Assembly (NCBI RefSeq): GCF_963921235.1
Contig: NC_086097.1
Span: forward strand, 6,510,001 to 6,574,000
Source of the DNA: Mobula hypostoma
Lineage: Eukaryota
Reading direction: 5' to 3'
DNA length: 64,000 nucleotides
Shown here: piece by piece, positions 1 to 64,000 of the stretch
How positions within the stretch are numbered: the stretch's first letter is position 1
How the letters are laid out: every line of letters begins with the position of its first letter
The notes under the pieces: generated by a model
The model's database searches: none
What the model was told of the DNA's origin: nothing
The model's input: only the letters and a program-made list of their open reading frames with translations
Position numbers and translations under genes: made by a program

Positions 1-141
1 GTATAGTCCAGTTAGCTGTGATAATCAGTGGGTTTATAAAAGATATCAGTAGATAAGCTGTCTCCAGAGACTGAGAAGGAGGAGGAAGGTTTTGGAAATG
101 GACCAATTAAATATGAGGGCAGGGTGGAAGTTGGAGGCAAA
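1..141 (-). mobile_element. Penelope-like element RT C-terminal fragment (runs off window start)
   Basis: Reverse complement translates with breaks to FASNFHPAL..WSIS..SVSGDSLSTDIFYKPTDYHS*LDY, the PLE RT/thumb region; the same HSYLDY motif occurs at 36297-36608. Confidence 0.7.
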
Positions 142-325
142 TAAAAATAGTTACTATTCTCTAGATTTGCTGGGTCTGCCCGCAAGAAGATGAATCTTAG
201 GTTGTATGTGGTGACATCTATGTACTTTGATAATGAAATTTAATTTCAACTTTGGCTCAGCCTTCACAGCTGTCTGTGACAATGAATTCCACAGATTTAC
301 CAATTAATAAGGTACATTTACGACA

Positions 326-557
326 TACCGAGATACAACACTGGGCGGCACGGGAGGTTGTTCCTGCCTGTGGCCATCGAACTTTGCAGCTCCTCCCGTG
401 GAGGGTCAGACACCCTGAGCCAATAGGACTTATTTCCATCTGGCATAGTTTGTATTTTGTTGTTTGATTGTTTGTGGTTTTCGTCTTGCTATCTTGGTTG
501 GTGCGGCAGTAACGAAACCCAATTTCCCTCGGGATCAATAAGTATCTATCTATCTAT
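326..557 (+). mobile_element. Rex1/Babar-type LINE 3' end
   Basis: Ends in AATTTCCCTCGGGATCAATAAAGTATCTATCTATCTAT (polyA signal plus (CTAT)n tail), preceded by an FLPVAI-like ORF2 C-terminus. Confidence 0.7.
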
Positions 558-1060
558 AAGTTAAAAAGTAAACAGTATCATGCTGCTGGTATTTCATATG
601 CGATGAGAACTGGGTGGTCGCAGGAGTTCAGTGGTCTCGCAGCCTGGCAGAAGAAGCTACTTCACATCCTAACAGTCCTTGCTCTAATGCTACGGTACCT
701 CTTGCCTGATGGTAAGAGTCAAAGAAATTATTGGACGGATGGTAGGGATCATTGACAATCTGTTTTATGTCTTTCATTTCTGTTCTTCATAACCCTTGGC
801 TGCTCTCTGCTCCCGCACCTCTCAGCCTTCATGATTCAATACATACAGTGCTGATTTTTGTTCTTAAAAAGTACATATTTTTTATAGTAAGGAATGACAG
901 CTTGAATTAATGAACTCTTAATGTTGTTGGAAAACTGTCAACTTCTGAAACAAATTCATTTTGAAAATCAAGTAGCAAACTGAGCATGGATTCAAAATTA
1001 TATCACATAGCACACACTGAGTGGGGCAATGGTAGCAGATATATCTCAAGACCTTCTCTC

Positions 1061-1997
1061 TGTTGTCTAATTTTTCCATTAATCCTTTCTTTCCATTGAC
1101 AGGAAGCCCAGATTATATTTGGTATTCGTGCTGCTGTAACCCAGGTTACTTAAACCCAAAGATGTAGCATTAGAAAGCTCCACCAATGGAAGGATGAAAA
1201 TGAGGTTTACAGAATTTTTTTGTAAAAAGGAACTTGGGGAAAAAAAAGCTATGCGAGCACGGGGTGTGGTCAAGCAACAAAAATGCAGCGAACTATTAGA
1301 AACTAAAGATATAAACTGTTAAAAGAATTAGCAGTGAGTATCTCTACCCTACTTACTTGAGAACCTCAGGGTGAAACCCTGAGAGGAGAGATTATATCGA
1401 TAAAAGGTGTGTTGAACCTATGGGTATAATAAGCATCAGTTACAGCAAAACAATATCGGCAGGGACAAGTGTCCAAGACTGTACAGGGTAACCAGGAATT
1501 AGTTCTGTTAAATCCTACCAAGGATCTTGGTGAACTAAAACACTTCTACTGTTCAAAGTGTATAATCTGTGTGTGAAATATGTTCAGTAGTCTTGTAACA
1601 GAGAAGTGTTTGGAAATGAGATTGTGATATTGAGTTATTTTTGAAATCGAAAATAGAATGCAAAGAACTTATGCATTCTAATCCTGTTGTATACAGATCA
1701 GGTTTTATTGTGTAAGTATTGTGAATCAACCTTCCATCCTACGAACCAAGAAACAAGATGGCGAGCCAACCAAGATCGAAGAGTCAGCGCGGGAGTGAAA
1801 CTTTCATGACGTAGAGGATTTAATACGTTGGATGTAAAAGTTTAATTTTCATTCAAAGAATCTAAATTTGATTTTCTTGAAGAACTGATAATTTGCAAGA
1901 ACTTTGATAAGTTACTGAATTAGATTTACTTTGTTTAAATATAGTGATTTTGAGGAATTGTTGTGAAAGGAGTTAAGCTGTGTATATGTGTGTGTAC

Positions 1998-2044
<47 letters not shown>

Positions 2045-2498
2045 TGTACACGTGTATATATATATATATATATATATATAATTGGGGTTGAATTTGAATT
2101 TGTAGACATTCTGGCCTGGAACTGAAACTGCAGTTAACAATAATACTTAAAAATAGGAATTCAAATAGTTTCCTAACTAACTAGATATAAATAGAAAGGC
2201 AAGGGTTAGTCTGTAAACCTTTAAATAAGGAATAGCAGCAGATCTAATTACATAGAGAAATTGGAGTAATAAAGATTATTCTAATGAATCTCACTGATTC
2301 TAATTAAAAAGGAATTTGGTTTTCGTTGCTATCTGAGATTTGGAACCTGAGGCAGAACGTTAGAATTTTGAGTAGTTATTACTCATGTAAATATTTTGTA
2401 TATATTGCTATTTTTATAAACAAACTTACCTCTAAAAGAGTGTGTTTTCTATTCACTGCCTCCTTCCGATACCTAGAATTTCTGATGGCCCACTAACA
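1061..2498 (+). mobile_element. Candidate LTR-element remnant (LTR-like segment, tRNA-Arg PBS-like motif, leader)
   Basis: ...AAACA (1755) is followed by TGGCGAGCCAACCAAGAT (1759-1776), 15/18 identical to the complement of the tRNA-Arg(ACG) 3' end. A TG..CA bracket is possible at 1061/2498, but I found no TSD and no gag/pol. Confidence 0.35.
1981..2080. repeat. Compound (TG)n(TA)n(CA)n(TA)n microsatellite, near-palindromic
   Basis: Read directly; GTGTACGTGTG..TATA..CACACATGTACAC is self-complementary around the (TA)n centre. Confidence 0.95.
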
Positions 2499-2631
2499 CC
2501 TATTATAGTACTATGTAATTTGACTTTCTCATTAAGTACGCAGCGACCAGTCACTCAAGATAAAACCAGCACTACACAGGTGTTACACTATTCTCAGTGT
2601 TAATCGGTTACCAAGTTTTGAATTGTCTTTA

Positions 2632-3675
2632 TTTCTTACTTCCTTCACGTACACGAGGAGTAAAAATCTTTACATTATGTCTCAGTCTAAATGTGCAATG
2701 TGTAATCATAATAATTTATAATGATTTCTAATAAATAGAACAGTCAATGTAACATAGAAATACACTCAAATCAATGTGAGTTAATCGGTCTGATGGTCTG
2801 GTGGAAGAAGCTGTCCCGGAGTCCATTGGTTCTGGCTTATATGCTGCGGTACCATTTCCCAGATGGTAGCAGCTGGAATAGATCATGGTTGGGGTGACTT
2901 AGGTCCCCACTGATCCTTCAGGTCCCTTTCTCACACCTGTCTTTGTTAATGTCCTGCAAAAGATGTGCTGGGCTGTCCGCACCACTCTCTACAGAGTCCT
3001 GCGATTGAGGGAAGTACAGTTCCCATACCAGGCAGTGATGCAGCCAGTCAGGATGCTCTCAATTGTGCCCCTGCAGAAAGTTCTTAGGATTTGGGGATCC
3101 ATACCAAACTTCCTCAACCATCTGCAGTGAAAGAGGCGCTGTTGTGTCTTTTTCACCATACATCCAGTGTGTACAGACCACGTGAGGTCCTCAGTGATGT
3201 GGAACTTAAAGCTGTTTACCCTCTCAACCTCAGATCCATTGATGTCAATACGGGTTAGCCTGTCTCCATTCCACAACCAGCCCCTTTGTTTTTGCAACAT
3301 TGAGGGAGAGATTGTTTACTTGACACCACTGTGTCAGAGAGATGACTTCTTCCCTGTAGGCCACTTCATTATTGTTTGAGTTTAGGCTAAGTGTCATCAG
3401 CAAATTTAATTAGCAGATTGGAGCTGTGGGTGGTGACACAGTCATGGGTATACAGTGAGTAAAGGAGGGGGCTTAGTACAAAGCCCTGAGGGACTCCTGT
3501 GTTGAGAGTCAGAGGGATGGAGGTGAGGGAACGCAATCTTACCACCTGCCAGTGATCTGACAGGAAGTCCAGGATCCAGCTGCACATGACAGAGTCAAGG
3601 CCGAGGTCTCTGAGCTTCCTATCGAGCCTGCATGGAATTATGGTGTTGAAGGCTGAACTGTAGTCCAGGAACAGT
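2632..3675 (-). mobile_element. Rex1/Babar-type LINE, decayed RT to 3' UTR
   Basis: ORFs 3387-3587 (CSWILDFLSD..GVPQGFVLSPLLYSLYTHDCV..KFADDT) and 2989-3300 (ITEDLTWS..GTIESILTGCITAWYGNC). Confidence 0.9.
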
Positions 3676-4279
3676 TAATCCTGGGTTTATGCTATTTAGT
3701 CTCATTCAGTGCATATTGTTGAAGAATTTCATATCAGCATGGACCTAAAGCTGTTTTTAGTTTCTGCTGGGACGTGAGGTTTGCAGGGCGCAAAAAGCTT
3801 GAAGATGCGAAGACAAAGCCACGCACAAAAAATAAGATCAATTGCATTCAGTGGAAGGGAGTATGGCGGTATAATCATTACGTTAATGGATGGATATACA
3901 CACACTTTTGATCTGCTGGTTTAAATCCATAAGACCATTGGGCATAGAAGCAGAATTAGGCCATTCCTTCAGTTACCTTTTACGCCCTGATTAATCAAGA
4001 ACCTATCAATGAACCTCCGACCTAAATATACCCAATGACTCGGCAAAGAAAGAATAACTTAACTCACCCCAATACTGTTGATGTTGGCATCTATACATCT
4101 CAAGAGATGATGGTGTGACACCTTTTTCTGATGGCTCTGAGGTTGTAGACTTGGGGCTATTTGCACTTTCTGGAGTGGTTGTCCAGCCCCACTCCAGAGT
4201 GATAGTCTCTCTCACAGCGGCTGCAGGTGATGGAGGAAGGGGCTCTGGGTGATGCAGCTCTGGCTTTTCTTCTGGCTGT

Positions 4280-5177
4280 CATGTTAATGAGCATGTTGGT
4301 CCTTGCTATCTCAGCATGTTGTACACCACTTTTGACTATGGCTCTCCTGTTGTCTGGCCTTCAGCTTTTTCCTCCCATGTTCTGAGGCTGAAGCCTGCCA
4401 GCTTCGTATCCTGCTTGCAGACATCCCTGTAGCGGCGACATGGTCTTCCTCGTGGGCGGTGACCCTCAGTCAGATCGCCATGCAGCATGTCTTTGGGAAT
4501 CCGTCCGCAGTCCATTAGTGTGACATGGCCCGACCATCTGAGGTGCCTGTGGCTGAGGAGTGTGTGGATGCTGCAGAGCTTCTGTGTTGCTGATTCTGTC
4601 CTGCCGGGAGATGTGCGAGATGCGTCTCAGGTGGAATGAGTTTAGCCTCTTCTCTTGGCCGATGTATGGCGTTCAGGACTCGCAGGTGTAGAGGAGTGTG
4701 CTGAGCACACATGCCAGCTACACACACAGCTTGGCCTTTGTCGGCTGTCTGTTGTTCCACACTCTCCTGTTCAGTCTGGCCATGACAGCTGCAGCTTTGG
4801 CAATCCTGCTCTTCACCTCTGCTTCGAAGGACAGGGAGCTGGTGATCATCGACACAAGATAGGTGAAGGAGTCGATGACATCAAGAGAGGAACCATCAGT
4901 GGCAAAGTTTGGGGGAGATTCTGCACCCTTGGCCATTATATTAGTCTTCTTCGGAATGTGGTTAACCCAAACACCTTGCAGGCATGGGTGAAGCGGTTGT
5001 TAGAGTCAGCCTTCCGAATGTGATGCATCATCTACAAACAGCACCTCGTGGCTGAGGGCTGTCCTAACTTTGGTTTTGGAGTGTTAAAATGTTTGTCATC
5101 AGCTCTTGTGCGAAGATACATACAGTCTGCGAAAACATAGTGAAGGAGCATGGTGAAGAATGTTCCGAAGAGGGTGA
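4280..5177 (-). mobile_element. RTE-clade (BovB-like) LINE, decayed 3' part of ORF
   Basis: ORF 4718-4936 DSFTYLVSMITSSLSFEAEVKSRIAKAAAVMARLNRRVWNN resembles the RTE RIAKASxAFGRL motif. Confidence 0.8.
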
Positions 5178-5274
5178 GTGTCGGGACACAGCCTGGTTAA
5201 GAATAACTTAACTCACACCGACACCGAACTGCTCCAACAACCGATGGACTCATTTTCAAGGACTCCTCATCAAG

Positions 5275-5965
5275 TCAGGAACCAAAAGGTTAAGCATAGC
5301 GGGATTAATGTCCTGAGTTGCGTATATTTCAATGCAGGAAGTATTTTAGGAAAAGCAGGTGAGCACAGGGACTGGATCAACATGTGGAATTATGACATTG
5401 TAGTCACTAGTGTGATTAAATTGCAGGAGGAGCAGGACTGGCAGCTCAGTATTCCGGGTTTCCTTTGTTTTAGACGTGATAGAGTGAGAGGAAGTAAAGG
5501 AGGAGCAGTAGGGTTACCACTCAGAGAAAACGTCAGGGCAGTGCTCAGTCAGGATAGACTGGAGAATTTGTCTAGTGAATTGTAATGGGTGGAACTAAAA
5601 AATAAGAAAGGTACGACCACACTAATGGAGCTGTTGTACAGACCACCCAACAGTCCATGAGATTTAAAGAAACAAATTTATAGAGAGATCGCAGACTGTT
5701 GCAAGAAGCATAAGATTGTTAGAGCAGGTGATTTTGACTTTCCATACTGTATATTGACTGGGACTCCCAAACTGTAAAAGGACTAGTAGTGGATACAATT
5801 TTGATTTCAATGTTTAAGAGAAGTATAGATTGGTACACGGATGAGAAGATGCATGAAGAGCTACAGTCTGGGTGCAGATTGATGGGAGTAGGCAACTTAA
5901 ATAGTTTGGCCTAGGCTAGATGGGCTGAAGGGCCTGTTTCTGTGTTGTGATTTTCTATGACTCTT
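5275..5965 (+). mobile_element. CR1 LINE fragments (APE endonuclease N-terminus joined to a CR1 3' end)
   Basis: ORF 5178-5585 contains LSCVYFNAGSI..YDIVVTS..FRRDR..GGAVG; 3' end GGGCTGAAGGGCCTGTTTCTGTGTTGTGATTTTCTATGACTCT. Confidence 0.8.
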
Positions 5966-6344
5966 TGCCTCACGTTCTTGAAATTTATTGGTTTATTAAT
6001 TATTATTAGTAGTAGTAGTAGTAGTATTATTATTTTGTGTTTTTTTTCTTTTTGTATTTTCACAGTTTGTGGTCATTTGCGCATTGGTTGGAACAGTGTT
6101 TCTTTGATTCTATAATAGTTTCTTTGTAATTACAGTAAATTCTCGTAAGAAGATGAATCTCCTGGTTGTATATGGTGATGCATATCGTATGAACTTTGAT
6201 AATAAGTTTACTTTGAACTTTGAACTTTCAAAGATGAGATTAACTACAGATGAGACCTCACTCGTTGGCATGGATGTAGTGCGATGAATGGTCTATTTCC
6301 ATGCCAAGTGGCTCCTTCTATCTATTTAGCACTATATGGTAAAT

Positions 6345-6625
6345 TAGAGTCATAAAGTCATAGAAAAGTATAGCACAGAAATGGGCCTTTCTGCCCATCT
6401 AGGCTGTACTGAACCATTTAAACTGCCTACTCCCATGGACCTGCACCCGGACCATAGTCTTCCATACCCCTACCATCCACGCACCTATCCAAACTTCTCT
6501 TAAACATTGAAATCGAGCTTGCATGCAGCCATTGCACTGACATCTCACTCCACACTCTCCAACCCTCTGAGTGAAGAAATTTCCCCTCATCTTTCCCTTA
6601 AACATTTCAGCTTTTACCCTTAATT
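6345..6625 (-). mobile_element. CR1 LINE 3' end
   Basis: ORF 6399-6605 MFKGKMRGNFFTQRV plus CR1 3' UTR. Confidence 0.8.
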
Positions 6626-7047
6626 ACTAATCGCTAGTTGCAGTCCCAGTGGAACACTTGCCTTATCTTCAAATAAAAATACACATTTTTGGTAGATTGA
6701 AATATAGATACATATTGATTTTCCTAGCATGTCAAGCTTGCAGTCACTTCAGTAGACATTTATTTTTTCTGATATCGTATCTTCTGCTTCTGACCTGCCT
6801 AGAAAAAAATATAGTGCACTTCTATTAATAAAAAACTAATTTCAAGGTAATGGTCAGTCTTGGACTCAGCAGTCCAGTTCCCCTTAACCAGAGTCGCAGC
6901 AGCGAATGAGAATTTGAATTCTAAATTCTAATTGGTATAGAAGGGCGAAGAGCTGAAATATTAACTGTAGGAGCAAAGTGCTTGGATTGTGATGCATTAC
7001 TAACAAGCCTATTTGAACTATTTGTTGTCCGGTGGTAATAATTTTAG

Positions 7048-7330
7048 TTATTTATGTTGAGATACAGTACGCAATAGGCTCTTCCAGCTCCACAAGCCAC
7101 ACCACTCAGTAACCCGCTGATTTAACCTCAGCCTAATCATGGGACAATTTGCAATCAACAAGTAACCCAATAACCGGTACATCTTTGGACTGTGGGAGGA
7201 AACTGGAGCAGCTGAAGAAAACTCATGCACACACGGGAAACAACGTACAAACTTCTTACAGACAGCGGCAGAATTGAACTCTGAGTTTTGATGCTCCAAG
7301 ATGTAATGCCAAAGCTATGCTACCATGGTG
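7048..7330 (-). mobile_element. V-domain (HE1-like) tRNA-derived SINE
   Basis: Reverse complement of the V-SINE core GCTCCAGTTTCCTCCCACAGTCCAAAGATGTAC, with (TTTA)n-like tail. Confidence 0.8.
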
Positions 7331-8066
7331 CAGTGAAATGCAATGTGTTTCAGTGTCCATGTAGCGCTAATCATGCTGTTTGTCAGGCTGTTGCATCAAC
7401 ATGGGCCTCAGTGTCTCCAATGGCTCTTAGCCAGCTGATAACCTCCCTTTCTCTTGCAGTGGAGGAACAACATTGTTGAAGGAGACAATGGCAATCTTTT
7501 CCAAAGTCATTGTAGTCTCTTAGAGAAGGTGACCAGGATATGGATGGAAGTAAGGATTTAGCTTCCCATTCCAGCTGTGGTGCTGGTTAATGAGATTGAT
7601 AGGAGGAGGAGGATGAAGGTTCAGTCTTGACCCCTAGTGCTGTCGGCGTGCAGTTTACACTTTCTGCCTGTGATCCCCATTGGTTTCCTCTATAGGTTGG
7701 CACTGTCAATACTGTATATGTGTGGATAGGCAGAAGTGAGGATTAGATGGCTTGCCCCAAAAGTACAGTAGTGGGTGAATGGAATTAGTCTGTGAGCCTG
7801 CATAAGCTGAATAGTCTAGAATAACCTACTATGCTAACACACTTTTTGTCCCTCTTCCCTCCAGGGGAAGGCTCCAGAGCTTGAAGACTCGTACGGCCAG
7901 ATTTGGGAACAGCTTCTTTCCAACTGTGATAAGACTGCTGAACAGATCCTGACCCGGATCTGGGCCGTACCCTCCAAATATCCGGACCTGCCTCTTGGTT
8001 GTTTTGCACTACCTTAATTTCCCTTTTCTATGTTCTATTTATGATTTATAATTTAAATTTTTACTA

Positions 8067-9651
8067 TTATAATGGGTGACTTCAATCTACATGTAGACTG
8101 GGTGAACCAAATTGGTAAAGGTGCTGAGGAAGAGGATTTCTTGGAATGTATGCGGGATGGTTTTTTGAACCAACATGTCGAGGAACCGACTAGAGAGCAG
8201 GCTATTCTGGACTGGGTTTTGAGCAATGAGGAAGGGTTAATTAGCGATCTTGTCGTGAGAGGCCCCTTGGGTAAGAGTGACCATAATATGGTGGAATTCT
8301 TCATTAACATGGAGAGTGACGTAGTTAATTCAGAAACAAAGGTTCTGAACTTAAAGAGGGGTAACTTTGAAGGTATGAGACATGAATTAGCTAAGATAGA
8401 CTGGCAAATGACACTTCAAGGATTGACGGTGGATATGCAATGGCAGGCATTTAAAGGTTGCATGGATGAACTACAACAATTGTTCATAAATTAGGGATAG
8501 CATCAATTCCAAAGAAGTAGCATACAAATTAGCCAGAGAAAGTGGCTCACCTGAGGACTGGGAGAAATTCAGAGTTCACAAAGAGTGGGAATAAACGGGA
8601 CCTTTTCAGAATGGCAGGCGGTGACTAGTGGGGTACCGCAAGGCTCAGTGCTGGGACCCCAGTTGTTTACAATATATATTAATGACTTGGATGAGGGAAT
8701 TAAATGCAGCATCTCCAAGTTTGCGGATGACACGAAGCTGGGTGGCAGTGTTAGCAGTGAGGAGGATGCTAAGAGGATGCAGGGTGACTTGGATAGGTTG
8801 GGTGAGTGGGCAAACTCATGGCAGATGCAATTTAATGTGGATAAATGTGAAGTTATCCACTTTGGTGGCAAAAATAGGAAAACAGATTATTATCTGAATG
8901 GTGGCCGATTAGGAAAAGGGGAGGTGCAACGAGACCTGGGTGTCATTATACACCAGTCATTGAAAGTGGGCATGCAGGTACAGCAGGCGGTGAAAAAGGC
9001 GAACGGTATGCTGGCATTTATAGCGAGAGGATTCGAGTACAGGAGCAGGGAGGTACTACTGCAGTTGTACAAGGCCTTGGTGAGACCACACCTGGAGTAT
9101 TGTGTGCAGTTTTGGTCCCCTAATCTGAGGAAAGACATCTTTGCCATAGAGGGAGTACAAAGAAGGTTCACCAGATTGATTCCTGGGATGGCAGGTCTTT
9201 CATATGAAGAAAGACTGGATGAACTGGGCTTGTACTCGTTGGAATTTAGAAGATTGAGGGGGGATCTGATTGAAACGTATAAGATCCTAAAGGGATTGGA
9301 CAGGCTAGATGCAGGAAGATTGTTCCCGATGTTGGGGAGGTCTAGAACGAGGGGTCACAGTTTGAGGATAGAGGGGAAGCCTTTTAGGACCGAGGTTAGG
9401 AAAAACTTCTTCACACAGAGAGTGGTGAATCTGTGGAATTCTCTGCCACAGCAAACTGTTGAGGCCAGTTCATTAGCTATGTTTAAAAGGAAGTTAGATA
9501 TGGCCCTTGTGGCTACAGGGGTCAGGGGGTATGGAGGGAAGGCTGGGTTCTGAGTTGGATGATCAGCCATGATCATAATAAATGGCGGTGCAGGCTCGAA
9601 GGGCCGAATGGCCTACTCCTGCACCTATTTTCTATGTTTCTATGTTTCTAT
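8067..9651 (+). mobile_element. Young CR1 LINE, 5'-truncated, with two internal deletions
   Basis: MGDFNLHVDW..SDHNM (endonuclease C-terminus) and GVPQGSVLGP..KFADDTKL (RT); (TTTCTATG)n tail; highly similar to 37994-40509. Confidence 0.97.
8585..9553 (+). pseudogene. CR1 ORF2 RT C-terminal remnant (322-aa open frame)
   Basis: QG and FADD motifs present; the N-terminal part of the RT is removed by the deletion at 8578/8579. Confidence 0.9.
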
Positions 9652-10374
9652 TTACTATCGATTTGTAATCCAGGGAGCGGGAAGCGCAGAATCAAATATC
9701 GCCGTGATGATTGTATGTTCTAGTATCAATTGTTTGGTGACAATAAAGTAAAGTATGTTATAAGGAAATATGGATGTCATCAACAAGAACCAATAGGCAG
9801 TCCACATATACCAAAGAAATAATAAAATTGTCAGGTGCAATGATGAACGCACGTACAAATTCAGTCCCCTAGATGCGTTGCTGCAGAGAGCTTAACGGCA
9901 TTGGACTCAATGAATGCATCTTCATATTACTTAATTCACCACAACTCAAGGTTGAGACTCACTCTCAGGGACGCTTTACAGCTCATGCTCTCAGTGTTTT
10001 TTGTTTGCACAATTTGTCTTCATTTACACCTTGGTTGTTTGCCAGTCTTTGTTCATGTACTGTTTTTCATAAATTCTATTATTTTTTTTATTTTCTTGTA
10101 AATGCCAGCACAAAAATGAATCTCTAAGTATTTTATGTTAACTTATATCTACTTTGACTTTCAAATGTCATGTTCCACCAAGTGCAGGAACAATCCTCAT
10201 GCTGGAAATCTGGAGCAACACACTCAAAGTGCTGGAGCAATTCAGCAGGTCAGACAGAGTCTGTGGAGAGGAATAAAGAGTCCATGTTTTGGGTCAATAC
10301 CCTTTATCAGGTCTCATCCCTACATCCTGCAGCTTGCACACAGTATTGGCTATTCAACCCTGGTACAGATATCA

Positions 10375-11285
10375 TCCAAGTCAAGTCAAGTTTATTGTCA
10401 TTTAATTATATACATGTATATCATCAAATGAGACAATGTTTCTCCAGACCAGAGTGTATGGCACAATAGTACACATAACACACAACAACTTAGAAAAGTA
10501 AGAATTAAACTTACAAATGAATTATGCATAGATAAACAAAGTAAGGTGCATAAATCCTGACGAAGGGTCTTGGCCCGAAACGTCGACTGTACCCCTTCCT
10601 AGAGATGCTGCCTGGCCTGCTGCGTTCACCAGTAACTTTTATGTGTGTTGCATATATTAAATATTGTCGGGTACAGTACAAATTATCCAGCAACACTTTG
10701 AATGTGATGCAGTAGGATGATCAGAAGCCTAATGGCCTGAGGGAAAAAGCGGCTTGCCATCCTGACTTTATGCATCAGAGTCTCATGCCTGATGGTAGAA
10801 AGTCAAAGAGGATGCTGGATGGATGGCTGTGGTCCTTGATAGTACTCAGAGCCCTGCGTATCCTGATAAATGTCCCTAATGGATGGTAGGGAGATCCCTA
10901 TGATCCTCTCAACTGTTCTCACAGTCCTTTGTCACGACTTCCAGTCCGATGCTTGGCTGCTCCTGTACCAGATGGCTACGCAGCTTGTCAGGGCACTCTC
11001 AATCATGCTCCTGCAAAATTCAGTTAAGATGGGGTTGGTGGGGGGAACCTCACTTTCCTCAATCTTCTCAGGAAGAGGAGGTGCTGCTGTGCCTTCTTAT
11101 TCAGGGAGACAATATTGAGGGGCCAGCTGACGTAAACTCCCAAGAACGGAGCACGTAACTCTCTCTACAGAGAAGCCATGTACGCATAGAGGGGGGGCTG
11201 GTTCATCCTCACCTTCCTAAAGTCCACAATCATTTCCTTGGTCTTCTCCACTTTCAGACTTAGGTTGCTGTTCTCACACCTAGAG
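10375..11285 (-). mobile_element. Rex1/Babar-type LINE, decayed 3' part (hosts the 10553-10650 insert)
   Basis: CAAGTCAAGTCAAGTTTATTGTC tail; NLSLKVEKTKEMIVDFRK in ORF 11165-11626. Confidence 0.75.
10555..10589 (+). ncRNA. Minimal type I hammerhead ribozyme motif in a PLE terminal-repeat fragment
   Basis: TC-CTGACGA-A-GGG-TCTTGG-CCC-GAAA-C-GTC-GACTG: intact CUGANGA and GAAA boxes, helix II, palindromic ACGU helix III and GUC cleavage triplet. Helix I is only 2 bp in this copy. Confidence 0.75.
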
Positions 11286-11809
11286 GAGGATGCAAAATTC
11301 AATGTCATCCATCCCTCTTTCTTACGGTGGCATGATGCTGATGTAAATGTCAATAAACTGATTGAGATCATGACACTACAATATCCTTTCTCTCTTGAGA
11401 GGGGACCACATGAACAAAGTCTTTTGTTATCTGTCAGTGTGAGACAAATGCAGCTTACTCTATGCTTATATTTAATCGTTCCACTTGGACGCATCTGTAC
11501 TCTCATTGCATATCCTTTTCTCACAAAAGAGAAGAATAAAAAGTAATTGTGAAAGATAAGCAAAGCAAAAACAAAGAAGAATAAGGGATGAGACCAAAGA
11601 TTCATCTTGTTATAACTGTAATACATGTATTGAAACTATAATGATATGAATCTTTAGTCCAGAATTCAGCTGTTTGAGTTTAATGAGTTTAATATTTTAA
11701 AAGAAGAGATTTTTTAATATTCTAACAGACACTAAACAAATTAACATTTTAGTAACTGTGAATATCTCTGAAGAGGGGCACATGTATTAATTTCATGGTG
11801 TGTTTTGAA

Positions 11810-12975
11810 ATCAAGTTCAAGTTTGTTGTCATTCATCCATACACATGTATACTACCAAATGAAACAATGATCCTCCAGACCAAGGTGCACAACACAGTAC
11901 ACATAACTGACACACAACATATAAAGTAATATTACCACAATTAAATTAACAAATAATAAAATATATTCCAGAAGCTTGACTTTAGGCATGAAGTTTATTT
12001 ACAACGCAGGTCGAAAAGTAAAGAGTATATCGCACTTGGTGCTTCATACATGATGAGGCCTGGATGTGGCTGCGAGTTCAGTGGTCTCACGACCTGGGGA
12101 AGAAGCTGTTTCCCACCCTAACAGCTCTCGTTCTAATCCTACAGTACCTTCAGCCTGATGGTAGGGTTTGAAAGAGATTGTGGGACAGATGGAAGGAGAG
12201 ACAGGATGGATGTGGAGAGGATGTTTCCTCTGGTGGGGGTATCCAGAACTAAAGGGCACAGCCTCTAAATTGAGGGGTGACCTTTTAGAACAGAGGCAAT
12301 GGGGATTTCTTTTAGCCAAAGAGTAGTAAATCTGTGGAATGTTGTGCCACAAACTGTGGTGCAAATCCATTGGTATACTCAAGGCAGAAGTTGATAGTTT
12401 CCTGATCGGTCAAAGCAACAAAGGATATGGCGAGAAGGCAGATGTATAGGATTTTAGTGGGATCCAGGATCAGCCATGATGGAATGGTGGAGCAGATTCG
12501 TGGACTGAGTGACCTAATTCTGCTGTTATGTCTTATGGTTTTATGGAAGGGATCATTGGCCCTGAGTATGCACCGCTCCTGATAAATATCTTGGAGGAGT
12601 GGAAGAGAGACTCTGTTAATCTCTCAGTAGTCCTCACAATCCTTTGTAGGGACTTGCAGTCAGATGCCTTGGAACTACCGCTTCAGATGGTGATGCAGAT
12701 GGTCGGGACACTCTCAGTGGTGCTCCTGAGGGGAGAAACCTCACTCTCTTCAGTTTTCTCAGGAAGTGGAGCTGCTGCTGCTGTGGTTTCCTGACTAAAG
12801 AGGTGGTATTGAGGGACCAGATGAGACTGCACCTCCAGAAACTTGGTGCTCCTAACTCACACCACGGAGGAGCCACTGATGTGCGGTGAGAAGTAGTCAG
12901 TCTGCACCTTCAAAAGTCCACGATCATCTATGTTGATGGCCCAGTTGCTGTGCTCACATCATTCTACAAGCCACA
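11810..12975 (-). mobile_element. Rex1/Babar-type LINE, decayed, split by CR1 12197-12542
   Basis: CAAGTTCAAGTTTGTTGTC tail; LIWSLNTTSLVRKPQQQQLHFLRKL in ORF 12634-12876. Confidence 0.75.
12197..12542 (+). mobile_element. CR1 LINE 3' end with 8-bp TSD ATGGAAGG
   Basis: ATGGAAGG at 12189-12196 and 12543-12550; tail TGTCTTATGGTTTTATGG. Confidence 0.88.
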
Positions 12976-13464
12976 ATCAGCTGGGTAGAGGGCTGCAGTG
13001 CAACTGATTGTTGTCAGTTGTTGAATTTTCCATGGGGAAGGTCAGGTTCTCACCAACTGTCATAGCCATTGTATGTGCAGCTGGACACATGTATTGAGAA
13101 GGTCCTTGCACTGTACTGAGGGACTCTGATGTGCTGGCAGCAAAGTTCCTGGGACATCTGTAATTATGGGACAAGGTAATACCCATAATGCCATTCAGCA
13201 CACTAATGTGAGTCCTGTAGATATAAAATAGTGTCCTGCAAACTGTAGAAGAGTAAAATCAACTGTTTCTCCTGATACTTCCACAATACCTTATTATGTT
13301 GTTTTTTTCGGTTCCACATAAGAAATTCAAGGCAGCCAAATAAAGCACACTCCAAGACTGTAATCATAAATTCTGGAAAAAGTATTAACTACAAAAACAT
13401 GAGTTACAAGTTAATTTTTAGGTAGGATATACAGTAGTTTTAAATTACATGAAGACAAGAGATT

Positions 13465-13582
13465 CTGCTAGAAATCCAGAGCAACACACACAAAGTGCTG
13501 GAGGAACTCAGCAGGTCAGGCAGCACCTATGGAAATAAATAAACAGTTGACATTTTGGGTCGAGACCCTTCATGAGGACTGA
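13465..13582 (-). mobile_element. PLE terminal-repeat fragment with decayed hammerhead
   Basis: Reverse complement CAGTCCTCATGAAGGGTCTCGACCCAAAATGTCAACTG..GCTGAGTTCCTCCAGC. Confidence 0.75.
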
Positions 13583-13734
13583 GCATTACTAAATTAATTA
13601 ACGCACCCAATCAAAAAATAATCTCACTAATTTGTATCAACCTTTGGTAGCTGATCACAACTGTCAAAATAAAATACACGTACATTATAATTGAATTAGA
13701 TCCAGAATCAGAATCAGTCTTAAAATGTGTGGAG

Positions 13735-14405
13735 TCCTTATGCAGGAATCCTACAGGTTAACTTACAGGTTGAGTCTGTGGTGAGGAAGGCAAATGCAGT
13801 ATAAGCATTCATTTCAAGAGGACTAGAATATAAAAGCAAGGATGTAATGTTGAAACTTTATAAAGCACTGGTGAGCCCTCACTTGGTGTATTGTGAGCAT
13901 GTTTGGGCCACTTCTCTCAGAGAGGATGTGCTGAAACTGGAGAGGGTTCAAAGGAGGTTTCAGGAAAATGACTCTAGGATTGAATGGCTTGTCATATGAA
14001 GAGCATCTGATGGTTCTGGACCTGTATTCACTAGAACTCAGAAGAAGGAGGGGTGACTTCATTGAAGCCTATGGAATGATGAAGGGCCCTGATAGAGTGG
14101 ATTTGGAAAGGAGGCTTCCTAAGGTGGGACCAGAGGACAACATCTTAGAATAGAGTGGCATCATTTTAGAATGGAGATGAGGAGGAATTTCTTTAGCCAG
14201 AGAGTGGTGAATCTGTGGAATTCTTTGCCACAAGCAGCTGTGGAGGTCAAGTCTTTTGGTGTATTTAAGGCAGAGGTTGATAGATTCTTGATTGGTCAGA
14301 ACATGGATGGATACGGGGAGAAGGCAGGAGATTGGGGCTGAGAGGAAAACCATGATGAAATGGTGGAGCAGACTTGATGGGCCAAATGGCCTCATTCTGC
14401 ACATA
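13735..14405 (+). mobile_element. CR1 LINE 3' part, decayed
   Basis: GLSYEEHL..LYSLELRRRRGDFIE in ORF 13968-14153; CR1 3' UTR. Confidence 0.85.
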
Positions 14406-15209
14406 AAAACTATATATCTATGTATGTATGTGTTTGTGTATACATACATAAAATAGATACATTAAATAACCTTAGTGTAAAAAATAAAAATAAAAAGGCA
14501 GTGAGGTAGTGCTCATGGGTTCAATGTTCATGCAGAAATCAGACTGCAGAGAGGAAGAAGCTGCTTTTGAATCATTGTTTCAGAAGCACATTTATTTCTG
14601 TTCTGTTTCTTGTGCAAACTTAACAATTTAAGTTTATTTACAGTCAATGGCAATTTTAAGATCAATAAAAATGTTAGTTTATGACTTGATCATTACAAAT
14701 TGGCAAGGAAAGTAATATATATATACTCGCCTACAATCTGCACTGATCCCAACAGATGGTGAATATTAATGTAATGTTATCTGACCTGATCGATGATGAA
14801 GGGATTAAGGATTCATGCCTCTGATGAAGATTCCTGTCGGGATTATCGACCCAGTCTATTACATGGTTAATTGCAGAGTCACTCTGATTGATATCACTAA
14901 TAACTACCTGCTTTGTTCTTCAAATTGTCCATTAAAACCAAAGGAGTTAGCAATTAGATGATAAATGGATTCTTGCTTGAAACCTTTTAAATAGCTTTTA
15001 CTCTCATTCTACAGGGCAGTTTCATAAATTTCAGATATTTTCTGTATTTTCAGAAATTGTAATCTGAATCATGCATTTATCTGAATTTAAACGTACACAT
15101 TTTCAAATTGCTTCAATCCATTTTGGACAAAAGGATCCCAGTGGTATCATTGGGATGTCTAGACTCTTCTGTGTCCAGCATCACTTTACTGTTCTGTGGC
15201 ACAGCAAGC

Positions 15210-16430
15210 AGTTTCAAACTCCTGGGAGTGCACATCTCGCACAAACTCTCCTGGTCCCAAAACATATTGTGCACAATCAGGAAAGTTAACCAATGCCGCT
15301 CCTATCTCTGGGAGCTGAGGAGAGCTGGGCTATGCACATCTATATTCACATCATTCTACAGGATGCAGTAGAGAGCATCCCAACCGGCTGCCCCCAGTGT
15401 GGCCTCCTCAATATCGATGAAGCCAGATGTAGATGGGGAGACTATTTCGCTGAGCACCCACACTCCATCCACCAAAAAAGTAGGATCTCCCAGAGGCCTC
15501 TCATTTTAATTCCACTTCCCATTCCCATTCTGATATAACATTCCATAGCCTCCTCTACTGTCTCGATGAGGTCACACTCACGTTGGAGGAACAACACCCT
15601 ATATTCCGTCTGGGTAGCTTCCAACCTGATGGCATGAACATTGATTTCTTCAACTTCTGGTAATGACCCCCTCCCCTCCCTTCACCAGTCCCTATCCCCT
15701 TTTCCCTCTCTCACCTTATCTCCTTGCCTGCCCATCGCCTCCCTCTGGTGCTTCTTCCCACTTTTCTTTCTTCCATGGCCTTCTGTTCTCTCCTTTCAAA
15801 CTCTCCCTTCTTCAGCCCTGTATCTCTTCCACCAATCAACTTCCCAGCTCTTTACGTCATTACTCCTCCTCCTGGTTTCACCTGTCACCTTGCCTTTCTC
15901 TCTCCCCTCCCCCACCTTGTAAATCTACTCCTCATCTTTTTTTCTCCAGTCTTGCCGAAGGGGCTCAGCCCAAAATGTCCCCTGTACCTTTTTCCGTAGA
16001 TGCTGCCTGCCTGCTGAGTTCCATCTCTGCATGATGTGGAAACTGCACTGTAGCAGATGGGAAGGCATTACAACAGGTAGTCAAAACTGCCCAACGTATC
16101 ACTGGCACCAGTCTGCATGCAAGGACATATATATATATAGAAAAGTGCATCAGGGTGGAAGCTACGTAACATCCACACCAGGGCCACCAGACTCAAAAAC
16201 AGTTGCTTTCCCCAAGCAGCAACTCTGATCAACACCTCCACCCACTAACGCACCATCCACACCCCCAACCACCACCATTTTATCACTTCCAGTCAGAGTC
16301 ACCTTATGTACAGACACTCCTGTACCCAGCGTCACTTTATAGACATACAATCAGTCAATGTACAGTATATAAACTATCTTAGATATTTATATTTATTATG
16401 TCTTTTTTAATATTGTGTTTTTTGTGTTGT
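15210..16430 (+). mobile_element. Rex1/Babar-type 3' part split by a Penelope-like insert (about 15391-16021)
   Basis: ESIPTGC stops at 15390 and the I.A..GNCT continuation resumes at about 16022. The insert carries GIY-YIG C-terminal sequence, a pyrimidine-rich terminal repeat and a decayed hammerhead at about 15947-15985. Confidence 0.8.
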
Positions 16431-16512
16431 ATAAAATTAAAAACATACCTATTTACTGCCCATTATGCTGCTGCCAATTAGGGCAGCAATAAAGGTCCTC
16501 CAATAAAGGTGT

Positions 16513-16580
16513 TGGCGCGTGGCCAAGTGGTTAAGGCATCAGTCTAATAATCTGAAGGTTGCTAGTTCAAGCCTCAGCTG
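16513..16580 (+). mobile_element. tRNA-derived SINE head (not an intact tRNA)
   Basis: A-box TGGCCAAGTGG and B-box-like AGTTCAAGCC; acceptor and anticodon stems do not close. Confidence 0.55.
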
Positions 16581-16799
16581 TAATAAGTAAATAAGTAAAT
16601 TTAATGTCAGAGAACTGTATATAATATACGCACATCCTGAAATTATTTTTCTTCGCAGACATCCACAAAATCAGAGTGCCCCAAAGAATGGGTGACAGTT
16701 AAGTGTTAGAATGCCAAAGTCCCTCCCCAGCTCTTCCCTCCCATGCAGCAAACCACGACACCCCCCACCAGCACCAGCAAAAATGTACCGGCACCCCCC

Positions 16800-17965
16800 A
16801 CGATCAACTCCTCAAAACTTATCAATAAGCTTCAAGTCCTGGGCCTCAATACCTCCTTTTGCAATTGGATTCTGGATTTCTTCATTCGTAGACACCAGTC
16901 AGTTCAAATTGGCAAAAACATCTCTTCCATGTTCTTCATCAGCGCAGGGGAATCACAGGACTGTGTGCTTAACGTCTGCTTTACACGTTTTACACTTGAG
17001 ACTGTGCAGCTAAGCACAGCTCCAACACCATAATCAAGTTTGCTGATGACACCACTGCTGTGGGCCCTATCAAAGATGGTGATGAATCAGCATGCAGGAC
17101 GGAAATTGAAAATTTGGCTCCGTGGTGCTATGCCTATAGCCTCTCACTGAATGTCAGTAAACTGATTGTAGACTTCAGGAGAGGGAAATAAGAGGTCCAT
17201 GAGCCAGTCCTCATTGGAGGATCGGGGTAGCGAGGGTCAGCAACTTTAAGTTCCTATTACAGAAGACCTGTCCTGGACCGGGCATGTAAATGCATTTACG
17301 AAGAAAGCATGACAGCATCTCTGCTACCTCAGGAGTCTGCCGAGATTTAGCACGACATCAAAAACTATGACAAAACTTTTCTAACTGTGTAGTGGAGAGT
17401 GTATTAATTGGCTGCATTACAGCCACATACAGAAACACCAATGCCTTTGAATGAAAAATCCTATGAAAGGCAGTGGATTCAGCCCAGTATGTCACAGGTA
17501 AAGCCTTCCTAACAACAGTTGAAACACTGTTGTAGGAAAACAGGATCCACATCAGAAATCCTCATCACCCAGGCCATGCTCTTTTCTCACGACTGCATTC
17601 ACATAGAAGATACAAGAGCCTCAGATCGACTCACACCCACACAATTACTACTCCTCAACCATCAAGCTCTTGTACAAAAGGGGATAACCACACTCTCTTG
17701 TCCACCCATTGGGGTTCCCACCACCAATGATCTCACTTTAAGGAACCTTCATCTTCTTGTCTCATGTTCTTCTTATTTATTGCTATTTCTTTATATTTGC
17801 CTTTGCATAGTTGGTTGTCTTCTGCACTCTAATTTAATCGTTCATTGATCCTGTTAAAGTTACTATTCTATAGGTTTGCTGAGTATGCCCACAGAAATAT
17901 AATTCACAGAGCTGTGGTGACATACACTGTAAGTACTCCGATAATGAAATCTACTTTGAATTTTT
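16800..17965 (+). mobile_element. Rex1/Babar-type LINE, decayed RT to 3' UTR
   Basis: LGLNTSFCNWILDFF (ORF 16743-17033), AAGTTTGCTGATGACACC (KFADDT) and an ACTTTGAA-type tail. Confidence 0.85.
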
Positions 17966-18131
17966 AACCTTGAGCCTGAAGACACACTCTCAATGCTTGA
18001 GAAACAGCTCCTTCCCCTCCTCCATTGGATTTCTGAATGGATAATGAACACATGTACACTATCTGAGTATTTTTGGACTCTCCTTTTGAACTACTTTGAT
18101 TTAATTAAATAAGTAGTGCAAAAACTTAATT

Positions 18132-18448
18132 TGGGTACCACGTTTGCATAGCAGATAACGTGATGCTATTAGAGCTCAGAGTTCAGAGTTCAACCCTGGC
18201 ATTCTCTGTAAGGAGTCTGTACATCCTCCCTGTAGAATGTCTGGGTTTTCTCCAGGTGCTCCAGTTTCCTCCCACAGTCCAAAGACCTACTGGTTAGTAG
18301 GTTAATTGGTCATTGTAAATTGTCTCGTGATGAGGTTAGAGTTCATCGCGGTGTTGTTGGGGGTTGTTGGGACAACATGGCTCGGAGGGCTGGAAGAGCC
18401 TACTTTGTACTGTAATGCTAAATAAATAAACAAACAAATAAATAAATA
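18132..18448 (+). mobile_element. V-domain (HE1-like) SINE
   Basis: GGTGCTCCAGTTTCCTCCCACAGTCCAAAGAC core and (AAAT)n tail. Confidence 0.85.
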
Positions 18449-18819
18449 ACTTTTTAACTTACAGTCATTATGTATTGCAATGACCATTGCCGCAAAACAA
18501 CAACTTTCACAACATATGCCAAGGATATTAAACCTGATTCTGATGTGGATCCTATTTTTTTAAGACAGCTCAGGAGTTTCAAAATATCTTGAGGAACAAT
18601 CTTCAGAAGGAACACAGTAGATCAAGCTGTGGAGTGAAAAGAATTATTGGCCATTTAACCCAAAACCTCCAGATTCCAGTATCTAGGTTCTCATGTGTCT
18701 CACCAGAAGAATTCAGATGTTTCAAAAGCCTGCATTAACAAGTCATCACATGCTAATTTTCACTTGGCTGTCACTGGTAATTTGTTGATGTACCAAGGTA
18801 CAGTAAAAAGCTTAACTAT

Positions 18820-19340
18820 ATGATCATAAGACATAGAAACAATATTAGACTACTCGGCCCTTCAAATTTGCTCCACCATTCCATTGTGGTTGATGTATTA
18901 TCCCTCTCAACACCATTCCCCTGCCCTCTCCTTGTAAACTTTGATGCACTAACTAATCCAGAAACTATCAACCTCTGCTTTAAATAGATCCATTGACTGG
19001 GCCTCCACAACAGCCTGTGGTGATAGATTCCAACTGATTTACTTACCTTTGGCTAAAGATATTCTTCCTCACCTCTGTTCTAAATGGGCATCCCTTCTGT
19101 TCTGAGGCTGTGCCCTCTCGTCTTACTATAGGAAACATATTCATATCCACTCTGTCTAGGGCTTTAAATATTTGATAGGTTTCAATGACATCTCTCCTTA
19201 TCCTTCTGAACTCCAGCAAGTGCAGACCCAAACCTACCAAATACTCCTCATATGTTAACCATTTTATTTCTCGAATTATTCTTGTGAAAGTCCTCCAGTC
19301 ACACTCCAAAGCCAGTGCATCTTTTCATAGATAGGGGACC
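18820..19340 (-). mobile_element. CR1 LINE 3' part
   Basis: ORF 19043-19309 LTYEEYL..LEFRRIRRDVIETY..FRTEVRKNIFSQR. Confidence 0.85.
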
Positions 19341-19599
19341 TGTGAGACGTCATTGATTAAAGATGCAATGTGAGGTTTAAAATGAGCTTGTGTGCTTTCT
19401 GTTTTTTTCTCGGTAGGTAGCAAATAGTGTAGGGCCAATAAAAAGAAAGGAGTTGTAAGCACTTTGGAGTGGGGCATTATGAGAATGGCCTGCTTTGGTC
19501 TGGTTAAACTGCACTTGGAGTGAGAAGTTTTAGAAGAAGAAGCAACGATTTCACTTAAGTCCGTAGCTGAAGATTAGAAAATGCAGTCCTTCATGGCAG

Positions 19600-22500
19600 T
19601 TTTCAGAGTTAGACTGTGCCCAATCAGTGAACGGGATTCATTTGAAAGGAAAAATAAAAATAAAGCAAGGGCAAACAGAGTGGCTGATTTTTAATTGGCT
19701 GGTGTTAGAGTGGCTTTGGCTCATCAGGCTTCAGCTAGATCTGGCTTGGGCGATGTAAGTAGTTGGTAAGTTTCACATTTTCTTTATTCTCCATTCCTGG
19801 TCTGTTGTGGCAGAGTTAGCACAGTGAGAATAGCTCCAGGGCCAGTGCAGAGTGCCCCTGTGGGCATTATCCCCAATACTAAGTAGAGTGTTTTGAATAA
19901 TGTTCAGCAGGACAACACACCGGGAGGAGCCACAGCGACTGGGTCTCTGACACTGAGTCTGGTGCTGTGTCACAGAAGAGAAGAGAGATGAAGAGAACTG
20001 CAGTGTTGATAGGAGATTCCATAATTAGAGGAGAAGAGGCGAGATTCGTATAGGTTTCTGCATTCTAAAGGGAGCATGTGAGCAGCCAGAAGTCTTGGTG
20101 CATTTTGGCACCAATGACGTGGGTAGGACAGATGAGAAAGTCCTGAGAGAGATTTTAAGGAGCTAGGTAGAAGGATGAAAAGCAAGACCTCCAGTGTAGT
20201 AATCTCGGGATTGCAGCCCGTGCCATGATATAGTGAGAGTAAGAATAGGATGATTTGTCGGTTGGATGTGTGGTTGAAGGACTCGTGCAGGGGCAGTTCA
20301 GACTTCTGAATCATTGGGATTTCTTCTTTGGAAGATATGACCTGTACTGAAGGGACACTTGAACCCAAGGGGAACCAATATCCTTGCGGGACAATTTGCT
20401 GGAGCAGTTTGGGAGGCGGTTGGGAACCAGAAAGATAGGGCTGATGATGAGGTAGTTGATGAGGCAGTGTGCAAGCAAGGAGAGACTGACGATAGGCCAA
20501 AATTGCAGTGAATGGGATGAGTTGCAATAATGCAAACCGGGAACAAAATCAAAAAAAGGTGAATACAGGACACAAAGGTGTTATACAGAGGTAGGCAATC
20601 TGAAGCACAAATGATTTTCTAGCATGCGTTATTCATTAATTTGAGGCCAAACATAACTAGATGTATTTAAATGGATAATTCCCATATTTCAAGTTTTGTA
20701 TGGCATTTATCTGGCCCACCATCTGCTCATTAATACGCGAACCGGCCCACAGAGGCAAAAAGGTTGCTGACCCCTGGTGTTATATTTGAATGTGAACAGT
20801 ATCCAGAAAAAGATAGATGAACTTTTAGCACAGTTACAGATTAGCATGTATGATGTGTGCATCACTGAATCATGGCTGAAAGATGATTATAGCTGGGAGC
20901 TTAATGCCCAAGGATGCACATTGTATTGGAAGGATGGGCAGGTAGGCAGAGGGGGTGGGGTGGCTTTGTTGGTAAAAAAATTAAATCATTAAAAATAGGT
21001 GACATATACTCATAAGGTGTAAAATCATTGTGGATAGAACTAAGGAACAGCAAAGGTAAAAAGACCCTGATAGGATTTATATACAGTCTAAACAGTAGCA
21101 AAGACATAGTCTACAAATTACAACAGGAGATTGAAAAGTCATGTCAAAAGGCCAATGTTATGGTAGGCAAGGGGGATTTCAATATGCAGGTTGATTGGGA
21201 AAATCAGGGTGGTAAAATTCTAGAATGCCTGTGACATGGGTCCTTAGAGCAGTTCATAACTGAGCCCACCAGCTATTCTGGATTGGGTGTTGTGCAAGGA
21301 AACAGAATTGATTAGAGAGTATAAGGTAAAGGATCACTTGGGGACCAGTGATTGCAATATGATAGAATTCACCGCGTAATTTGAGAGGAAGAAACTAAAG
21401 TCGGATGTGTCAGTATTACAGGGGGTAAAGTGTATTACAGAAACATGAGAGAGCAGCTGGTCAAAAATTGATTGGAAAAGAACATTAGCAGGGATGACAG
21501 CCAAGAGTTTCTGGGAACAATGTGGAAGACACAGGACATATACATTCCAAATAAGAAGTTTTCTACATGCAGGATGATGCAATCATGGCTGACAAGAGAA
21601 GCCAAAGAGACGGTAAATGATAGAACAAAAATTAGTGGGAAGTTAGAGGATTGGGAAGCTTTTAAAATCAACAGAAGGCAAATGAAAAAAGTCATAAAGA
21701 AGGAAAAGATGGAATATGTATGCATCCTAGACAATAACATTAAAGTGGATACAAAAAGTTTCTTCAGATATATAAAGGGTAAAAGAGAGATGAGGGTAGA
21801 TATCAGACCACAGGTAAATGATGCTGCCGAGGTAGTAATGGGGGACAAGGAAATGGTGATGAACTGAATGAGTATTTTTCATCAGTCTCCACTGTGGAAG
21901 ATGCTAGCGGTCTGCTGGAGGTTCAAAAGTGTCAGGGAGCAAAAGTGAATGATGTTGCCATTCACCACTCTCTGGCTAAAAAAATTCTAAAATTCTGGAT
22001 AAAGAAAAATTAGAGAAAGTTCTTGGGAAATGAAAAGGTCTGAAGGTAGATAAGTCATCTGAACCAGATGGTGTACACCTCAGACTTCTGAAAAAGATGG
22101 CTGAAGAGATCATGGAGGCATTAGTAATGATCTTTTAAAAATCAATAGATTCTGCAATGTTTTCAGAAGATTGGAAAGTTGCAAATGTCAATCCACTCTT
22201 CAAGAAAGGAGAGAGGCAGAAGAAAGGAAATAATAGGCCAGTTAGCCCTGACCTCAGTGGTTGAGAAGATGTTGGAGACGATTGTTAAGGATGTGGTTTT
22301 GGGTTACTAGGAGGCACATGATAAAATAGACTAAGTTCCACAGCGTTCTGTGTTGGGACTGTTTCTTTCTAAAATTGATGTCAATGACTTTGATGACGGA
22401 ATTGATGGCTTTGTAGCCAAATTTGCAGACGATATGAAGGTAGGTGGAGGTACAGGTAGTTTTGAAGAAACAGAGAGGCTGCAGAAGGACTTAGACAGAT

Positions 22501-23332
22501 TAAGAGAATGGGCAAATAAGTGGCAGATGGATTAGAGTATCAGAAGTGTATGGCCATGCACTTTGGTGGAAGAAATAAAATGCAGACTATTTTCTCAATG
22601 GAGAGAAAATCAAAAAATCTGAGATGCAAAGGGACTTGGGAGTCATTATGCAGGATTCCCTGAAGGCTAACTTGCACATTGAGCCAGTGGTGAGGAAGGC
22701 AACTGCAATGTTAACATTCATGTTGAGAGGACTATAAAAGCAAAGATGTAATGTTGAGACTTTAGAAAGCACTGCTGAGGCTTCACTTGGAGTACTGAGA
22801 GCAGTTTTGGGGTCCTTATCTAAGAAACGATGTGCTGACATTGGAGAGCATTCAAAGGAGGTTCATGAAAATGATTTAAGGATTGAAAAACTTATCATAT
22901 CAGGGCCTATACTCCCTGGAATTCAGAAGAATAAGGGGGAATCTCACTGAAACCCATCCAATGTTGAAAGGCCTCAATAGAGTGGGTGTGGAGAGAATGT
23001 TTCCTATGGTGGGGGAGTCTAAGACCAGAGACACAGCCCATTTAGACCAGAAAAGAAGGACGTCCATTTAGAAGGGAGATGAGGAGGAATTTCTTTAGAC
23101 AGAGAGTGATCCATCCATGGAATTCCTTGCATAGGTGGCTCTGGATGTCAAGTCATTGGGTATATTTAAGATAGTAGTTGATAAGCTCTTGATTAGTCAG
23201 GGCAAGAAAGGATACTAGGAGAAGGCAAGAGACTGGCACTGACAGGGAAATAGATCAGAGCCATGAATAAATGGCAGAGAAGACATGATGATTCAAATGG
23301 CTTATTTCAGCTCCTATATCTTATGGTCTTAT
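19600..23332 (+). mobile_element. Near full-length decayed CR1 LINE (ORF1 SGNH esterase remnant, ORF2 EN-RT with deletions)
   Basis: RTAVLIGDSII at about 19994; VLYLNVNSI, WIELRNSKGKK, KFADDMKVGG, GLYSLEFRR; tail ATCTTATGGTCTTAT. Confidence 0.9.
20586..20776. mobile_element. hAT (Charlie-like) MITE, 191 bp, inserted at the start of CR1 ORF2
   Basis: TIRs CAGAGGTAGGCAA / TTGCTGACCCCTG; perfect 8-bp TSD GTGTTATA at 20578-20585 and 20777-20784. Confidence 0.9.
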
Positions 23333-23334
23333 TA

Positions 23335-23760
23335 TCCAGAGGATGTTCATGAGAATGATTGCAGGAACAAAAGGGTTAATGTATGAGAAGTGTTTGATGG
23401 TTCTGGGCCTGTACTCACTGAGATTTGTAAGAATGTGAGGAGATCTCACTGAATCCTATTGAATATTGAAAGGGCTGTATAGCATGGATGTGGAGAAGAT
23501 GTTTCCTATAGTGGGGAGTCTATGTTCAGAGGACACAGGCTCAGAATAGAGGGATGTCCACTTAGAACAGAGATGAAGGAAAAATTCTTTAGCCAGAAGG
23601 TGAAGAATTTGAGGAATTATTTGCCATGGACAACTGTATTTACAGCAGTGGTTGATTGATTCTTGATTAATCAGGGTGTCAAAGGTTACGTGGAGAAGGA
23701 ATGGTGGATCAGACTTGATGGTCTGAATTCTGCTCCTATGTCTTATAGTCTTATGGTCAT
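23335..23760 (+). mobile_element. CR1 LINE 3' fragment, in tandem with the previous CR1
   Basis: GGCCTGTACTCACTGAGATTT..; tail ATGTCTTATAGTCTTATGG. Confidence 0.8.
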
Positions 23761-23908
23761 ACACTGCTCACAATACTTTAAGTCTTGCATTGCTCATAGA
23801 AATAGTCTCATCACATCAGTACATTAATGGACGATCAACAGAACACAGAACATGTTACTACAATTACAGAGAAAGTGCAATATAGGCAGACAATAGGATG
23901 CAAGGCTA

Positions 23909-24384
23909 CGAGGGGTGATTGATAGTTCGTAGTCTAAGGTAGAAGGAGTCAATTTTAGAAAACCTAGCACATTTATTTTTCAACATAGTCCCCTCCTACA
24001 TTTACACACTTAGTCCAGCAGTTGTGGAGCATATGGATCTTGGAGCCCCCGAAAGCGTCCACAGCAGGGGTGATTGATAAGTTCGTGGCCTAAGGTAGAA
24101 GGAGATGAGTTATTAACTGCAAACTTTCTGCATAATCACTCAAAGCATTGCATTGCATGTGCATGTAACAAGTGCTGTATAACTCATCTCCTTCTACCTT
24201 AGGCCACTAACTTATCAATTACCCATGCTGTGGACACTTTCTGGAGGTCCAAGATCCGTATGCTCCATGACCGCTGGACTAAGTGTGTAAATGTAGTAGG
24301 GGACTATGTTGAAAAATAAATGTGCTAGGTTTTCTAAAATTGACTCCTTCTACTTTAGGCCACAAACTTATCAATCACCCCTCT
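23909..24384. mobile_element. Tc1/mariner-type foldback MITE, 476 bp
   Basis: TA (23907-08) CGAGGGGTGATTGA...TCAATCACCCCTCT TA (24385-86); inverted arms of about 205 bp (23909-24113, 24179-24384) around a 65-bp spacer. Confidence 0.92.
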
Positions 24385-25339
24385 TATGTTGAGGTAGATT
24401 GTGTGATAAAGGGTTCATCTCATTTTACAATAGTTTTGTTCAGTCATCTTATAATAGCAGGATAGAAGCTGTCCTGTGAATCTGTGGAATTCATTGCCAC
24501 GTTTGGCTGTGGAGGCCAAGAAATTGGATACATTTAAAGTGAAGTTTGATATGTTCTTGATTACTTCAAGGGTACAGGGAGAATGCAGGAGAGTGAAGTT
24601 GAGAAGGGAAGTAAAGTCAGTTCTGAGGTGGCTGAAGGAGCTAAACTGAGAATTACTGACTCTTCCATTGATGAGGCATGGAGGTGGGTTGTGTGTAACG
24701 GGGTACATTACTTCCACCATTACCGCAGACCCTCTGTGTGCTCACAGTGCATGGCCTTGAGATGGACATACACTTTCTCCATCTCAATAAGTTATGCACC
24801 AGGGATTCCCAGTCAATGAGGACATTTCACTTTCTCTAATAGGTCGTAAACCCACCTCCTCCCTGCTCAGTCTCATGGACTAGATTCATTTTTAAGGGAG
24901 GGAAAAATGCCAGGGGCCTGGAAAATATTAAGCATAGCCATCATTTGGATGAACAAGTTTTATTACAGCACGACAAGAGTACATCTGGTGTATTATTCCC
25001 ATTTTAGCATTTTGAAAGTTTTTGTTTTAAATCTGACACCCCTGCTTGCTGGTGGCATTTTTAGATTCCTTGCCAAAAGCCTGTCTAATTTCATTTTAAT
25101 GCAATTATCTTCTATCCCCTCCTCAGGTAGTACTTTAGAGCCTGACAATTCTCTGAGAGAAAGTGCTTCTCCTTCTGTGACCCTGCATTCTATCACCAAT
25201 AATATTGAATGACCTTTGCTTATTACCCATTTGTCAACAAGAATTGAGATTCTCTGTATTGAAATGTCAGCTTGAAATCTCGGTATGAATGTTGTGCTGG
25301 GAGGGGCACCAGTTCTACACTCTGCCTCTTGTCTTCACC

Positions 25340-25842
25340 ATTGTGGTGGTTGTCCATCACGAGCAGCAATGACAGGAAACCTGTGCGGGAGAGTTTTTAA
25401 AGTGGAAAAGCCGTTGCGCTCGAAAGTTCCGTCGTCTTGACCTCAGAAGTCAGTGTCCAGTGGAAGGAGTGGACATCACCAGCTGGGGTCTTCCTTGGTT
25501 ACAGTGGATGATCATGACTTCTTCTGTGCCTTGTCATGCCCTTCGTTCTCCTCGGAGCATTGTAGTACTGTAGATCTCATCCTTCCGGTCCACGGGAGCA
25601 GACTTCACATACTAGGACAGGCATGTCCCTATCACAGCGCATAAGAGGCCACTGGCTACTCTCACCTGGCTTAGCCCACTGTTGAAGCGGTGTATCAAGG
25701 TGTGGCCATTGTCACATGCAAACAGCTACTTGGAGCCACAGGTGAGAGCGAGTGTTCGGTGGGGATCAAAAGTGAGTGAGCTGCCCTGGAATGGACATGA
25801 CAAGCTCCTTCAGCAGAGGTATTACCCCTCTCTGGACAGCCC
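25340..25842 (-). mobile_element. Non-coding element, probably derived from an RTE-type 5' UTR, starting with an HDV-like fold
   Basis: GC-richer block without a credible ORF; HDV-like elements at its minus-strand 5' end. The RTE assignment is by resemblance only. Confidence 0.5.
25659..25842 (-). ncRNA. Candidate HDV/CPEB3-like self-cleaving ribozyme
   Basis: Minus-strand order: P1 GGGCTGT / J1-2 of about 87 nt / P2 CTCTCACCTG / P3 GGC / L3 TCCAAGT plus insert / P3' GCC / P1' ACACCTT / GA / P4 CCGCT-TCAAC-AGTGG / J4-2 GCTAA / P2' (GC)CAGGTGAGAG. Confidence 0.65.
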
Positions 25843-25942
25843 AGATACCCTCATCACATTGATAAGCCACTCTAGATTTTATCCAAATCTTTTTACATTT
25901 ACATTTCATATCTCCAGTGTTCTCCAGTCGGGTGTACATGAG

Positions 25943-26647
25943 CCCCAGACAGTCCTTCCAAGTGAGGCAACACTTCACTTGTGAGTCTGTTGGAGTCATC
26001 TATTGCATACGGTGCTCCTGGTGCGGCCTCCTCTACATCGGTGAAACCCGACGCAGATTAGGGGACCGCTTCGTCGAGCACCTCTGCTCTGTCCGCCACA
26101 ACAGACAGGATCTTCCGGTTGCCAACCACTTCAACTCTGCTTCCCACTCCCATTCAGATATGTCCATACATGGCCTCCTCTACTGCCATGATGAGGCTAA
26201 ACTCAGGTTGGAGGAGCAACACCTTATATACCGTCTGGGTAGTCTCCAGCCCCTTGGTATGAACATAGAATTCTCCAACTTCTGGTAATTCCCTCCCCCT
26301 CCCTTCCCCTATCCCTATTTCACTCTGCCCCCTCCTCCAGCTGCCTATCACCCCCCTCATGGTTCCGCCTCCTTCTACTACCCATTGTGTTTTCCCCTAC
26401 TCTTTCTTCACCTTTCCTGCCTATCACCTCCCTGCTTCCCCTCCCCCACCCCTTTATCTTTCCCCTTACTGGTTTTTCACCTGGAACCTACCAGCCTTCT
26501 CCTTCCCACCCTCTCCCCACCTTCTTTATAGGGCCTCTGCCCCCTCCCTCTACAGTCTTGACGAAGGGTTCCGGCCCGAAACGTCGACCGACCTTTTCCA
26601 CGGATGCTGCCCGACCTGCTGAGTTCCTCCAGCGTGTTGTGAGTGTT
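25943..26647 (+). mobile_element. Young Penelope-like element, 5'-truncated (GIY-YIG, terminal repeat, hammerhead)
   Basis: ORF 25917-26288 FTCESVGVIYCIRCSWCGLLYIGETRRRLGDRFVEH..PLGMN; perfect 13-bp TSD GGGTGTACATGAG at 25930-25942 and 26648-26660. Confidence 0.95.
26553..26590 (+). ncRNA. Minimal hammerhead motif, C3U variant
   Basis: CAGTC-TTGACGA-A-GGG-TTCCGG-CCC-GAAA-C-GTC-GACCG. Confidence 0.6.
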
Positions 26648-27027
26648 GGGTGTACATGAGGCTTGGTTTGAGAAAAATCGGGTCAGCTCAGAGGGAAAGC
26701 AAAGTGTAAGAGCATCCTGACTGCCCAAAGTGCAGGTTTTAAGGTTAGTCAAATCAGGACTAATATGTTGTATTGGAAACATCTGTCGATGTGCACCCAA
26801 ACTATAGAATAAACAACCCTAGAACTAGTTCCGTGCTTCATTTCTCACCAGCAGTCTGCAAATTCTTTTTTTTCCTTGATAGAGTTGGATGGGTGCTGGG
26901 TTCCATTGACTTCAAGTCATTACTTATGCCTGGCTTTTTAGTATCTAAGAGTGGCTTAAAAAATGATAGGAAGCACAAGTGACTGCAGGTGTTGGAATTT
27001 GGTGCAAAAAGATCTAGAATGTCACTT

Positions 27028-27305
27028 TAGCATAGCAGTTGGCACGATGATATTACAGCTCAGGGAGTCAGAATTCAGAGATTAATTCCGGTATCCTCTG
27101 TAAGCAAATTCGTATGCTCCTTCTCGTGTACCCCTACGTTTCCTCCGGGTGCTCTGGTTTCCTCCCAGCATCCGGAGATGCACCGGTTAGTAGGTTAATT
27201 GGTCATTGCAAATTGTCCTGTGATTAGGCTAGCGTTAGATAAGTGGGCGGCTATACGGTGCAGCTTGAGGGGTGGGAAGAGGCTTTTATACCCTATATCT
27301 CTAAA
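27028..27305 (+). mobile_element. V-domain (HE1-like) SINE
   Basis: TTTCCTCCGGGTGCTCTGGTTTCCTCCCA core. Confidence 0.8.
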
Positions 27306-27724
27306 GAAGTAATTGAGATGCTAGAGAAATTCAATGGGTCTGGCAGAATCCGTGGAGGGAAATGGATGTATTCATATTCATATTTGCTGGTGTTTAGAAG
27401 AATGAGGGATGATCAGATTAGATCAGGCTGTGGAAGGAAGTACTTCCTTCCTATCTGTATGTGCAATTTACTGCTATTGGCAAAGCTTCTACACATTCCA
27501 AATTGCTTTTGAACTGACTTGTTGAGCTATTAAGAAGTAATCTCTTTGCAGTGGTTGGGTTAGACAAACAGATCGCTGTCCCTGAATAACATGATTTTTT
27601 ATGACAATCTACTTGTTAATGACAGTATGTAAAGCCTTTTTTATTAACTTTTGAGATCATGACATTGCTAGAAAAGCCACATTTCTTGCCCATCCCTAAT
27701 TACCCTATAAAAAGGGTAATTACA

Positions 27725-28010
27725 GGCCCCACGGTAACGTAGCAGTTAGCACGACACTATGACAGCTCGGGTCTTTGGTGTTCAATTCTGGCATCCTCTG
27801 TGAGAAAGTTTCTTCCTGTGTTCCTAGTGCACGTGGGTTTTCTCTGGGTGCTTCAGTTTCCTCCCACATTCCAGCGATGTACCGGTTAGTAGGTTAACTG
27901 GTCATTGTAAATTGTCCTGTGATGAGGCGAGGGTTAAATAGGTGGGTTGCTGAGCAGCACAGCTCGGTGGGTGGGAAGGCCCCGTTTTGCACGGTATCTC
28001 CGAAAAAACA
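27725..28010 (+). mobile_element. V-domain (HE1-like) SINE
   Basis: tRNA-like head CACGGTAACGTAGCAGTTAGC plus V core. Confidence 0.8.
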
Positions 28011-28254
28011 GAAAGGTGTGTGAGCTGATTTCGAATTGCTGTGATTGCCTTGCTAAGAAGGGAGTTTGGGGGCTTGAACCTGACAATGATGATCGGGTGA
28101 TAGACCAGTGGATGGAAACCTGCAGGAAGTGACCTTCCCAAGTACCCGCTTATCCTTTCTTTGGTGGTGAGCCTGGAAAACTGCTGCTGGAGTTGTCTAA
28201 TTGAGGAAGTTTTGAAGACGTTGCGTACTACAGCCATGGTGTATAGGGGTAGTT

Positions 28255-29000
28255 TTTATTTTTTATGCGAAGAGCAGGCCGCTCCAGCCCTTCAAGTCCC
28301 TGTAACCTCTGACGACCCCAATTAACCATAGACTAATCACAGAACAATTTACAAAGACCAATTAACTTATCTGATTCATCTCTGGACTGTGGGAGGAAAC
28401 TAGAGCATCCGAGGATAACCCACACATTCCACCAGGAGGATGTACAAACTCCTCACAGAGGACACCAAGTAGGGTTGCCAACTGTCCCGTATTAGCCAGG
28501 ATATCCCGTATATCGGGCTAAATTGTTTTGTCCCATATGGGACCGCCCTTGTTCCGTATTTCCCCCGTTAAGGTGGAGCGTTCTTATGAAACCGTTCGTA
28601 AGCCAAAATGGCGTAAAGCGAAAAAGCAATTATCATTAATTTAGATGGGGAAATTTTTTGAGCGTTCCCAGACCCAAAAAAATAACCTACCAAATCATAC
28701 CAAATAACACATAAAACCTAAAATAACACTAACATATAGTAAAAGCAGAATCAGTAAGATTAAGCCAAAACTGATTTGTAGAAAAAAATCGGCACGTACA
28801 CGCATGCACACGCAGGTGCCCGTACAAGGCTTCATGGTCGTGGTAGTCTTTCTAGGGGTATACACAAGTGTCCTGTATTTGACTGCTACTTTTGTCCCTT
28901 ACTTGGGAGTGAGAAAGTTGGCAACCCTAACACAGAGGGACTCTGAATTCCGATGCCCTGAGCTGTAATAGTGTCGAGCTAACCACTACGCTTCTGTGGT
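28255..29000 (-). mobile_element. V-domain SINE split by a hAT MITE
   Basis: V core at 28380-28469; the head resumes after 28930. Confidence 0.8.
28470..28929. mobile_element. hAT (Blackjack-like) MITE, 460 bp
   Basis: TIRs TAGGGTTGCCAACT / AGTTGGCAACCCTA; flanks ACACCAAG and ACACAGAG (6/8 match, decayed TSD). Confidence 0.85.
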
Positions 29001-29017
29001 ACACACCTTGGATAAAT

Positions 29018-29203
29018 GGTTGTTGTAGCTGCTCCTTTCCATGCCTTGCACCACATTGGGCAGCAACTTTGCCCTTTCTTTCGCATTTGTCTGTTTTTTA
29101 TAAAGCTCAGTTGCTAGCTCGACACTCAACCCAGCACAGATGGAAGGCGTACAAGAATCAGGTTGGAATTGAATTCTGGAGGCCACTACCCCACCGGCCG
29201 GCT
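29018..29203 (-). mobile_element. tRNA-headed SINE with RTE-like body
   Basis: Reverse complement GCCGGCCGGTGGGGTAGTGGC..CTTCCATCTGTGCTGGGTTGAGTGTCGAGCTAGCAACT..TATAAAA. Confidence 0.55.
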
Positions 29204-29517
29204 TGGATAAAAGGGCACTGTAGATGAGTCTTTGTTCTTCTCTGATAAAAGTAGGGAGTGCATCAGGTGGCTGATGAGGTTCTATTCGAGCAGGGCTGTT
29301 ATCAGCCAGATGGGAGAGAGCTTCCTGAGTGTTGGATTCATTTGGGCAAGTGGAGAGAATTATCAGATTTCTGATTTCCAGCTTCTAGCTCTTGAGAAGG
29401 TACTGACTTGGCAGGAGGTGAGTCAGTCACCACAGAAAAACCAGGTTCTGATCTTATGTTTGCAGCTAGGATACTTACTAAGTTCAAGTTCAAGTTTATT
29501 TATTATTCAACCATACA

Positions 29518-30345
29518 AAATGGTGCCAGTGAACAATGCTACCGTGGGCGACAGTTTCCAGATTGTCAACAAAACTGTTTCTTCCACTTCTTCTGCATCT
29601 TCTTTTTGTTTTGAATGCGTTTCTGGTACTGTCAGAGCCTGTGATCTACAGTTTGAAAGTCTTTTCCAGCTGATTGAGCGATCTGGTGGTTTGCTGTCTC
29701 CGAGAAGATTCCAGAGAGCAGCAGCCATGAAGCCAAGAAGCTTAGAGATGGGGCATGAGCCCATGATCGACTCCATTTCTCGCCGATTAAAGCTTTGAGG
29801 AAGATTGAGAGATCAAGGTGAGTGGGGAAGATAAGAAAGTGATTAGTGGTGTCTGCCAGCGTCTCACAGCGGCTGCCAGAGGAAGGTGTCTACGTGTGAT
29901 GGTGTCTCCCTTGTTGCTCCCGGGGGAAGGCTCCTGCATCCGCGTGGTCTCTCTCTCCCATGATGGTACAAATGTTCTGGGTCCATGACTTATGCATCGG
30001 ACTGTGGTTCTCTTGGAGTCTTCCAGCTGTGTTTTAAACTCTGTGTTTTGGACTGTTCTTTCTTGTTGCCGTTTGCATGATTTGATTTTTTTTTCCATGG
30101 GTGGTGTTTGGTGTTTGTTCTTGTTGCTATTTGTGCCATTTCTTTGTTATTTTCTGTGCCGGGGAGTTAGGACTTGGGGGTTTGACGTTCTTGTTGTTGT
30201 ATGCGCTATTTGTTTTTTTTCACATGCGGGTTTGATGTTTTTCTTTGAAATGTGTTTCTTTGTTTCATAGCTGTCTGGAGAAGACAAATCTTGTTGTTGT
30301 ATACTGCATACATACTTCGATAATAAATGTACCTTGAACCTTGAA
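29518..30345 (+). mobile_element. Non-coding ~830-bp retroelement (AAATGGTGCC start, Rex-like CCTTGAA tail) nested in a minus-strand Rex-type tail
   Basis: Host CCATAC|...|TACCCATGA rejoins to match the uninterrupted copy at about 33400-33510. Confidence 0.65.
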
Positions 30346-30519
30346 TACCCATGAGTACAGCCAACTGAAAGAGCATTACCCCGGGGCCAAGGTGCAAAAC
30401 ACAGTACCAACAGTCACAATAGCACATATAAGATAGCAGTACAATATAGTCACACAATTTTTTTAAAATAAAAAATAAATAAATTAATTAATATAACAAA
30501 TGCATTTAAATTAATTTAA

Positions 30520-30778
30520 TTACTTTTTAATCTAGAGCTACAGCATGGTAACAGGCCCTTCTGGCCGAATGAGTCTGTGCTGCCCAATTACACCTACGTG
30601 ACCAATTATCTTACAAACCTATACATCTTGGGCATGTGGGAGGAAACTAGGGCATCTGGAGGAAACCCATGTTGTCACAGGGATAACATAGAAGCTCCTT
30701 ACTGACAGTGACAGGAATTTAACCCCGGTGGCCGATGCAGTAGAGCCATGTGCTTAATGTTACCTTACTGTGCTGTCC
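30520..30778 (-). mobile_element. V-domain SINE
   Basis: TGTGGGAGGAAACTAGGGCATCTGGAGGAAACCCA. Confidence 0.75.
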
Positions 30779-31159
30779 GTGTGACTGGTCTAGTTGACCT
30801 TCTGGTCAAAGGGAACCACCAGGATATTGATGAGTATTGTGGCAGTGGGGGAAGGGGTGTGATGTTTGTGGCACTCTGTGATGGTAATACCACTCTCAAA
30901 GATCGATTGATAGACTCTCCCCGACTGAGGTGGACATTGTTTGGAATTTCTAAAGCAACAGCCTTCTTCTCGCTAAGCAGCCTCTGCCTGAGCGTCTTCT
31001 TGATCTTGCTCTATGCAGGCATTTACTGATTGATGATGCAGCTGAAGATGGTTGGGCCTAGAGCACTGCCTTCAGGCTTCATGCAGGGATGTCCTGAGGC
31101 GCGCATGTTTGACCTCCAACAGCAACAGCTGTTTTCCTCTGTACAACTGATGCCCTCCA

Positions 31160-31732
31160 TTGGTAGGTGTCAATCATGAATGTTGCATCCTAGATGTCTA
31201 CGTGACACACTGGCCAGGGCAGTTTGATATGGAAGAGCAAGGCATTTGCCCGTGTACAAAAGCTTCCCCTCTCCACACAGCTGATGAACATAAAGGAACA
31301 GCAGAAACTGGTACAGTTTGGCACCAGTGCTGTCGCTGGAATTGCCAGTCAATGTTGAACTCAATATAGGACTGCCTAAGGGACTCCAGCTCCAGACTTT
31401 TCCTCAGGATTTACTCCTGAAGCCTTCCCCATGAGTAACAAGGCAGCAGAGGTTTGAAATCAGAGATTTCCTTCTACTAGAGGAGCTGCCAACCATGGCT
31501 GACGAGCCCCAGCTGCCCAAGATCATTGGTTTCAAGACTCCAATAACCCACCTTTGCCCATTCTCCTGCCAGTTGAAATGGAGCCACCAGGCCTAGCAGC
31601 TAAGCCACATGTTGAAGGCCAGTAGCTGGACTCGGTTGTCAGAGGCTATTTGAGATCATTGGGAGTGTTTCATAGGTAGTGGGAGCTTATCCCATTACCA
31701 TCTCCCACTGGCTATGACAATCTTAAGAAACC
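31160..31732 (-). mobile_element. Non-coding element, probably derived from an RTE-type 5' UTR, with a decayed HDV-like fold at its 5' end
   Basis: Reverse complement includes GGGGCTCGTCAGCCATGGTTGGCAGCTC..AGAAGGAAATCTCTGATTTCAAACC, resembling vertebrate RTE 5' regions (recognition, not database-verified). Confidence 0.5.
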
Positions 31733-31809
31733 TTTAAGGTATTATTAATTTAATACTAATAATAAAAAAATATTGCTTAGGTTTTACAAATATCAGAATA
31801 AGTTAAATA

Positions 31810-32875
31810 TGCCAACCGACACAGCCAATCAACAGATGATGCAATAGCCACAGCTCTACACACCATCCTTACATATCTGGAGAAAAAGGATGCTTATGTG
31901 AGAATGCTGTTCTTGGTCTACAGTTCAGCATTCAACACCATAATTCCCTCCAGGCTTGATAAGAAGCTCAGAGACCCCTGCCTTCATCCTGCCTTATGTA
32001 GCTGGATTCTGGACTTTCTGTCAGATTGCCGGCATGTGGTAAGAGTGACCCCTGACCTCTGCCTCTCTGACCCTCCCTCAGGGCTGTGTCCTAAGACCCT
32101 CCTTTACTCTCTGTATGCCCATGACTGTGTCGCCACCCACTGCTCCAATCTGCTAATTAAGTTTGCAGTGGTGTCAAGAAAATAACCTCTCCCTCAATGT
32201 CACAAAAGCAGGCGGAACGGAGACAGTCTCGCCCCTTTTGACATCAATGTATCTGGGGATGAGAGGGTAAACAGCTTTAAGTTGCTCGGTATACAAATCA
32301 CTGAAGATCTCATGTGGTCTGTACACACCAGCTGTGTGGTGAAAAAAGCACTTTTTCATATCAGACTGAAGAAGTTTGGCATGAGTCCCCAAATCCTAAG
32401 AACTTTCTACCGGGGCACGATTGAGAACATCCTAACTAGCTGCATCACTGCCTGGTATTCCCTCAATCGCAGGACTCTGCAAAGAGTGGTGCGGACAACG
32501 CAGAGCATCTGTAGATGTGAACTTCCCACTGTTTAGGACAGTTACAGAGACAGCTGCGTAAAAAGGGCCCGAAGGATCATTGGGGACCCAAGTCACCCCA
32601 ACCACAGACTGTTCCAGCTGCTACCATCCAGGAAACAGTACCACAGCATAAAAGCCAGGACCAACAGGTTCCGGGACAGCTTCTTCCACCAGGCCATCAG
32701 ACTGATTAATTCATGCTGATACAACTGTATCTCTATGTTATATTGACTGTCCTGTTGTACATACTATTTATTACAAATTACTATAATTTGCACTTTGCAC
32801 ATTCAGACGGAGATGTAACAAAGATTTTTACTCCTCATGTATGTGAAGGATGTAAGAAATATAGTCATTTCAATT
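31810..32875 (+). mobile_element. Rex1/Babar-type LINE, decayed RT to 3' end
   Basis: RMLFLVYSSAFNTIIP..CSWILDFLSD (31898-32185) and ITEDLMWS..GTIENILTSCITAWY (32282-32536); same subfamily as 2632-3675. Confidence 0.9.
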
Positions 32876-34039
32876 ACCTACACACTGCTAGTTTTAAACT
32901 TTGAGCCATCTTCAATTCTCATTCCTTTCAGGTCACTGTCATTCCAGTATTGTGATTAATTTTAATAGCTTTAATATGAAAACATAGTATTTGAAAATTA
33001 AGGAAATGCGTAAGTTATCTATGAGAAAATGCGAGAGACTATGTTTTTCAAAAAGTCTGACATAAATATACAAATGTTTGAATGATGAAACAGCAAATGA
33101 TGGTTGGGCCTAGAGCACTGCCTTGAAGTACTTGTGCAGTGATGTCCTGGGGAGTGGATGATTGACCTCCAAAACCCACAGCAATATTCCTTTGTGTAAT
33201 ATTCAGCTCAAAAGCACAAGCATTTAACCACTTAATCTCTAGAGGTGTTGTAATGGAATTGGAACTTCTATCCCATAGTTCAGACCTCTCCCCCAGAAAC
33301 ACTGCGACTCCATAACAAACAAGTAACTTGAAATGGAGTTTCTCTCCCACAGCCCAAACCTCTCCAGAGACACTGCTACTCCATAACAAACTATTTAATT
33401 CAGTTCAATTCCAGTTTAATTGTCATTCTACCATACATGAATACCCATGAATACAGCCTAACGATACAGCATTGCTCCAGGGCCGAGGTGCAAAACACAG
33501 TACCAACAGTCACAAACTGCTCATACAGGATAGAAAGCACATGTAAGATATCAGTAAAATACAGCTGCACACAAAAAAAAATCCAGCTACTGAGTCCATA
33601 AATGCCATAGAAATCTGCAGTCAACAATACAACTTATCTTTTACTGAGTGAGCACTGGGGGACAGCACTGGCTCCAGCCTGGATGCCACACCACACTGCC
33701 CCCAATGGATTCCACCAGCTTCGATGCCTCTCTTCTGAATTGAACTCAGGAACAAATGAATGGAATTGAAATTTATAACCCTCAGTCCAGAGCTCTCTTT
33801 CAGAAACACTGCTTCTCCTCACCAAACAAATGCTGTAGGTACTCAAAAGTCCAGGCCAAATCTTTCTAATAATTTATTTATTAAATTTATTAATTTATTT
33901 CAAATTCCTGGTTGTCAACATATTTGACGATTTATCCTGGGCCCAACAGAATAATGCAGTCACAAAGACAGTCCCATATTTCATTAGGAGCTTGAGAACT
34001 TTTGGTATGTTACCAAAGATACTCACAAAATTTACAGAT

Positions 34040-34337
34040 CTTATTTAGCTATGCAGCACAGAGTAGCCTCTTCTGGCCCTTTGAGACATATCTCACAGCA
34101 ACTCCCAACAAACCTGATCAACCCTGAACTAATCACAGGACAATTAACAATGACTAATTAACCTCCCCAGTACACCTTTGACCTTGGAATGAAACCAGAG
34201 CACCCTGGAGAAAACCCATACATTCCATGGAGAGGACATACAGATACTCCTTTCAGAATGGTGCTGGTATTGAACCCTCAACTCCAGAATGCCGCGAGCT
34301 GCAATAGTGCACACTAACCGCCACACTAACATGGCAC
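34040..34337 (-). mobile_element. V-domain SINE
   Basis: GAAACCAGAGCACCCTGGAGAAAACCCA core; head GCACACTAACCGCCACACTAAC. Confidence 0.75.
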
Positions 34338-34719
34338 ATCCGTGGAGGAAATGGACAGTCAACATTTTGAGTCAGGACTCTTCCATCTGGAGTGAAAGAT
34401 AGAGGAATTAGACAACATAAAGGGGTAAGGGGAAAGGGGTGCAAGTGACACTATAGACAAATCTAGGTGAGGAGCAGTGACAGGAAGATGGAGAAGGGAA
34501 GATGACAAGAAAGGTAGAAGGTTTGTAAATGCCCGATTTTGTAGATTCTGGCAGTAGTTGATGAAAAGGTTGGGAAGATAAGTTGGGACGAGGGAAAATG
34601 GGATTTGATGTTTAGTGTAGATTCTTAAGGCCAAAGGGTCTTGTTCTGCTCAGGATGATTCAACGGCTTTCCATACCTAAAAGAACATTGTCAATGCAAT
34701 TTGTCATGAATACAGAAAG

Positions 34720-35390
34720 GGCCCCCATCACCCAGGATGTGCCCTCTTCTCGTTGCTACCATCAAGGAGGAGGTACAGGAGCCTGAAGACACACACTCAA
34801 CATTCTAGGAATAGTTTCTTCCCCACTGCTGCCATCCATTTTCTGAATGGATATTGAACCCATGTACACTACCTCACTATAGTTTTCTTTTTTTTTGCTC
34901 TCATTTTGCACTCCACTGCTGTAGTCTAAATCCAAAGTGGTGATGAAACAGCATATAGGCGGGTGATTGAAAATCTGGCTGAGTGGTGCCATAACAACAG
35001 CCTCTTATTCAAAGTCAGTAGAACAAAGGAGCTGATTATTGAGTCCAAGTGGAGGAAACCATAGATCTATGAGCCAGTCCCCATCAGGTATCAGAAATGC
35101 AGAGGGTCAGCAACGTCAAATTCCTCGGTGTTACCATTTCAGGCGATCTGTCCTGGGCACAGCACATAAACGTCATTACAAAGAAAACTCAGCAGCAATT
35201 CTACCTCCTCAGAGGTTTGCGAAGATTCAGCATGACGTCTAAAACTTTGACAACCTTCTAGAGACATGTGTATGGTGGAGATTTTGTTGACCGGTTACGT
35301 CACATTCTGGTATGGAAACACCAATTACCTGGAATGTAAATCCTACAAAAAGTAATGGATATGGCCAAGCCCATCATGGGTAAAGGACTG
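34720..35390 (+). mobile_element. Rex1/Babar-type fragments
   Basis: GAAAATCTGGCTGAGTGGTGCCATAACAAC (ENLAEWCHNN) and KELI motifs. Confidence 0.65.
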
Positions 35391-35391
35391 C

Positions 35392-36608
35392 AGCACACAC
35401 AAAATGCTGGTAGAACTCAGCAGGCAAGGCAGCATCTATGGAAAAAAAGTATAGTCATCGTTTCGTGCTGAAACCTTTCAGCAGGACGGGAGAAAGAAAG
35501 ATGAGGAGTCGATTTAAAGTAGGGGAAGGGAGAGAGAAATTCCAGGTGATAGGGAGGGATAAAGTAAAGGGGTGGGAAGTTGATTGGTGAAAGAGAAACA
35601 GGGCTGGAGAAGGGGGGATCTAATAGAGGAGGACAGAAGACCATGGAAGAAAGAAAAGGGGGAGGAGCACCAGAGGGAGGCGATAGGCAGGCAAGGAGAT
35701 AAGGTGAGAGAGGGAAAAGGGGACAGGGAATGGTGAAGGAGAGGAGTGGGGGCATTACCGGAAGTTGAAGAAATCGATGTTCATGCCTTTAGCTTGGAAG
35801 CTACCCAGACAGAATATAAGGTGTTGTTCCTCCAACCTGAGTGTGGCCTCATCGCAACAGTAGAGGAGGTCATGGATTAACACATTGGAATGGGAGTAGG
35901 AGGTGCAGTTAAAATGGGTGACAGTGGGAGATCCAGCTTCTTCTGTTGGATTGCACATAGGTGCTTGGCGAAGTGGTCTCCCAATCTACGTCCAGGTCTC
36001 ACCAATATGCAGGAGGTCACACCGGAGATAGTATATGACCCCAGCTGACTCATAGGTGAAGTGTCACCTCATCTGGAAGGACTGCTTGGGGCCCTGAATG
36101 GTAGTGAGGGAGGAGGTGTAGGGGCAGGTGTAGCACTTGTCTGCTTGCAAGGATAAGGGCCAGGAGGGAGGTCAGTGGGGAGGAGCGAATGGAAAAGGAG
36201 TCATGTAGGGAGTGATCCCTGCGGAAAGCAGCAAGTAGGGGGGAGGAGGGAAAGATGTGCTTGGTTGTGGGTGGAGGTGACGGAAGTTCCGGAGAATTAT
36301 GTACTGGACATGGCAGCTGGTGGGCTGGTAGTTGAGGACAAGAGGAACCCTATCTCTGGTAGGGTGGCGGGAAGATGGGGTAAGAGGAGATGTACATGAA
36401 ATGGAAAAGATATGGTTGAGGGCAGCGTTGATGGTGGAGGAAGGGAACCTTGGTCTTTGAAAGAGGAGGACATCTCCTTTGTTTTAGAATGAAAACCCTC
36501 AACCTGAGAGCAGATGTGGTGGAGATGGAGGAATTGTGAGAAGGGGATGGCATTTTTACAGGTAGCAGGGTGAGAAAAGGTGTAGTCCAGGTAGCTGTGA
36601 AAGTCCAT
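35392..36608 (-). mobile_element. Penelope-like element (RT thumb, GIY-YIG, terminal repeat)
   Basis: DFHSYLDYTFSHPATCKNAIPFSQFL (36297-36608); HFNCTSYSHS..RLEEQHLIFCLGS..GMNIDF (35755-35958). Confidence 0.92.
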
Positions 36609-36627
36609 GGATATCGCTCACATTGTT

Positions 36628-37450
36628 CTTCCCCACTGACCTCCCTCCTGGCACTTATTCTTGCAAGCAGAACAAGTGCTACACCTGCCCCTACACCTCC
36701 TCCATCACTACCATTCAGAGCCCCAAGCAGTCCTTCCAGGTGAGGCGATGCTTCACCTGTGAGGCTGTTGGGGTCATATACTCTGTCTGGTGCTCCTGGT
36801 GTGGCCTCTTGTATATTGGTGAGACCCAGCGTAGATTGGTAGACTGTTTCGTTGAGCACCTACATTCCGTCTGCCAGAAGAATGGGATCTCCCAGTGGCC
36901 ACCTATTTTATTTACACTTCCCATTCCCATTCCAATATGTCAATCCATGGCCTCCTCTACTGTCACGCTGAGGCCAAACTCAAGTTGGAGGAACACCTTA
37001 TATTCCGTCTGGGTGGCCTCCAACCTGATGGCATAAACATCGATTTCTCAAACTTCTGGTAATGCCCTCCCCCGGTCCTTCACCATTCCCCATCCCTTTT
37101 TCCCTCTCTCACCTTATCTCCTTGCCTGTCCATCTCCCGCCTCTGGTTCTCCTCCCCCTTTTCTTTCTTCCAAGGCCTTCTGTCTTCTATTATCAGACTC
37201 CGAATTCTCCAGCCCTGTATCTTTTTCACCAGTCAACTTCCCAGCTCTCTCTTCACACCAACCTCTCCCGGTTTCACCTATCACTTTGTGTTTCTCCCTC
37301 CTCTCTCCATCCCCCCCACACCTTATAAATCTACTCCTCATCTCTTTTTTTTTCTCCAGTCCTGCCGAGGAACCTTGGCTCAAATCGTCGACTTTACTTT
37401 TTCTCCATAGACGCTGCCTGCCCTACTAAGTTCCTCCAGCATTTTGTGTG
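36628..37450 (+). mobile_element. Penelope-like element (GIY-YIG, terminal repeat), inverted relative to 35392-36608
   Basis: PGTYSCKQNKCYTCPY..FTCEAVGVIYSVWCSWCGLLYIGETQRRL (36623-37036). Confidence 0.92.
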
Positions 37451-37993
37451 ATTAATCGGGTATTTGGTTGTGCAATCATATATGAGCATAGTGTCCGGCA
37501 ATAGGCTCAGCACACTGCCCGGGGTGGTGGTAGGGTGGGGGCATCTGTAATGAGGATGATGAAGAGGGACGTGCATTGTGCATCCTGACTGCCAGAGGTC
37601 TGTTCATCAGGCAGTCTGACACCCTGTTGCACAGTGGTGTAGTTAGACAAAGGAGTAGGTGTTTGTTCACCAAGGTCTGAGGGACAACAAAGCTGAATGA
37701 CAAATCAAAATGCAGAAATGGAAATTTACTTTGAAGTTTGAACTTAAAGCATATTTAATAGGTGGCTGGCAATGTGCACAAGTATTGTTTACCCAGTGGA
37801 ATTATCTCCATGGAGGCTTACAGCACAATCCGTTCTTTAGTGCAGCCATCGTCCTTTTCACTGGCCAGTTCTATTAATATTGATGTATTGCCGACTGGAA
37901 TGGCTGTATACAATATCCCTACTCATCATCCTCCTGCTTGTAAAACTCACAGTGATCCTGATATGGAAATTCAAATTAGTAGCAAATATGCAC

Positions 37994-40509
37994 AGCAGTT
38001 ATAATGGGTGACTTCAATCTGCATGTAGATTGGGTGAACCAAATTGGTAAAGGTGCTGAGGAAGAGGATTTCTTGGAATGTATGCGGGATGGTTTTTTGA
38101 ACAAACATGTCGAGGAACCAACTAGAGAGTAGGCTATTCTGGACTGGGTTTTGAGCAATGAGGAAGGGTTAATTAGCAATCTTGTCGTGAGAGGCCCCTT
38201 GGGTAAGAGTGACCATAATATGGTGGAATTCTTCATTAAGATGGAGAGTGACATAGTTAATTCAGAAACAAAGGTTCTGAACTTAAAGAGGGGTAACTTT
38301 GAAGGTATGAGACGTGAATTAGCTAAGATAGACTGGCAAATGACACTTAAAGGATTGACGGTGGATATGCAATGGCAAGCATTTAAAGGTTGCATGGATG
38401 AACTACAACAATTGTTCATCCCAGTTTGGCAAAAGAATAAATCAAGGAAGGTAGTGCACCCGTGGCTGACAAGAGAAATTAGGGATAGTATCAGTTCCAA
38501 AGAAGAAGCATACAAATTAGCCAGAGAAAGTGGCTCACCTGAGGACTGGGAGAAATTCAGAGTTCAGCAGAGGAGGACAAAGGGCTTAATTAGGAAGGGG
38601 AAAAAAGATTATGAGAGAAAACTGGCAGGGAACATAAAAACTGACTGTAAAAGCTTTTATAGATATGTAAAAAGGAAAAGACTGGTAAAGACAAATGCAG
38701 GTCCCCTACAGACAGAAACAGGTGAATTGATTATGGGGAGCAAGGACATGGTAGACCAATTGAATAATTACTTTGGTTCTGTCTTCACTAAGGAGGACAT
38801 AAATAATCTTCCAGAAATAGTAGGGGACAGAGGGTCCAGTGAGATGGAGGAACTGAGCGAAATACTTGTTAGTAGGGAAGTGGTGTTAGGTAAATTGAAG
38901 GGATTGAAGGCAGATAAATCCCCAGGGCCAGATGGTCTGCATCCTAGAGTGCTTAAGGAAGTAGCCCAAGAAATAGTGGATGCATTAGTGATAATTTTTC
39001 AAAACTCGTTAGATTCTGGACTAGTTCCTGAGGATTGGAGGGTGGCTAATGTAACCCCACTTTTTAAAAAAGGAGGGAGAGAGAAACCGGGGAATTATAG
39101 ACCGGTTAGCCTAACATCGGTGGTGGGGAAATTGCTGGAGTCAGTTATCAAAGATGTGATAACAGCACATTTGGAAAGCGGTGAAATCATTGGACAAAGT
39201 CAGCATGGATTTGTGAAAGGAAAATCATGTCTGACGAATCTCATAGAATTTTTTGAGGATGTAACTAGTAGAGTGGATAGGGGAGAACCAGTGGATGTGG
39301 TATATTTGGATTTTCAAAAGGCTTTTGACAAGGTCCCACACAGGAGATTAGTGTGCAAACTTAAAGCACACGGTATTGGGGGTAAGGTATTGATGTGGAT
39401 GGAGAATTGGTTAGCAGACAGGAAGCAAAGAGTGGGAATAAACGGGACCTTTTCAGAATGGCAGGCAGTGACCAGTGGGGTACCGCAAGGCTCAGTGCTG
39501 GGACCACAGTTGTTTACTATATATATTAATGACTTAGACGAGGGAATTAAATGCAGCATCTCCAAGTTTGCGGATGACACAAAGCTGGGCGGCAGTGTTA
39601 GCTGTGAGGAGGATGCTAAGAGGATGCAGAGTGACTTGGATAGGTTGGGTGAGTGGGCAAATTCATGGCAGATGCAATTTAATGTGGATAAATGTGAAGT
39701 TATCCACTTTGGTGGCAAAAATAGGAAAACAGATTATTATCTGAATGGTGGCCGATTAGGAAAAGGGGAGGTGCAACGAGACCTGGGTGTCATTATACAC
39801 CAATCATTGAAAGTGGGCATGCAGGTACAGCAGGTGGTGAAAAAGGCGAATGGTATGCTGGCATTTATAGCGAGAGGATTCGAGTACAGGAGCAGGGAGG
39901 TACTACTGCAGTTGTACAAGGCCTTGGTGAGACCACACCTGGAGTATTGTGTGCAGTTTTGGTCCCCTAATCTGAGGGAAGACATCCTTGCCATAGAGGG
40001 AGTACAAAGAAGGTTCACCAGATTGATTCCTGGGATGGCAGGACTTTCATATGCAGAAAGACTGGATGAACTGGGCTTGTACTCGTTGGAATTTAGAAGA
40101 TTGAGGGGGGATCTGATTGAAACATATAAAATCCTAAAGGGATTGGACAGGCTAGATGCAGGAAGATTGTTCCTGATGTTGGGGAACTCCAGAACGAGGG
40201 GTCACAGTTTGAGGATAAAGGGGAAGCCTTTTAGGACCGAGATTAGGAAAAACTTCTTCACACAGAGAGTGGAGAATCTGTGGAATTCACTGCCACAGGA
40301 AACAGTTGAGGCTAGTTCATTGGCTATATTTAAGAGGGAGTTAGATATGGCCCTTGTGGCTAAAGGGATCAGGGCGTATGGAGGGAAGGCTGGTGCAGGG
40401 TTCTGAGTTGGATGATCAGCCATGATCATAATAAATGGCAGTGTAGGCTCGAAGGGCCGAATGGCCTACTCCTGCACCTATTTTCTATATTTCTATGTTT
40501 CTATGTTTC
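37994..40509 (+). mobile_element. Young CR1 LINE, 5'-truncated in the endonuclease domain, 7-bp TSD TATGCAC
   Basis: TATGCAC at 37987-37993 and 40510-40516; (TTTCTATG)n tail. Confidence 0.97.
38151..40406 (+). CDS. CR1 ORF2 reverse transcriptase, 751-aa open frame lacking the endonuclease N-terminus
   Basis: KSPGPDG, NYRPVSLTS, QHGF, YLDFQKAFDKVPH, GVPQGSVLGP and KFADDTKL all intact. The frame starts at a TTG; an in-frame TAG near 38129 corresponds to CAG in the 8067 copy. Not autonomous. Confidence 0.9.
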   Translation: MSNEEGLISNLVVRGPLGKSDHNMVEFFIKMESDIVNSETKVLNLKRGNFEGMRRELAKIDWQMTLKGLTVDMQWQAFKGCMDELQQLFIPVWQKNKSRKVVHPWLTREIRDSISSKEEAYKLARESGSPEDWEKFRVQQRRTKGLIRKGKKDYERKLAGNIKTDCKSFYRYVKRKRLVKTNAGPLQTETGELIMGSKDMVDQLNNYFGSVFTKEDINNLPEIVGDRGSSEMEELSEILVSREVVLGKLKGLKADKSPGPDGLHPRVLKEVAQEIVDALVIIFQNSLDSGLVPEDWRVANVTPLFKKGGREKPGNYRPVSLTSVVGKLLESVIKDVITAHLESGEIIGQSQHGFVKGKSCLTNLIEFFEDVTSRVDRGEPVDVVYLDFQKAFDKVPHRRLVCKLKAHGIGGKVLMWMENWLADRKQRVGINGTFSEWQAVTSGVPQGSVLGPQLFTIYINDLDEGIKCSISKFADDTKLGGSVSCEEDAKRMQSDLDRLGEWANSWQMQFNVDKCEVIHFGGKNRKTDYYLNGGRLGKGEVQRDLGVIIHQSLKVGMQVQQVVKKANGMLAFIARGFEYRSREVLLQLYKALVRPHLEYCVQFWSPNLREDILAIEGVQRRFTRLIPGMAGLSYAERLDELGLYSLEFRRLRGDLIETYKILKGLDRLDAGRLFLMLGNSRTRGHSLRIKGKPFRTEIRKNFFTQRVENLWNSLPQETVEASSLAIFKRELDMALVAKGIRAYGGKAGAGF

Positions 40510-40544
40510 TATGCACGTTTGGAAATATCTATCTATCCATCTAT

Positions 40545-40805
40545 TTGTTTGTTTATTTGTTTATTTATCTGTTTATCTATTTATTTACTTACTGAGAAAC
40601 ACTGCTCAACAGACCTTCCAGCCCTTTGAGCCGCACCACCCAGCAATCCCTTATTTTAACTCTTGCCCAATCACAGGACTGTTTACGATGACCAACCAAT
40701 CTACCAACTGGCATGAATTTGGACTGTGGCAGGAAACCAGTGGACCCAAGTGGAGCTCACACAGTCACGGAGAGAACGTACAAACTCATTACAGGCAGCA
40801 ATGGG
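40545..40805 (-). mobile_element. V-domain SINE, 5'-truncated
   Basis: TTTGGACTGTGGCAGGAAACCAG core and (TTTA)n tail. Confidence 0.8.
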
Positions 40806-40832
40806 AAATATTTTTGTCAAACCACATGATTA

Positions 40833-41115
40833 TAAACTCTACCAACGGTCCCAAGCCTGGCAGAGAACGGAGCTCCAACATGGGTGGGCCCAAGCCCAGC
40901 TGGGAATGGTGGAGGGTTCGTCATGGGGCCGGTAACCCTAACCTGTAAAAGTCCAGAGTTATAGAAACACCAACAGAAGCTCCAAAGATCTCACCCCTGA
41001 AGGATATACCATAAAGACGGGCTGCACCTGTGGACACCTTGAAAGATTGGCCCAGAACAGAGGACTCTGTTGAGCTACCCTCCAGTAGGGGTGATGGGCC
41101 TTGAGAAGAAGACAA
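40833..41115 (+). mobile_element. Short bipartite RTE-derived element with twister-like 5' end
   Basis: 5' AACTCTACCAACGGTCCCAAGCCTGG..GGAGGGTT..GGGGCCGGTAACCCTAACCTGTAAAA; 3' GAAAGATTGGCCCAGAACAGAGGACTCTG..CCAGTAGGGGTGATGGGC; homologous to 43405-43857 (minus). Confidence 0.7.
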
Positions 41116-41579
41116 GTTTATAACATTCATATTCAACAAATTCATCTGTACACATTTTACCAACTCAAGAAAATCAAGCTGTTGATCTTTTTCATTGTTC
41201 AGATAAAAATGATCTCTACAATTCATTCAAACAACCAACGGACAGATATATTGTCTTAAGATAAATAATATGAGTCTAACATCAATAACTATGGTTTGAA
41301 CTGTTCCCAAATCCTTGGAAGTAGCTTGACTGATGATGCAATTAATTCCAGCATGTAATGTGGAACATTTAAAAGCGATGAAGAATTCTATTGCATTTTA
41401 CTTTGTGATAGTCACTTCCCTGAAAGTAAATGCTAATGAAGTGGAAACCAGAACTTTCAACAAGCAACCCTGCTGACTGATCTGATTTCCCCGTTAATCA
41501 TGCTTCCGCTTTCCTCCTGCACCACATCTGAATATCACTCTGAAGTAATTACTACAGTCGCATAATGATTAGTGCAACT

Positions 41580-42205
41580 CCATCTCCCTCTCTCTCTCTC
41601 CCTCTTTTTTTCCTCTCCCTCTTTCTCTCTCCCTCTGTCTTTCTTTCTCTCTCCCTCTCTCCAATGAAGCAGTGGAACCTATCTCAGTAAACCTACTTAA
41701 GACAAGGTTGGATAGATTTCTGTGTAGTAGGGAAATTAGGAGTTATGGGGAAAAGGCAGGTAGGTGGAGATGAGTCCATGGCCAGATCAGCCTTGATCCT
41801 ATTGAATGGTAGAACAGGCTCACTGGGCTGGATGGTCTACTCCTGCTCCTATTTCTTATGCTATTATAGTCTCTCCCTCTCTCGCTCACTTACTTTCTCT
41901 CACTTGCTTTCTCTCTCATTCTCCCTCCCTCTTTTGTCTTACCTTCTCTCGCTCTGCCTTTCTCTACCTCTTCTTCTCCCTCCCTCTTTTCTCTTACCTT
42001 CTCTCACTCTGCCTTTCTGTACCTCTTCTTCTCCCTCCCTCTTTTCTCTTACCTTCTCTCGCTCTGCCTTTCTCTATCTTCTCTTCTCCTTCTCTCTCTG
42101 CCCCTTTCTTTTGCTCCCTCTCTTTTTCCCTTCTTTCTCTCGCTCCTCTCTTTCTCTCTCTCCCCCTCCCCTTTCTCTCTACCTCCTGCTTGCTCTCTCT
42201 GGGAG

Positions 42206-42270
<65 letters not shown>
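41580..42270. repeat. Polypyrimidine tract with a 55-bp x3 tandem repeat (about 41919-42080), a CR1 3' tail (about 41665-41865) and (GA)n (42204-42270)
   Basis: CTCCCTCCCT recurs at 41921, 41976 and 42031; (GA)n read directly. Confidence 0.9.
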
Positions 42271-42275
<5 letters not shown>

Positions 42276-42784
42276 ATCACACCTGTAATAAGTGGCAATT
42301 GAAAGCTCAGCTCCAATTCTGTAAGCAAAGTTTGTTTCCCACTGAAATGAGAGATGCACTAAAATAAGTGTTGTTTACTCAGACCATTGACAAGCTTACC
42401 CATTGAAACAAACCACATTCTAATGGCATAATTGCTACAATTGGCTTTTGGAAATGCACAGATCCATTAGGCACAGCAGGCAATGGAAGCACAAAGAGAT
42501 ATTATAAAGGGGGAAATGAATAGACTATTCTACATGTAATTAGGAGATCAGAAGCAATAGATCTGAATTTGATGGTAACCAGGAAAAAGCATTGTTGGAA
42601 TGGCAACACAAGAAAGAATGTGTGTGGATGATGGATTCAATTAAATTCATGGTTTTCTCTGGCTGGATTAAATGTTTCAAGAAAAGTGCTGAGAAGCAAC
42701 AGCATAGATACTGTCAGTAGAAAAGTTTCCGAAGAAGCGGAAACAAATCATAGCTGAAGGCTTTTTTTATTTCTTGTAATCTAT

Positions 42785-43195
42785 TTCCATCCCCCTTCCC
42801 ACTTTTTCAACTCTCCAATCTGGTCTCTTCTCCCCACCTGCCTATCACCTCTCTGTAGTGCCTCTCTTCTTTCCCCTTCTCCCATGGTCCACTCTCATCT
42901 CCCATCAGATACCTTCTTGGGCAGCCCTTTACCTCTTCCACCTATCACCACCCAGCTTCCTTCAACATCACTTAGCACCCACCCACCCACTTGTCTTCAC
43001 CTATGACCTTCCAGCTTGATCTCCTCCCGCTCTCCCAGCCTTCTTATTCTGGGATCTTCCCCCTTCCTTTCCAGTCCTGAAGAAGGGTCTCAGCCGGAAA
43101 CATCAATAGTTTATTCTTTTCCACAGATGCTGCCTGACCTGCTGAGTTCCTCCAGTAATTTGTGTGGGTTGTTCTGGATTTCCAGCATCTACAGC
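42785..43195 (+). mobile_element. PLE terminal repeat with decayed hammerhead (43072-43107)
   Basis: CAGTC-CTGAAGA-AGGGTCTCAGCCG-GAAA-CATC..GATGCTGCCTGACCTGCTGAGTTCCTCCAG. Confidence 0.8.
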
Positions 43196-43404
43196 GTTAT
43201 TGATGAAGGTTACGAATCTTCTGAACTTGTGGGTAAAGTGGTTCCAGCTTTTGGAAGCATACGCTCACGAGGCTGAGGGGCTGCTCCAGGCTCGAGGCAG
43301 CAAACAATTCACTCAAATGAAAGCTCTCAATGGACCACTCAGTGTATCTGAGGACTGAGGAAAGTGTATTCAAAGGCCAACTTTCCAGTGGGTATGAGGA
43401 GTCT

Positions 43405-43857
43405 ATATGCCATCACCCCTACTGGGGCATAGACTGCCAGCAGAAGTCAAGGTAAAAGTCAAGTACATTTATTGTCAAAGTATGTGTATGATATACCACC
43501 TTGAGATTTGTCTCCTTACAGGCAGCCACAAGACAAAGAAACGCAATAGAACCCACTTGTAAAAAAAATTGAACGTCCAATGTGCAGAAAAAAAATCAAA
43601 TCGTGCAAACAACTGAAGTTCACAAAAGTGAGTCCATAGCCACAAAGCCAGTCATTACTGCTGCCTTCGTTCAGCTAGAGTCCTCTGTATTGGGCAGGAT
43701 GTAGCTCGTCAAAGATTCGTCCGCTCCCAGGGATGAGGTCTTTGAAGCTTCTGCTAGTGTCTCTGTAGCACTGGGTTTTTATGGGTTGGGGTAGCTAGCC
43801 CCATGCACAACCTTCCTCCTTTGGTAGCCGGGCTTGAAACCATCCATGGTGGGGTTA
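43405..43857 (-). mobile_element. Second copy of the twister-headed RTE-derived element, split by a Rex-type tail (about 43447-43675)
   Basis: Reverse complement TAACCCCACCATGGATGGTTTCAAGCCCGG..AAAGGAGGAAGGTTGTGCATGGGGCTAGCTACCCCAACCCATAAAAA; 3' end CCCCAGTAGGGGTGATGG at about 43409-43427. Confidence 0.7.
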
Positions 43858-43859
43858 TG

Positions 43860-44650
43860 CTGCCATGGTGCAGCTGAAAATAACCTTTAGTTAGGTCACA
43901 TTTGGAGTATTGTGTATAGTTCTGGTTGTCACACGACAGGAAAGGTGTCGAGGCCATGCAGAAGGTGAAGAAGAGATTCACCAAGATGGTGCCTGGATTA
44001 GACATTATGACATGTAAGAAGATGTGGGACAAATTCGTTTTGTTTTCTCTGGAATATAGGATGCTGAGGGGCGACTGGTAGAAATATATAATATCTTGAA
44101 AGGACTAATTAAAAGAGGTAGTCAGAGTATTTTTCCCAGTGCGGCACCACTGTAGCGTAGCGGATAGCAGAAAGTTATTACAGCTTGGGGCATTGGAGCT
44201 CATTGTTCAATTCCAGTGCCAGCTGTTGTAAGCTTCTACGTCCTCCCGTGAATGCATGGGTGAGTAGGTTAATTGGTCATTGTAAATTGTCCTTTGATTA
44301 GATCAGTGTTAATTAAATAGGTTGCTGAGCCTGTTCCGCATTGTTTCTCCAAATAAATAAATTTTTTTTAAAAATTATCAAATGTTGGAGGACATAGGTG
44401 AGGGTAGGGAGGGAGGGTGTGAAGTTGAAAGGAGATATGTGAGGCAAGTGCCTGGATTACATTGCCAGGGGAGATGGTGATAACACTCACTATGGTAATC
44501 TTTAAGAGGCATTTTGACAGATACATGAAAAGATATAGAATAGAATGGTACAGATTGTGTGGGCAGATAGTATTAGTTAGACTGGTTTCAAACAGCAGTG
44601 CAAACATAACAAGCTGCAGGGCCTGTTCTATGCTCGATGCTCTGTTCTAT
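43860..44650 (+). mobile_element. Old CR1 3' part split by a V-SINE (44141-44362)
   Basis: TTGGAGTATTGTGTATAGTTCTGG (LEYCV.FW) before the SINE; CR1 3' UTR after it. Confidence 0.75.
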
Positions 44651-44963
44651 ATGTATATGTGCCTAAAACTTTTTATTGTAATTTATAGTTTTTGTTATTA
44701 TGTATTGCAATGTACTGTCACTGCAAAGCAAAAAGTGTTATGCCATATGTCAGTGTTATTAAACCTTATTCTGAAGATGACAAATTGTCCCGTGTTAGGA
44801 GGTAAGCAAGCTCCATTTGGATTAGAATCATACAAACATACTTGGAGACAAAGGCTGCCACCAGGAGACCACAGAGTCAAGGAAGTCTGTGGCACTGCAG
44901 TTGGGTACCGATGGATGGCCAGAATTCCTATCTGCTCTCAGTTATCACTGAAAACTACAAATA

Positions 44964-45470
44964 CGCGCAGTAACCACTTTCTTTGGTACACTGAAACACC
45001 TGCTCGTTAATGCAAATATCTAATCAGCCAATCATGTGGCAGCGATTCAATGCATAGAACCATGCAGGCATGGTCAAGAGGTTCAGTTGCTGTTCATAGC
45101 AAATATCAGAATAAAGAAGACATTTATTCTAATTGACTTTGACCATGGGATGATTGTTGGTGCCAGATGGGGAGGGTTGAGTACCTCAGAAACCACTGAT
45201 CTCTTGGGATTTCACACACAGCGGTCTCCAGAGATTACAGAGAAGGGCATGAAAAACCAGACCCATCCAGTGAGCAGCAGTTCTGTGAACAAAACTGCCT
45301 TGTTAATTAGAGAGGTCAAAGCAGAATGCCCGGACTGGTTCAAACTGAGAGGAAGGAGACAACAAACCATATAAACATGTATTACAACAGTAGTGTGCTG
45401 AAGACCATCCCTGAATAGGAAACAGGCAGATCCTTAAAGTGGATGGGCTACAGCAGCTGAAGACCACAAA
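44964..45470 (+). mobile_element. Tc1-like DNA transposon remnant (left TIR region plus N-terminal HTH)
   Basis: DFDHGMIVGARWGGLSTSETTDLLGF in ORF 45036-45374; TA followed by CGCGCAGTAACCACTTT..GGTACAC. Confidence 0.8.
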
Positions 45471-45504
45471 CATGCAGTTCTATGCAAAAGTCTTAGGTAT
45501 ATAC

Positions 45505-45840
45505 ATAGCAACACACACAAAACGCTGAAGAAACTCAAAAGGTCAGGCAACATCTGTGGAAATGAATAAAAGGTCGACGTTTCAGGCTGAGACTCTTCAT
45601 CAGAATTGATGAGGAAGGGGGAAATATCAGAATAAAAAAGTGGGGTGAGAGGAAGAAGGCTAACTGGAAGGTGATAGGTGAAGCCTGGTGGGTAGGAAAG
45701 ATAAAGGGCTGGGAGGAAGAAATCTGACAGGAGAGGAGAGTGGACCGAAGGAGAAAAGGAAGGAGGAGAAAACCAAGGAAAGTAATAGACAGGTGAGAAG
45801 AGGTCAGTTGGGGAGTAGAAGAAGTGGGGGAGGGGGAGGA
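45505..45840 (-). mobile_element. PLE terminal repeat with hammerhead core (45572-45608)
   Basis: Reverse complement CTGATGA-AGAGTCTCAGCCT-GAAACGTC-GACC; catalytic boxes intact, helices weakened. Confidence 0.8.
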
Positions 45841-45848
45841 TCCATGTT

Positions 45849-48800
45849 CTAGAAACATAGAAACCTGGAAAACCTACAGTACAATACACAATGCTGTGCT
45901 GAACATGTCCTTTCCTCAGAAATTACCTAAGATTACCTGTAGCCCTCTATTTTTCTAAGCTCTATTTACCTATCCAGGAGTCTCTTAAAAGACCCTATCG
46001 TATCCGCCTCCACCACTGTTACCAGCAGCCCTTTCCATGCACTCACCACTCTCTGCGTAAAACTTACCCCTGACATCTCCTCTGTACCTACCTCCAAGCA
46101 CCTTAAAACTGTGCCCTCTGGTGTTAGTCATTTCAGTCCTGGGAAAAAGCCACTGACTATCCACACGATCAATACTCCTCAACATCTTATACATCTCTAT
46201 CAGGTCACCTCTCATCCTCTGTAGCTCCAAGGAGAAAAGACTGAGATCACTCAACCTATTCTCATAAGGCATGCTCCCCAATCCAGGCAACATCCTTGTA
46301 AATCTTCTCTGCAGCCCTTCTATAGTTTCCACATCCTTCCTGTAGTGAGGTGACCAGAACTGAGCACAGTTCTCCAGGTGGGGTCTGACCGGGGTCCTAT
46401 ATAGCTGCAACATTACCTCTCAGCTCTTAAACTCAATCCCACGGTAGGTGAAGGCCAATGTTTCGTATGACTTCTTAACCACTGAGTCAACCTACGCAGC
46501 AGCTTTGAGTGTCCAATAGACTCAGACCCCAAGATCCCTCTGATCCTTCACACTGCCAACAGTCTTACCATGAATACTATATTCTGCCATCATATTTGAC
46601 CTACCAAAATGAACCACCTCACACTTATCTGGGTTGAACCCCATCTGCCATTCTCAGCCCAGTTTTGCATCCTATCGATGTCCCGCTGTAACCTCTGACA
46701 GCCCTCCACACTATCCACAACACCCCCAACCTTTGTATCATCAGCAAATTTACTAACCCATCCCCCAACTTCCTCATCTAGGTCATTTATAAAAATCACA
46801 AAGAGAAGGAGTCCCAGACAGATCCCTGAGGCACAACACTGGTCACCAATCTACATGTAGAATATGACTCATTCATAACCACTCTTTGCCTTCTGTGGGC
46901 AAGCCAATTCTGGACCTACAAAGCAAGGTCTCCTTTTATCCCATGCCCCCTTACATTCTCAATAAGCCTTGCATGAGGTACCTTATCAAAAGTCTTGCTG
47001 AAATCCATATACTCTACATCTACTGCTCTACCTTCATCAATGTGTTTAGTTACATCCTCAAAAAGTTCAATCAGGCTCATAAGGCACGACCTGCCTTTGA
47101 CAAACCCATGCTGACTATTCTTAATCATATTATGCCTCTCCAAATCTTCATAAATCCTGCCTCTCAGGATCTTTTCCATCAACTTATCAACCACTGAAGT
47201 AAGACTCACTGGTCTATCATTTCCTGGGCTATCTCTATGCCCTTTCTTGAATAAGTAAACAACATCTACAACCCTCCAATCCTCCAGAAGCTCTCCCATC
47301 TCCACTGATGATGAAAAGATCATTGCTAGAGGCTCAGCAATCTCCTCCCTCACTTCCCACAGTAGCTTGGAGGTACATCTCATCTAGTCCCGGAGACTTA
47401 TCCATTCTGATGTTTTCCAAAAGCTCCAGCACATCCTCTTTATTAATGTCTATATGTTCAAGCTTTCAATTCACTGTAAGTCATTCCTGCAGTCACCAAG
47501 ATCCTTTTTCATAGTGAATACTGAAGCAAAGTATTCATTAGGCCCTCTGCTATCTCCTCCGGTTCCATACCCACTTTTCCACTGTCACACTTGTTTGGTT
47601 TTATTCTCTCACATCTTATCCTCTTGCTCTTCACATACTTGTAGAATGCCTTGGGGTTTTCCTTAATCCTGCTCACCAAGGCCTTCTCACGACCTCTTCT
47701 GGCTCTCCTAATTTCATTCTTTAGCCCCTTCCGGCTAGCCTTATAATCTTATAATTTATAGCCTTATAATTTACCCCAACACTAAGCACATCTTTCCCTC
47801 TCCACCCCTCTCCACTTCCCGCAGGGATCGGTCCCTACGTGACTCCCTGGTCCACACATCCCTCCCCACGGATCTCCCACCCAGCACTTATCCCTGTAAG
47901 CGCAAGTGCTACACCTTATTTTTAATAAACGTCCGCCGCAACAGATAAGATCTCCCGGTAGCCACCCACTTCAACTCTGCTTCCCACTCCCATTCGGATG
48001 TGTCCATACATGGCCTCCTCTACTGCCATGATGAGGCTAAAGTCAGGTTGGAGGAGCAACACCTCATATACTGTCTAGGTAGTCTCCAGCCCCTTGGTAT
48101 GAACATAGAATTCTCCAACTTCCGGTAATTCCCTCCCCCTCCCTTCCTCTATCCCTATTTCACTCTGCCCCCTCCCCCAACTGCCTATCACCTCCCTCAT
48201 GGTTCCGCCTCCTTCTACTACCCATTGTGTTTTCCCCTATTCCTTCTTCACTTTTCGTGCCTATCACCTCCCTGCTTCCCCTCCCCCACCCCTTTATCTT
48301 TCCCCTTACTGGTTTTTCACCTGGAACCTACCGGCCTTCTCCTTCCCACCCTCCTCCCACCTTCTTTATAGGGCCTCCTCCTCTTCCCTCTTCATTCCTA
48401 ACGAAGGGTTCCGACCCGAAACGTCGACCGATCTTTTCCACGGATGCTGCCCGACCTGCTGAGTTCCTCCAGCGTGTTGTGAGTGTAGTCTTATAATCTT
48501 CTAGATCTTTATCATTACCTAGTTTTTTGAACCTTTTGTAAGCTTTTCTTTTCTTCTTGACTAGATTTTCAACACCATTTGTACCACGGTTCCTGTACCT
48601 TACCATCATTTCCCTGTATTATTGGAACGTTTCTATGCAGAACACCACGCAAATGTCCCCTGAACATTTGCCACATTTCTTCCGTACATTTCCCTGAGAA
48701 CATCTGTTTCCAATTTATGCTTCCAAGTTCCTGCCTGATAGCCTCATATTTACCCCCACTCCAATTAAATGGTTTTGTAATTTGTCTGTTTCTATCCCTC

Positions 48801-50424
48801 TCCAATGCTATGGTAAAAGAGATAGACATGACAATCCTATTATTATTATTATACCTTTCCAGAATCTGTCTTCCTATCTGCTCCTCGATGTCCCTGTTAC
48901 TATTGGGCGGTCTATGAAAAACACAGAGAGGAGTTATTGACCCCTTCCTGTTTCTAACTTCCACCCACAGAGACTCAGTAGACAATCCCTCCATGACTAC
49001 CTTCTTTTCTGCAGCCGTGACACTATCTCTGATCAGCAATGCCACGCTCCCACGTCTTCTGCCTCCATCCCTGTCCTTTTTGAGGCATCTAAAGCCTGGC
49101 ACTCTAGGTAACTATTCCTGCCCTGAGCCATTCAAGTCTCTGTAATGGCCACAACATTACAGAGACATTACAGAGCTCCAAGTACTCATCCACGCTCTAA
49201 GCTCATCTGCTTTGTTCGTGATGCTTCTTGCATTAACATAGACAGATCTCAAACCATCAGTCTGAGTGTATCCTTTCTCTAAGCTTTCTCTATTTGTGAG
49301 CCAACTGCCCCTTCCTCCGTCTCTTCAGTTCGGTTCCCAACCTCCAGCAATTCTAGTTTAAATTCTCCCCAGTATCCTTCGCAAACCTCCCTGCCAGGAT
49401 ATTGGTCCCCCTCGGATTCAAGTGCAACCCGTCCTTTTTGTACAGGTCACTCCTGCCCCAGAAGAGGTCCCAAAGATCCAGAAATCTGAATCCCTACCCC
49501 CTGCTCCAATCCCTCAGCCACACATTTATCCTCCACCTCACTCTATTCCTATACCGACTGTCGTGTGGCACAGGTAGTAATCCCGAGATTACTATCTTGG
49601 AGGTCTTGCTTATCAACTTCCTTCCTAACACCCTGTAGTCATTTGCCAGGACTTCTTCCCTTTTCCTACCTATGACGTCGGTACCAATATGTACCACAAC
49701 CTCTGGCAGTTTACCTTCCCACTTCAGGATATCGTGGACGCAATCAGAAACATCCTGGATACTGGCACCTGGGAGGCAAACTACCATCCAAGTTTCTTTC
49801 CTGCATCCACAGAATCACCTGTCTGACCCCCTAACTATAGAGTCCCCTGTTACTGCTGTCTTCTTCCTTTCCCTACCCTTCTGAGCCACAGGGCCAGACT
49901 CTGTGCCAGTGACACAGCCACTGTTGCTTCCCCCAGGTAGGCCGTTTCCTCCAACAGTATTCAAACAGGAGTACTTACTGCTAAGGGAGACAGCCAAAGG
50001 AGTACTCTCTAGTACCTGACCTTCGCCCTTCCCTCTCCTGACAGTTACCCACTTATCGTCTCCTGAGGCTTCGGTGTGACTACTTGCCTATAGCTCCTCC
50101 CTATCACTTCCTCACTTTCCTTGACCAGATGAAGGTCATTGAGCTGCATCTCCAGTTTCCTAACGCTGATCTAAGGAGCTGCAGCTCAATGCACCTTCCG
50201 GGAGTCTGGGAGTCTCCCAGACTAACCACATCTGACACCCAGTACAGAACACTGGCCTCACAGACATACTTCCTGTTTCTATTCCTCACAGATAACTTAC
50301 CTACCTCACCTCATCCTGTTGAACCAAAGCCCTCCTACTCTGACTCTTTCTACTCTGTTGCCTACTCCTCTGATGCCAGCTCTATAAAGCTGTCTTCTTT
50401 TTATTTTGTTCCCGCCGGGCTTAC
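45849..50424 (-). mobile_element. Near full-length CR1 LINE (ORF1 esterase, ORF2 EN-RT), decayed, split by a PLE
   Basis: VVCLPGASIQDVSD..VVVHIGTD (49494-49787), TGDSIVRG (49815-49997), LWVEVRNRKG, MDFSKTFDKVPH, KFADDTKVGG. Confidence 0.95.
47773..48485 (+). mobile_element. Young Penelope-like element inside CR1, internally deleted
   Basis: Near-identical to 26090-26647; TSD-like TAGCCTTATAATCTT (47736-47750) and TAGTCTTATAATCTT (48486-48500); hammerhead core reads CTAACGA. Confidence 0.93.
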
Positions 50425-50839
50425 CTGAGTTCAACCCAGATAAGTGTGAGGTGGTTCATTTTGGTAGGTCAAATATGATGGCAGAATATAGTATTAGTGG
50501 TAAGACTCTTGGCAGTGTTGGGGATCAGAGGGATCTTGGGGTCCGAGTCCATGCACCTGCTCAGTCGTGCCTTGATCATTCTTTGTCCCCTAAAACCACT
50601 TCACTGTTACAACCCACAGGCTAGGCCATTCTAGATGACCTGTAGCATATGATTTTGAATTCTAGTAAAAATCACAATTTCTGCTCAGGAAATTTAGAAG
50701 AGGTATAATATCAGGATGACAGTAGATTACATCAGTGCCAGATAAAATGATATAATCTATACAGCAATGACTGATTGATGGACTAAATCATTGCCAGTGA
50801 CAGTTCATGACTCTTATGAGGTTATGAACCTGTAAAATC

Positions 50840-51190
50840 CCCAAGAAGATATTTTCAGACTGGCAAATGAGGCCAGGTTTGTTTAAGTGGATCAAGATGA
50901 TTTGGAAGCGTTATATGAACCATATGCTAACGAATCCCAAAAGAAAATCTGTTGGAGTCTGACCAATAATCAGATGGGGAAGAAAAAGTGATCAACATAG
51001 CTTTACCAGCGAATGACTCACCATGCAGGAGTTTCCAGACACGGTGATAGCCAAGTTCAAGGATGATGAGTCCAAAATGTGCTCACAGGATGGCGTTGGT
51101 TTCCAACATTTTCAGTCCAAGGTTCTTTCAGAAATCAGAAAAGAAACAAAAATTTTGCTGCTTCATGATCATTTTGCTAAGTATAAGAAC
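50840..51190 (+). pseudogene. Possible pogo/Tigger transposase C-terminal fossil
   Basis: Translates as EDIFRLANEARFV*VDQDDLEALYEPYANE and QEFPDTVIAKFKDDE, resembling the acidic Tigger C-terminus; no TIR found. Confidence 0.45.
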
Positions 51191-51191
51191 A

Positions 51192-51928
51192 TTTGTAGGT
51201 CAAATATGATGACAGAATATAGTATTAATGATAAGACTCTTGGCAGTGTGGAGGATCAGAGGGATCTTTGGGTCCGAGTCCATAGCACACTCAAAGCTGC
51301 TACGCAGGTTGACTCTGTGGTTAAGAAAGCGTACAGTGCATTGGCCTTCATCTACTGGGGATTGAGTTTAGGAGCTGAGAGGAAATGTTGCAGCTATATT
51401 GGACCCTGGTTAGACTCTATACTCAGTTCTGGTTGCCTTACTATAGGAAGGATGTGGAAACCATAGAAAGGGTGCAGAGGAGATTTACAAGGATGTTGCC
51501 TAGATTGGGGAGCATGCCTTATGAGAATAGGTTGAATAAACTTGACCTTTTTTCCTTGGAGCGACGGAGGATGAGAGGTGACCTGACAGAGGTGTATAAG
51601 ATGATGAGAGACATTGTTCGTGAGGATAGTCAAAGGCTTTTCCCAGGGCTGAAATGGCTAGCACGAGAGGGCACAGTTTTAAGGTGATTGGACGTAGGTA
51701 CAAAGATGTCAGGGGTAAGTTCTTACACAGAGAGTGTCGAGTGTGTGGAATGGGCTGCCAGCAATGGTGGTGGAGGCTGGTACAATGGGGTCTTTTATGA
51801 GACTCCTGGACATGGAGTTCAGGAAAATAGAGGGCTATGGGTAACCCTAGGTAATTTCTAAGGTAAGGACATATTCGGCTCAGCATTGTGTATTGTGCTG
51901 TAGGTTTTCTATTTTTCTATGTTTTCTA
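51192..51928 (+). mobile_element. CR1 LINE 3' part, same subfamily as 45849-50424 but opposite strand
   Basis: LQLYWTLVR..RKDVETIERVQRRFTRMLP..SMPYENRL (51385-51687). Confidence 0.9.
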
Positions 51929-53080
51929 TAAGATACAGGAGCACGATTAGGCCATTTGGCCCATCGAGTCTGCTCCGCCATTCAATCATGGCTGATCCTT
52001 TTTTTTTCTCCTCCTCAACCCCATTTCCCAGCCTTCTCCCCGTAACCTTTGATGCCATTTCCAGTTAAGAACCTATCAATCTCTGCCTTAAATACACCCA
52101 ACAACCTGGCCTCCATGGCAGCATGTAGCAACAAATTCCACAAATTCACCACCCTCTGGCTAAAGAAATTTCTCCGCATCTCTGTTTTGAATGGACACCC
52201 TTTATCCTGAGGCTGTGCCCTCTTGTCCTAGACTCTCCCACCATGGGAAACATCCTTTCCACATCTACTCTGTCTTGGCCTCTCAACATTCAAAAGGTTT
52301 CAATGAGAACACCCCTCAACCTTCTAAATTCCGGTGAGTACAGACCAAGAGCCATCAAACGTTCCTCGTATGGTAACCCTTTCATTCCTGGAATCATCTG
52401 TGTGAACTTCCTCTGGACCCTCTCCAATCTCAGTACATCTATTCTAAGATGAGGGGCCCAAAACTGTTCACAATACTCAAGGTGAGGCCTCTCCAGTGCC
52501 TTATAAAGCCTCAGTATCACATCCCTGCTCTCGTATTCTAGACCTCTTGAAATGAATGCTAACATTGCATTTGCCTTCTTTACCACTAACTCAAACTGCA
52601 AGTTAACTTTTAGGGTGTTCTGCACAAGGACTCCCAAGTCCCTTTGCATCTCAGAGTTTTGGATTTTCTCCCCATTTAGAAAATAGTCTGCAGAAGAATG
52701 AAGGGTGGCCTTATAGAAATGTTTTAAATTATGAGAGGTGCAGATAAAGTTGACAGCAGTAGTTTTTATTTTACAGGGAAGGCAAAGCAAAAATTAGGGG
52801 AATAAGTTTAAGGTGAGAGGGGAAAGATCTGGAAGGGATCTGAGGGGCAAACATTTGCACACAGAAGATGGCAAGTATATGGAACAAGCTGCCAAAACAT
52901 GTAGTTGAGGCAATTACAGTAGTTTCATTTAAGAAGCACTCTTATATGTACGTGGAGGTGTGGGGATAATTGGAATATTGACCAAACGTGGGAAATTTGG
53001 ACTAGATGGATGGGAACCATGGTCGGCATGAACTGGTTGGGCCAAATGGTCTGTATCCTGCTGTGTTGCCCTATGACTCT
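51929..53080. mobile_element. Two adjacent CR1 3' parts (51929-52690 minus, 52691-53080 plus)
   Basis: ORF 52290-52790 (QRDLGVLV..LYKALERPHLEYC); separate plus-strand CR1 3' UTR. Confidence 0.85.
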
Positions 53081-54139
53081 GTCAGCAACTGGAATTATCC
53101 TTAGAGAAAAAATTTCAAGTTCAGATGCACAGCTCCAGATTCATCCTCATGCTCATGCCAACTCTGATTCTCATCTCTGTGGGAGGTACGGTAAGGCAAG
53201 GGTTAATGACAACATCCAGGTGAGGATGACTGTGGTGGTGTGTAGTCAAACCCAGACAATGGAGACCTGTGCAGTATGGCCGCTGGAACCAAACTTGCCC
53301 TCAGCAGGCAGATAGGCAGGGGTGACTACCGTAGTGTGCACTCAAGCCAGATGAGTGAGTCTCTGCAGTGAGACTTTTCTAGAAAGATCTTGCTGAAACA
53401 TTGCATCCCTTTACACAGCACATGGTGCCAGAGACAGACAAGATAGGATTAACAGAATGAAGTGAAAAACACCCAACAACTAAGGGACAATTGCATTACT
53501 AACTTCAATATATCATCGGCTGTCAGCTTGAACTTTTGCTTGAAATTAACACCTCTACTGTAAATGGCAATAGATCTTACAAGTAATGAATTAAATCATA
53601 TACAATATACAATAATCAATATCTATAACTGATAAGCCAATTCTGTATAATAGAAAGATTTCTTTCCTGGCCTCAGAACAGTTTGGTGATGGAGGCCATG
53701 CTGTTCTTCTCATGCACAAGTAAAATAAAGTGTGGTGAGTCATAAGAGTGTGCAATTTCTGAGTCCAGATATTTTAGTCATTTTATTGTCGATGAGGACT
53801 CCTCATTCATTGTCACTTTAACATGAGTGAACAGGAATCGAAAGGGAACCATCTGGGCCCTTAAGCCTGCTCTGCCAATCACTCAGACCACGGCAGAACA
53901 AATGGAAACTTTGCAATTCCACACAATCACAGTAATCTTTAATCCCTTGAATAGTAAGAATATATCTCTAAGATTCTGTTTCCGCTCCCCTTTGAGGAAG
54001 AGAATTCCAAGTCATTGTGACTCTATAAGAAAATTAAAAATAAGGTTCATCTCGCTCTTCAATAGGCAAGTCTCCAACTTGGAACAACAATCTCTACAAC
54101 TGGACTCTCCAATAAGAGGACATATCCTCCCTGTCAAGG

Positions 54140-55510
54140 CTGTATCCATGACATTTTGGAGGAGTCTTCATTCAAGGGCATTGGTGTTTCCATACCAGGC
54201 TGTGATGTATACTTATACTTTTATACTTTATACTTTATTGTCGCCAAACAATTGATACTAGAACATACAATCATCATAGCAATATTTGATTCTGCGCTTC
54301 CCGCTCCCTGGATTACAAATCAATAGTAAATATTAAAAGTTTAAATTATAAATCATAAATAGAAAATAGAAAAATGGAAATTAAGGTAGTGCAAAAAAAA
54401 ACAAGTTGCAGGTTTGGATATTTGGAGGGTACGGCCCAGATCCGGGCCAGTCTCCACCACACATCTATAGAAGTCTGTCAAAGATATAGATGTTATGCCA
54501 AAGCTTTGCAGAATTCAAAGGAAGTAGAGGCACTATCATGCTTTCTTTGTAATTACACTTACGTGCTGGGCCTAAGTCAGGACCTCTGAAATGATTACAC
54601 CGAAGAACTAAAAGTGCTGACTCTCCCCCACTCTGATCCCCCATTGAGAATAGGCTTGTGGACCTACAGTAATCAATAATCAACTCACATTGAGTAATAG
54701 CCTATTGTTCTGGCACCACTTGGCCAGATTTTCAATCTCCATCATATATTTCGATTCATCACCACCTTTGATTCAGCCTGTGACAGCGATGCCATCTTCA
54801 AACTTGAATATGGCATTGGAGCTCTGCATAGCCACACAGTCATAAGTGTTAAGCGAGTAGAGCAGGGGATTAAGTACACAGTCTTGTGGTGCATCTGTGT
54901 TGATGGAGATTATGGAGGAGATATTGCCATTCTGAACTGACTGGGGAATGCAAGAGACAAAGTCAAGGATCCAATTGCACAAGAAGGTATTGAGGTCAAG
55001 ATCTTGAAGCTTATTGTTTAGTTTAGAGGGGCTGATAGTATTGAATGCTAAGCTGTGATCGATAAAGGGCATCCTGATGTATGCATCTTTGCTGTCCAGA
55101 TGTTGGGTGAAGAGCCAATCAAATGGTATTCATTGTGGACCTGTTGTGCCGGTAGGCAAATTGGAGCAGATTCAGGTAGCTTGACAGGCAGGAATTGAAA
55201 TGTTTCATCGCTAACCTCTCAAACACTTCATCATTATGGATGTAGGTGCTGCTGGACAATAGTTATTGAAGCAGGTTACAACATTCTTCTCAGGCACTGG
55301 TGTAATTGAAGCCTACTTAAAGCAGTTGGGTACCTCAGGCTGTTGAAGTGAGAGATGAAAGATCTCAGTGAACAGTCTAGCTAGTTGATCAGCACAGATC
55401 TTTAGTACCAGGCCAGGTATGCAGTAGAGGCTGAATGCTTTCCATGGGTTCACCTCCCTGAAGGCTGTTTTCACATCAGCCTTAAAGACTGAGATCATTG
55501 GATCTTCGGG
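54140..55510 (-). mobile_element. Rex1/Babar-type LINE, decayed RT, with a nested Rex tail (about 54205-54447)
   Basis: [18 protein letters not shown] (54773-55072); VNPWKA..LKICADQLARLFTEIFHLSL (55313-55555). Confidence 0.85.
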
Positions 55511-55544
55511 GGTGGTGGGAGTATATGGTGGTTCCTCTATGTTT

Positions 55545-57290
55545 TCAAAGTTCAAAGTTCAAAGCAAATGTCCTTATCAAAGTACATACCGAATATGTCA
55601 CCATATACAAGCCAGAGATTCATTTTCTTGTGGGCATACTCAACAAATCTATAGAATAGTAGCAGTAACAGGATCAATGAAATACCATCCAGCTAGGGTA
55701 TTCAAATAGATTGCAGAAGACAACGAACTGTGCAAATGCAAACATAAATAAATAGCAATAAATAACGAGAATATCAGGTGAAGAGTCGTAAAAGTGAGTC
55801 CGTCGGTTGTGGGAACATTTCAATGATGGGGCAAGTGAAGTTGAGAGAAATTTTGTTCAAAATCCTAATGGTTGAGGGGTATTCTTAAACCTGGTGACCA
55901 AAGTCCTGATGCTCTTATACCTTCTACCTGATGCAGCAGTAGGAAAAGATCATGGCCCGGGTGGTGAGGATCTCTGATGATGGATGCTGCTTTCCTAGAA
56001 CGGTATTTCATGTGGATGTCCTTAAAGGCTGGAAGGACTTTATCCATGACCAAAACCACTGTAGTAGGCTGCATCCGGAATTTTTCCGGGTGGCGGACAA
56101 CTTCCTCCCATACCGTTCTGACGTAGTTGGAATGCGCATATGAGGCAAGTTACAGCAGTAGTTTGCCATTGCCTTCTGCCGAGTGAGTTTTTTTTCAAGG
56201 AGATCACTAGTTCTTAACCCACAGGGATGGAAAGCGTGTTGGGGGGAGCCAGCTGAGTTTGAACTTCGGAACCTCTGCCCCGCAGTCCAGCGCTGATGCC
56301 ACTACGCCACCAGCCGGTTCAAAGCCACCACCTTTTGTAATAATAATAATAAATACATTAATGATCCTGAGTGGGAAATTCTTTTGTTACAGCCGCAACA
56401 TTTAAAAGCACGCTTAGCAGTGTGCGGACTTAATTAATAATAAAGTACAGAATAATAATATGCTCAATAATAATTTACCAAATGTACGATAATTTGCAAT
56501 AATGTGCAATAATAATCTACAAATAATAAAACAAAGGCTGTTTTACTATGATGTGTATTCTCCTGTTGCACGGAGATGAACTGTTGTATATGCTTATTGC
56601 ACATGGAAGGAAAGATTTTCTGTAACGATCCGTATGACGGCAGACCTGAATGACCCTGTTTGAAAGGGGGCTTTGCTGCTTATTCAGTAGGTCATGGAGA
56701 GGAGGTGCCTGATTGTCCATAATAGATAACAACTTGTTTAGTGACCTCCTCTCCACCACTAACTCAGGTTGTAGCCAAGGACGAATCCAGCCTTTTTTTT
56801 GTTTATTTAGTCTTTTTGCATCACCAGCTCCAATGCTGCTCCCCATTCAAATACATCTTCCATTCAAAGGCATTGGTGTTTCTATTCCAGGTCATGATTC
56901 AGTCACTCTCCACCACACGTCTATAGAAGTCTGTCAAAGTTTTATATATCCTGCCAAATCTCGGCAGACTCCAAAAGAGGTAAAGGCGCTGCTGTGCTTT
57001 CTTTACAATTGGGTCCAAGACAAGTCCTCTGAAATAGTAAGACACAGGAATTTAAAGCTTAAAGCTAACACTCTCCAGCTCTGATCCTCCAATGCGGACT
57101 GGCTCATGGATTTCTGGATTCCCTCTCCAGAAGTTTACAACCAGTTCCTTGATCTTGCTGATTTTGAGCACAAGGTTGTTATTATGAAACCACTCAGCCA
57201 GATTTTCAGTCTTCCTTCTCTATGCTGATTCATCACAACCTTTGATTCAGCCCACGGTAGTGGTTCCATCACCAAACTTGAATATGGTTT
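55545..57290 (-). mobile_element. Cluster of Rex1/Babar-type 3' fragments
   Basis: RKAASIIRDPHHPGH (55865-56074); HTDRYRKSFLPCAISIYNS (56517-56846). Confidence 0.75.
56062..56320 (-). mobile_element. tRNA-headed SINE with an RTE/BovB-type GAAGGCAATGGCAAAC segment
   Basis: Reverse complement A-box TGGCGTAGTGG, B-box GTTCAAACT, then GGCAGAAGGCAATGGCAAACTACTGC. Confidence 0.65.
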
Positions 57291-57914
57291 TGATGATCAA
57301 AGCAAGCATAGAAGGTATTGAGCTCATCTGGAAGTGAAGTCTTGTTGTAACCTGTGTTGCTTGGTTTCTTTTTGTATTCAAACCCTGCCACAGTTGCTGA
57401 AGCTCCTTCGTTGATTTAGTCTGGAATTGCCACTTTGCCCATGAGATAGCTTTCCAGTGATGGTACCTGGATCTCCCGCAATGTATTACTGTTTAATGTT
57501 TTAATTTAATGAAGTTGATGTAGTTTGAAGTTTTGGGGTATTTTTGACTAAAATTCTCGAATTCTGGAACATATACAGAACTTTTACACTCAAAATGAGA
57601 GGAAATGCCTTTGCAATTTATGTTTTATTTTATTTAAGAATATGTTTTTCACATTGAATTTCCCTTTTAATTTGTGCAATATCTGTAGTAAATCAATGAA
57701 TTCAAAGAACATTCTTAAATGACCCAATGATTGCATGTAGCAATATTCCAGAATCAGTCAATGCTTCCTTTACATGACGGGCAAATCAGGAGGAATGTGT
57801 CTTTCATAAGGCATTGACACCAAAGTACATTTCTTGTCAATGAGTTCAAGTACACAGAGGAACCACATCCAGATTTTCAAATTCACCACTTAATTGAAAA
57901 AAATGCCTATTCAT

Positions 57915-58212
57915 AATAGCGATTAGTGCAATGCTATTACAGTTCAGGGCTTCATAGTTCAACTCCAGCATGTCTGAAGATACAAGCTTGTACATTCTTT
58001 CCTGTGTGCACGTGCATTTCCTCCAAGTGTGCTGGTTTCCTCCCAGAATCCATAGACGCACTGGTTAGTAGGCTACTCAATCATTGCAAGTTATCCCTTG
58101 ATTAGGCTAGTGTTAAATAGGTGGGTTGCTGGGAGGTGTGGCTTGTTGGCTGGAAGAGCCTTTTCTGCACTAGATCTCTAAATAAACAAAAAAAATCAAA
58201 TAAATAAATAAA
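57915..58212 (+). mobile_element. V-domain SINE
   Basis: GGTTTCCTCCCAGAATCCATAGAC core and (AAAT)n tail. Confidence 0.75.
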
Positions 58213-58827
58213 GTCATTTAATATTTTTAAAAGTGCCTATTCATTCACTCAAAATCAATCTGGGCAGCATGTAATTCCAGACAAAAGAGATTCTGAGGAT
58301 GCTAGAAATCCACAGTGAAGCACCAAAATAATGGAGGAACTCAGCAGATCAGGCAGTGTCTATGGAGAGCCTAGATGCTTGTCTTAAGATCCCATTGCAG
58401 CTGCCTAATTTGTTGAGATCCTCCGGCATTCTGTATGTAATTTTAGAGCCAACTTGAATTATTATATAGTTATGTTCCTGCAGCATAACATCAAATGTCC
58501 CAGTCATGCCGTAGTATTATAGTTTAAATCCATTAAAAGAATGTGATTTAGTAATTAGAATTATAATACTAAAGGATTAAATTCTAAAGACAATGATATT
58601 CCTTGACATTAATTTTCACTAATTGTTTTTCATAGCGCTTATGGATTAGCTTCCAAGGATTTGTGTGTATTCTTGTGTTGATGTTTAGTAATCAGTTGCC
58701 TTTACCATGTGGACGTGCTTGTGTTTAAGAAAGAATTTTATATTGATTCTTGGGGGTGATCCTTTCTTACATTATAAACACAAGAAGATTCTACAGATGC
58801 TGGAAATCCAGAGAAACACACATAAAA

Positions 58828-61592
58828 GGGCTGGGAAATGAATGTTCGGTGATATACGTCCTATCGAAAGGACAGACAGTTGGGCAGAGGGGGTGGAGTG
58901 GCTCTGTCGGTGAGGAATGAAATTCAGTCCCTTGCGAGGGGTGACATAGAATCAGGAGATATAGAGTCAATATGGATAGAACTGAGAAATTGTAAGGGCA
59001 AAAAGACCCTAATGGGAGTTATCTACAGGCCCCCAAACCGTAGCCTGGATGTAGGATGCAAGTTGAATCAAGAGTTAAAATTGGCATGTCGCAAAGGCAA
59101 AGCTACGGTTGTTATAGGGGATTTCAACATGCAGGTAGACTGGGAAAATCAGGTTGGTACTGGACCCCAAGAAAGGGAGTTTGTGGAGTGCCTCTGAGAT
59201 GGATTCTTAGAGCAGCTTGTACTGGAGCCTACCAGGGAGAAGGCAATTCTGGATCTAGTGTTGTGTAATGAACTGGATTTGATAAGGGAACTCGAGGTAA
59301 AGGAGCCATTAGGAGGTAGTGACCATAATATGATAAGTTTTAATCTACAATTTGAGAGGGAGAAGGGAAAATCAGTAGTGTCAGTATTACAGTTGAACAA
59401 AGGGGACTATGGAGCCATGAGGGAGGAGCTGGCCAAAGTTGACTGAAAAGATACCCTAGCAGGGATGACAGTGGAACAACAATGGCAGGTATTTCTGGGA
59501 ATAATACAGCAGGTGCAGGATCAGTTCATTCCAAAGAAGAAGAAAGATTCTAAGGAGAGTAAGGGGCGACTGTGTCTGACAAGGGAAGTCAAGGACAGTA
59601 TAAAAATAAAAGAGAGGAAGTATAACATAGCAAAGATGAGTGGGAAGCCAGAGGATTAGGAAACTTTTAAAGAGCAACAGAAAAAAATTAAAAAGGCAAT
59701 ACGGGGAGAAAACATAAGGTACAAAGGTAAGCTAGCCAAGAATATAAAGGAGGATAGTAAAAGCTTCTTTCAGTGTGTGAAGAGGAAAAAATTAGTTAAG
59801 ACCAAAGTTGGGCCCTTGAAGACAGAAATGGGTGAATTTATTATGGAGAACAAAGAAATTGCAGAGGAGTTGAACAGGTACTTTGGATCTGTCTTCACTA
59901 GGGAAGACACAAACAATCTCCCAGATGTAATAGTGACCAGGGGACCTGGGGAAACGGAGGAACTGAATGAAATTCACATTAGGCAGAAAATGGTGTTGGA
60001 TAGACTGATGGGACTGAAGGCTGATAAATCCCCATGGCTTGATGGTCTGCATCCCAGGGTACTTAAGGAGGTGGTTCCGGAAATCGTGGATGCATTGGTA
60101 ATCATTTTCGAATGTTCTATAGATTCAGGATCAGTTCCTGTGGATTGGAGGGTAGCTAATGTTATCCCACTTTGTAAGAAAGGAGGGAGAGAGAAAACAG
60201 GGAATTATAGACCAGTTAGTCTGACATCAGTAGTGGGGAAGATGCTGGAGTTAATTATAAAAGATGAAATAGCGGCAAATTTGGATAGCAGTAACAGGAG
60301 TGGTCTGAGTCAGCATGGATTTACCAAGGGGAAATTATGCTTGGCTAATCTTCTGGAATTTTTTGAGGATGTAACTATGAAACTGGAGAGAGCCAGTGGA
60401 TGTAGTGTACCTGGATTTTCAAAAAGCCTTTGATAAGGTCCCACATAGGAGATTAGTGGGCAAAATTGGAGCACATGGTATTGGGGGTAGGGTACTGACA
60501 TGGATAGAAAATTGGCTGGCAGTCAGGAAACGAAGAGTAGGGATTAACGGGTCCTTTTCAGAATGACAGGCAGTGACTAGTGGGGTACCGCAAGGCTCAG
60601 TGCTGGGACTGCAGCCATTTATACATTGTACATGAATGATTTAGATGAAGGGATTAAAAGTAACAAGAGCAATTTTGCAGATGACGCAAAGCTGGGTGGC
60701 AGTGTGAAATGTGAGGAGGATGTTATGAGAATGCAGGGTGACTTGGACAGGTTGGGTGAGTGGGCAGATGCAGTTTAATGTGGATAAATGTGAGGTTATC
60801 CACTTTGGTGGCAAGAACAGGAAGGCAGATTACTATCTGAATGGTGTCAAGTTAGGAAAAGGGGAAGTACAATGAGATCTAGGTGTCCTTGTTCATCAGT
60901 CACTGAAAGTAAGCATGCAGGTACAGCAGGCAGTGAAGAAAACTAATGACGTGTTGGCCTTCATAACAAGGGGAATTGAGTATAGGAGCAAAGAGGTCCT
61001 TCTGCAGTTGTACAGGGCCCTGGTGTGACCACACCTGGAGTATTGTGTGCAGTTTTGGTCTCCAAATTTGAGGAAGGACATTCTTGCTATTGAGAGAGTG
61101 CAGCGTAGGTTCATGAGGTTAATTCCCAGGATGGCGGGACTGTCATATGTTGAAAGATTGGAGCAACTGGGCTTGTATACACTGGAATTTAGAAGGATGA
61201 GCGGGGTTCAGATTGAAACATATAAGATTATTAAGGGATTGGACAAGCTAGAGGCAGAAAACACGTTCCCGATGTTGGGGGAGTCCAGAACCAAAGGCCA
61301 CAGTTTAAGAATAAGGGGTAGGCTATTTAGAACGGAGTTGAGGAAAAACTTTTTCACCCAGAGAGTGGTGGATCTGTGGAATGCTCTGCGTCAGAAGGCA
61401 GTGGAGGCCAAGTCTCTGGATGCTTTCAAGAAAGAGTTAGATAGAGCTCTGAAAGATAGTGGAGTCAAAGGATATGGTGAGAAGGCAGAAACGGGGTACA
61501 GATTGTGGATGATCGGCCATGATCGCAATGAATGGTGGTGCTGGCTCGAAGGGCCAAATGGCCTACTACTGCACCTATTGTCTATTGTCTAT
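58828..61592 (+). mobile_element. CR1 LINE ORF2 (EN-RT), 5'-truncated, with multiple stops and frameshifts
   Basis: GGGVALSV..WIELRN..IGDFN, SDHNM, NYRPVSLTS, QFWSPNLRKD..FFTQRVV; tail CTATTGTCTATTGTCTAT. Confidence 0.95.
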
Positions 61593-61594
61593 AA

Positions 61595-61770
61595 AATGCT
61601 GGAGGGTATCAGCAGTTCAGGCAACATCTTTGAGAATGAATAATCAGTCAACATTTTGGGCTGAGACCCTTTTTCAGTACTGGAAAGGAAGGGGGAAGAT
61701 GCCAGAATAAAAAGGTGGGAGGAGGGAAAGGAGGACTACTTAGAAGCTGACAGGTGAGGCCAAGTGGGTG
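61595..61770 (-). mobile_element. PLE terminal-repeat fragment with decayed hammerhead
   Basis: CAGTCAACATTTTGGGCTGAGACCCTTTTCAGTACTGG. Confidence 0.65.
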
Positions 61771-61884
61771 TTAAGGATTAAGTGCTGTAAAAGAAGAAAT
61801 ATGAGCAAGTCTGGGTGAGTATATGGTTGAAGAATCAGAGGGTAGGCCTCATTTGGAGTATTATGTGCAGGTTTAGATTACATA

Positions 61885-64000
61885 AGATTAGATTCAACTT
61901 TATTGTCATTGTGCCGAGGACTGATACAAAGCCAATGAAATGCAGTTAACATCTGATCAGAAATGCAAAGAATAGTGTTATTTACAAAATAACTGCAAAT
62001 AAAAAGTGCTACAGTACACAAATACAAAAGTACTGAGACAGTAGAATATGGGTATAATACTGCTTAGCGCTGTGATGTGAGGTTCAGCAGAGTCACAGCC
62101 TCAGGGAAGAAGCTCTTCCTGGGCCTGCTGGTGCGGGAGCGGAGACTCCTGTAGCGCCTACCGGATGGGAGGAGATTTAAAAAGTCCACGATTAGGATGA
62201 GATGCATCCTTGATAATGCTTTTCACCCTGCCCAGGCAGCGTTGATGTATGCTCTCAATGGTACAGTGGTAAAAGTCCGTCAGTATCCTGGGACAGAGGT
62301 GAGCTTTCTTGATGCTCCGCAGGAATTAAAGACGCTGTTGCGCCTTTTTGATCAGGATGGAGGAGTTCAGGGACCAGGTGAGATCCTCAGAAATGTGGAC
62401 ACCAAGGAATTTGAAGCTTGATACATGCTCCACTACAGCTCCATTGATGTAGATGGGGATCTGAGTGTGGCTCCTAGCATGCCTGAAGTCCACAATGATC
62501 TCCTTGGTCTTCTGGATGTTAAGGGCCAGGTTGTTGTCGGCACATCACGTGGCCAGGTGCTAGACCTTGTCCCTGTAGGCCATCTCGTCATCCCCTCTGA
62601 TCAGGCCAACCACCGTGGTGTCATCTGCAAACTTGATTATGGAGTTAGAACCATGTACAGGAACGCGGTCATAGGTGAAAAGGGAGTACAGAAGAGGGCT
62701 CAGCACACAGCCTTGAGGCACGCCGGTGTTCAGGATGAGAGTGGAGGAGGAGAGGTTGTCTAACTTAACTGATTGGGGTTTGTTAGTCAGAAAATCCAAG
62801 GTCCAATTGCAGAGGGATGAGCTGATACCAAGCTGGCGAAGTCTCGCAATCAGCTTGGAGGGGATCACAGTATTGAATGCCAAACTGAAGTCGATGAACA
62901 ACATTCTGACGTAAGAGTTGGGGCTGTCCAGGTAGGTCAGGGCAGAGTGAAGTACCGTGGAGATGGCGTCCTCTGTTGACCTGTTGGTGCGATAGGCAAA
63001 TTGATGGGGGTCCAGTGCAGTGAGCAGACAGGATTTCAGGTGTGATAGAACCAGTCTCTCAAAGCACTTTGCAATGATGGGGGTGAGTGCAACTGGACGG
63101 AAGTCATTCAGGCCTGTGGCAGTGGAATGCTTCAGCACTGGCACGATGGTGGCGATCTTGAAGCTTGTGGGGACAACTGCCTGGACCAGGGACAGATTAA
63201 AAATGTCCGTGAAGCCCCCGGCCAACTGCCCTGCACAGACTCTGAGCACACAGCCAGGTATTCCATCCAGACCAGCTGCCTTCTGTACATTCACCCTGCT
63301 CAGGGTGGCACAAACATCGGAGGTGGAAAGTGAGAGAGGCGGTTCACCAGGTGGGAGATCCGCTTTGAGGGTGACCTCCTTGTTCCCTCGGTCAAAGCGA
63401 GCGTAGAAGTAATTGAGCTCATCAGGGAGGGAAGCAGAGCTGGAAGGGGGCACAGTACTAGGTAGTTTGAAATCTGTAATGACCTGTATGTAATGCCACA
63501 TGCTCCTGGAGTCCGAGGAGTTGAAATGCTGTTTGTATATGTGTTTAGCCTGAGAGATTTCTCTCCTCAGGTTGGCCCTGGCTGAGCTGTAAGCCTCCCG
63601 GTCTCCAGATCTGAAGGCTGAATCTCTGGCTTTGAGCAGGGGGCAAACTTCTCTGTTCATCCATGGTTTCTGATTGGGGAAAACTTTTATTTGTTTCTGT
63701 CATGTGACTCCATCTACACACTTGTTGACGTGCTCAAGGATAGAGTTGGTATATAAGTCAATATTAATCTGAGAGTCTGTGGTGGCATGGACAGCAAACG
63801 TTGTGCGCTGGAATTGGTGCTGAAGAGCAGAGTCAGCACCCTCCCACCAGATGTTAATAGTCTTCATTGTGGGTTTAACACATTTAATGATCGGGCTATA
63901 CTTGGGAAGCAGAAACAGTGAAAGATGGTCAGACTGTCCCAGGTGGGGGTGGGTAGTGGCTTTGTAAGCGTCAGCCACATTTGTGTCGACATGATCTAAG
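61885..64000 (-). mobile_element. Rex1/Babar-type LINE (endonuclease C-terminus, RT, 3' UTR), runs off window end
   Basis: PHLGQSDHLSLFLLP (63700-63978); RT ORF 62560-63660; tail AGATTAGATTCAACTTTATTG. Confidence 0.93.
62560..63660 (-). pseudogene. Rex1/Babar ORF2 reverse transcriptase segment (366-aa open frame)
   Basis: LNDFRPVALTPII, QFAYRTNRSTEDAI, MLFIDFSLAFNT, GVPQGCVLSPLLY, KFADDTT; frame broken on both sides. Confidence 0.9.

What the first reader, a model, noticed from the sequence alone, without database searches (positions are those of the whole stretch)
10555..43857. Three ribozyme classes (hammerhead, HDV-like, twister) on different retroelement families in one vertebrate locus
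Each motif is listed separately above. Together they suggest this genome carries high-copy self-cleaving RNA modules partitioned by clade: hammerhead in PLEs, twister in one RTE-derived family, HDV-like in two others. Each association is known from other taxa. I do not know of a description for cartilaginous fish, but cannot check the literature. If the window is intronic, any active sense copy would cut the host pre-mRNA, which predicts strand bias.
Basis: inference. Interest (0 to 1): 0.75.

Follow-up and report, generated by a model that had tools for sequence, protein, structure and literature searches.

The report
Hammerhead and twister retroelements; no HDV-like
Two of the three claimed self-cleaving RNA types are real features of repeat families in this genome (a hammerhead in Penelope-like elements and a twister at the start of a short RTE-like element), but the copies in this window are mostly decayed and no HDV-like ribozyme could be found.

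Summary
Partly confirmed.

**Hammerhead: real.**
- A ~100-nt module starting at 10555 recurs 11 times in the window.
- Its consensus is a minimal, loop-III-less type-I hammerhead as described for Penelope-like elements (PLEs).
- 5 of the 11 copies lie 270-300 nt downstream of GIY-YIG-coding remnants.
- The window's 33-nt core has 111,607 genomic matches within 3 mismatches (reversed control 0).
- No window copy keeps every feature.

**Twister: real at family level.**
- The site ending at 43857 (minus strand) scores only 16.9 bits against Rfam twister-P1.
- It is a decayed copy of a ~285-nt SINE-like, RTE-like element. 18 of 20 tested copies hit twister-P1 and nothing else. In that sample the scores were 15.9-39.8 bits; genome-wide the best is 46.9 bits (E 3.7e-6).
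- All scores are below the 67.2-bit cutoff, because the P3 hairpin is missing.
- Copies begin at the U^AA cleavage site, and target-site duplications abut it in 7 of 24 copies against 2 of 96 controls.
- The architecture and the lineage-specific helices match the Perere-3 (RTE) twister of Schistosoma mansoni (Liu et al. 2021).

**HDV-like: not found.**
- Rfam gave nothing, for the window, for 11-kb pieces, or genome-wide.
- Two structure descriptors gave chance-level counts.

Both ribozyme-element associations are already known elsewhere. The vertebrate twister-RTE case looks new.

The parts
10555..10650 (+). Hammerhead module copy c10555. Both core boxes, the extra A, a 4-bp stem II, the ACGU palindrome and C17 are intact. 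It is 5'-truncated inside stem I (3 of 5 pairs).
   Evidence: exact 33-nt core recurs many times genome-wide
10199..10314 (-). Decayed hammerhead module copy, head-to-head with c10555 about 240 nt away
13481..13578 (-). Decayed hammerhead module copy (both core boxes mutated)
15950..16021 (+). Decayed hammerhead module copy, preceded by PLE endonuclease-coding remnant
25866..26285 (+). GIY-YIG endonuclease ORF remnant of a Penelope-like element, ending about 270 nt before module copy c26556
   Evidence: PF01541, 22.8 bits against cutoff 22.6, E 1.1e-4; translation
26556..26648 (+). Hammerhead module copy c26556 (C3 changed to U; the rest of the core is intact)
35389..36265 (-). PLE 3' fragment ending in module copy c35486 (35389-35486)
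36623..37450 (+). PLE 3' fragment (frameshifted GIY-YIG coding end) ending in module copy c37360 (37360-37450). It lies head-to-head with the previous fragment.
40834..40870 (+). Partial extra twister-like head directly upstream of the next copy. My own reading of the sequence; no other tool was used.
40873..41114 (+). Decayed copy of the twister-headed SINE-like element (head roughly 40871-40927)
   Evidence: no Rfam hit at E<=10 in an 11-kb scan
43075..43171 (+). Hammerhead module copy c43075 (boxes intact; palindrome and stem I decayed)
43695..43857 (-). Decayed, interrupted copy of the twister-headed element. The ribozyme-like head is 43861-43807, and the family's 5' boundary is at 43857/43856. 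A remnant of the body lies at 43447-43410.
   Evidence: (16.9 bits)
45508..45611 (-). Hammerhead module copy c45611 (boxes and palindrome intact; stems I and II weakened)
48396..48486 (+). Hammerhead module copy c48396 (G5 changed to A). Its upstream 556 nt are 94% identical to the PLE end at 26092-26647.
61619..61698 (-).

Best explanation
The window is a repeat-rich stretch holding decayed copies of two retroelement families whose ancestral sequences carried self-cleaving ribozymes.

(1) Penelope-like elements. Their 3' (pLTR-type) tail holds a minimal type-I hammerhead with these features:
- helix I of 5 bp;
- the CUGANGA box, then one extra A;
- a 4-bp helix II starting G-C;
- the GAAA box;
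- no loop III, only the palindrome ACGU, so helix III can form only between two copies;
- cleavage expected after C17.

(2) A ~285-nt 'bipartite' non-autonomous element made of the 5' end and the 3' coding end of an RTE-like LINE.
- Its first ~55 nt are a P3-less type-P1 twister.
- Inferred mechanism: read-through or host-driven transcripts are cut between U and A. The RNA that is reverse-transcribed therefore starts with AA, and each new insertion takes the P1 5' strand (and the U) from its flank or target-site duplication. This is what was shown for Perere-3 in Schistosoma mansoni.

Shown here: sequence and structure membership, copy numbers, 5' boundaries, TSD adjacency, and the link to GIY-YIG coding sequence.
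Inferred: catalysis, the RTE clade, and the role in 5' processing.

No HDV-like ribozyme is present above chance. Most copies, including all those in the window, are inactivated, largely by CpG decay.
For: Hammerhead
- The consensus of 8 and then 24-29 copies shows every emergent feature that Cervera & De la Pena 2014 list for PLE min-HHRs (paper text read).
- Feature counts in 29 copies: extra nucleotide A in 26; G10.1-C11.1 in 19; CUGANGA in 13; GAAA in 11; ACGU in 9.
- Pairs: 72.7% of cells paired against 19-40% when partners are slid.
- 5 of 11 window copies follow homologous GIY-YIG-coding sequence.
- 111,607 genomic matches within 3 mismatches of the window core, control 0.

Twister
- 18 of 20 copies hit RF03160 only, with best E 1.3e-6.
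- Genome-wide there are 57 matches, the best 46.9 bits at E 3.7e-6.
- 24 of 39 genomic matches begin at query positions 43-46, which is the U^AA site.
- In contigs of 4 other coded runs, 4,141-6,271 contigs pile on the element, and unrelated flanks begin at the U or at the first A.
- TSDs abut the start in 7 of 24 copies against 2 of 96 controls.
- P2 is 92%, P4 89% and T2 82% paired, against 51% for the flank-dependent P1 and 37-57% for slid controls.
- The segment-by-segment layout equals the S. mansoni twisters in Table 1 of Liu et al. 2021, including P2 CUCC/GGAG, L4 GUCCCAAGC, GAGGG and the P1 3' strand UUGG.
- Two deletion subfamilies share the head and tail, and one locus has an RTE-like C-terminal ORF after the head.
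Against: - No Rfam hammerhead model hits any module copy. A genome-wide RF00163 search found nothing, though only 73 of about 380,711 candidates were scored. Those models expect a helix III hairpin.
- All twister scores are below Rfam's gathering score (at most 46.9 against 67.2), because P3 is absent.
- Neither family shows covariation beyond shuffled controls. The folds are properties of one consensus each, not independently supported by compensatory change.
- No cleavage or RNA data exist.
- Published PLE min-HHRs cleave poorly in vitro. In an Anolis PLE the hammerhead was not needed for insertion in vitro.
- Only 28 twister heads genome-wide lie within 2 mismatches of the intact form, 5 of them exact. 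The family may be extinct.
- The RTE assignment rests on C-terminal motifs that I recall, not on a tool result. No autonomous partner was retrieved.
- The U before AA is present in only 13-16 of 29 copies.
Confidence: 0.75

Rival explanations
1. The twister-like head is an inherited but catalytically dead 5' UTR relic in this lineage. The sharp 5' end at AA reflects a transcription start or some other processing, not ribozyme cleavage.
For: - Scores are below the Rfam cutoff and P3 is lost.
- The element does not encode the P1 5' strand, and P1 is only 51% paired.
- There is no covariation.
Against: - The 5' boundary coincides to the nucleotide with the canonical twister cleavage site.
- TSDs abut it. 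This is the same signature used as evidence of in vivo cleavage for Perere-3.
- The conserved loops and both pseudoknots are intact in the best copies.
- Liu et al. state that cleavage, though inefficient, can occur without P1.
- P3-less natural twisters are active, as I recall for the rice example; this was not checked here.
Confidence: 0.15
2. HDV-like ribozymes are present on other LINE or SINE families, but they are too decayed or too divergent for my searches.
For: - The twister copy in the window was also invisible to whole-window Rfam scans and was found only through its family.
- Rfam's HDV-like models are lineage-specific.
- The genome-wide searches scored only 34-84 candidates each.
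- HDV-like ribozymes are known at the 5' ends of RTE and five other LINE clades (passage).
Against: - There was no hit in the window, in 11-kb pieces or genome-wide, while the same genome-wide route did recover the twister.
- Two descriptors gave counts at chance level.
- The one candidate near a repeat edge (12054-12143) is internal and antisense to a LINE 3' coding end.
- No 5'-intact LINE lies in the interval. The CR1-like LINE at 38133-40490 is 5'-truncated.
- No other RTE-type tail is visible.
Confidence: 0.15
3. The motifs are chance look-alikes in repeats, and no ribozyme ancestry is involved.
For: - Window copies score at noise level: twister 16.9 bits, and no hammerhead hit at all.
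- There is no covariation.
Against: - Family-level twister E-values are 1.3e-6 in the sample and 3.7e-6 for the whole genome, and twister-P1 is the only family hit.
- Reversed-pattern controls gave 0, against 28 and 111,607 matches.
- Every published min-HHR feature is present in the consensus.
- The hammerhead module is physically linked to GIY-YIG ORFs.
Confidence: 0.03

Closest known systems
Twister 'T-variant' ribozymes at the 5' end of Perere-3 (RTE clade) in Schistosoma mansoni (Liu et al. 2021, NAR; abstract, introduction, one results section, discussion and passages read)
   Same: - The ribozyme is at the extreme 5' end of a non-LTR element.
- Cleavage at U^AA leaves a 5'-AA on the element.
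- The P1 5' strand comes from the flank or TSD, and TSDs abut the cleavage site.
- Several segments have the same sequence: P2 CUCC/GGAG, L2 GC, L4 GUCCCAAGC, P4 3' strand CCGG, L1 GAGGG and the P1 3' strand UUGG (their Table 1 compared).
- An ATG-initiated open frame follows the ribozyme (my reading).
   Different: - The host is a vertebrate-sized 3.48-Gb genome, not a flatworm.
- The ~25-nt P3 hairpin is replaced by a 5-6-nt linker.
- The 3' L2 segment is longer (CUGCGAAA instead of GUAAA).
- The copies seen are ~285-nt non-autonomous deletion derivatives. An autonomous partner was not retrieved.
- Activity is untested.
Minimal hammerheads of Penelope-like elements (Cervera & De la Pena 2014, MBE; main text read)
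   Same: - A type-I core without loop III, so the presumed active form is a dimer.
[quoted passage not shown]
- A G10.1-C11.1 pair.
- Palindromic 15.2-16.2.
- Helix I of 4-5 bp.
- Location in the PLE terminal repeat region.
- Mostly solitary, truncated copies, plus pairs on opposite strands 100-700 bp apart.
   Different: - Helix II is 4 bp here, against 7-8 bp in the S. mansoni families.
- The copy number is much higher than the ~4,000 (coelacanth) and ~9,000 (Xenopus) quoted there. Those counts used a different method, so the comparison is rough.
- Cartilaginous fishes are not named in the text I read.
Bipartite non-autonomous LINEs (Kojima 2018, GBE; passages read)
   Same: The element consists of the 5' end plus the 3' end of its parent LINE. 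RTE is one of three clades said to make them, and a 5' self-cleaving ribozyme is invoked to explain why the true 5' end is kept.
   Different: That paper refers to HDV-like ribozymes (citing Ruminski et al. 2011). Here the 5' ribozyme is a twister.
HDV-like ribozymes at 5' ends of R2, RTE, L1Tc and other LINEs (Ruminski et al. 2011; Eickbush & Eickbush 2010; known to me only through citations)
   Same: The proposed role is the same: 5' processing of a co-transcript, and possibly translation initiation.
   Different: It is a different fold. No HDV-like fold was found in this window or genome by my searches.

Membership tests
PLE minimal hammerhead (min-HHR) | Catalytic boxes CUGANGA and GAAA in type-I order | tested here: met
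   Present in the module consensus. Both boxes are intact in 7 of 29 copies, including window copies c10555, c43075 and c45611.
PLE minimal hammerhead (min-HHR) | [quoted passage not shown] | tested here: met
   Extra A in 26 of 29 copies; G..C closing pair in 19 of 29. Criteria taken from the paper text.
PLE minimal hammerhead (min-HHR) | No loop III; palindromic 15.1-16.1 so that helix III forms between two copies | tested here: met
   ACGU directly followed by C17 in the consensus. It is exact in 9 of 29 copies, and the two palindrome pairs are 81.3% paired in 24 copies.
PLE minimal hammerhead (min-HHR) | Helices I (4-5 bp) and II present | tested here: met
   Helix I is 61.7% and helix II 82.3% paired, against 19-40% overall for slid partners. 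There is no covariation beyond shuffles.
PLE minimal hammerhead (min-HHR) | Location in the terminal repeats of an element encoding RT and a GIY-YIG endonuclease | tested here: met
   GIY-YIG hit at 25866-26285. 5 of 11 window copies follow homologous endonuclease-coding sequence. No full-length PLE with both repeats lies in the window.
PLE minimal hammerhead (min-HHR) | Match to Rfam hammerhead models | tested here: not met
   No hit at E<=10 in the window, in small loci or in 11-kb pieces, and none genome-wide for RF00163. My inference is that these models include a helix III hairpin that min-HHRs lack.
PLE minimal hammerhead (min-HHR) | Self-cleavage after H17 | not testable with these tools
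   Thermodynamic folds recover stems I and II but say nothing about catalysis.
Twister ribozyme, type P1 (Perere-3 'T-variant' kind) | Score at or above Rfam RF03160 gathering score (67.2 bits) | tested here: not met
   Best scores are 39.8 bits in the sample and 46.9 bits genome-wide. E-values are still significant (1.3e-6 and 3.7e-6). The deficit comes from the deleted P3 hairpin in the printed alignments.
Twister ribozyme, type P1 (Perere-3 'T-variant' kind) | Conserved loop nucleotides: UAA site, GC(C) after P2, GUCCCAAGC loop, AAA, GAGGG | tested here: met
   All are present in the best genomic copies (alignments; A2). Both window copies have lost several of them.
Twister ribozyme, type P1 (Perere-3 'T-variant' kind) | Helices P2 and P4 and pseudoknots T1 and T2 | tested here: met
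   In 26 copies P2 is 92.1%, P4 89.2%, T2 82.1% and T1 65.4% paired, against 37-57% for slid partners. There is no covariation. I placed the pseudoknot pairs from memory of the solved structures.
Twister ribozyme, type P1 (Perere-3 'T-variant' kind) | P1 helix closing the ribozyme | tested here: inconclusive
   The 3' strand (UUGG) is conserved. The 5' strand lies in the flank and pairs in 51% of cells. The same situation is described for T-variants.
Twister ribozyme, type P1 (Perere-3 'T-variant' kind) | Position at the 5' terminus of a non-LTR element, with TSD next to the cleavage site | tested here: met
   24 of 39 matches start at the site. TSDs abut it in 7 of 24 copies against 2 of 96 controls. 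Contig loose ends fall at the U or first A in 4 runs.
Twister ribozyme, type P1 (Perere-3 'T-variant' kind) | Parent element of the RTE clade | tested here: inconclusive
   The tail and one nearby ORF read like RTE C-terminal motifs, but I recognise these from memory. No autonomous copy was retrieved.
Twister ribozyme, type P1 (Perere-3 'T-variant' kind) | Self-cleavage between U and A | not testable with these tools
   No assay was possible and no RNA run holds the locus.
HDV-like ribozyme | Nested double pseudoknot (P1, P1.1, P2, P3, P4) with a J4/2 cytosine | tested here: not met
   Strict descriptor: 1 site (63545-63643, outside the interval) against 0-1 in 5 shuffles. Flexible descriptor: 5 rows against 1-3 in 4 shuffles. 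I wrote both descriptors from memory of the fold.
HDV-like ribozyme | Match to Rfam HDV-like families | tested here: not met
   None at E<=10 in the window or in 11-kb pieces. None genome-wide for RF00094, RF01788 or RF02682, while the same route found the twister.
HDV-like ribozyme | Location at the 5' terminus of a LINE or SINE family | tested here: not met
   The only descriptor hit near a repeat edge (12054) is internal and antisense to a LINE 3' coding end.

The most novel reading that the evidence does not exclude
The twister-RTE partnership shown in a flatworm also exists in a vertebrate. An RTE lineage of this (probably cartilaginous-fish) genome used a P3-less twister for 5' processing. 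That twister shares the lineage-specific P2 and P1 strands of the Schistosoma Perere-3 ribozyme. The module is therefore either ancestral to RTE elements of protostomes and deuterostomes or was moved between them horizontally. A few intact copies (5 exact heads) may still self-cleave. The same genome holds more than 10^5 PLE hammerhead cores.
Probability: 0.5. Interest if true: 0.6.

Novelty: new member of a known kind. Interest (0 to 1): 0.45.

Why it matters
- A biological role for twister ribozymes has so far been shown, to my knowledge and in my searches, only for Perere-3 in Schistosoma mansoni. A vertebrate family with the same 5'-terminal architecture and nearly the same helices would show the role is general to an RTE lineage. 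It would also give a second system in which to test ribozyme-defined 5' ends, P1 supplied by the target site, and cap-independent translation of the downstream ORF.
- The family shows that whole-window Rfam scans miss decayed ribozyme copies, which become clear once the repeat family is assembled.
- The hammerhead part extends a known PLE feature to a genome where it is extremely abundant.
- The negative result on HDV-like motifs corrects the 'three classes in one locus' headline.

Tried and rejected
- Whole-window Rfam at gathering and at E<=10: no ribozyme. This proved uninformative for decayed copies.
- Simple hammerhead descriptor: 3 hits. Only 10557-10580 lies in a repeat family. I did not pursue 11768-11810 (31-nt insert) or 15815-15794 (3-bp stem).
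- First HDV descriptor run: flooded by a microsatellite and discarded.
- HDV descriptor hits 3304, 19681/19696 and 15469(-) were not followed up individually, because the total count is at shuffle level. The hit at 12054 was followed up and rejected.
- A six-frame scan for an RTE-type C-terminal motif found no further RTE tails.
- First TSD script: failed to detect tails. Replaced.
- RNA evidence: no RNA holder listed for the best twister locus. All laid runs were contigs, which cannot show RNA ends.
- Homodimer and monomer folds of natural hammerhead copies: not decisive.
- Supplement of Liu et al. 2021, which lists vertebrate T-variants, could not be read. It may already name related species.
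- The original twister paper was not held under the id I recalled.
- Earlier-findings look-ups returned nothing.
- I could not fetch more genome for a repeat library, or the DNA downstream of the best twister heads (loci not cut). As a result the autonomous partner, full copy numbers and family-wide HDV tests remain open.
- I considered a protein search to fix the RTE clade but did not run it, because database names would not resolve LINE clades.

Full report
**What was claimed.** Coordinates of the single motifs were not passed on. The interval starts at a hammerhead-like string and ends at the U of a UAA on the minus strand.

**First pass.**
- Rfam at gathering score finds only a borderline tRNA-like hit at 16518-16580.
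- At E<=10 the 54 hits are all microsatellite- or hairpin-driven miRNA, snoRNA and lncRNA look-alikes. None is a ribozyme.
- Taken at face value this would refute the finding. The repeat-family analysis below shows that it does not.

**Hammerhead.**
- At 10557-10589 the plus strand reads, in order: CUGANGA, one extra A, a 4-bp hairpin, GAAA, ACGU, C, then GACUG.
- A 26-nt probe from it matches twice in the window, against 0 expected.
- BLAST and alignment show a ~100-nt module with 8 copies, and then 11 copies in the window plus 18 in about 151 kb of sampled genome.
- The consensus has helix I CAGUC/GACUG.
- It also has every feature that Cervera & De la Pena (2014; text read) list as emerging from PLE min-HHRs:
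  - a G10.1-C11.1 pair (19 of 29);
  - palindromic 15.2-16.2 with no loop III (ACGU exact in 9 of 29);
  - a short helix I (all counts).
- In 24 alignable copies (5 of the 29 were dropped for indels), 72.7% of pair cells are paired, against 19-40% with slid partners. There is no covariation beyond shuffles.
- Much of the decay is CpG-type and removes G12 (my reading).
- Only 1 of 29 copies, in the genome sample, keeps all features. None of the 11 window copies does. c10555 keeps the core, stem II and the palindrome but is truncated within helix I.
- Link to PLEs: Pfam finds a GIY-YIG domain at 25866-26285. 5 of 11 window copies lie 270-300 nt downstream of homologous endonuclease-coding sequence.
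- Two head-to-head arrangements occur (10314/10555 and 35389-36265/36623-37450). The 2014 paper also mentions pairs on opposite strands.
- Genome-wide, the window's own 33-nt core has 111,607 matches within 3 mismatches (55,848 forward, 55,759 reverse; reversed control 0). All 100 rows listed are exact matches.
- No Rfam hammerhead model hits any copy. A genome-wide RF00163 search scored only 73 of about 380,711 candidates and found none. I attribute this to the missing helix III hairpin.
- Function is open. Min-HHRs cleave weakly in vitro. In an Anolis PLE the hammerhead cleaved only with the element's protein and was not needed for insertion in vitro (passages).

**Twister.**
- On small loci, Rfam twister-P1 gives 16.9 bits (gathering score 67.2) for window 43861-43807 on the minus strand, with broken P1 and P2 pairs and no P3. 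By itself that is noise.
- A genome search with 43900-43690 (minus strand) returned 1,920 first-look candidates and 40 scored matches. 24 of the 39 non-self matches begin at query positions 43-46, which is the U^AA.
- The aligned copies share a head that follows the conserved positions of the Rfam consensus.
- 18 of 20 copies fetched as 131-nt loci hit twister-P1 and no other family. Scores are 15.9-39.8 bits and the best E is 1.3e-6.
- A genome-wide Rfam search gives 57 matches at E<=10, the best 46.9 bits at E 3.7e-6, almost all 55 nt long.
- Every score is below the curated cutoff, because the P3 hairpin is replaced by a 5-6-nt linker (alignments).
- In 26 heads, P2, P4, T2 and T1 are 92%, 89%, 82% and 65% paired. 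The flank-dependent P1 is 51% paired and slid controls are 37-57%. There is no covariation.
- Differences among copies are mostly CpG decay from one ancestral head (my reading).
- Only 28 sites genome-wide lie within 2 mismatches of the intact 46-nt head (5 exact, 4 with one mismatch, 19 with two; control 0).

**The element carrying the twister.**
- It is about 285 nt long. The head comes first, then an ATG-initiated short open frame directly after the ribozyme, then a deletion junction, then a tail.
- I recognise the tail, from memory, as the C-terminal coding end and 3' end of an RTE-type LINE.
- A second deletion subfamily shares the head and tail. One locus has an RTE-like C-terminal ORF 345 nt after the head.
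- This is the 'bipartite non-autonomous LINE' architecture of Kojima 2018 (passages).
- TSDs abut the AA start (offset 0-3 nt) in 7 of 24 testable copies, against 2 of 96 displaced-window controls.
- The preceding base is T in 13-16 of 29 copies.
- Contigs of four other coded runs (organisms J to M) pile on the element only, with 4,141-6,271 contigs laid per run. Unrelated loose ends start at the U (84, 73 and 58 contigs) or at the first A (101, 120, 66 and 57 contigs). Single contigs bridge the orthologous flank into the head.
- The window holds two decayed copies: 43857-43695 (-), with a remnant at 43447-43410, and 40873-41114 (+). A partial extra head lies at 40834-40870 (my reading).

**Comparison with what is known.**
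- Liu et al. 2021 showed twister variants at the 5' end of Perere-3 (RTE clade) in S. mansoni. Cleavage leaves 5'-AA, TSDs sit next to the site and form the P1 5' strand, and cleavage permits downstream translation.
- Their Table 1 gives segments identical to this family in P2, L2 (5' part), L4, the P4 3' strand, L1 and the P1 3' strand.
- The differences here are the absent P3 and a longer 3' L2.
- They mention vertebrates among 2,060 variants, but the supplement could not be read.
- My searches found no paper describing a twister on a vertebrate retroelement, nor ribozymes in cartilaginous-fish repeats. The exception is one chondrichthyan genome sampled for tandem hammerhead retrozymes in a 2026 preprint (passages).

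**HDV-like.**
- There is no Rfam hit in the window, in three 11-kb pieces, or genome-wide for three HDV-like families (few candidates scored). The same genome-wide route recovered the twister.
- My strict descriptor gave 1 site, outside the interval, against 0-1 in shuffles. My flexible descriptor gave 5 rows against 1-3.
- The hit at 12054-12143 lies inside a repeat whose copies extend well upstream of it, and it is antisense to a LINE 3' coding end.
- The only long LINE in the interval (38133-40490) looks CR1-like and is 5'-truncated.
- No other RTE-type tail was seen.
- A boundary map against about 151 kb of sampled genome showed no short family with an HDV-like head.

**Verdict.**
- Two of the three classes are real family-level features, each matching a known ribozyme-retroelement association.
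- The window copies are fossils.
- The HDV-like claim is unsupported.
- The twister-headed RTE-like element in a vertebrate is the part worth following up.

Noticed in passing
window 16518-16580 (+): tRNA-like match at exactly the Rfam gathering score (29.1 against 29). Probably the head of a tRNA-derived SINE rather than a tRNA gene.
   Followed up: no
window 1954-2134 and 42107-42271: A (TG)n/(TA)n microsatellite and a second low-complexity tract produce dozens of spurious miRNA and snoRNA sub-threshold hits. They also flooded my first HDV descriptor run.
   Followed up: partly
window 23907-24389: Foldback-type repeat. The same sampled locus (L011) matches it on both strands, and plant miRNA models give sub-threshold hits (MIR161, 36.4 bits). 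Possibly a MITE-like inverted-repeat element.
   Followed up: no
window 40834-40870 (+): A partial second twister-like head sits directly upstream of the 40873 copy, joined within the P2 3' strand. No sampled copy shares this, so it may be a template-switch or local duplication.
   Followed up: partly
L030:1556 onward; alignment: An ATG conserved in at least 90% of copies opens a frame of about 30 codons immediately after the twister. This recalls ribozyme-linked translation initiation reported for HDV-like and Perere-3 ribozymes.
   Followed up: partly
alignments A2 and A3; In both ribozyme families most substitutions are CpG to TpG or CpA. In the hammerhead this removes G12 and the palindrome. 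In the twister it removes the T1 G and a P4 pair.
   Followed up: partly
window 12198-12546, 13731-14400, 18812-19332, 22335-23333, 23335-23759: Five copies of one abundant LINE 3' end with sharp common termini. ORFs nearby carry the Pfam ALKBH8_N-like motif, which here marks a LINE RT C-terminus.
   Followed up: partly
L030:1300-1530 in runs X19-X22: The same insertion, flank plus twister head, is bridged by single contigs with about 4% differences in four differently coded organisms. The insertion therefore seems shared among close relatives, yet it keeps all of its CpGs.
   Followed up: no
L026:2033 onward: A 368-aa open frame that reads like a PLE reverse transcriptase lies next to an RTE-like fragment. 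This shows how densely the two element kinds are nested in this genome.
   Followed up: no

What the first reader, a model, noticed from the sequence alone, without database searches (positions are those of the whole stretch)
25659..25842. HDV/CPEB3-like ribozyme candidate with a hairpin-sized insertion in L3
Seen on the minus strand, in the canonical order (plus-strand coordinates): P1 5' GGGCTGT (25842-25836); P2 5' CTCTCACCTG (25748-25739); P3 GGC (25737-25735); L3 TCCAAGT (25734-25728); about 21 extra nt AGCTGTTTGCATGTGACAATG, a weak hairpin; P3' GCC (25706-25704); P1' ACACCTT (25703-25697), pairing 6/7 with a G.U at the first position; GA; P4 CCGCT/AGTGG; J4/2 GCTAA with the putative catalytic C at 25674; and a perfect 10-bp P2' CAGGTGAGAG (25668-25659). 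Established: HDV-like ribozymes have this nested double pseudoknot, L3 reads UCCUCGC in HDV and UUCACGU in CPEB3, and they process 5' ends of R2, RTE and ingi/L1Tc retrotransposons. Inference: this is the self-processing 5' end of a ~500-bp non-autonomous element. An insertion at the 3' side of L3 is unusual and would be missed by descriptors with a fixed loop length. This copy has a C-C mismatch in P1 and GA instead of GG for P1.1, so it may be slow or dead.
Basis: partly seen in the sequence, partly recalled or inferred. Interest (0 to 1): 0.85.

Follow-up and report, generated by a model that had tools for sequence, protein, structure and literature searches.

The report
Decayed HDV-like ribozyme at LINE start
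This stretch is a worn-out copy of the first ~510 bases of a jumping gene whose relatives keep a conserved RNA fold that looks like the self-cutting hepatitis-delta ribozyme but carries an unusual extra hairpin; self-cutting has not been shown.

Summary
On this sequence alone the case is weak. There is no Rfam hit, the MFE z-score is -0.13, and only P2 is thermodynamically stable. Comparison changes the picture. The candidate lies in an interspersed repeat, about 25340-25851 on the minus strand. Three DNA relatives from metagenome contigs, 71-74% identical, keep the whole double pseudoknot. In them 96.1% of 128 pair cells are paired and 6 pairs show compensatory changes, against 0-1 in slid controls. 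L3 reads UCCNNG, GG follows P1', J4/2 has an invariant C, and the L3 hairpin is conserved. In relatives the fold lies at the exact 5' boundary of an element whose ORF encodes an AP endonuclease, an RTE-like LINE. The window copy is a degraded, ORF-less 5' fragment and is probably inactive. Cleavage is untested. The 28-nt L3 and a G-C first P1 pair depart from the canon. Verdict: a probable new structural variant of a known ribozyme class.

The parts
25340..25851 (-). Old, ORF-less 5' fragment (~510 nt) of an RTE-like LINE family; holds the whole candidate
   Evidence: Homology to L001/L002/L003 ends at 25850. No homology to the relatives below 25340.
25845..25851 (-). Proposed P1 5' strand (AGGGTAT here; GGGGTGT or GGGGTAT in relatives); predicted cleavage 5' of 25851
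   Evidence: Columns 1-7 of A4 pair with P1' in 27 of 28 cells, and 2 pairs change on both sides. The first base is the exact end of homology between the loci. Duplex energy is -9.9 to -11.8 kcal/mol in relatives and -4.0 here.
25836..25842 (-).
   Evidence: 25 of 28 cells paired with P1', no compensatory change. It can also pair with the ACACCC just before P2.
25749..25844 (-). Long structured J1/2 region
   Evidence: RNAalifold predicts helices here, four of them with compensatory changes (columns 40-79, 41-78, 42-77, 50-75).
25739..25748 (-). P2 5' strand
   Evidence: 10 bp with 25659-25668. 39 of 40 cells paired, 2 pairs with compensatory changes. Pair probability 0.41-1.0.
25735..25737 (-). 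P3 5' strand (GGC)
   Evidence: Invariant, 12 of 12 cells paired with 25704-25706.
25727..25734 (-). L3 5' part, TCCAAGTA (pattern UCCNNGNN)
   Evidence: The U and the G at +5 are invariant in 4 of 4 sequences. CC is present in 3 of 4 and CU in L003.
25707..25726 (-). Extra hairpin between L3 and P3' (GCTGT / ACAAT, plus G25707)
   Evidence: 18 of 20 cells paired. A full 5 bp in L002 and L003, weakened here. Also predicted by RNAalifold.
25704..25706 (-). P3' (GCC)
25697..25703 (-). P1' (ACACCTT), directly 3' of P3'
25695..25696 (-). P1.1 3' strand: GA here, GG in all three relatives
   Evidence: 7 of 8 cells paired; the unpaired cell is the window's
25676..25690 (-). P4 hairpin
   Evidence: 20 of 20 cells paired, 2 pairs with compensatory changes.
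25669..25675 (-). J4/2 GCTAAGC with the putative catalytic C at 25674
   Evidence: The C and the two following A's (C.AA) are invariant in 4 of 4 sequences.
25659..25668 (-). P2' 3' strand
25942..26288 (+). Neighbour, not part of the ribozyme: a 5'-truncated Penelope-like element with a GIY-YIG endonuclease
   Evidence: Pfam GIY-YIG 22.8 bits, E 1.1e-4. tblastn homology starts at 25944. Loose ends before 25942.

Best explanation
The locus is an ancient, degraded copy of the 5'-terminal ~510 nt of an RTE-like LINE. It lies on the minus strand at about 25851-25340 and has lost everything downstream, including the ORF. In intact relatives the first ~200 nt of the element fold into an HDV-type nested double pseudoknot. 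The order is P1, a long structured J1/2, P2, P3, L3 reading UCCNNGNN, an extra hairpin, P3', P1', GG for P1.1, P4, J4/2 reading G-C-N-A-A, and P2'. Shown here: the fold is conserved with compensatory changes, it is on the coding strand, and its P1 begins at the element's first base. Inferred: a read-through or host co-transcript cleaves itself 5' of that first G by the HDV mechanism, with the J4/2 cytosine as general acid and a bound divalent ion. This would free an element RNA with a 5'-OH that starts exactly at the element boundary, and the fold left at the 5' end may also help translation of the downstream ORF. The window copy has A instead of G at +1, an A-C mismatch in P1, GA for GG in P1.1, a weakened L3 hairpin and a competing GGCU/AGCC pairing. 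It is probably inactive.
For: Family fold: on 4 sequences from about 3 lineages, 123 of 128 pair cells are standard pairs. Six pairs change on both sides, against a shuffle mean of 2.8 (reached in 1 of 500 shuffles) and 0-1 in six slid controls. RNAalifold independently recovers P2, P3, the L3 hairpin and P4. HDV-specific letters are invariant or nearly so. P1 is 7 of 7 pairs in L001, L002 and L003, with G-C changing to A-U at position 6. Homology between the loci stops exactly at P1's first G and the upstream flanks differ. Strand: 8 of the 123 paired cells are G.U, which would be A-C on the other strand. An Exo_endo_phos ORF lies about 700-770 nt downstream on the same strand. There are 1196 homologues at E<=1e-20; the best 120 listed are mostly ~1050-1070-aa APE+RT proteins. 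With HDV-specific letters required, this is the only match in the window, against 1 of 40 (P2>=5) and 2 of 40 (P2>=6) shuffled windows with a match. HDV-like ribozymes at LINE 5' ends, including RTE, are reported (PMC6765202, passages). J1/2 of 23 to more than 700 nt occurs in active R2 ribozymes (PMC3774820, passages).
Against: There is no biochemical evidence. No Rfam HDV-like, CPEB3 or other ribozyme model matches the window or the relatives, even at E<=10. L3 is 28-29 nt with a hairpin, where the canonical loop is 7-8 nt. The first P1 pair is G-C in the relatives and A-U here, whereas the G1-U37 wobble is described as highly conserved and important for rate (bioRxiv 10.1101/2022.09.22.508989, passages). 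J4/2 is 2 nt longer than the G-C-N-A-A core, and 6 nt lie between P1' and P4. There are only four sequences, two of them 94% identical, and several covarying columns (114, 152, 192) follow one phylogenetic split and allow an alternative extended P3. A nested alternative pairs the 5' end with columns 99-102. An element boundary at P1 would equally fit a transcription start there. In this copy alone the MFE z-score is -0.13, the P1 helix costs +3.3 kcal/mol, and P1, P3 and P4 pair probabilities are at most 0.012.
Confidence: 0.6

Rival explanations
1. The conserved structure is a non-catalytic 5'-UTR element of the LINE, for example a binding site for the element's protein, a translation-initiation structure, or an RNA overlapping an internal promoter. 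On this view the HDV-like letters are partly coincidence, and the 5' boundary is a transcription start rather than a cleavage site.
For: Covariation shows a structure, not catalysis. L3 is far outside the known range, and the conserved G.U at the cleavage site is absent in relatives. No Rfam ribozyme model matches. A nested alternative for the 5' end exists. L1Tc's first 77 nt are reported to be both a promoter and a ribozyme, so 5' ends can have promoter roles (PMC3383444, search listing and abstract start only).
Against: The topology is exactly that of HDV: P1 crosses P2, and P1' abuts P3'. The specific letters are all in the right places and conserved across 71-74%-identical sequences: U..G in L3, CC/GG for P1.1, and C-N-A-A in J4/2. 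P1 begins at base 1 of the element.
Confidence: 0.27
2. P1 is GGGCTGT at 25842-25836, cleavage is 5' of G25842, and the unit is a ~500-bp non-autonomous element.
For: In this copy only that heptamer starts with G and gives a G.U first pair. In relatives the second heptamer also pairs with P1', at -8.0 to -11.2 kcal/mol. Most family contigs laid on the window stop by about 25843-25849. A possible 8-9-nt flanking repeat (TCACCATTG at 25333-25341, TCACATTG at 25854-25861, read) would fit insertion of the 510-nt piece as a unit.
Against: That P1 shows no compensatory change and has 3 unpaired cells of 28. Family homology in L001-L003 extends 9 nt further, to the first heptamer. In relatives the element continues into an APE ORF. 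The flanking repeat is imperfect and I did not test it against chance.
Confidence: 0.08
3. It is a chance resemblance in repeat DNA with no conserved RNA function.
For: The loose structural descriptor is as common in shuffles as in the window. The same 10-bp inverted repeat also satisfies that descriptor on the plus strand. The MFE is not unusual.
Against: Six compensatory pairs and 96% pairing across relatives. Only 1-2 of 40 shuffled windows match once the HDV letters are required.
Confidence: 0.05

Closest known systems
HDV-like self-cleaving ribozymes at the 5' ends of non-LTR retrotransposons (R2, R4, baggins, RTE, L1Tc)
   Same: Nested double pseudoknot. P1' lies directly after P3'. A C in J4/2 is followed by A's. 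L3 has U..G and pairs with the 2 nt after P1' to form P1.1. J1/2 is long and variable. The fold sits at the first base of a LINE, with unrelated upstream DNA (literature passages).
   Different: L3 is opened into a 28-29-nt segment carrying a conserved 5-bp hairpin before P3'. The first P1 pair is G-C rather than G.U. J4/2 has 2 extra nt, and 6 nt separate P1' from P4. No Rfam model detects it. Activity is untested.
CPEB3 and genomic/antigenomic HDV ribozymes
   Same: The same helices and the same L3 pattern U-C/U-C-N-N-G. The catalytic cytosine is in J4/2.
   Different: Those are compact (67-85 nt) with a 7-8-nt L3 and a short J1/2. They are intronic or viral, not at the 5' end of a transposon.
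Twister-variant ribozymes at the 5' ends of RTE elements (Perere-3 of Schistosoma)
   Same: The same proposed job: 5' processing of an RTE-type LINE transcript (PMC8501958 and PMC7761336, passages).
   Different: An unrelated fold. No twister model matches here.

Membership tests
HDV-like ribozyme | Nested double pseudoknot: P1 crossing P2, with P3 and P4 nested and a 2-bp P1.1 | tested here: met
   96.1% of 128 cells paired. Compensatory changes in P1 (2 pairs), P2 (2) and P4 (2). P3 is invariant. P1.1 has 7 of 8 cells paired.
HDV-like ribozyme | P1' (~7 nt) immediately 3' of P3', with P1 at the cleavage site | tested here: met
   P1 is 7 of 7 pairs in three relatives and 6 of 7 in the window.
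HDV-like ribozyme | Catalytic cytosine in J4/2, followed by conserved A('s) | tested here: met
   G-C-N-A-A in 4 of 4 sequences. Its role is not testable here.
HDV-like ribozyme | L3 with U and G positioned for the trans wobble, and two pyrimidines pairing with the 2 nt after P1' | tested here: met
   UCCNNG in 3 of 4 sequences and UCUNNG in L003. GG after P1' in the 3 relatives, GA in the window.
HDV-like ribozyme | L3 is a closed loop of about 7-8 nt | tested here: not met
   28-29 nt including a conserved hairpin.
HDV-like ribozyme | G1-U37 wobble as the first pair of P1 | tested here: not met
G-C in L001-L003 and A-U in the window with the upstream P1. Conservation of this wobble is stated.
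HDV-like ribozyme | Match to a curated covariance model (Rfam HDV, CPEB3, drz-type families) | tested here: not met
   No such match at gathering score or at E<=10.
HDV-like ribozyme | Mg2+-dependent site-specific self-cleavage | not testable with these tools
   Needs in vitro transcription.
RTE-clade LINE | Single ORF of about 1000 aa with an N-terminal AP endonuclease and a reverse transcriptase | tested here: inconclusive
   The APE domain is found in L001 and L003, but the RT part lies beyond the DNA held. Among the best 120 homologues listed, most are ~1050-1070-aa APE+RVT_1 proteins on ~4-kb contigs. No phylogeny with named clade references was made.

The most novel reading that the evidence does not exclude
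This is a new architectural subclass of HDV-like ribozyme. L3 is opened and capped by an extra helix, and a G-C pair replaces the G.U wobble at the cleavage site. It processes the 5' ends of an RTE-like LINE family present in cartilaginous fish and in at least two other lineages. Fixed-loop descriptors and Rfam models do not detect it, so more such ribozymes may be hidden in animal genomes.
Probability: 0.45. Interest if true: 0.7.

Novelty: new variant of a known kind. Interest (0 to 1): 0.55.

Why it matters
HDV-like ribozymes are found with descriptors that fix L3 at 7-8 nt. An active family with a helix inserted in L3 and a G-C at the cleavage site would widen the known tolerance of the fold. 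It would show where the active-site loop can be extended, and it would justify re-searching genomes with a relaxed L3. It would also add a vertebrate-resident RTE-like LINE to the elements that appear to rely on ribozyme 5' processing. The copy in this window is a fossil and matters only as the pointer to the family.

Tried and rejected
1. My first reading was a chance match lying antisense in a 5'-truncated LINE. It rested and on over-reading the loose ends before 25369. It was wrong: those loose ends match the window's own 25339-25368, and the relatives put the ORF on the candidate's strand.

2. An integrase zinc-finger reading of the minus-strand translation (WPxMxxD..CxxC) got no Pfam hit and no homologue. 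Dropped.

3. Codon-level inference from translated copies (P0021, P0025) suggested that P2 was broken in P0025. The DNA of the same lineage (L001) shows P2 intact, so that inference was an alignment artefact.

4. No other copy of the repeat is in the window.

5. No whole genome is held for the window, and there are no earlier notes.

6. An exact 24-mer found nothing in the metagenome or viral contigs. A 14-base degenerate pattern gave 115 and 120 loci that are all chance hits, with 0 blastn hits among the 235 loci held.

7. Viral contigs hold no relative of the repeat or of its APE.

8. Sequencing runs: no RNA holder is listed. One run guessed to be RNA (X19) gave contigs on the repeat, but contigs show neither strand nor ends, so nothing about expression or cleavage follows.

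9. Papers not held: Webb and Luptak 2011 and Ruminski et al. 2011. What I say of them is recalled or taken from reviews that cite them. They or their supplements may already describe RTE ribozymes close to this one.

10. Three literature searches listed no paper on an L3-insertion variant or on elasmobranch HDV-like ribozymes. These were search listings only, and this is not proof of absence.

Full report
**Observation.** Three details differ. P1 (GGGCTGT with ACACCTT) has two G.U pairs as well as the C-C mismatch. Six nt (GATACA), not just GA, separate P1' from P4. J4/2 is GCTAAGC (7 nt).

**This copy on its own.**
- Rfam gives no HDV, CPEB3 or other ribozyme family, at gathering score over the whole window or at E<=10 over 25300-26200.
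- The 184-nt RNA folds at -58.9 kcal/mol with z = -0.13, and 82 of 200 shuffles fold at least as well.
- Only P2 is stable, with pair probabilities of 0.41-1.0. P1 alone costs +3.29 kcal/mol and has pair probability 0. P3 is at 0.001 and P4 at 0.011. GGCU/AGCC extends the P2 hairpin and competes with P3.
It also fits the same inverted repeat on the plus strand.
- That test ignored the HDV-specific letters. When I required TCCNNG at the start of L3, G after P1' and C.AA in J4/2, this became the only match in the window. Only 1 of 40 (P2>=5) and 2 of 40 (P2>=6) shuffled windows gave a match.

**Context.**
- The window is eukaryotic. The best protein matches of a neighbouring gene fragment are from rays and sharks, and no whole genome is held.
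- On the plus strand, 25866-26288 encodes a GIY-YIG domain. It belongs to a 5'-truncated Penelope-like element that starts at about 25942.
- Contigs from three DNA runs of three coded organisms were laid on 25000-26400. One contig covers each of 25000-25328 and 25846-25939. The candidate therefore lies inside an interspersed repeat.
- Single contigs of organisms B and C bridge both ends of the repeat into the unique flanks (X5 records 17 and 21, X9 records 25 and 31). The insertion is therefore old and shared.

**Relatives.**
- The window holds no second copy.
- A read-through translation of the plus frame, searched against 1.84 billion proteins, found 7 short unnamed ORFs (best E 6.2e-10). 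These are simply translated copies of the repeat.
- Their conserved peptide core (A2) retrieved three DNA relatives from metagenome contigs, from 44 candidate stretches: L001, L002 and L003. They are 71-74% identical to the window over 145-274 nt.
- L002 and L003 are 94% identical to each other, so there are about three independent lineages.

**Comparative structure.** I scored the full pseudoknotted model on the trimmed alignment A4 (204 columns).
- 96.1% of 128 cells are standard pairs.
- 6 pairs change on both sides. The shuffle mean is 2.8, reached in 1 of 500 shuffles, and the six slid controls give 0-1.
- The compensatory pairs are two each in P1, P2 and P4. P3 (GGC/GCC) never varies.
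- The letters that define the HDV core are conserved. L3 begins UCCAAG, UCCCCG, UCCAAG and UCUAAG. The two nt after P1' are GG in all three relatives and GA only in the window. J4/2 is G-C-N-A-A-R-C with an invariant C.
- RNAalifold, which knows nothing of the model, returns P2, P3, this hairpin and P4, plus a structured J1/2 with four compensatory pairs.
- Eight of the paired cells are G.U, which would be A-C on the other strand.

**P1 and the boundary.**
- The 5' end carries two G-rich heptamers, 9 nt apart.
- The upstream one is at window 25851-25845. It pairs 7 of 7 with P1' in L001 (GGGGUGU/ACACCCC) and in L002 and L003 (GGGGUAU/AUACCCC). This is a G-C to A-U exchange, at -9.9 to -11.8 kcal/mol.
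It could instead close J1/2 by pairing with the ACACCC just before P2.
- Homology between the loci ends exactly at the first G of the upstream heptamer: L001 2129, L002 465, L003 1230. The sequences upstream differ. This is the pattern described for retrotransposon HDV-like ribozymes, with conserved downstream and different upstream sequence (PMC6765202, passages).
- One database ORF (P0056) begins with the antisense translation of this region joined directly to a 5'-truncated endonuclease. I read this as an inversion junction at the same 5' end, but only from the protein sequence.

**The element.**
- On the candidate's strand, about 700-770 nt downstream, L001 and L003 carry an open frame with an Exo_endo_phos AP-endonuclease domain (E 1.8e-11 and 1.1e-6).
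- It has 1196 homologues at E<=1e-20. The best 120 listed are mostly ~1050-1070-aa APE+RT proteins on ~4-kb contigs, and the few named ones come from fishes, amphioxus, tapeworms and a mantis shrimp.
- This is the RTE layout. I did not place it in a tree.
- The window copy stops at about 25340, and nothing below that resembles the relatives. It is an ORF-less 5' fragment.
- Whether it was inserted as a short unit is open. A possible imperfect flanking repeat can be read, but I did not test it against chance.

**State of this copy.** Compared with its relatives, the window copy has:
- A instead of G at +1, and an A-C mismatch in P1 (-4.0 kcal/mol);
- one P1.1 pair lost;
- two weakened hairpin pairs;
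- a G at column 190 that creates the competing GGCU/AGCC helix.

**Departures and rivals.**
- Two canonical features fail. L3 is 28-29 nt rather than 7-8. The first P1 pair is G-C, although the G1-U37 wobble is called highly conserved and important for rate (bioRxiv 10.1101/2022.09.22.508989, passages).
- Non-Watson-Crick P1.1 pairs are tolerated in fast ribozymes (bioRxiv 10.64898/2026.02.27.708514, passages).
- J1/2 of 23 to more than 700 nt occurs in R2 ribozymes, whereas J1/4 there is 0-2 nt (PMC3774820, section 16 and passages).
- With four sequences, columns 114, 152 and 192 change along one split. They also fit an extended P3.
- A boundary at P1 would equally fit a transcription start.
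- A conserved but non-catalytic 5'-UTR structure therefore remains a serious rival.

**Novelty.** HDV-like ribozymes at LINE 5' ends, RTE included, are known. RTE elements with twister variants at the 5' end are also known. My three searches listed nothing on an L3-helix variant. The key primary papers were not held, so prior description cannot be excluded.

**What misled me.** I first read the repeat as plus-oriented and the motif as chance. Protein-level codon inference wrongly suggested a broken P2. Both errors were corrected once DNA relatives were in hand.

Noticed in passing
window 25942-26470 (+); also 47931-48239 (+), 36718-37149 (+), 36092-35656 (-), 15389-15749 (+): Five fragments of a Penelope-like element (GIY-YIG endonuclease end). 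The pair near 36 kb lies head to head. The copy next to the finding is 5'-truncated at about 25942.
   Followed up: partly
L001 3-1373 (-), L003 3-557 (-): The stop-to-stop frames that carry the endonuclease have no Met in the ~40 residues before the domain, whereas database homologues start with M just before it. This could mean non-AUG or ribozyme-assisted initiation, or simply decay.
   Followed up: no
protein P0056 (N-terminus): A predicted protein starts with the antisense translation of the ribozyme region and runs straight into a 5'-truncated endonuclease. This looks like an inverted 5' segment, a twin-priming-like junction, ending at the element's first bases.
   Followed up: no
window 16518-16580 (+): A tRNA-like match just at Rfam's gathering score (29.1 bits against 29). 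It may be the head of a SINE.
   Followed up: no
window 24000-24292: A 114-nt inverted repeat, 90% complementary, with arms 65 nt apart, plus a third related 39-nt copy at 24344-24382. This is a MITE-like structure.
   Followed up: no
window 38136-40169 (+), 63675-62257 (-), 5083-4169 (-), 59660-60334 (+), 55480-54782 (-): Other LINE reverse-transcriptase remnants, 21-40% identical to the RTE-like proteins. The one at 5083-4169 matches their C-terminal third best.
   Followed up: no
window 1502-1611 (+): This locus also fits the loose structural HDV descriptor, with a 10-bp P2 and a 6-nt L3. It fails once the HDV-specific letters are required, so it is most likely chance.
   Followed up: partly
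window 25417-25483: Many family contigs skip or replace this ~66-nt stretch of the repeat with about 35 other letters (tables 5 and 5c). This is an indel or a replaced segment relative to most copies.
   Followed up: no

What the first reader, a model, noticed from the sequence alone, without database searches (positions are those of the whole stretch)
25659..25842. HDV/CPEB3-like ribozyme candidate with a hairpin-sized insertion in L3
Seen on the minus strand, in the canonical order (plus-strand coordinates): P1 5' GGGCTGT (25842-25836); P2 5' CTCTCACCTG (25748-25739); P3 GGC (25737-25735); L3 TCCAAGT (25734-25728); about 21 extra nt AGCTGTTTGCATGTGACAATG, a weak hairpin; P3' GCC (25706-25704); P1' ACACCTT (25703-25697), pairing 6/7 with a G.U at the first position; GA; P4 CCGCT/AGTGG; J4/2 GCTAA with the putative catalytic C at 25674; and a perfect 10-bp P2' CAGGTGAGAG (25668-25659). 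Established: HDV-like ribozymes have this nested double pseudoknot, L3 reads UCCUCGC in HDV and UUCACGU in CPEB3, and they process 5' ends of R2, RTE and ingi/L1Tc retrotransposons. Inference: this is the self-processing 5' end of a ~500-bp non-autonomous element. An insertion at the 3' side of L3 is unusual and would be missed by descriptors with a fixed loop length. This copy has a C-C mismatch in P1 and GA instead of GG for P1.1, so it may be slow or dead.
Basis: partly seen in the sequence, partly recalled or inferred. Interest (0 to 1): 0.85.

Follow-up and report, generated by a model that had tools for sequence, protein, structure and literature searches.

The report
HDV-like ribozyme heading a retroposon family
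The candidate is the decayed 5' end of a 530-bp mobile element present in thousands of copies, and the family's consensus sequence folds without a single mismatch into a hepatitis-delta-type self-cleaving RNA that has an unusual extra hairpin in its active-site loop; cleavage itself has not been tested.

Summary
On its own, though, this copy is no better than chance. A relaxed HDV descriptor that it passes also hits shuffled windows 3.1 times per 64 kb.

The support comes from the family. The site is the 5' module of a ~531-bp retroposon on the minus strand (window 25344-25851). It has more than 6,000 first-look candidates in its 3.5-Gb genome, variable target-site duplications, and no tRNA, 5S or 7SL head.

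In the majority consensus of 58 copies, all 31 proposed pairs form (30 Watson-Crick, 1 G.U). Every defect of the window copy is repaired: P1 becomes GGGGUGU/ACACCCC, P1.1 becomes CC/GG, and the L3 insert becomes a 5-bp hairpin.

Against the idea: no Rfam match, no covariation within the family, a G-C rather than G.U pair at the cleavage site, no precedent found for the L3 insert, and no RNA data.

Verdict: a probable ancestral HDV-like ribozyme (about 0.65), a new variant of a known kind. The window copy itself is probably dead.

The parts
25344..25851 (-). This window's copy of the ~531-bp SINE-like retroposon family. The 5' end is at 25851/25850 and the 3' end ...GGACAACCACCA is at 25344.
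   Evidence: Boundaries come from alignments of 31 and 42 copies. Genome hits begin and end at these positions. The 3' end was read.
25851..25861 (-). 5' copy of a degenerate target-site duplication (CAATGTGATGA).
   Evidence: Read and compared by eye with 25332-25343. It is imperfect (one indel and one mismatch). The script did not pick it up for this copy (row L009); other copies have cleaner duplications.
25332..25343 (-). 3' copy of the target-site duplication (CAATGGTGAAGA).
   Evidence: Read.
25845..25851 (-). Terminal P1 5' strand in my model (AGGGTAT here, GGGGTGT in the consensus). The predicted cleavage site is 5' of its first base.
   Evidence: The consensus pairs 7/7 Watson-Crick with ACACCCC. 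Target-site duplications end at 0 or +1 of this G in 9 of the 19 copies that have a duplication.
25834..25842 (-). Second GGGGTGT(CC) repeat (GGGCTGTCC here). In my model it is the 5' strand of the helix that closes the J1/2 domain (P1.2-like).
   Evidence: In the MFE folds of the near-consensus copies L040 and L045 it pairs with GGACACUC. 85% of cells are paired in 58 copies, but that helix was derived from one of those copies.
25749..25833 (-). J1/2 domain. The 3' strand of its closing helix (GAACACTC) lies at 25750-25757.
   Evidence: Large structured J1/2 domains are documented for the Agam-2 ribozymes (PMC4908430) and for R2 (PMC3774820).
25739..25748 (-). P2 5' strand, CTCTCACCTG.
   Evidence: Perfect 10-bp inverted repeat I9. 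93.5% of cells are paired in 58 copies.
25735..25737 (-). P3 5' strand, GGC.
   Evidence: 93.7% of cells are paired.
25728..25734 (-). L3 core, UCCAAGU. It has the U, the CC and the G expected of an HDV-type L3.
   Evidence: T is present in 57/58 copies, C in 56/58, the second C in 56/58 and G in 57/58.
25707..25727 (-). 21-nt insertion on the 3' side of L3. The consensus forms a 5-bp hairpin GCUGU/ACAGC with a 9-nt loop; this copy is weakened to ACAAU.
   Evidence: 94.4% of cells are paired. The window's G.U and C-A pairs become G-C and C-G in the consensus.
25704..25706 (-). P3 3' strand, GCC.
25697..25703 (-). P1 3' strand, ACACCTT (ACACCCC in the consensus).
25695..25696 (-). J1/4 partner of P1.1: GA here, GG in the consensus.
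   Evidence: The two G columns hold G in 48 and 29 of 58 copies, and the lower count fits CpG decay.
25676..25690 (-). P4 hairpin CCGC-UUCAACA-GUGG (CCGC/GCGG in the consensus).
   Evidence: 85.5% of cells are paired. The variants are explained by CpG decay.
25669..25675 (-). J4/2, GCUAAGC (GCUAAAC in the consensus), with the putative catalytic C at 25674.
   Evidence: C is present in 54/58 copies, U in 53/58, A in 52/58 and the second A in 57/58.
25659..25668 (-). P2 3' strand, CAGGTGAGAG (CAGGTGAGGG in the consensus).
25352..25374 (-). 3' stem-loop followed by the AACCACCA tail. In the consensus the stem is ATCGT-CGGAC-ACGAT. It is the presumed recognition site for a partner LINE's reverse transcriptase.
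   Evidence: Seen in the consensus of 42 copies and in the window sequence. The function is inferred and the partner was not found.

Best explanation
The region is the 5' module (about 195 nt) of a ~531-bp non-autonomous non-LTR retroposon. The family's founder sequence encoded an HDV-like, nested double-pseudoknot self-cleaving ribozyme.

Proposed mechanism (inferred, not shown):
1. The element carries no promoter of its own that I could detect, so it is transcribed as part of host or neighbouring transcripts.
2. The ribozyme cuts just 5' of the terminal GGGGUGU. This gives the RNA a defined 5' end.
3. A partner LINE's reverse transcriptase recognises the 3' stem-loop and AACCACCA tail and copies the RNA into new sites, producing variable target-site duplications.

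Fold of the consensus:
- P1: GGGGUGU (nt 1-7) with ACACCCC.
- A 3-nt linker.
- A structured ~90-nt J1/2 domain closed by GGGUGUCC/GGACACUC.
- A 2-nt linker.
- P2: 10 bp, CUCUCACCUG/CAGGUGAGGG.
- P3: GGC/GCC.
- L3: UCCAAGU followed by an inserted 5-bp hairpin.
- P1.1: CC/GG.
- P4: CCGC/GCGG.
- J4/2: GCUAAAC, carrying the catalytic C.

The window copy is an old, decayed insertion with 3 of 31 pairs broken and is probably inactive.
For: Repeat family:
- The first look found 8,358 and 6,120 candidates. The 40 scored in each search are 73-80% identical to the window copy and share the same ends.
- Of 42 full-length copies, 19 have target-site duplications with at least 8 matching bases (9-14 nt long). 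In 9 of those 19 the duplication ends at 0 or +1 of the first G of GGGGTGT.

The consensus repairs the fold:
- In alignment A1 (58 copies) the consensus forms 31 of 31 proposed pairs: 30 Watson-Crick and 1 G.U. The window copy has 24, 4 and 3 mismatches.
- Eight pairs differ between window and consensus. Seven are better in the consensus, one goes from U-A to U.G, and none breaks.
- Of 207 decoy 7-mer pairs that form exactly 6/7 pairs in the window copy, only 2 become 7/7 Watson-Crick in the consensus. Those 2 are the two P1 options.

Pairing and key bases across copies:
- 88.5% of cells are paired, against 34-49% when partners are slid by 1-3 columns.
- The L3 bases U, C, C, G and the J4/2 bases C, U, A, A are kept in 52-57 of 58 copies.

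Descriptor controls:
- P1 with no mismatch plus P2 of at least 10 bp occurs 5 times in 150 shuffled windows and 0 times in 159 kb of real flanks.
- 6 of 58 family copies pass it, and 4 of them with P1 at the terminus: L040, L044, L045 and L051.
- L040 differs from the consensus at 3 positions of the module.

No alternative head was found. Rfam scans at E up to 10 of the window region, of 18 loci, and of the L014 and L040 elements give no tRNA, 5S or 7SL match.

Precedents in papers I read:
- In R2 ribozymes P1 and P1' lie 23 to more than 700 nt apart, and duplicated P1 sequences occur at 5' ends (PMC3774820, sections 16 and 18).
- The Agam-2 ribozymes have a 12-bp P2 and a structured J1/2 with short linkers that speeds cleavage by nearly 1000-fold (PMC4908430, abstract and Results).
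- LINEs and non-autonomous SINEs are reported to use HDV-like ribozymes (PMC6765202, passages).
Against: - No HDV-type Rfam model matches. This holds for the gathering scan of the window, for E up to 10 scans of the window region, 18 loci, L014 and L040, and for RF00094 over the whole genome, where only 84 of 46,579 candidates were scored.
- There is no covariation within the family. Shuffled controls pair as well as the real data (88.2% against 88.5%; 50 of 500 shuffles reach the observed value). The double changes in P4 and P1.1 are what CpG decay would produce.
- Pseudoknot-free folding is not unusually stable: z = -0.13 for the window copy and -0.73 for L040.
- The MFE fold extends P3 to UGUGGC/GCCACA, which competes with P1.
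- L3 forms the active site, and a 21-nt hairpin inside it has no precedent in anything I could read.
- The consensus cleavage-site pair is G-C (G.U in 14-16 of 58 copies), whereas HDV has a G.U wobble there. That this wobble matters for activity is recalled, not checked here.
- The J1/2 model was derived from an MFE fold of a near-consensus copy, so its pairing in the consensus is true by construction.
- The 5' module is only slightly better conserved than the body: 10.2% against 11.9% non-CpG divergence in 28 copies not selected on the module.
- The strict descriptor was written after I had seen the consensus.
- There is no RNA evidence, and no partner LINE was found.
Confidence: 0.65

Rival explanations
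1. The helices are real features of the founder RNA but it does not self-cleave. On this view the module is a structured 5' domain (a binding site for the reverse transcriptase, an internal promoter, or a stability or translation element), or a ribozyme relic disabled by the L3 insertion. The sharp 5' end would then come from transcription initiation.
For: The consensus pairing is real, but nothing measures catalysis. The L3 insertion and the G-C cleavage-site pair are atypical. No HDV covariance model matches. L1Tc combines a promoter and a ribozyme in the same 77 nt (PMC3383444, abstract only), so a 5' module can serve other functions.
Against: The order of the helices, the adjacency of P3' and P1', the U-CC-G pattern in L3, GG for P1.1, CUAA in J4/2, and P1 sitting exactly at the family's 5' terminus together match one specific catalytic fold. 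No pol III-type head was detected.
Confidence: 0.2
2. Chance. A GC-rich repeat happens to satisfy a very permissive descriptor, and the resemblance to HDV means nothing.
For: The relaxed descriptor hits shuffled windows 3.1 times per 64 kb and real flanks 2.4 times per 64 kb. Folding z-scores are not significant. There is no covariation.
Against: Only 2 of 207 decoy helices do as well, and both are P1. The strict version occurs 5 times in 19 Mb of shuffled sequence. The further features (all-Watson-Crick P1 and P3, at most one G.U in P2, a 2-bp P1.1) lower this, by my own rough arithmetic, to the order of 1e-10 per base. On top of that, P1 coincides with the repeat's 5' terminus.
Confidence: 0.08
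3. One reading: P1 is the internal GGGCTGT and cleavage falls 5' of G25842.
For: This repeat also pairs 7/7 Watson-Crick with ACACCCC in the consensus, and it is better kept in the copies (81.7% against 71.2% of cells paired). R2 elements with duplicated P1 sequences are thought to be able to cleave at either one (PMC3774820, section 18).
Against: Full-length copies and their target-site duplications begin 9 nt further upstream. Cleavage at the internal site would yield progeny lacking the first 9 nt, and only a few copies in the alignments look like that (by eye, for example L006/L011, L060, L062 and L067). In the MFE folds this repeat pairs with GGACACUC and closes the J1/2 domain.
Confidence: 0.15
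4. The head derives from a small pol III RNA (5S rRNA, tRNA or 7SL), as in ordinary SINEs. The conserved GCTAA..CAGG stretch would then be a promoter box.
For: By eye, and from memory of the 5S sequence, GGCCACACC and GCTAAACCAGG loosely recall parts of 5S rRNA. This was a lead only.
Against: No 5S, tRNA or 7SL match at E up to 10 in the window copy, in 18 other loci, or in the elements of L014 and L040. The 5S-like stretch would begin about 135 nt inside the element, which does not fit a pol III start at the family's 5' end.
Confidence: 0.03

Closest known systems
drz-Agam-2 HDV-like ribozymes of Anopheles (PMC4908430, abstract and Results read). Their link to RTE retrotransposons is recalled, together with passages of PMC6765202.
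   Same: Both are large HDV-like ribozymes with an extended P2 (12 bp there, 10 bp here). In both, a long base-paired J1/2 domain is joined to P1 and P2 by short linkers (3 and 2 nt here), and both sit at the 5' end of a promoter-less non-LTR element.
   Different: Agam-2 has a normal L3. Here L3 carries a 21-nt hairpin insertion. The sequences are unrelated, and no Rfam HDV-type model matches. Activity is untested here.
R2 retrotransposon ribozymes and their internally deleted non-autonomous derivatives, the SIDEs (PMC3774820, sections 12, 16 and 18 read; PMC3414825, search listing and abstract only).
   Same: An HDV-like fold defines the 5' end of the retroposon RNA by self-cleavage from a co-transcript. 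P1 and P1' can be far apart (23 to more than 700 nt). Duplicated P1 sequences occur at the 5' end. Non-autonomous copies keep the ribozyme together with the 3' recognition end.
   Different: R2 inserts only into 28S rDNA. This family is dispersed over many contigs with variable target-site duplications. The R2 ribozymes described there are not reported with an L3 hairpin.
L1Tc/NARTc Pr77 ribozyme of trypanosomatids (PMC3185411, PMC3383444 and PMC4035085; abstracts from search listings only).
   Same: An HDV-like ribozyme occupies the first nucleotides of a dispersed LINE and is shared by its short non-autonomous derivative.
   Different: Pr77 is 77 nt long and also acts as a promoter. Here the module is about 195 nt, the partner LINE is unknown, and no promoter function has been shown.
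HDV antigenomic ribozyme and the mammalian CPEB3 ribozyme (core motifs recalled from memory; Rfam RF00094 was tested).
   Same: The order of the helices is the same, P3 is 3 bp, L3 begins UCC and has G at its sixth position, GG follows P1', and J4/2 reads GCUAA.
   Different: L3 is 28 nt long rather than 7-8. J1/2 is about 95 nt rather than about 5. The consensus cleavage-site pair is G-C rather than G.U. RF00094 does not match.

Membership tests
HDV-like self-cleaving ribozymes | Nested double pseudoknot in the order P1, J1/2, P2, P3, L3, P3', P1', (P1.1), P4, J4/2, P2'. | tested here: met
   The consensus of 58 copies forms 31/31 pairs in this order. 88.5% of cells are paired, against 34-49% for slid partners.
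HDV-like self-cleaving ribozymes | P1 of 6-7 bp, without internal mismatch, beginning at the cleavage-site G. | tested here: met
The consensus GGGGUGU/ACACCCC is 7/7 Watson-Crick.
HDV-like self-cleaving ribozymes | A 3-bp P3 followed directly by P1', with the key L3 residues (U, the C or Cs for P1.1, and the G of the reverse wobble). | tested here: met
   GGC/GCC is followed directly by ACACCCC. The L3 U, C, C and G are kept in 56-57 of 58 copies.
HDV-like self-cleaving ribozymes | A short L3 of about 7-8 nt that closes the active site. | tested here: not met
   L3 is 28 nt: UCCAAGU plus a 21-nt insert that forms a 5-bp hairpin in the consensus. No precedent was found in the papers I could read. 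The main review (PMC3256349) and the original descriptor paper (PMC3159031) are not held.
HDV-like self-cleaving ribozymes | P1.1 of 1-2 bp between L3 and J1/4. | tested here: met
   The consensus is CC/GG. The two pairs are formed in 48 and in 31 (29 C-G plus 2 U-A) of 58 copies, the lower count at a CpG site. The window copy keeps 1 of the 2.
HDV-like self-cleaving ribozymes | A catalytic C in J4/2 (the C-N-R-A motif; the motif is recalled). | tested here: met
   GCUAAAC lies just before P2'. The C is kept in 54/58 copies. That it is catalytic is inferred from its position only.
HDV-like self-cleaving ribozymes | A G.U wobble at the cleavage-site pair of P1, as in HDV (its importance is recalled). 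| tested here: not met
For the terminal P1 the pair is G-C in 23 copies and G.U in 14. The U variants sit at a CpG site, so they look like decay.
HDV-like self-cleaving ribozymes | Mg2+-dependent self-cleavage yielding a 5'-OH at G1. | not testable with these tools
   No RNA run with raw reads was on offer. The laid contigs cannot show molecule ends.
HDV-like self-cleaving ribozymes | A match to a curated covariance model (Rfam HDV_ribozyme, CPEB3 and related models). | tested here: not met
   No hit at gathering score or at E up to 10. This is expected if the long J1/2 and the L3 insert are real, so it says little either way.
SINE (pol III-headed short retroposon) | A 5' head derived from tRNA, 5S or 7SL carrying an internal pol III promoter. 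| tested here: not met
   No such Rfam match in the window copy, in 18 loci, or in the L014 and L040 elements.
Non-autonomous non-LTR retroposon (LINE-mobilised, like a SIDE or NARTc) | Short size, defined ends, variable-length target-site duplications and high copy number. | tested here: met
   The consensus is 531 bp. Target-site duplications of 9-14 nt occur in 19 of 42 copies. There are more than 6,000 first-look candidates.
Non-autonomous non-LTR retroposon (LINE-mobilised, like a SIDE or NARTc) | A 3' (and here also a 5') end shared with an autonomous partner LINE. | tested here: inconclusive
   No partial matches to the element turned up in the window or in about 160 kb of flanks.

The most novel reading that the evidence does not exclude
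A large animal genome carries thousands of copies of a promoter-less retroposon whose 5' end is cut by a new structural subclass of HDV-like ribozyme. In this subclass a helix is inserted into the active-site loop L3, turning the P3 loop into a junction, and it is combined with an Agam-2-style structured J1/2 and a long P2. A few near-intact copies (L040, L044, L045, L051) may still cleave. Fixed-loop descriptors and covariance models would miss this subclass everywhere.
Probability: 0.5. Interest if true: 0.75.

Novelty: new variant of a known kind. Interest (0 to 1): 0.65.

Why it matters
HDV-like ribozymes that cut retroposon RNAs free from host transcripts are known from R2, RTE, baggins and L1Tc. 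All described examples keep a short L3, and searches are built on that assumption.

If the consensus RNA cleaves, three things follow:
- The active-site loop tolerates, or makes use of, an inserted helix. That widens the search space for this ribozyme class.
- It would explain how a short element with no pol III head obtains a precise 5' end.
- It would add thousands of ribozyme-derived sequences to a 3.5-Gb genome.

It would also offer a natural test of how a peripheral helix attached to L3 affects folding of the double pseudoknot.

If the RNA does not cleave, the case is a useful warning: a perfect-looking HDV-type fold can arise, or persist, without catalysis.

Tried and rejected
- Rfam: no HDV-type, tRNA, 5S or 7SL match. 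I ran the gathering scan of the window, E up to 10 scans of 25300-26200, of 18 loci, and of the L014 and L040 elements, and RF00094 over the whole genome (84 of 46,579 candidates scored, so a weak test).
- Covariation within the family is uninformative, because the copies decay independently.
- Conservation of the module against the body differs only slightly. The 42-copy set is biased, because about half of its copies were fetched with a query from the module.
- Partner LINE: not found. There are no partial hits in the window or the flanks. Three copies that end near nt 228 (L042, L045, L055) turned out to be interrupted or deleted copies, not a second family. In the two I checked for reading frames (L045, L042) the downstream DNA holds no LINE-like frames by eye.
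- Sequencing runs: no RNA holder was listed and only contigs were available.
- Laying four coded runs (X1, X2, X10, X11) showed family-like contigs over 25329-25845 and none of the start or end pile-ups that contigs cannot show anyway. This gives no evidence on expression or cleavage.
- Earlier findings of the scan: nothing by place, by sequence or by words.
- Papers not held: PMC3256349, PMC3159031 and PMC3308841. The statement that no L3 insertion is in print therefore rests only on searches and on the parts of the papers I read, and it is weak.
- An alternative register with a shorter L3 (insert of 4 nt, P1 at 25848) appears only in the window copy with a mismatch and is not a family feature.
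- The second descriptor hit, at 49349 on the minus strand, is a G-rich chance match.
Full report
**The observation.** The perfect 10-bp P2 repeat was recovered independently as inverted repeat I9. One detail needs correcting: P1/P1' has two G.U pairs plus the C-C mismatch. The window copy forms 24 Watson-Crick, 4 G.U and 3 mismatched pairs out of the 31 proposed, counting P1.1 and the hairpin in the L3 insert.

**Is this copy more than chance? No.**
- The stretch folds no better than its shuffles (z = -0.13).
- I wrote a relaxed HDV descriptor: P1 of 7 bp starting with G and with at most 1 mismatch; J1/2 of 1-120 nt; P2 of at least 7 bp; P3 of 3 bp; L3 of UNCNNGN plus 0-30 extra nt; G after P1'; CNRA within 3 nt of P2'.
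- It finds 2 sites in the real window, this one and a G-rich site at 49349.
- It finds 3.1 sites per shuffled window, and 141 of 150 shuffles have at least one. With P2 of at least 10 bp it finds 0.19 per window.
- In 159 kb of real flanking DNA it finds 6 sites.
- Allowing the L3 insertion accounts for most of this noise. With an insert of at most 1 nt the rate is 0.15 per window.

**What the region is.**
- The window is part of a 3.48-Gb, 200-contig eukaryotic assembly.
- The candidate lies in a dispersed repeat. The first look found 8,358 and 6,120 candidates in two searches. The 40 scored in each are 73-80% identical to the window copy and start and stop at the same places.
- Alignments of 31 and then 42 copies with flanks give a 531-bp consensus that runs from GGGGTGTATGGGGTGTCC... 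to ...GGACAACCACCA.
- The window copy occupies 25851/25850 to 25344 on the minus strand. It is 83% identical to the consensus of the first 31 copies (end read).
- Of 42 full-length copies, 19 have target-site duplications with at least 8 matching bases, 9-14 nt long. Examples are L036 (TGTTCAAACATT) and L015 (GAGTTCTCATG), seen.
- These features are the signature of a LINE-mobilised retroposon: variable duplications, no poly(A), and a 3' stem-loop followed by a short tail.
- It has no tRNA, 5S or 7SL head, so it is not an ordinary pol III SINE.

I aligned the 5' module of 58 copies, the window plus 57 loci (A1).
- The majority consensus forms all 31 proposed pairs, 30 Watson-Crick and 1 U.G.
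- P1 becomes GGGGUGU/ACACCCC, so the C-C mismatch and both G.U pairs are repaired.
- The 'weak hairpin' in the L3 insert becomes GCUGU/ACAGC, and P4 becomes CCGC/GCGG.
- Of the 8 pairs where window and consensus differ, 7 are better in the consensus, 1 goes from U-A to U.G, and none breaks.
- As a control, I took the 207 pairs of 7-mers in the module that form exactly 6/7 pairs in the window copy. Only 10 become 7/7 in the consensus and only 2 become 7/7 Watson-Crick. Those 2 are the two P1 options.
- Across copies, 88.5% of cells are paired, against 34-49% when partners are slid by 1-3 columns.
- The L3 bases U, C, C, G and the J4/2 bases C, U, A, A are kept in 52-57 of 58 copies.
- Three natural copies (L040, L044, L045) keep all 31 pairs, and L040 differs from the consensus at only 3 positions of the module.
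- On the descriptor, 14 of 58 copies pass the relaxed form, 6 pass a strict form (no P1 mismatch, P2 of at least 10 bp), and 4 pass it with P1 at the terminus.
- That strict form occurs 5 times in 150 shuffled windows (19 Mb) and 0 times in the real flanks.
- The features not in the descriptor are an all-Watson-Crick P1 and P3, at most one G.U in P2, and a 2-bp P1.1. By my own rough arithmetic they lower the chance rate to the order of 1e-10 per base. This is an after-the-fact estimate, not a simulation.

**Where the 5' end is.**
They do not. They lie 8-9 nt upstream.
- The consensus begins with a direct repeat, GGGGTGT-AT-GGGGTGT. In 9 of the 19 copies with duplications, the duplication ends at 0 or +1 of the first G of the first repeat.
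- That terminal repeat pairs with ACACCCC just as well as the internal one.
- In the pseudoknot-free MFE folds of L040 and L045, the internal repeat (GGGUGUCC) instead pairs with GGACACUC immediately upstream of P2. This closes a ~90-nt J1/2 domain and leaves linkers of 3 and 2 nt.
- Because that model was derived from a near-consensus copy, its 88% pairing in the alignment is not independent evidence.
- It does reproduce a documented architecture. The Agam-2 ribozymes combine a 12-bp P2, a base-paired J1/2 and short linkers, and this speeds cleavage by nearly three orders of magnitude (PMC4908430, abstract and Results).
- In R2 ribozymes P1 and P1' are 23 to more than 700 nt apart, and duplicated P1 sequences at the 5' end have been described and modelled (PMC3774820, sections 16 and 18).

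**How it most likely works.** None of this is shown. The promoter-less element is transcribed within other transcripts. The ribozyme cuts 5' of the terminal G. The 3' stem-loop and AACCACCA tail recruit a LINE reverse transcriptase. Target-primed reverse transcription to the cleaved 5' end then gives full-length copies that start at G1. [quoted passage not shown]

**What speaks against it.**
- No HDV-type covariance model matches the window copy, 18 other loci, or the L014 and L040 elements. RF00094 finds nothing in the genome, but only 84 of 46,579 candidates were scored.
- There is no covariation inside the family: shuffled controls pair as well as the data (88.2% against 88.5%). The double changes in P4 and P1.1 are what CpG decay would produce. 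This is expected for dead copies and decides nothing.
- The MFE of L040 is not unusual (z = -0.73), and it contains a competing UGUGGC/GCCACA helix.
- L3 builds the active site, and I found no precedent for a helix inserted in it. The key review and the descriptor papers are not held, so this negative is weak.
- From memory only: the last L3 position of the genomic HDV ribozyme (U27) is dispensable. That makes this spot the most plausible place for an insertion.
- The consensus cleavage-site pair is G-C, not the G.U of HDV.
- The module is only slightly better conserved than the body: 10.2% against 11.9% non-CpG divergence in the 28 copies not selected on the module.
- No RNA data could be brought to bear, and the partner LINE was not found.

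**Verdict.**
The founder of this retroposon family very probably encoded an HDV-type double pseudoknot at its exact 5' end. I put about 0.65 on it being, or having been, a working self-cleaving ribozyme.
- The rivals are a structured but non-catalytic domain (0.2), chance (under 0.1) and a pol III head (about 0.03).
- The window copy itself is a decayed and probably inactive member.
- It works like the retroposon HDV-like ribozymes. Membership stays provisional because L3 length and the G.U wobble are not met and catalysis is untested. I file it as a new variant of a known kind.

Noticed in passing
window 25866-26285 (+): An open frame that starts 15 nt from the element's 5' end matches the GIY-YIG endonuclease domain (PF01541, 22.8 bits against a cut-off of 22.6). 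It looks like the C-terminal part of a Penelope-like retroelement (that attribution is from recall). Related DNA recurs at 36718-37149, 35656-36092 (inverted) and 15389-15749. In addition, 26091-26646 is 94% identical to 47931-48486. The retroposon may have inserted into this element.
   Followed up: partly
window 38133-40403 (+), 62563-63699 (-), 8555-9553 (+), 59660-61643 (+): Several LINE-type reading frames. The first two were scanned and match RVT_1, including a 757-aa frame. The other two look like the same kind of frame by eye. None shares detectable sequence with the retroposon's 3' tail, so these are not obviously its partner.
   Followed up: partly
loci L019, L028, L029, L033, L035 (5' and 3' flanks of the element): Five copies share similar flanks on both sides: ...TTCATC..GTATGCTGC.. 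upstream and ..GCTGCTGTGTTCTTTTGATT..GTAAATGAAC downstream. One insertion therefore seems to have been carried along inside another repeat or a duplicated segment, and these are not five independent insertions.
   Followed up: no
window 16518-16580 (+): A tRNA match in Rfam that only just reaches the gathering score (29.1 against 29 bits). It may be a tRNA-derived repeat rather than a gene.
   Followed up: no
window 25659-25668 (-) and family consensus CAGGTGAGGG: The P2 3' strand reads like a consensus 5' splice site (CAG|GTGAG; the consensus is recalled). Sense-oriented copies inside introns could offer cryptic donor sites.
   Followed up: no
L040 and L044 (same contig, about 90 kb apart): The two copies closest to the consensus (3 and 5 differences in the module) lie on one contig and share changes. 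They may be a recent segmental duplicate rather than two young insertions.
   Followed up: no
5' flanks of the family copies (A1 column 9): The base just before the element is T in a majority of the 58 copies, and it belongs to the target-site duplication where one is visible (for example L036). This suggests an A/T-rich target preference.
   Followed up: partly

Follow-up and report, generated by a model that had tools for sequence, protein, structure and literature searches.

A twister-like sequence on the minus strand of the Mobula hypostoma genome raises the question of whether a self-cleaving RNA once set the 5' end of a retrotransposon family, and whether the copy found there still could. 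The sequence lies in a 64,000-nucleotide stretch of contig NC_086097.1 (the window, numbered here from its first letter). To our knowledge, the biological role of twister ribozymes long remained unconfirmed, with the 5' processing of the flatworm element Perere-3 being the one worked-out case. The flagged stretch is probably the dead 5' module of a non-autonomous RTE family, whose source module, as read from the sequences of its copies, would have been a minimal type-P1 twister lacking P3.

The flagged copy and its element

The preliminary description of the window placed a twister-like sequence on the minus strand, and positions 43857-43805 read exactly as it gave them. This decayed core without P3 (43805..43857, minus strand) was defined from the sequence itself, from the Rfam twister-P1 model (RF03160) and from an alignment with 51 family copies. 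The equivalent of U(-1) is 43857, and the first base of the element, an A, is 43856. The first half of the core consists of the P2 5' strand, the GCC segment (here ACC), a short linker that replaces P3, and P4 with its L4 loop. These are followed by the A-rich L2 strand, GGAG (the P2 3' strand), the GAGGG segment (here GAAGG) and the P1 3' strand.

In a cmscan search of positions 43400-44100 (701 nt), RF03160 aligns to 43807-43861 on the minus strand over the full length of the model with a score of 16.9 bits (E 1.3), and this alignment omits the six-pair P3 hairpin of the model. The gathering score of RF03160 is 67.2 bits, and no twister is found in the whole 64-kb window at Rfam gathering thresholds. 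Taken alone, the window copy is therefore not beyond chance, since its 16.9 bits correspond to an E value of 1.3 in a 701-nt search.

Comparison with relatives is more informative about the state of this copy. Relative to the majority sequence of a 52-copy alignment, it carries eight substitutions in 53 bases (82% identity). One is found in P2, one changes the G of the T2 partner, two fall in the CCC of L4, and one alters GAGGG. The remaining three affect the A-rich strand (two) and the P1 3' strand (one). Three of the four P2 pairs are kept and the UAA site reads TAA. The L4 loop has UUUC where the family has UCCC, and the pseudoknots T1 and T2 are each short of one Watson-Crick pair. Because of these eight core substitutions and the pairs lost in P2, T1 and T2, the window copy is most likely an inactive, dead relic. 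The same suspicion had been voiced at the outset and was reasonable, since the substitutions listed then are present together with others.

The whole short RTE-derived element measures about 212 nt (43645..43856, minus strand), as defined by blastn, by its tail motif and by a search of the organism's own genome. It comprises the twister head, a 5' UTR remnant, a decayed remnant of the C-terminus of the RTE open reading frame (ORF), and a tail, with a tail-like motif at 43658-43645 on the minus strand. The reference copy, L020, aligns by blastn with positions 43857-43720 at 84.2% identity.

A second copy of the element occupies 40835..41113 on the plus strand, where blastn aligns 40873-41074 at 79.8% identity. 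It does start with AACTC at 40835, as had been stated, but it lies on the plus strand and its head is rearranged. Within 40835-40920 (plus strand) the twister region is partly duplicated in tandem, giving about 1.7 units. The proposed Rfam check gave 16.9 bits for the flagged copy, up to 46.9 bits within the family, and no Rfam match at E <=10 for the second copy. Head-to-tail duplication of the head recurs in one contig from a public sequencing run, in which the end of a unit is joined to AACTCC and a new unit.

The 5' flank of the flagged element is an older LINE relic (43860..44099, plus strand). Its translation includes the string ...LVRSHLEYCV*FW..., which we take to be the C-terminal tail of a CR1-type ORF2. 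A repeat designated D3 pairs 39924-39963 with 43887-43926 at 78%. The sole Rfam match in the window that attains gathering level is a tRNA-like sequence at 16518-16580 (plus strand; 29.1 bits versus a gathering score of 29), which may be a tRNA-derived SINE head.

Downstream of the head, family copies carry a stretch of about 110 nt and then in-frame remnants of a protein C-terminus. With a profile built from seven of these C-terminal remnants (A1), 38 proteins are recovered at E <=1. Among them are ~1000-amino-acid proteins that carry RVT_1, Exo_endo_phos_2 and DUF6451 domains and match the remnant at their C-termini, and the RTE derivation first suggested from the letters is thereby upheld. 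Assignment to the RTE clade is based on motifs of the C-terminus and on one A1 match with a BovB-related name, CFDP2, which is presumably a BovB/RTE-derived gene. In the short form of the element, the 5' UTR is joined at the start codon to the last ~37 codons, and the long form additionally keeps ~18 N-terminal codons. Both forms end in the tail followed by (AAG)n, and most family copies are ~250-300 nt long. The ORF remnants and the two internally joined forms identify the element as an internally deleted RTE. One copy (L059, minus strand, about 1551-870) reaches ~680 nt, and blastn finds an internal stretch of ~70 nt repeated several times in it. Beside another copy (L016) is a 368-amino-acid open frame (2033-3136, plus strand) that we take to be Penelope-like from its reverse-transcriptase motifs and GIY-YIG-like C-terminus.

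Twister features of the family head

The 52-copy alignment combines the window copy with 51 copies drawn from two samples, one chosen with the head included and one by the element body only. Its majority sequence begins with U, AA, the P2 strand CUCC, GCC, and a 5-nt linker at the place where most twisters carry P3. It continues with a three-pair P4 that closes the loop UCCCAAGC, an A-rich strand ending in GAAA, and the segments GGAG, GAGGG and UUGG. Both the majority sequence and the best copies preserve the L4 loop GUCCCAAGC unchanged. Two pseudoknots were scored, T1 between L4 and the L1 3' strand GAGGG, and T2 between L4 and the L2 5' strand GC, with partners assigned from the general architecture of the class and from the available text of a review (PMC6154101).

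Pairing is retained in 88.6% of the P2 cells (CUCC with GGAG) and 81.3% of the P4 cells of this alignment. The corresponding values for T1 and T2 are 79.1% and 69.9%, and both pseudoknots are complementary in the majority sequence. For the whole twister structure, including the pseudoknots, 72.5% of cells are paired, versus 36-57% when the partners are slid against each other. P1, whose 5' strand is flanking DNA, has 46.2% of its cells paired, which is about chance.

No covariation is detected beyond that of shuffled alignments (72.5% paired versus 72.6%), in a test that has no power on 52 neutrally decaying copies. Such an absence is expected because these copies are dead insertions of a single family, and selection on the fold thus appears unsupported by the 52 family copies. 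Minimum-free-energy folding of four heads gives values no better than those of shuffles (z -1.0 to +0.4), a measure that is uninformative for a pseudoknotted fold.

The Rfam model recognizes the family much more readily than the window copy. When 20 related loci (62,972 nt) were searched with 4227 Rfam families, RF03160 matched at E <=1 in ten of them, always at the first bases of the element. The best of the 20 loci is L020, with 39.8 bits (E 3e-5), and the only non-twister matches are mir-14 (E 0.73) and SCARNA7 (E 0.083). In a genome-wide RF03160 search, 57 of 62 scored candidates match at E <=10. The best of these 62 has 46.9 bits, and none of them reaches the gathering score of 67.2 bits. 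P3 is deleted in every RF03160 alignment of family copies, and the family falls below the gathering score because this optional hairpin is missing. Standard annotation pipelines will miss such twister relics, since their scores are below the Rfam cut-off.

In the available text of the review cited above, P0, P3 and P5 are described as optional, with P3 present in 78% of annotated twisters and absent from 22% (PMC6154101). The crystallized rice twister lacks all three, and P1 is dispensable for cleavage (same source). Two details of the family count against the twister reading. In the majority sequence, an A-G mismatch takes the place of the model's outermost P4 pair. The L2 3' strand has a 3-nt insertion and then GAAA, versus UAAA in the model. 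At the level of primary sequence, the majority sequence contains the class-defining elements of a twister, and the copies remain short of the curated Rfam score. The twister identity proposed from the window copy is better founded on its relatives, because the family copies and the majority sequence fit the class far better and keep P2, P4, L4, GAGGG and the pseudoknots.

Element boundaries and related RTE lineages

Family copies were sought in the organism's own genome (3.48 Gb, 200 contigs) with positions 43870-43560 (minus strand) as the query. This search returned 2905 first-look candidates. All 40 of the 2905 candidates that were scored matched, and 39 of these are other loci with 79-86% identity. 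In 24 of the 39, the alignment starts at query position 13-16, where position 14 is the T at 43857. Copies aligned with their flanks have nothing in common upstream of the AAC start. A second sample of 29 copies was chosen by the element body alone, with the head excluded. Of its members, 21 align from reference position 8 or lower, three from positions 11-20, and five are truncated at positions 23-69.

The boundary claimed at the UAA site is therefore supported by both samples, and none of the 29 body-chosen copies extends 5' into common upstream sequence. In the 52-copy alignment, mean pairwise identity is 0.27 in the eight columns upstream of the U position versus 0.73-0.79 inside the element, and identity of the copies to the majority sequence averages 84.6%. 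The first two bases of the element are A in 45 and 41 of the 51 copies, respectively. In a comparison with contigs of four sequencing runs, sequences at least 90% alike to the element, though not to its flanks, are present in runs of three organisms, a match that is uninformative about starts or cleavage.

The base that precedes AA is T in 25 of the 51 copies, where the T content of the window is 0.281 (binomial p = 3.9e-4 on a hand count of 25 of 48, with three copies lacking a clear AAC start dropped). T is also found at position -3 in 24 of 51 copies, and in several copies the T before AA falls inside the target-site duplication. Because T is equally enriched at -3 and lies within duplications, a target preference is the simplest reading of this bias. 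Untemplated addition of A by the reverse transcriptase was considered as another source of the T before AA and was set aside on the same observations.

Target-site duplications adjoin the same 5' end. A recognizable tail is present in 40 of 78 copies inspected. Among these 40, 12 have a flanking direct repeat that scores at least 9, versus one of 200 decoys. The duplication ends within 2 nt of the first A in ten of the 12, and duplications in family copies are 8-15 bp long.

A search with the protein P0019 reveals several RTE lineages in this genome. The only intact RTE among the scored matches (C36:131599262-131602213, minus strand) has a 1018-amino-acid ORF without stops, is 56% identical to P0019 and ends in an (AAG)n tail. 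Upstream regions were inspected for 22 RTE copies that retain the N-terminus. Two of them carry the twister head (L109 with L119, and L111), and both are decayed. Nine have a different module of ~90 nt and form the lineage RTE-A, which includes the intact copy. Two and seven copies, respectively, have a second and a third 5' type, each of ~200 nt, and two have neither. The presence of the twister head in only two of the 22 copies, together with the different 5' module of the intact relative, counts against the twister reading of the family. The ~90-nt module was seen at L091, L093, L095, L098, L101-L103, L113 and L116, and the ~200-nt modules at L096/L105 and at L106-L108, L110, L112, L114 and L117.

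The autonomous RTE partner that the preliminary description called for was found in decayed form. A 3312-nt RTE (C40:106932670-106935981) has the twister head and starts TAAC... It matches P0019 residues 5-283 (the endonuclease, with 10 stop codons) and 928-988 (the C-terminus), its tail is 82% identical to that of the short form, and its flanking duplication is AATCATTA. These matches identify it as a near-full-length, twister-headed RTE relative of the short element. An exact pattern linking the twister loop to the start of the endonuclease gave no matches.

From the GGAGGG...UUGGGC string onward, the 5' UTR of RTE-A shows ~70% identity with the short element. At its 3' end RTE-A is similar to the short element's tail, and (AAG)n is common to both. 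No Rfam ribozyme family matches the sister 5' modules at E <=10 in L091, L093, L095, L096 and L098. RNAalifold proposes stems for the ~90-nt module, in which no known class is recognized. These 5' modules of the sister lineages may represent ordinary UTRs or processing motifs not yet described.

Directly 3' of the twister is a hairpin with a six-pair stem and a seven-base loop, followed by CCYGUAAAAA (43786..43804, minus strand). The same hairpin and CCYGUAAAAA stand behind the 5' module in four RTE lineages, and the module in front differs by lineage. Outside the short element it was located at L093, L095, L098, L101-L103, L113 and L116, at L096 and L105, and at L106-L108. Stems read AUGGGG/CCCCAU, AUAGGG/CCCUAU, GUAGGG/CCCUAC or UCAGGG/CCCUGA depending on the lineage, with pairing mostly kept as judged by eye, and RNAalifold pairs positions 91-98 with 102-109 in RTE-A copies. 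This hairpin could be a conserved signal of RTE 5' UTRs. Since other modules precede it in related lineages, the 5' module is exchangeable, which shows that RTE lineages of one genome exchange 5' modules around a conserved hairpin.

Precedents, mechanism and alternatives

Twisters at the 5' ends of RTE elements have been described before, and the Schistosoma precedent named in the preliminary description is real. In the available text of Liu et al. 2021 (NAR; PMC8501958), a twister 'T-variant' is reported from Schistosoma mansoni, where its place is the 5' end of Perere-3, an element of the RTE clade. Perere-3 twisters are active in vitro and in reporter constructs, target-site duplications adjoin the cleavage site, and the duplication supplies the 5' strand of P1 (PMC8501958). 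[quoted passage not shown] Compared with the S. mansoni twisters in Table 1 of Liu et al., it is letter-identical in UAA, CUCC, GC, GUCCCAAGC, CCGG, GGAG, GAGGG and UUGG. The letters also agree in P2 and in the 3' strand of P1, both variable in the Rfam consensus, so that common descent is favoured over convergence.

The differences from Perere-3 are also clear in that table. Instead of a P3 hairpin, which measures ~20-28 nt in S. mansoni, the family has the 5-nt linker, the first P4 base is A instead of C, and L2 reads CUGCGAAA where S. mansoni has the shorter GUAAA. In contrast to the flatworm element, the present family resides in a 3.48-Gb host genome and consists mostly of internally deleted copies of ~250-300 nt. 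With RF03160 and the minimal rice twister Osa-1-4, as described in the review text available (PMC6154101), it shares the order of elements, the conserved nucleotides and the P3-less build. It differs from RF03160 in genomic setting and in score, the family copies having 17-47 bits versus the gathering score of 67.2.

Shortened twisters have been mentioned in this context as well. According to the available text of de la Pena, Ceprian and Cervera (2020; PMC7761336), which cites work in preparation, truncated twisters that retain catalytic competence are a conserved feature of 5' ends in the RTE superfamily. The same authors propose that RTE twisters function in 5' processing and promote translation. 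The present heads resemble these in being a shortened form at an RTE 5' end, a likeness by description only. In R2, RTE, Baggins and L1Tc, the 5' end carries an HDV-like ribozyme that is proposed, in the text available, to release the element from a co-transcript (PMC6765202). HDV-like ribozymes would perform the same job as members of another ribozyme class, and they need zero upstream nucleotides. A search of full-text literature, in a collection without most subscription journals, found no paper on twister-headed RTE elements in a vertebrate or shark. The supplement of Liu et al. 2021 lists vertebrate hits, and relatives of this family may already be within that list. A twister at an RTE 5' end is thus an already published arrangement, to which this family is a P3-less addition in another genome.

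The following sequence of events would account for the family. The element lacks an evident promoter and would be transcribed within a longer RNA, in analogy to Perere-3 and R2. Judging from the positions involved, the twister would fold from element-encoded P2, P4, L4 loop, T1 and T2, with just two parts contributed by the flank, the P1 5' strand and the nucleotide preceding the cut. Self-cleavage between that nucleotide and the first A would generate an RNA that begins AACUCC... As the common tail suggests, an RTE reverse transcriptase would recognize the 3' tail with its (AAG)n and use target-primed reverse transcription to place a copy of the RNA at a new site. Self-cleavage followed by target-primed copying would cause new copies to begin exactly at AA, which is where the observed copies begin, between target-site duplications of 8-15 bp. 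After insertion, the copies decay neutrally. There is a good probability that the family head derives from a twister and that its self-cleavage fixed the 5' end in this manner.

Most of the remaining weight goes to an alternative that we regard as unlikely, in which the head descends from a twister that was already dead in the spreading elements. It would then have persisted as a structured 5' UTR serving translation or recognition by the reverse transcriptase, and the 5' end would be set by transcription initiation or by the end point of reverse transcription. Such an origin would accommodate the P4 A-G mismatch, the altered L2 strand, the scores under the Rfam cut-off and the sister RTE lineages, which carry modules matching no ribozyme before the same conserved hairpin. 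The T enrichment at -1 (25/51) and -3 (24/51) could also reflect a cause other than cleavage. However, the first base of the copies lies exactly at the twister cleavage site, a coincidence that follows without further assumptions if cleavage defines the end, and all class-conserved nucleotides survive in the majority sequence. In addition, the same arrangement cleaves in S. mansoni (PMC8501958), and truncated twisters at RTE 5' ends are called catalytically competent (PMC7761336), as far as the available texts of these two papers go.

A resemblance that arose by chance in an ordinary retrotransposon 5' end is strongly disfavoured and has very little probability. The window copy would allow it, with its E value of 1.3 and a second copy that has no match, but family copies reach E 3e-5 among 4227 Rfam families, twister-P1 recurs at the same position in ten of 20 loci, and every segment named above agrees letter for letter with the RTE twisters of S. 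mansoni. The string GGTTTCAAGCCC of the window copy is superficially like a tRNA T-arm, and a head derived from a tRNA-type SINE promoter, with this string as a box-B-like T-arm, was accordingly considered. It retains practically no probability and is refuted by the finding of zero tRNA genes in 40700-44100 (ARAGORN), by the absence of a tRNA match at E <=10 in the cmscan search of 43400-44100, and by the family majority, which reads GGTCCCAAGCCCGG at this place and is not a box B. RTE 5' UTR and ORF remnants make up the remainder of the element.

Self-cleavage by a twister that lost its activity in decayed copies is thus the preferred reading, and the checks called for at the outset came out on its side. 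A wider proposal is rather doubtful: the partnership of twisters and RTE elements among animals would be ancient or horizontally spread, and the P3-less head would be homologous to that of Perere-3 and one of several swappable RTE 5' modules. If well-preserved copies still cleave, the unmatched modules in front of the sister RTE lineages might conceal additional self-cleaving motifs not described so far.

The arrangement known from a flatworm is found here in a 3.5-Gb genome, amplified to thousands of candidate internally deleted copies. Its presence supports twister cleavage as a general route by which RTE elements could free their 5' ends from host transcripts. The heads of this family are candidate natural minimal twisters that could be used for testing. 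If well-preserved copies still cleave, they would constitute a natural twister of minimal form whose role in a large genome is defined.
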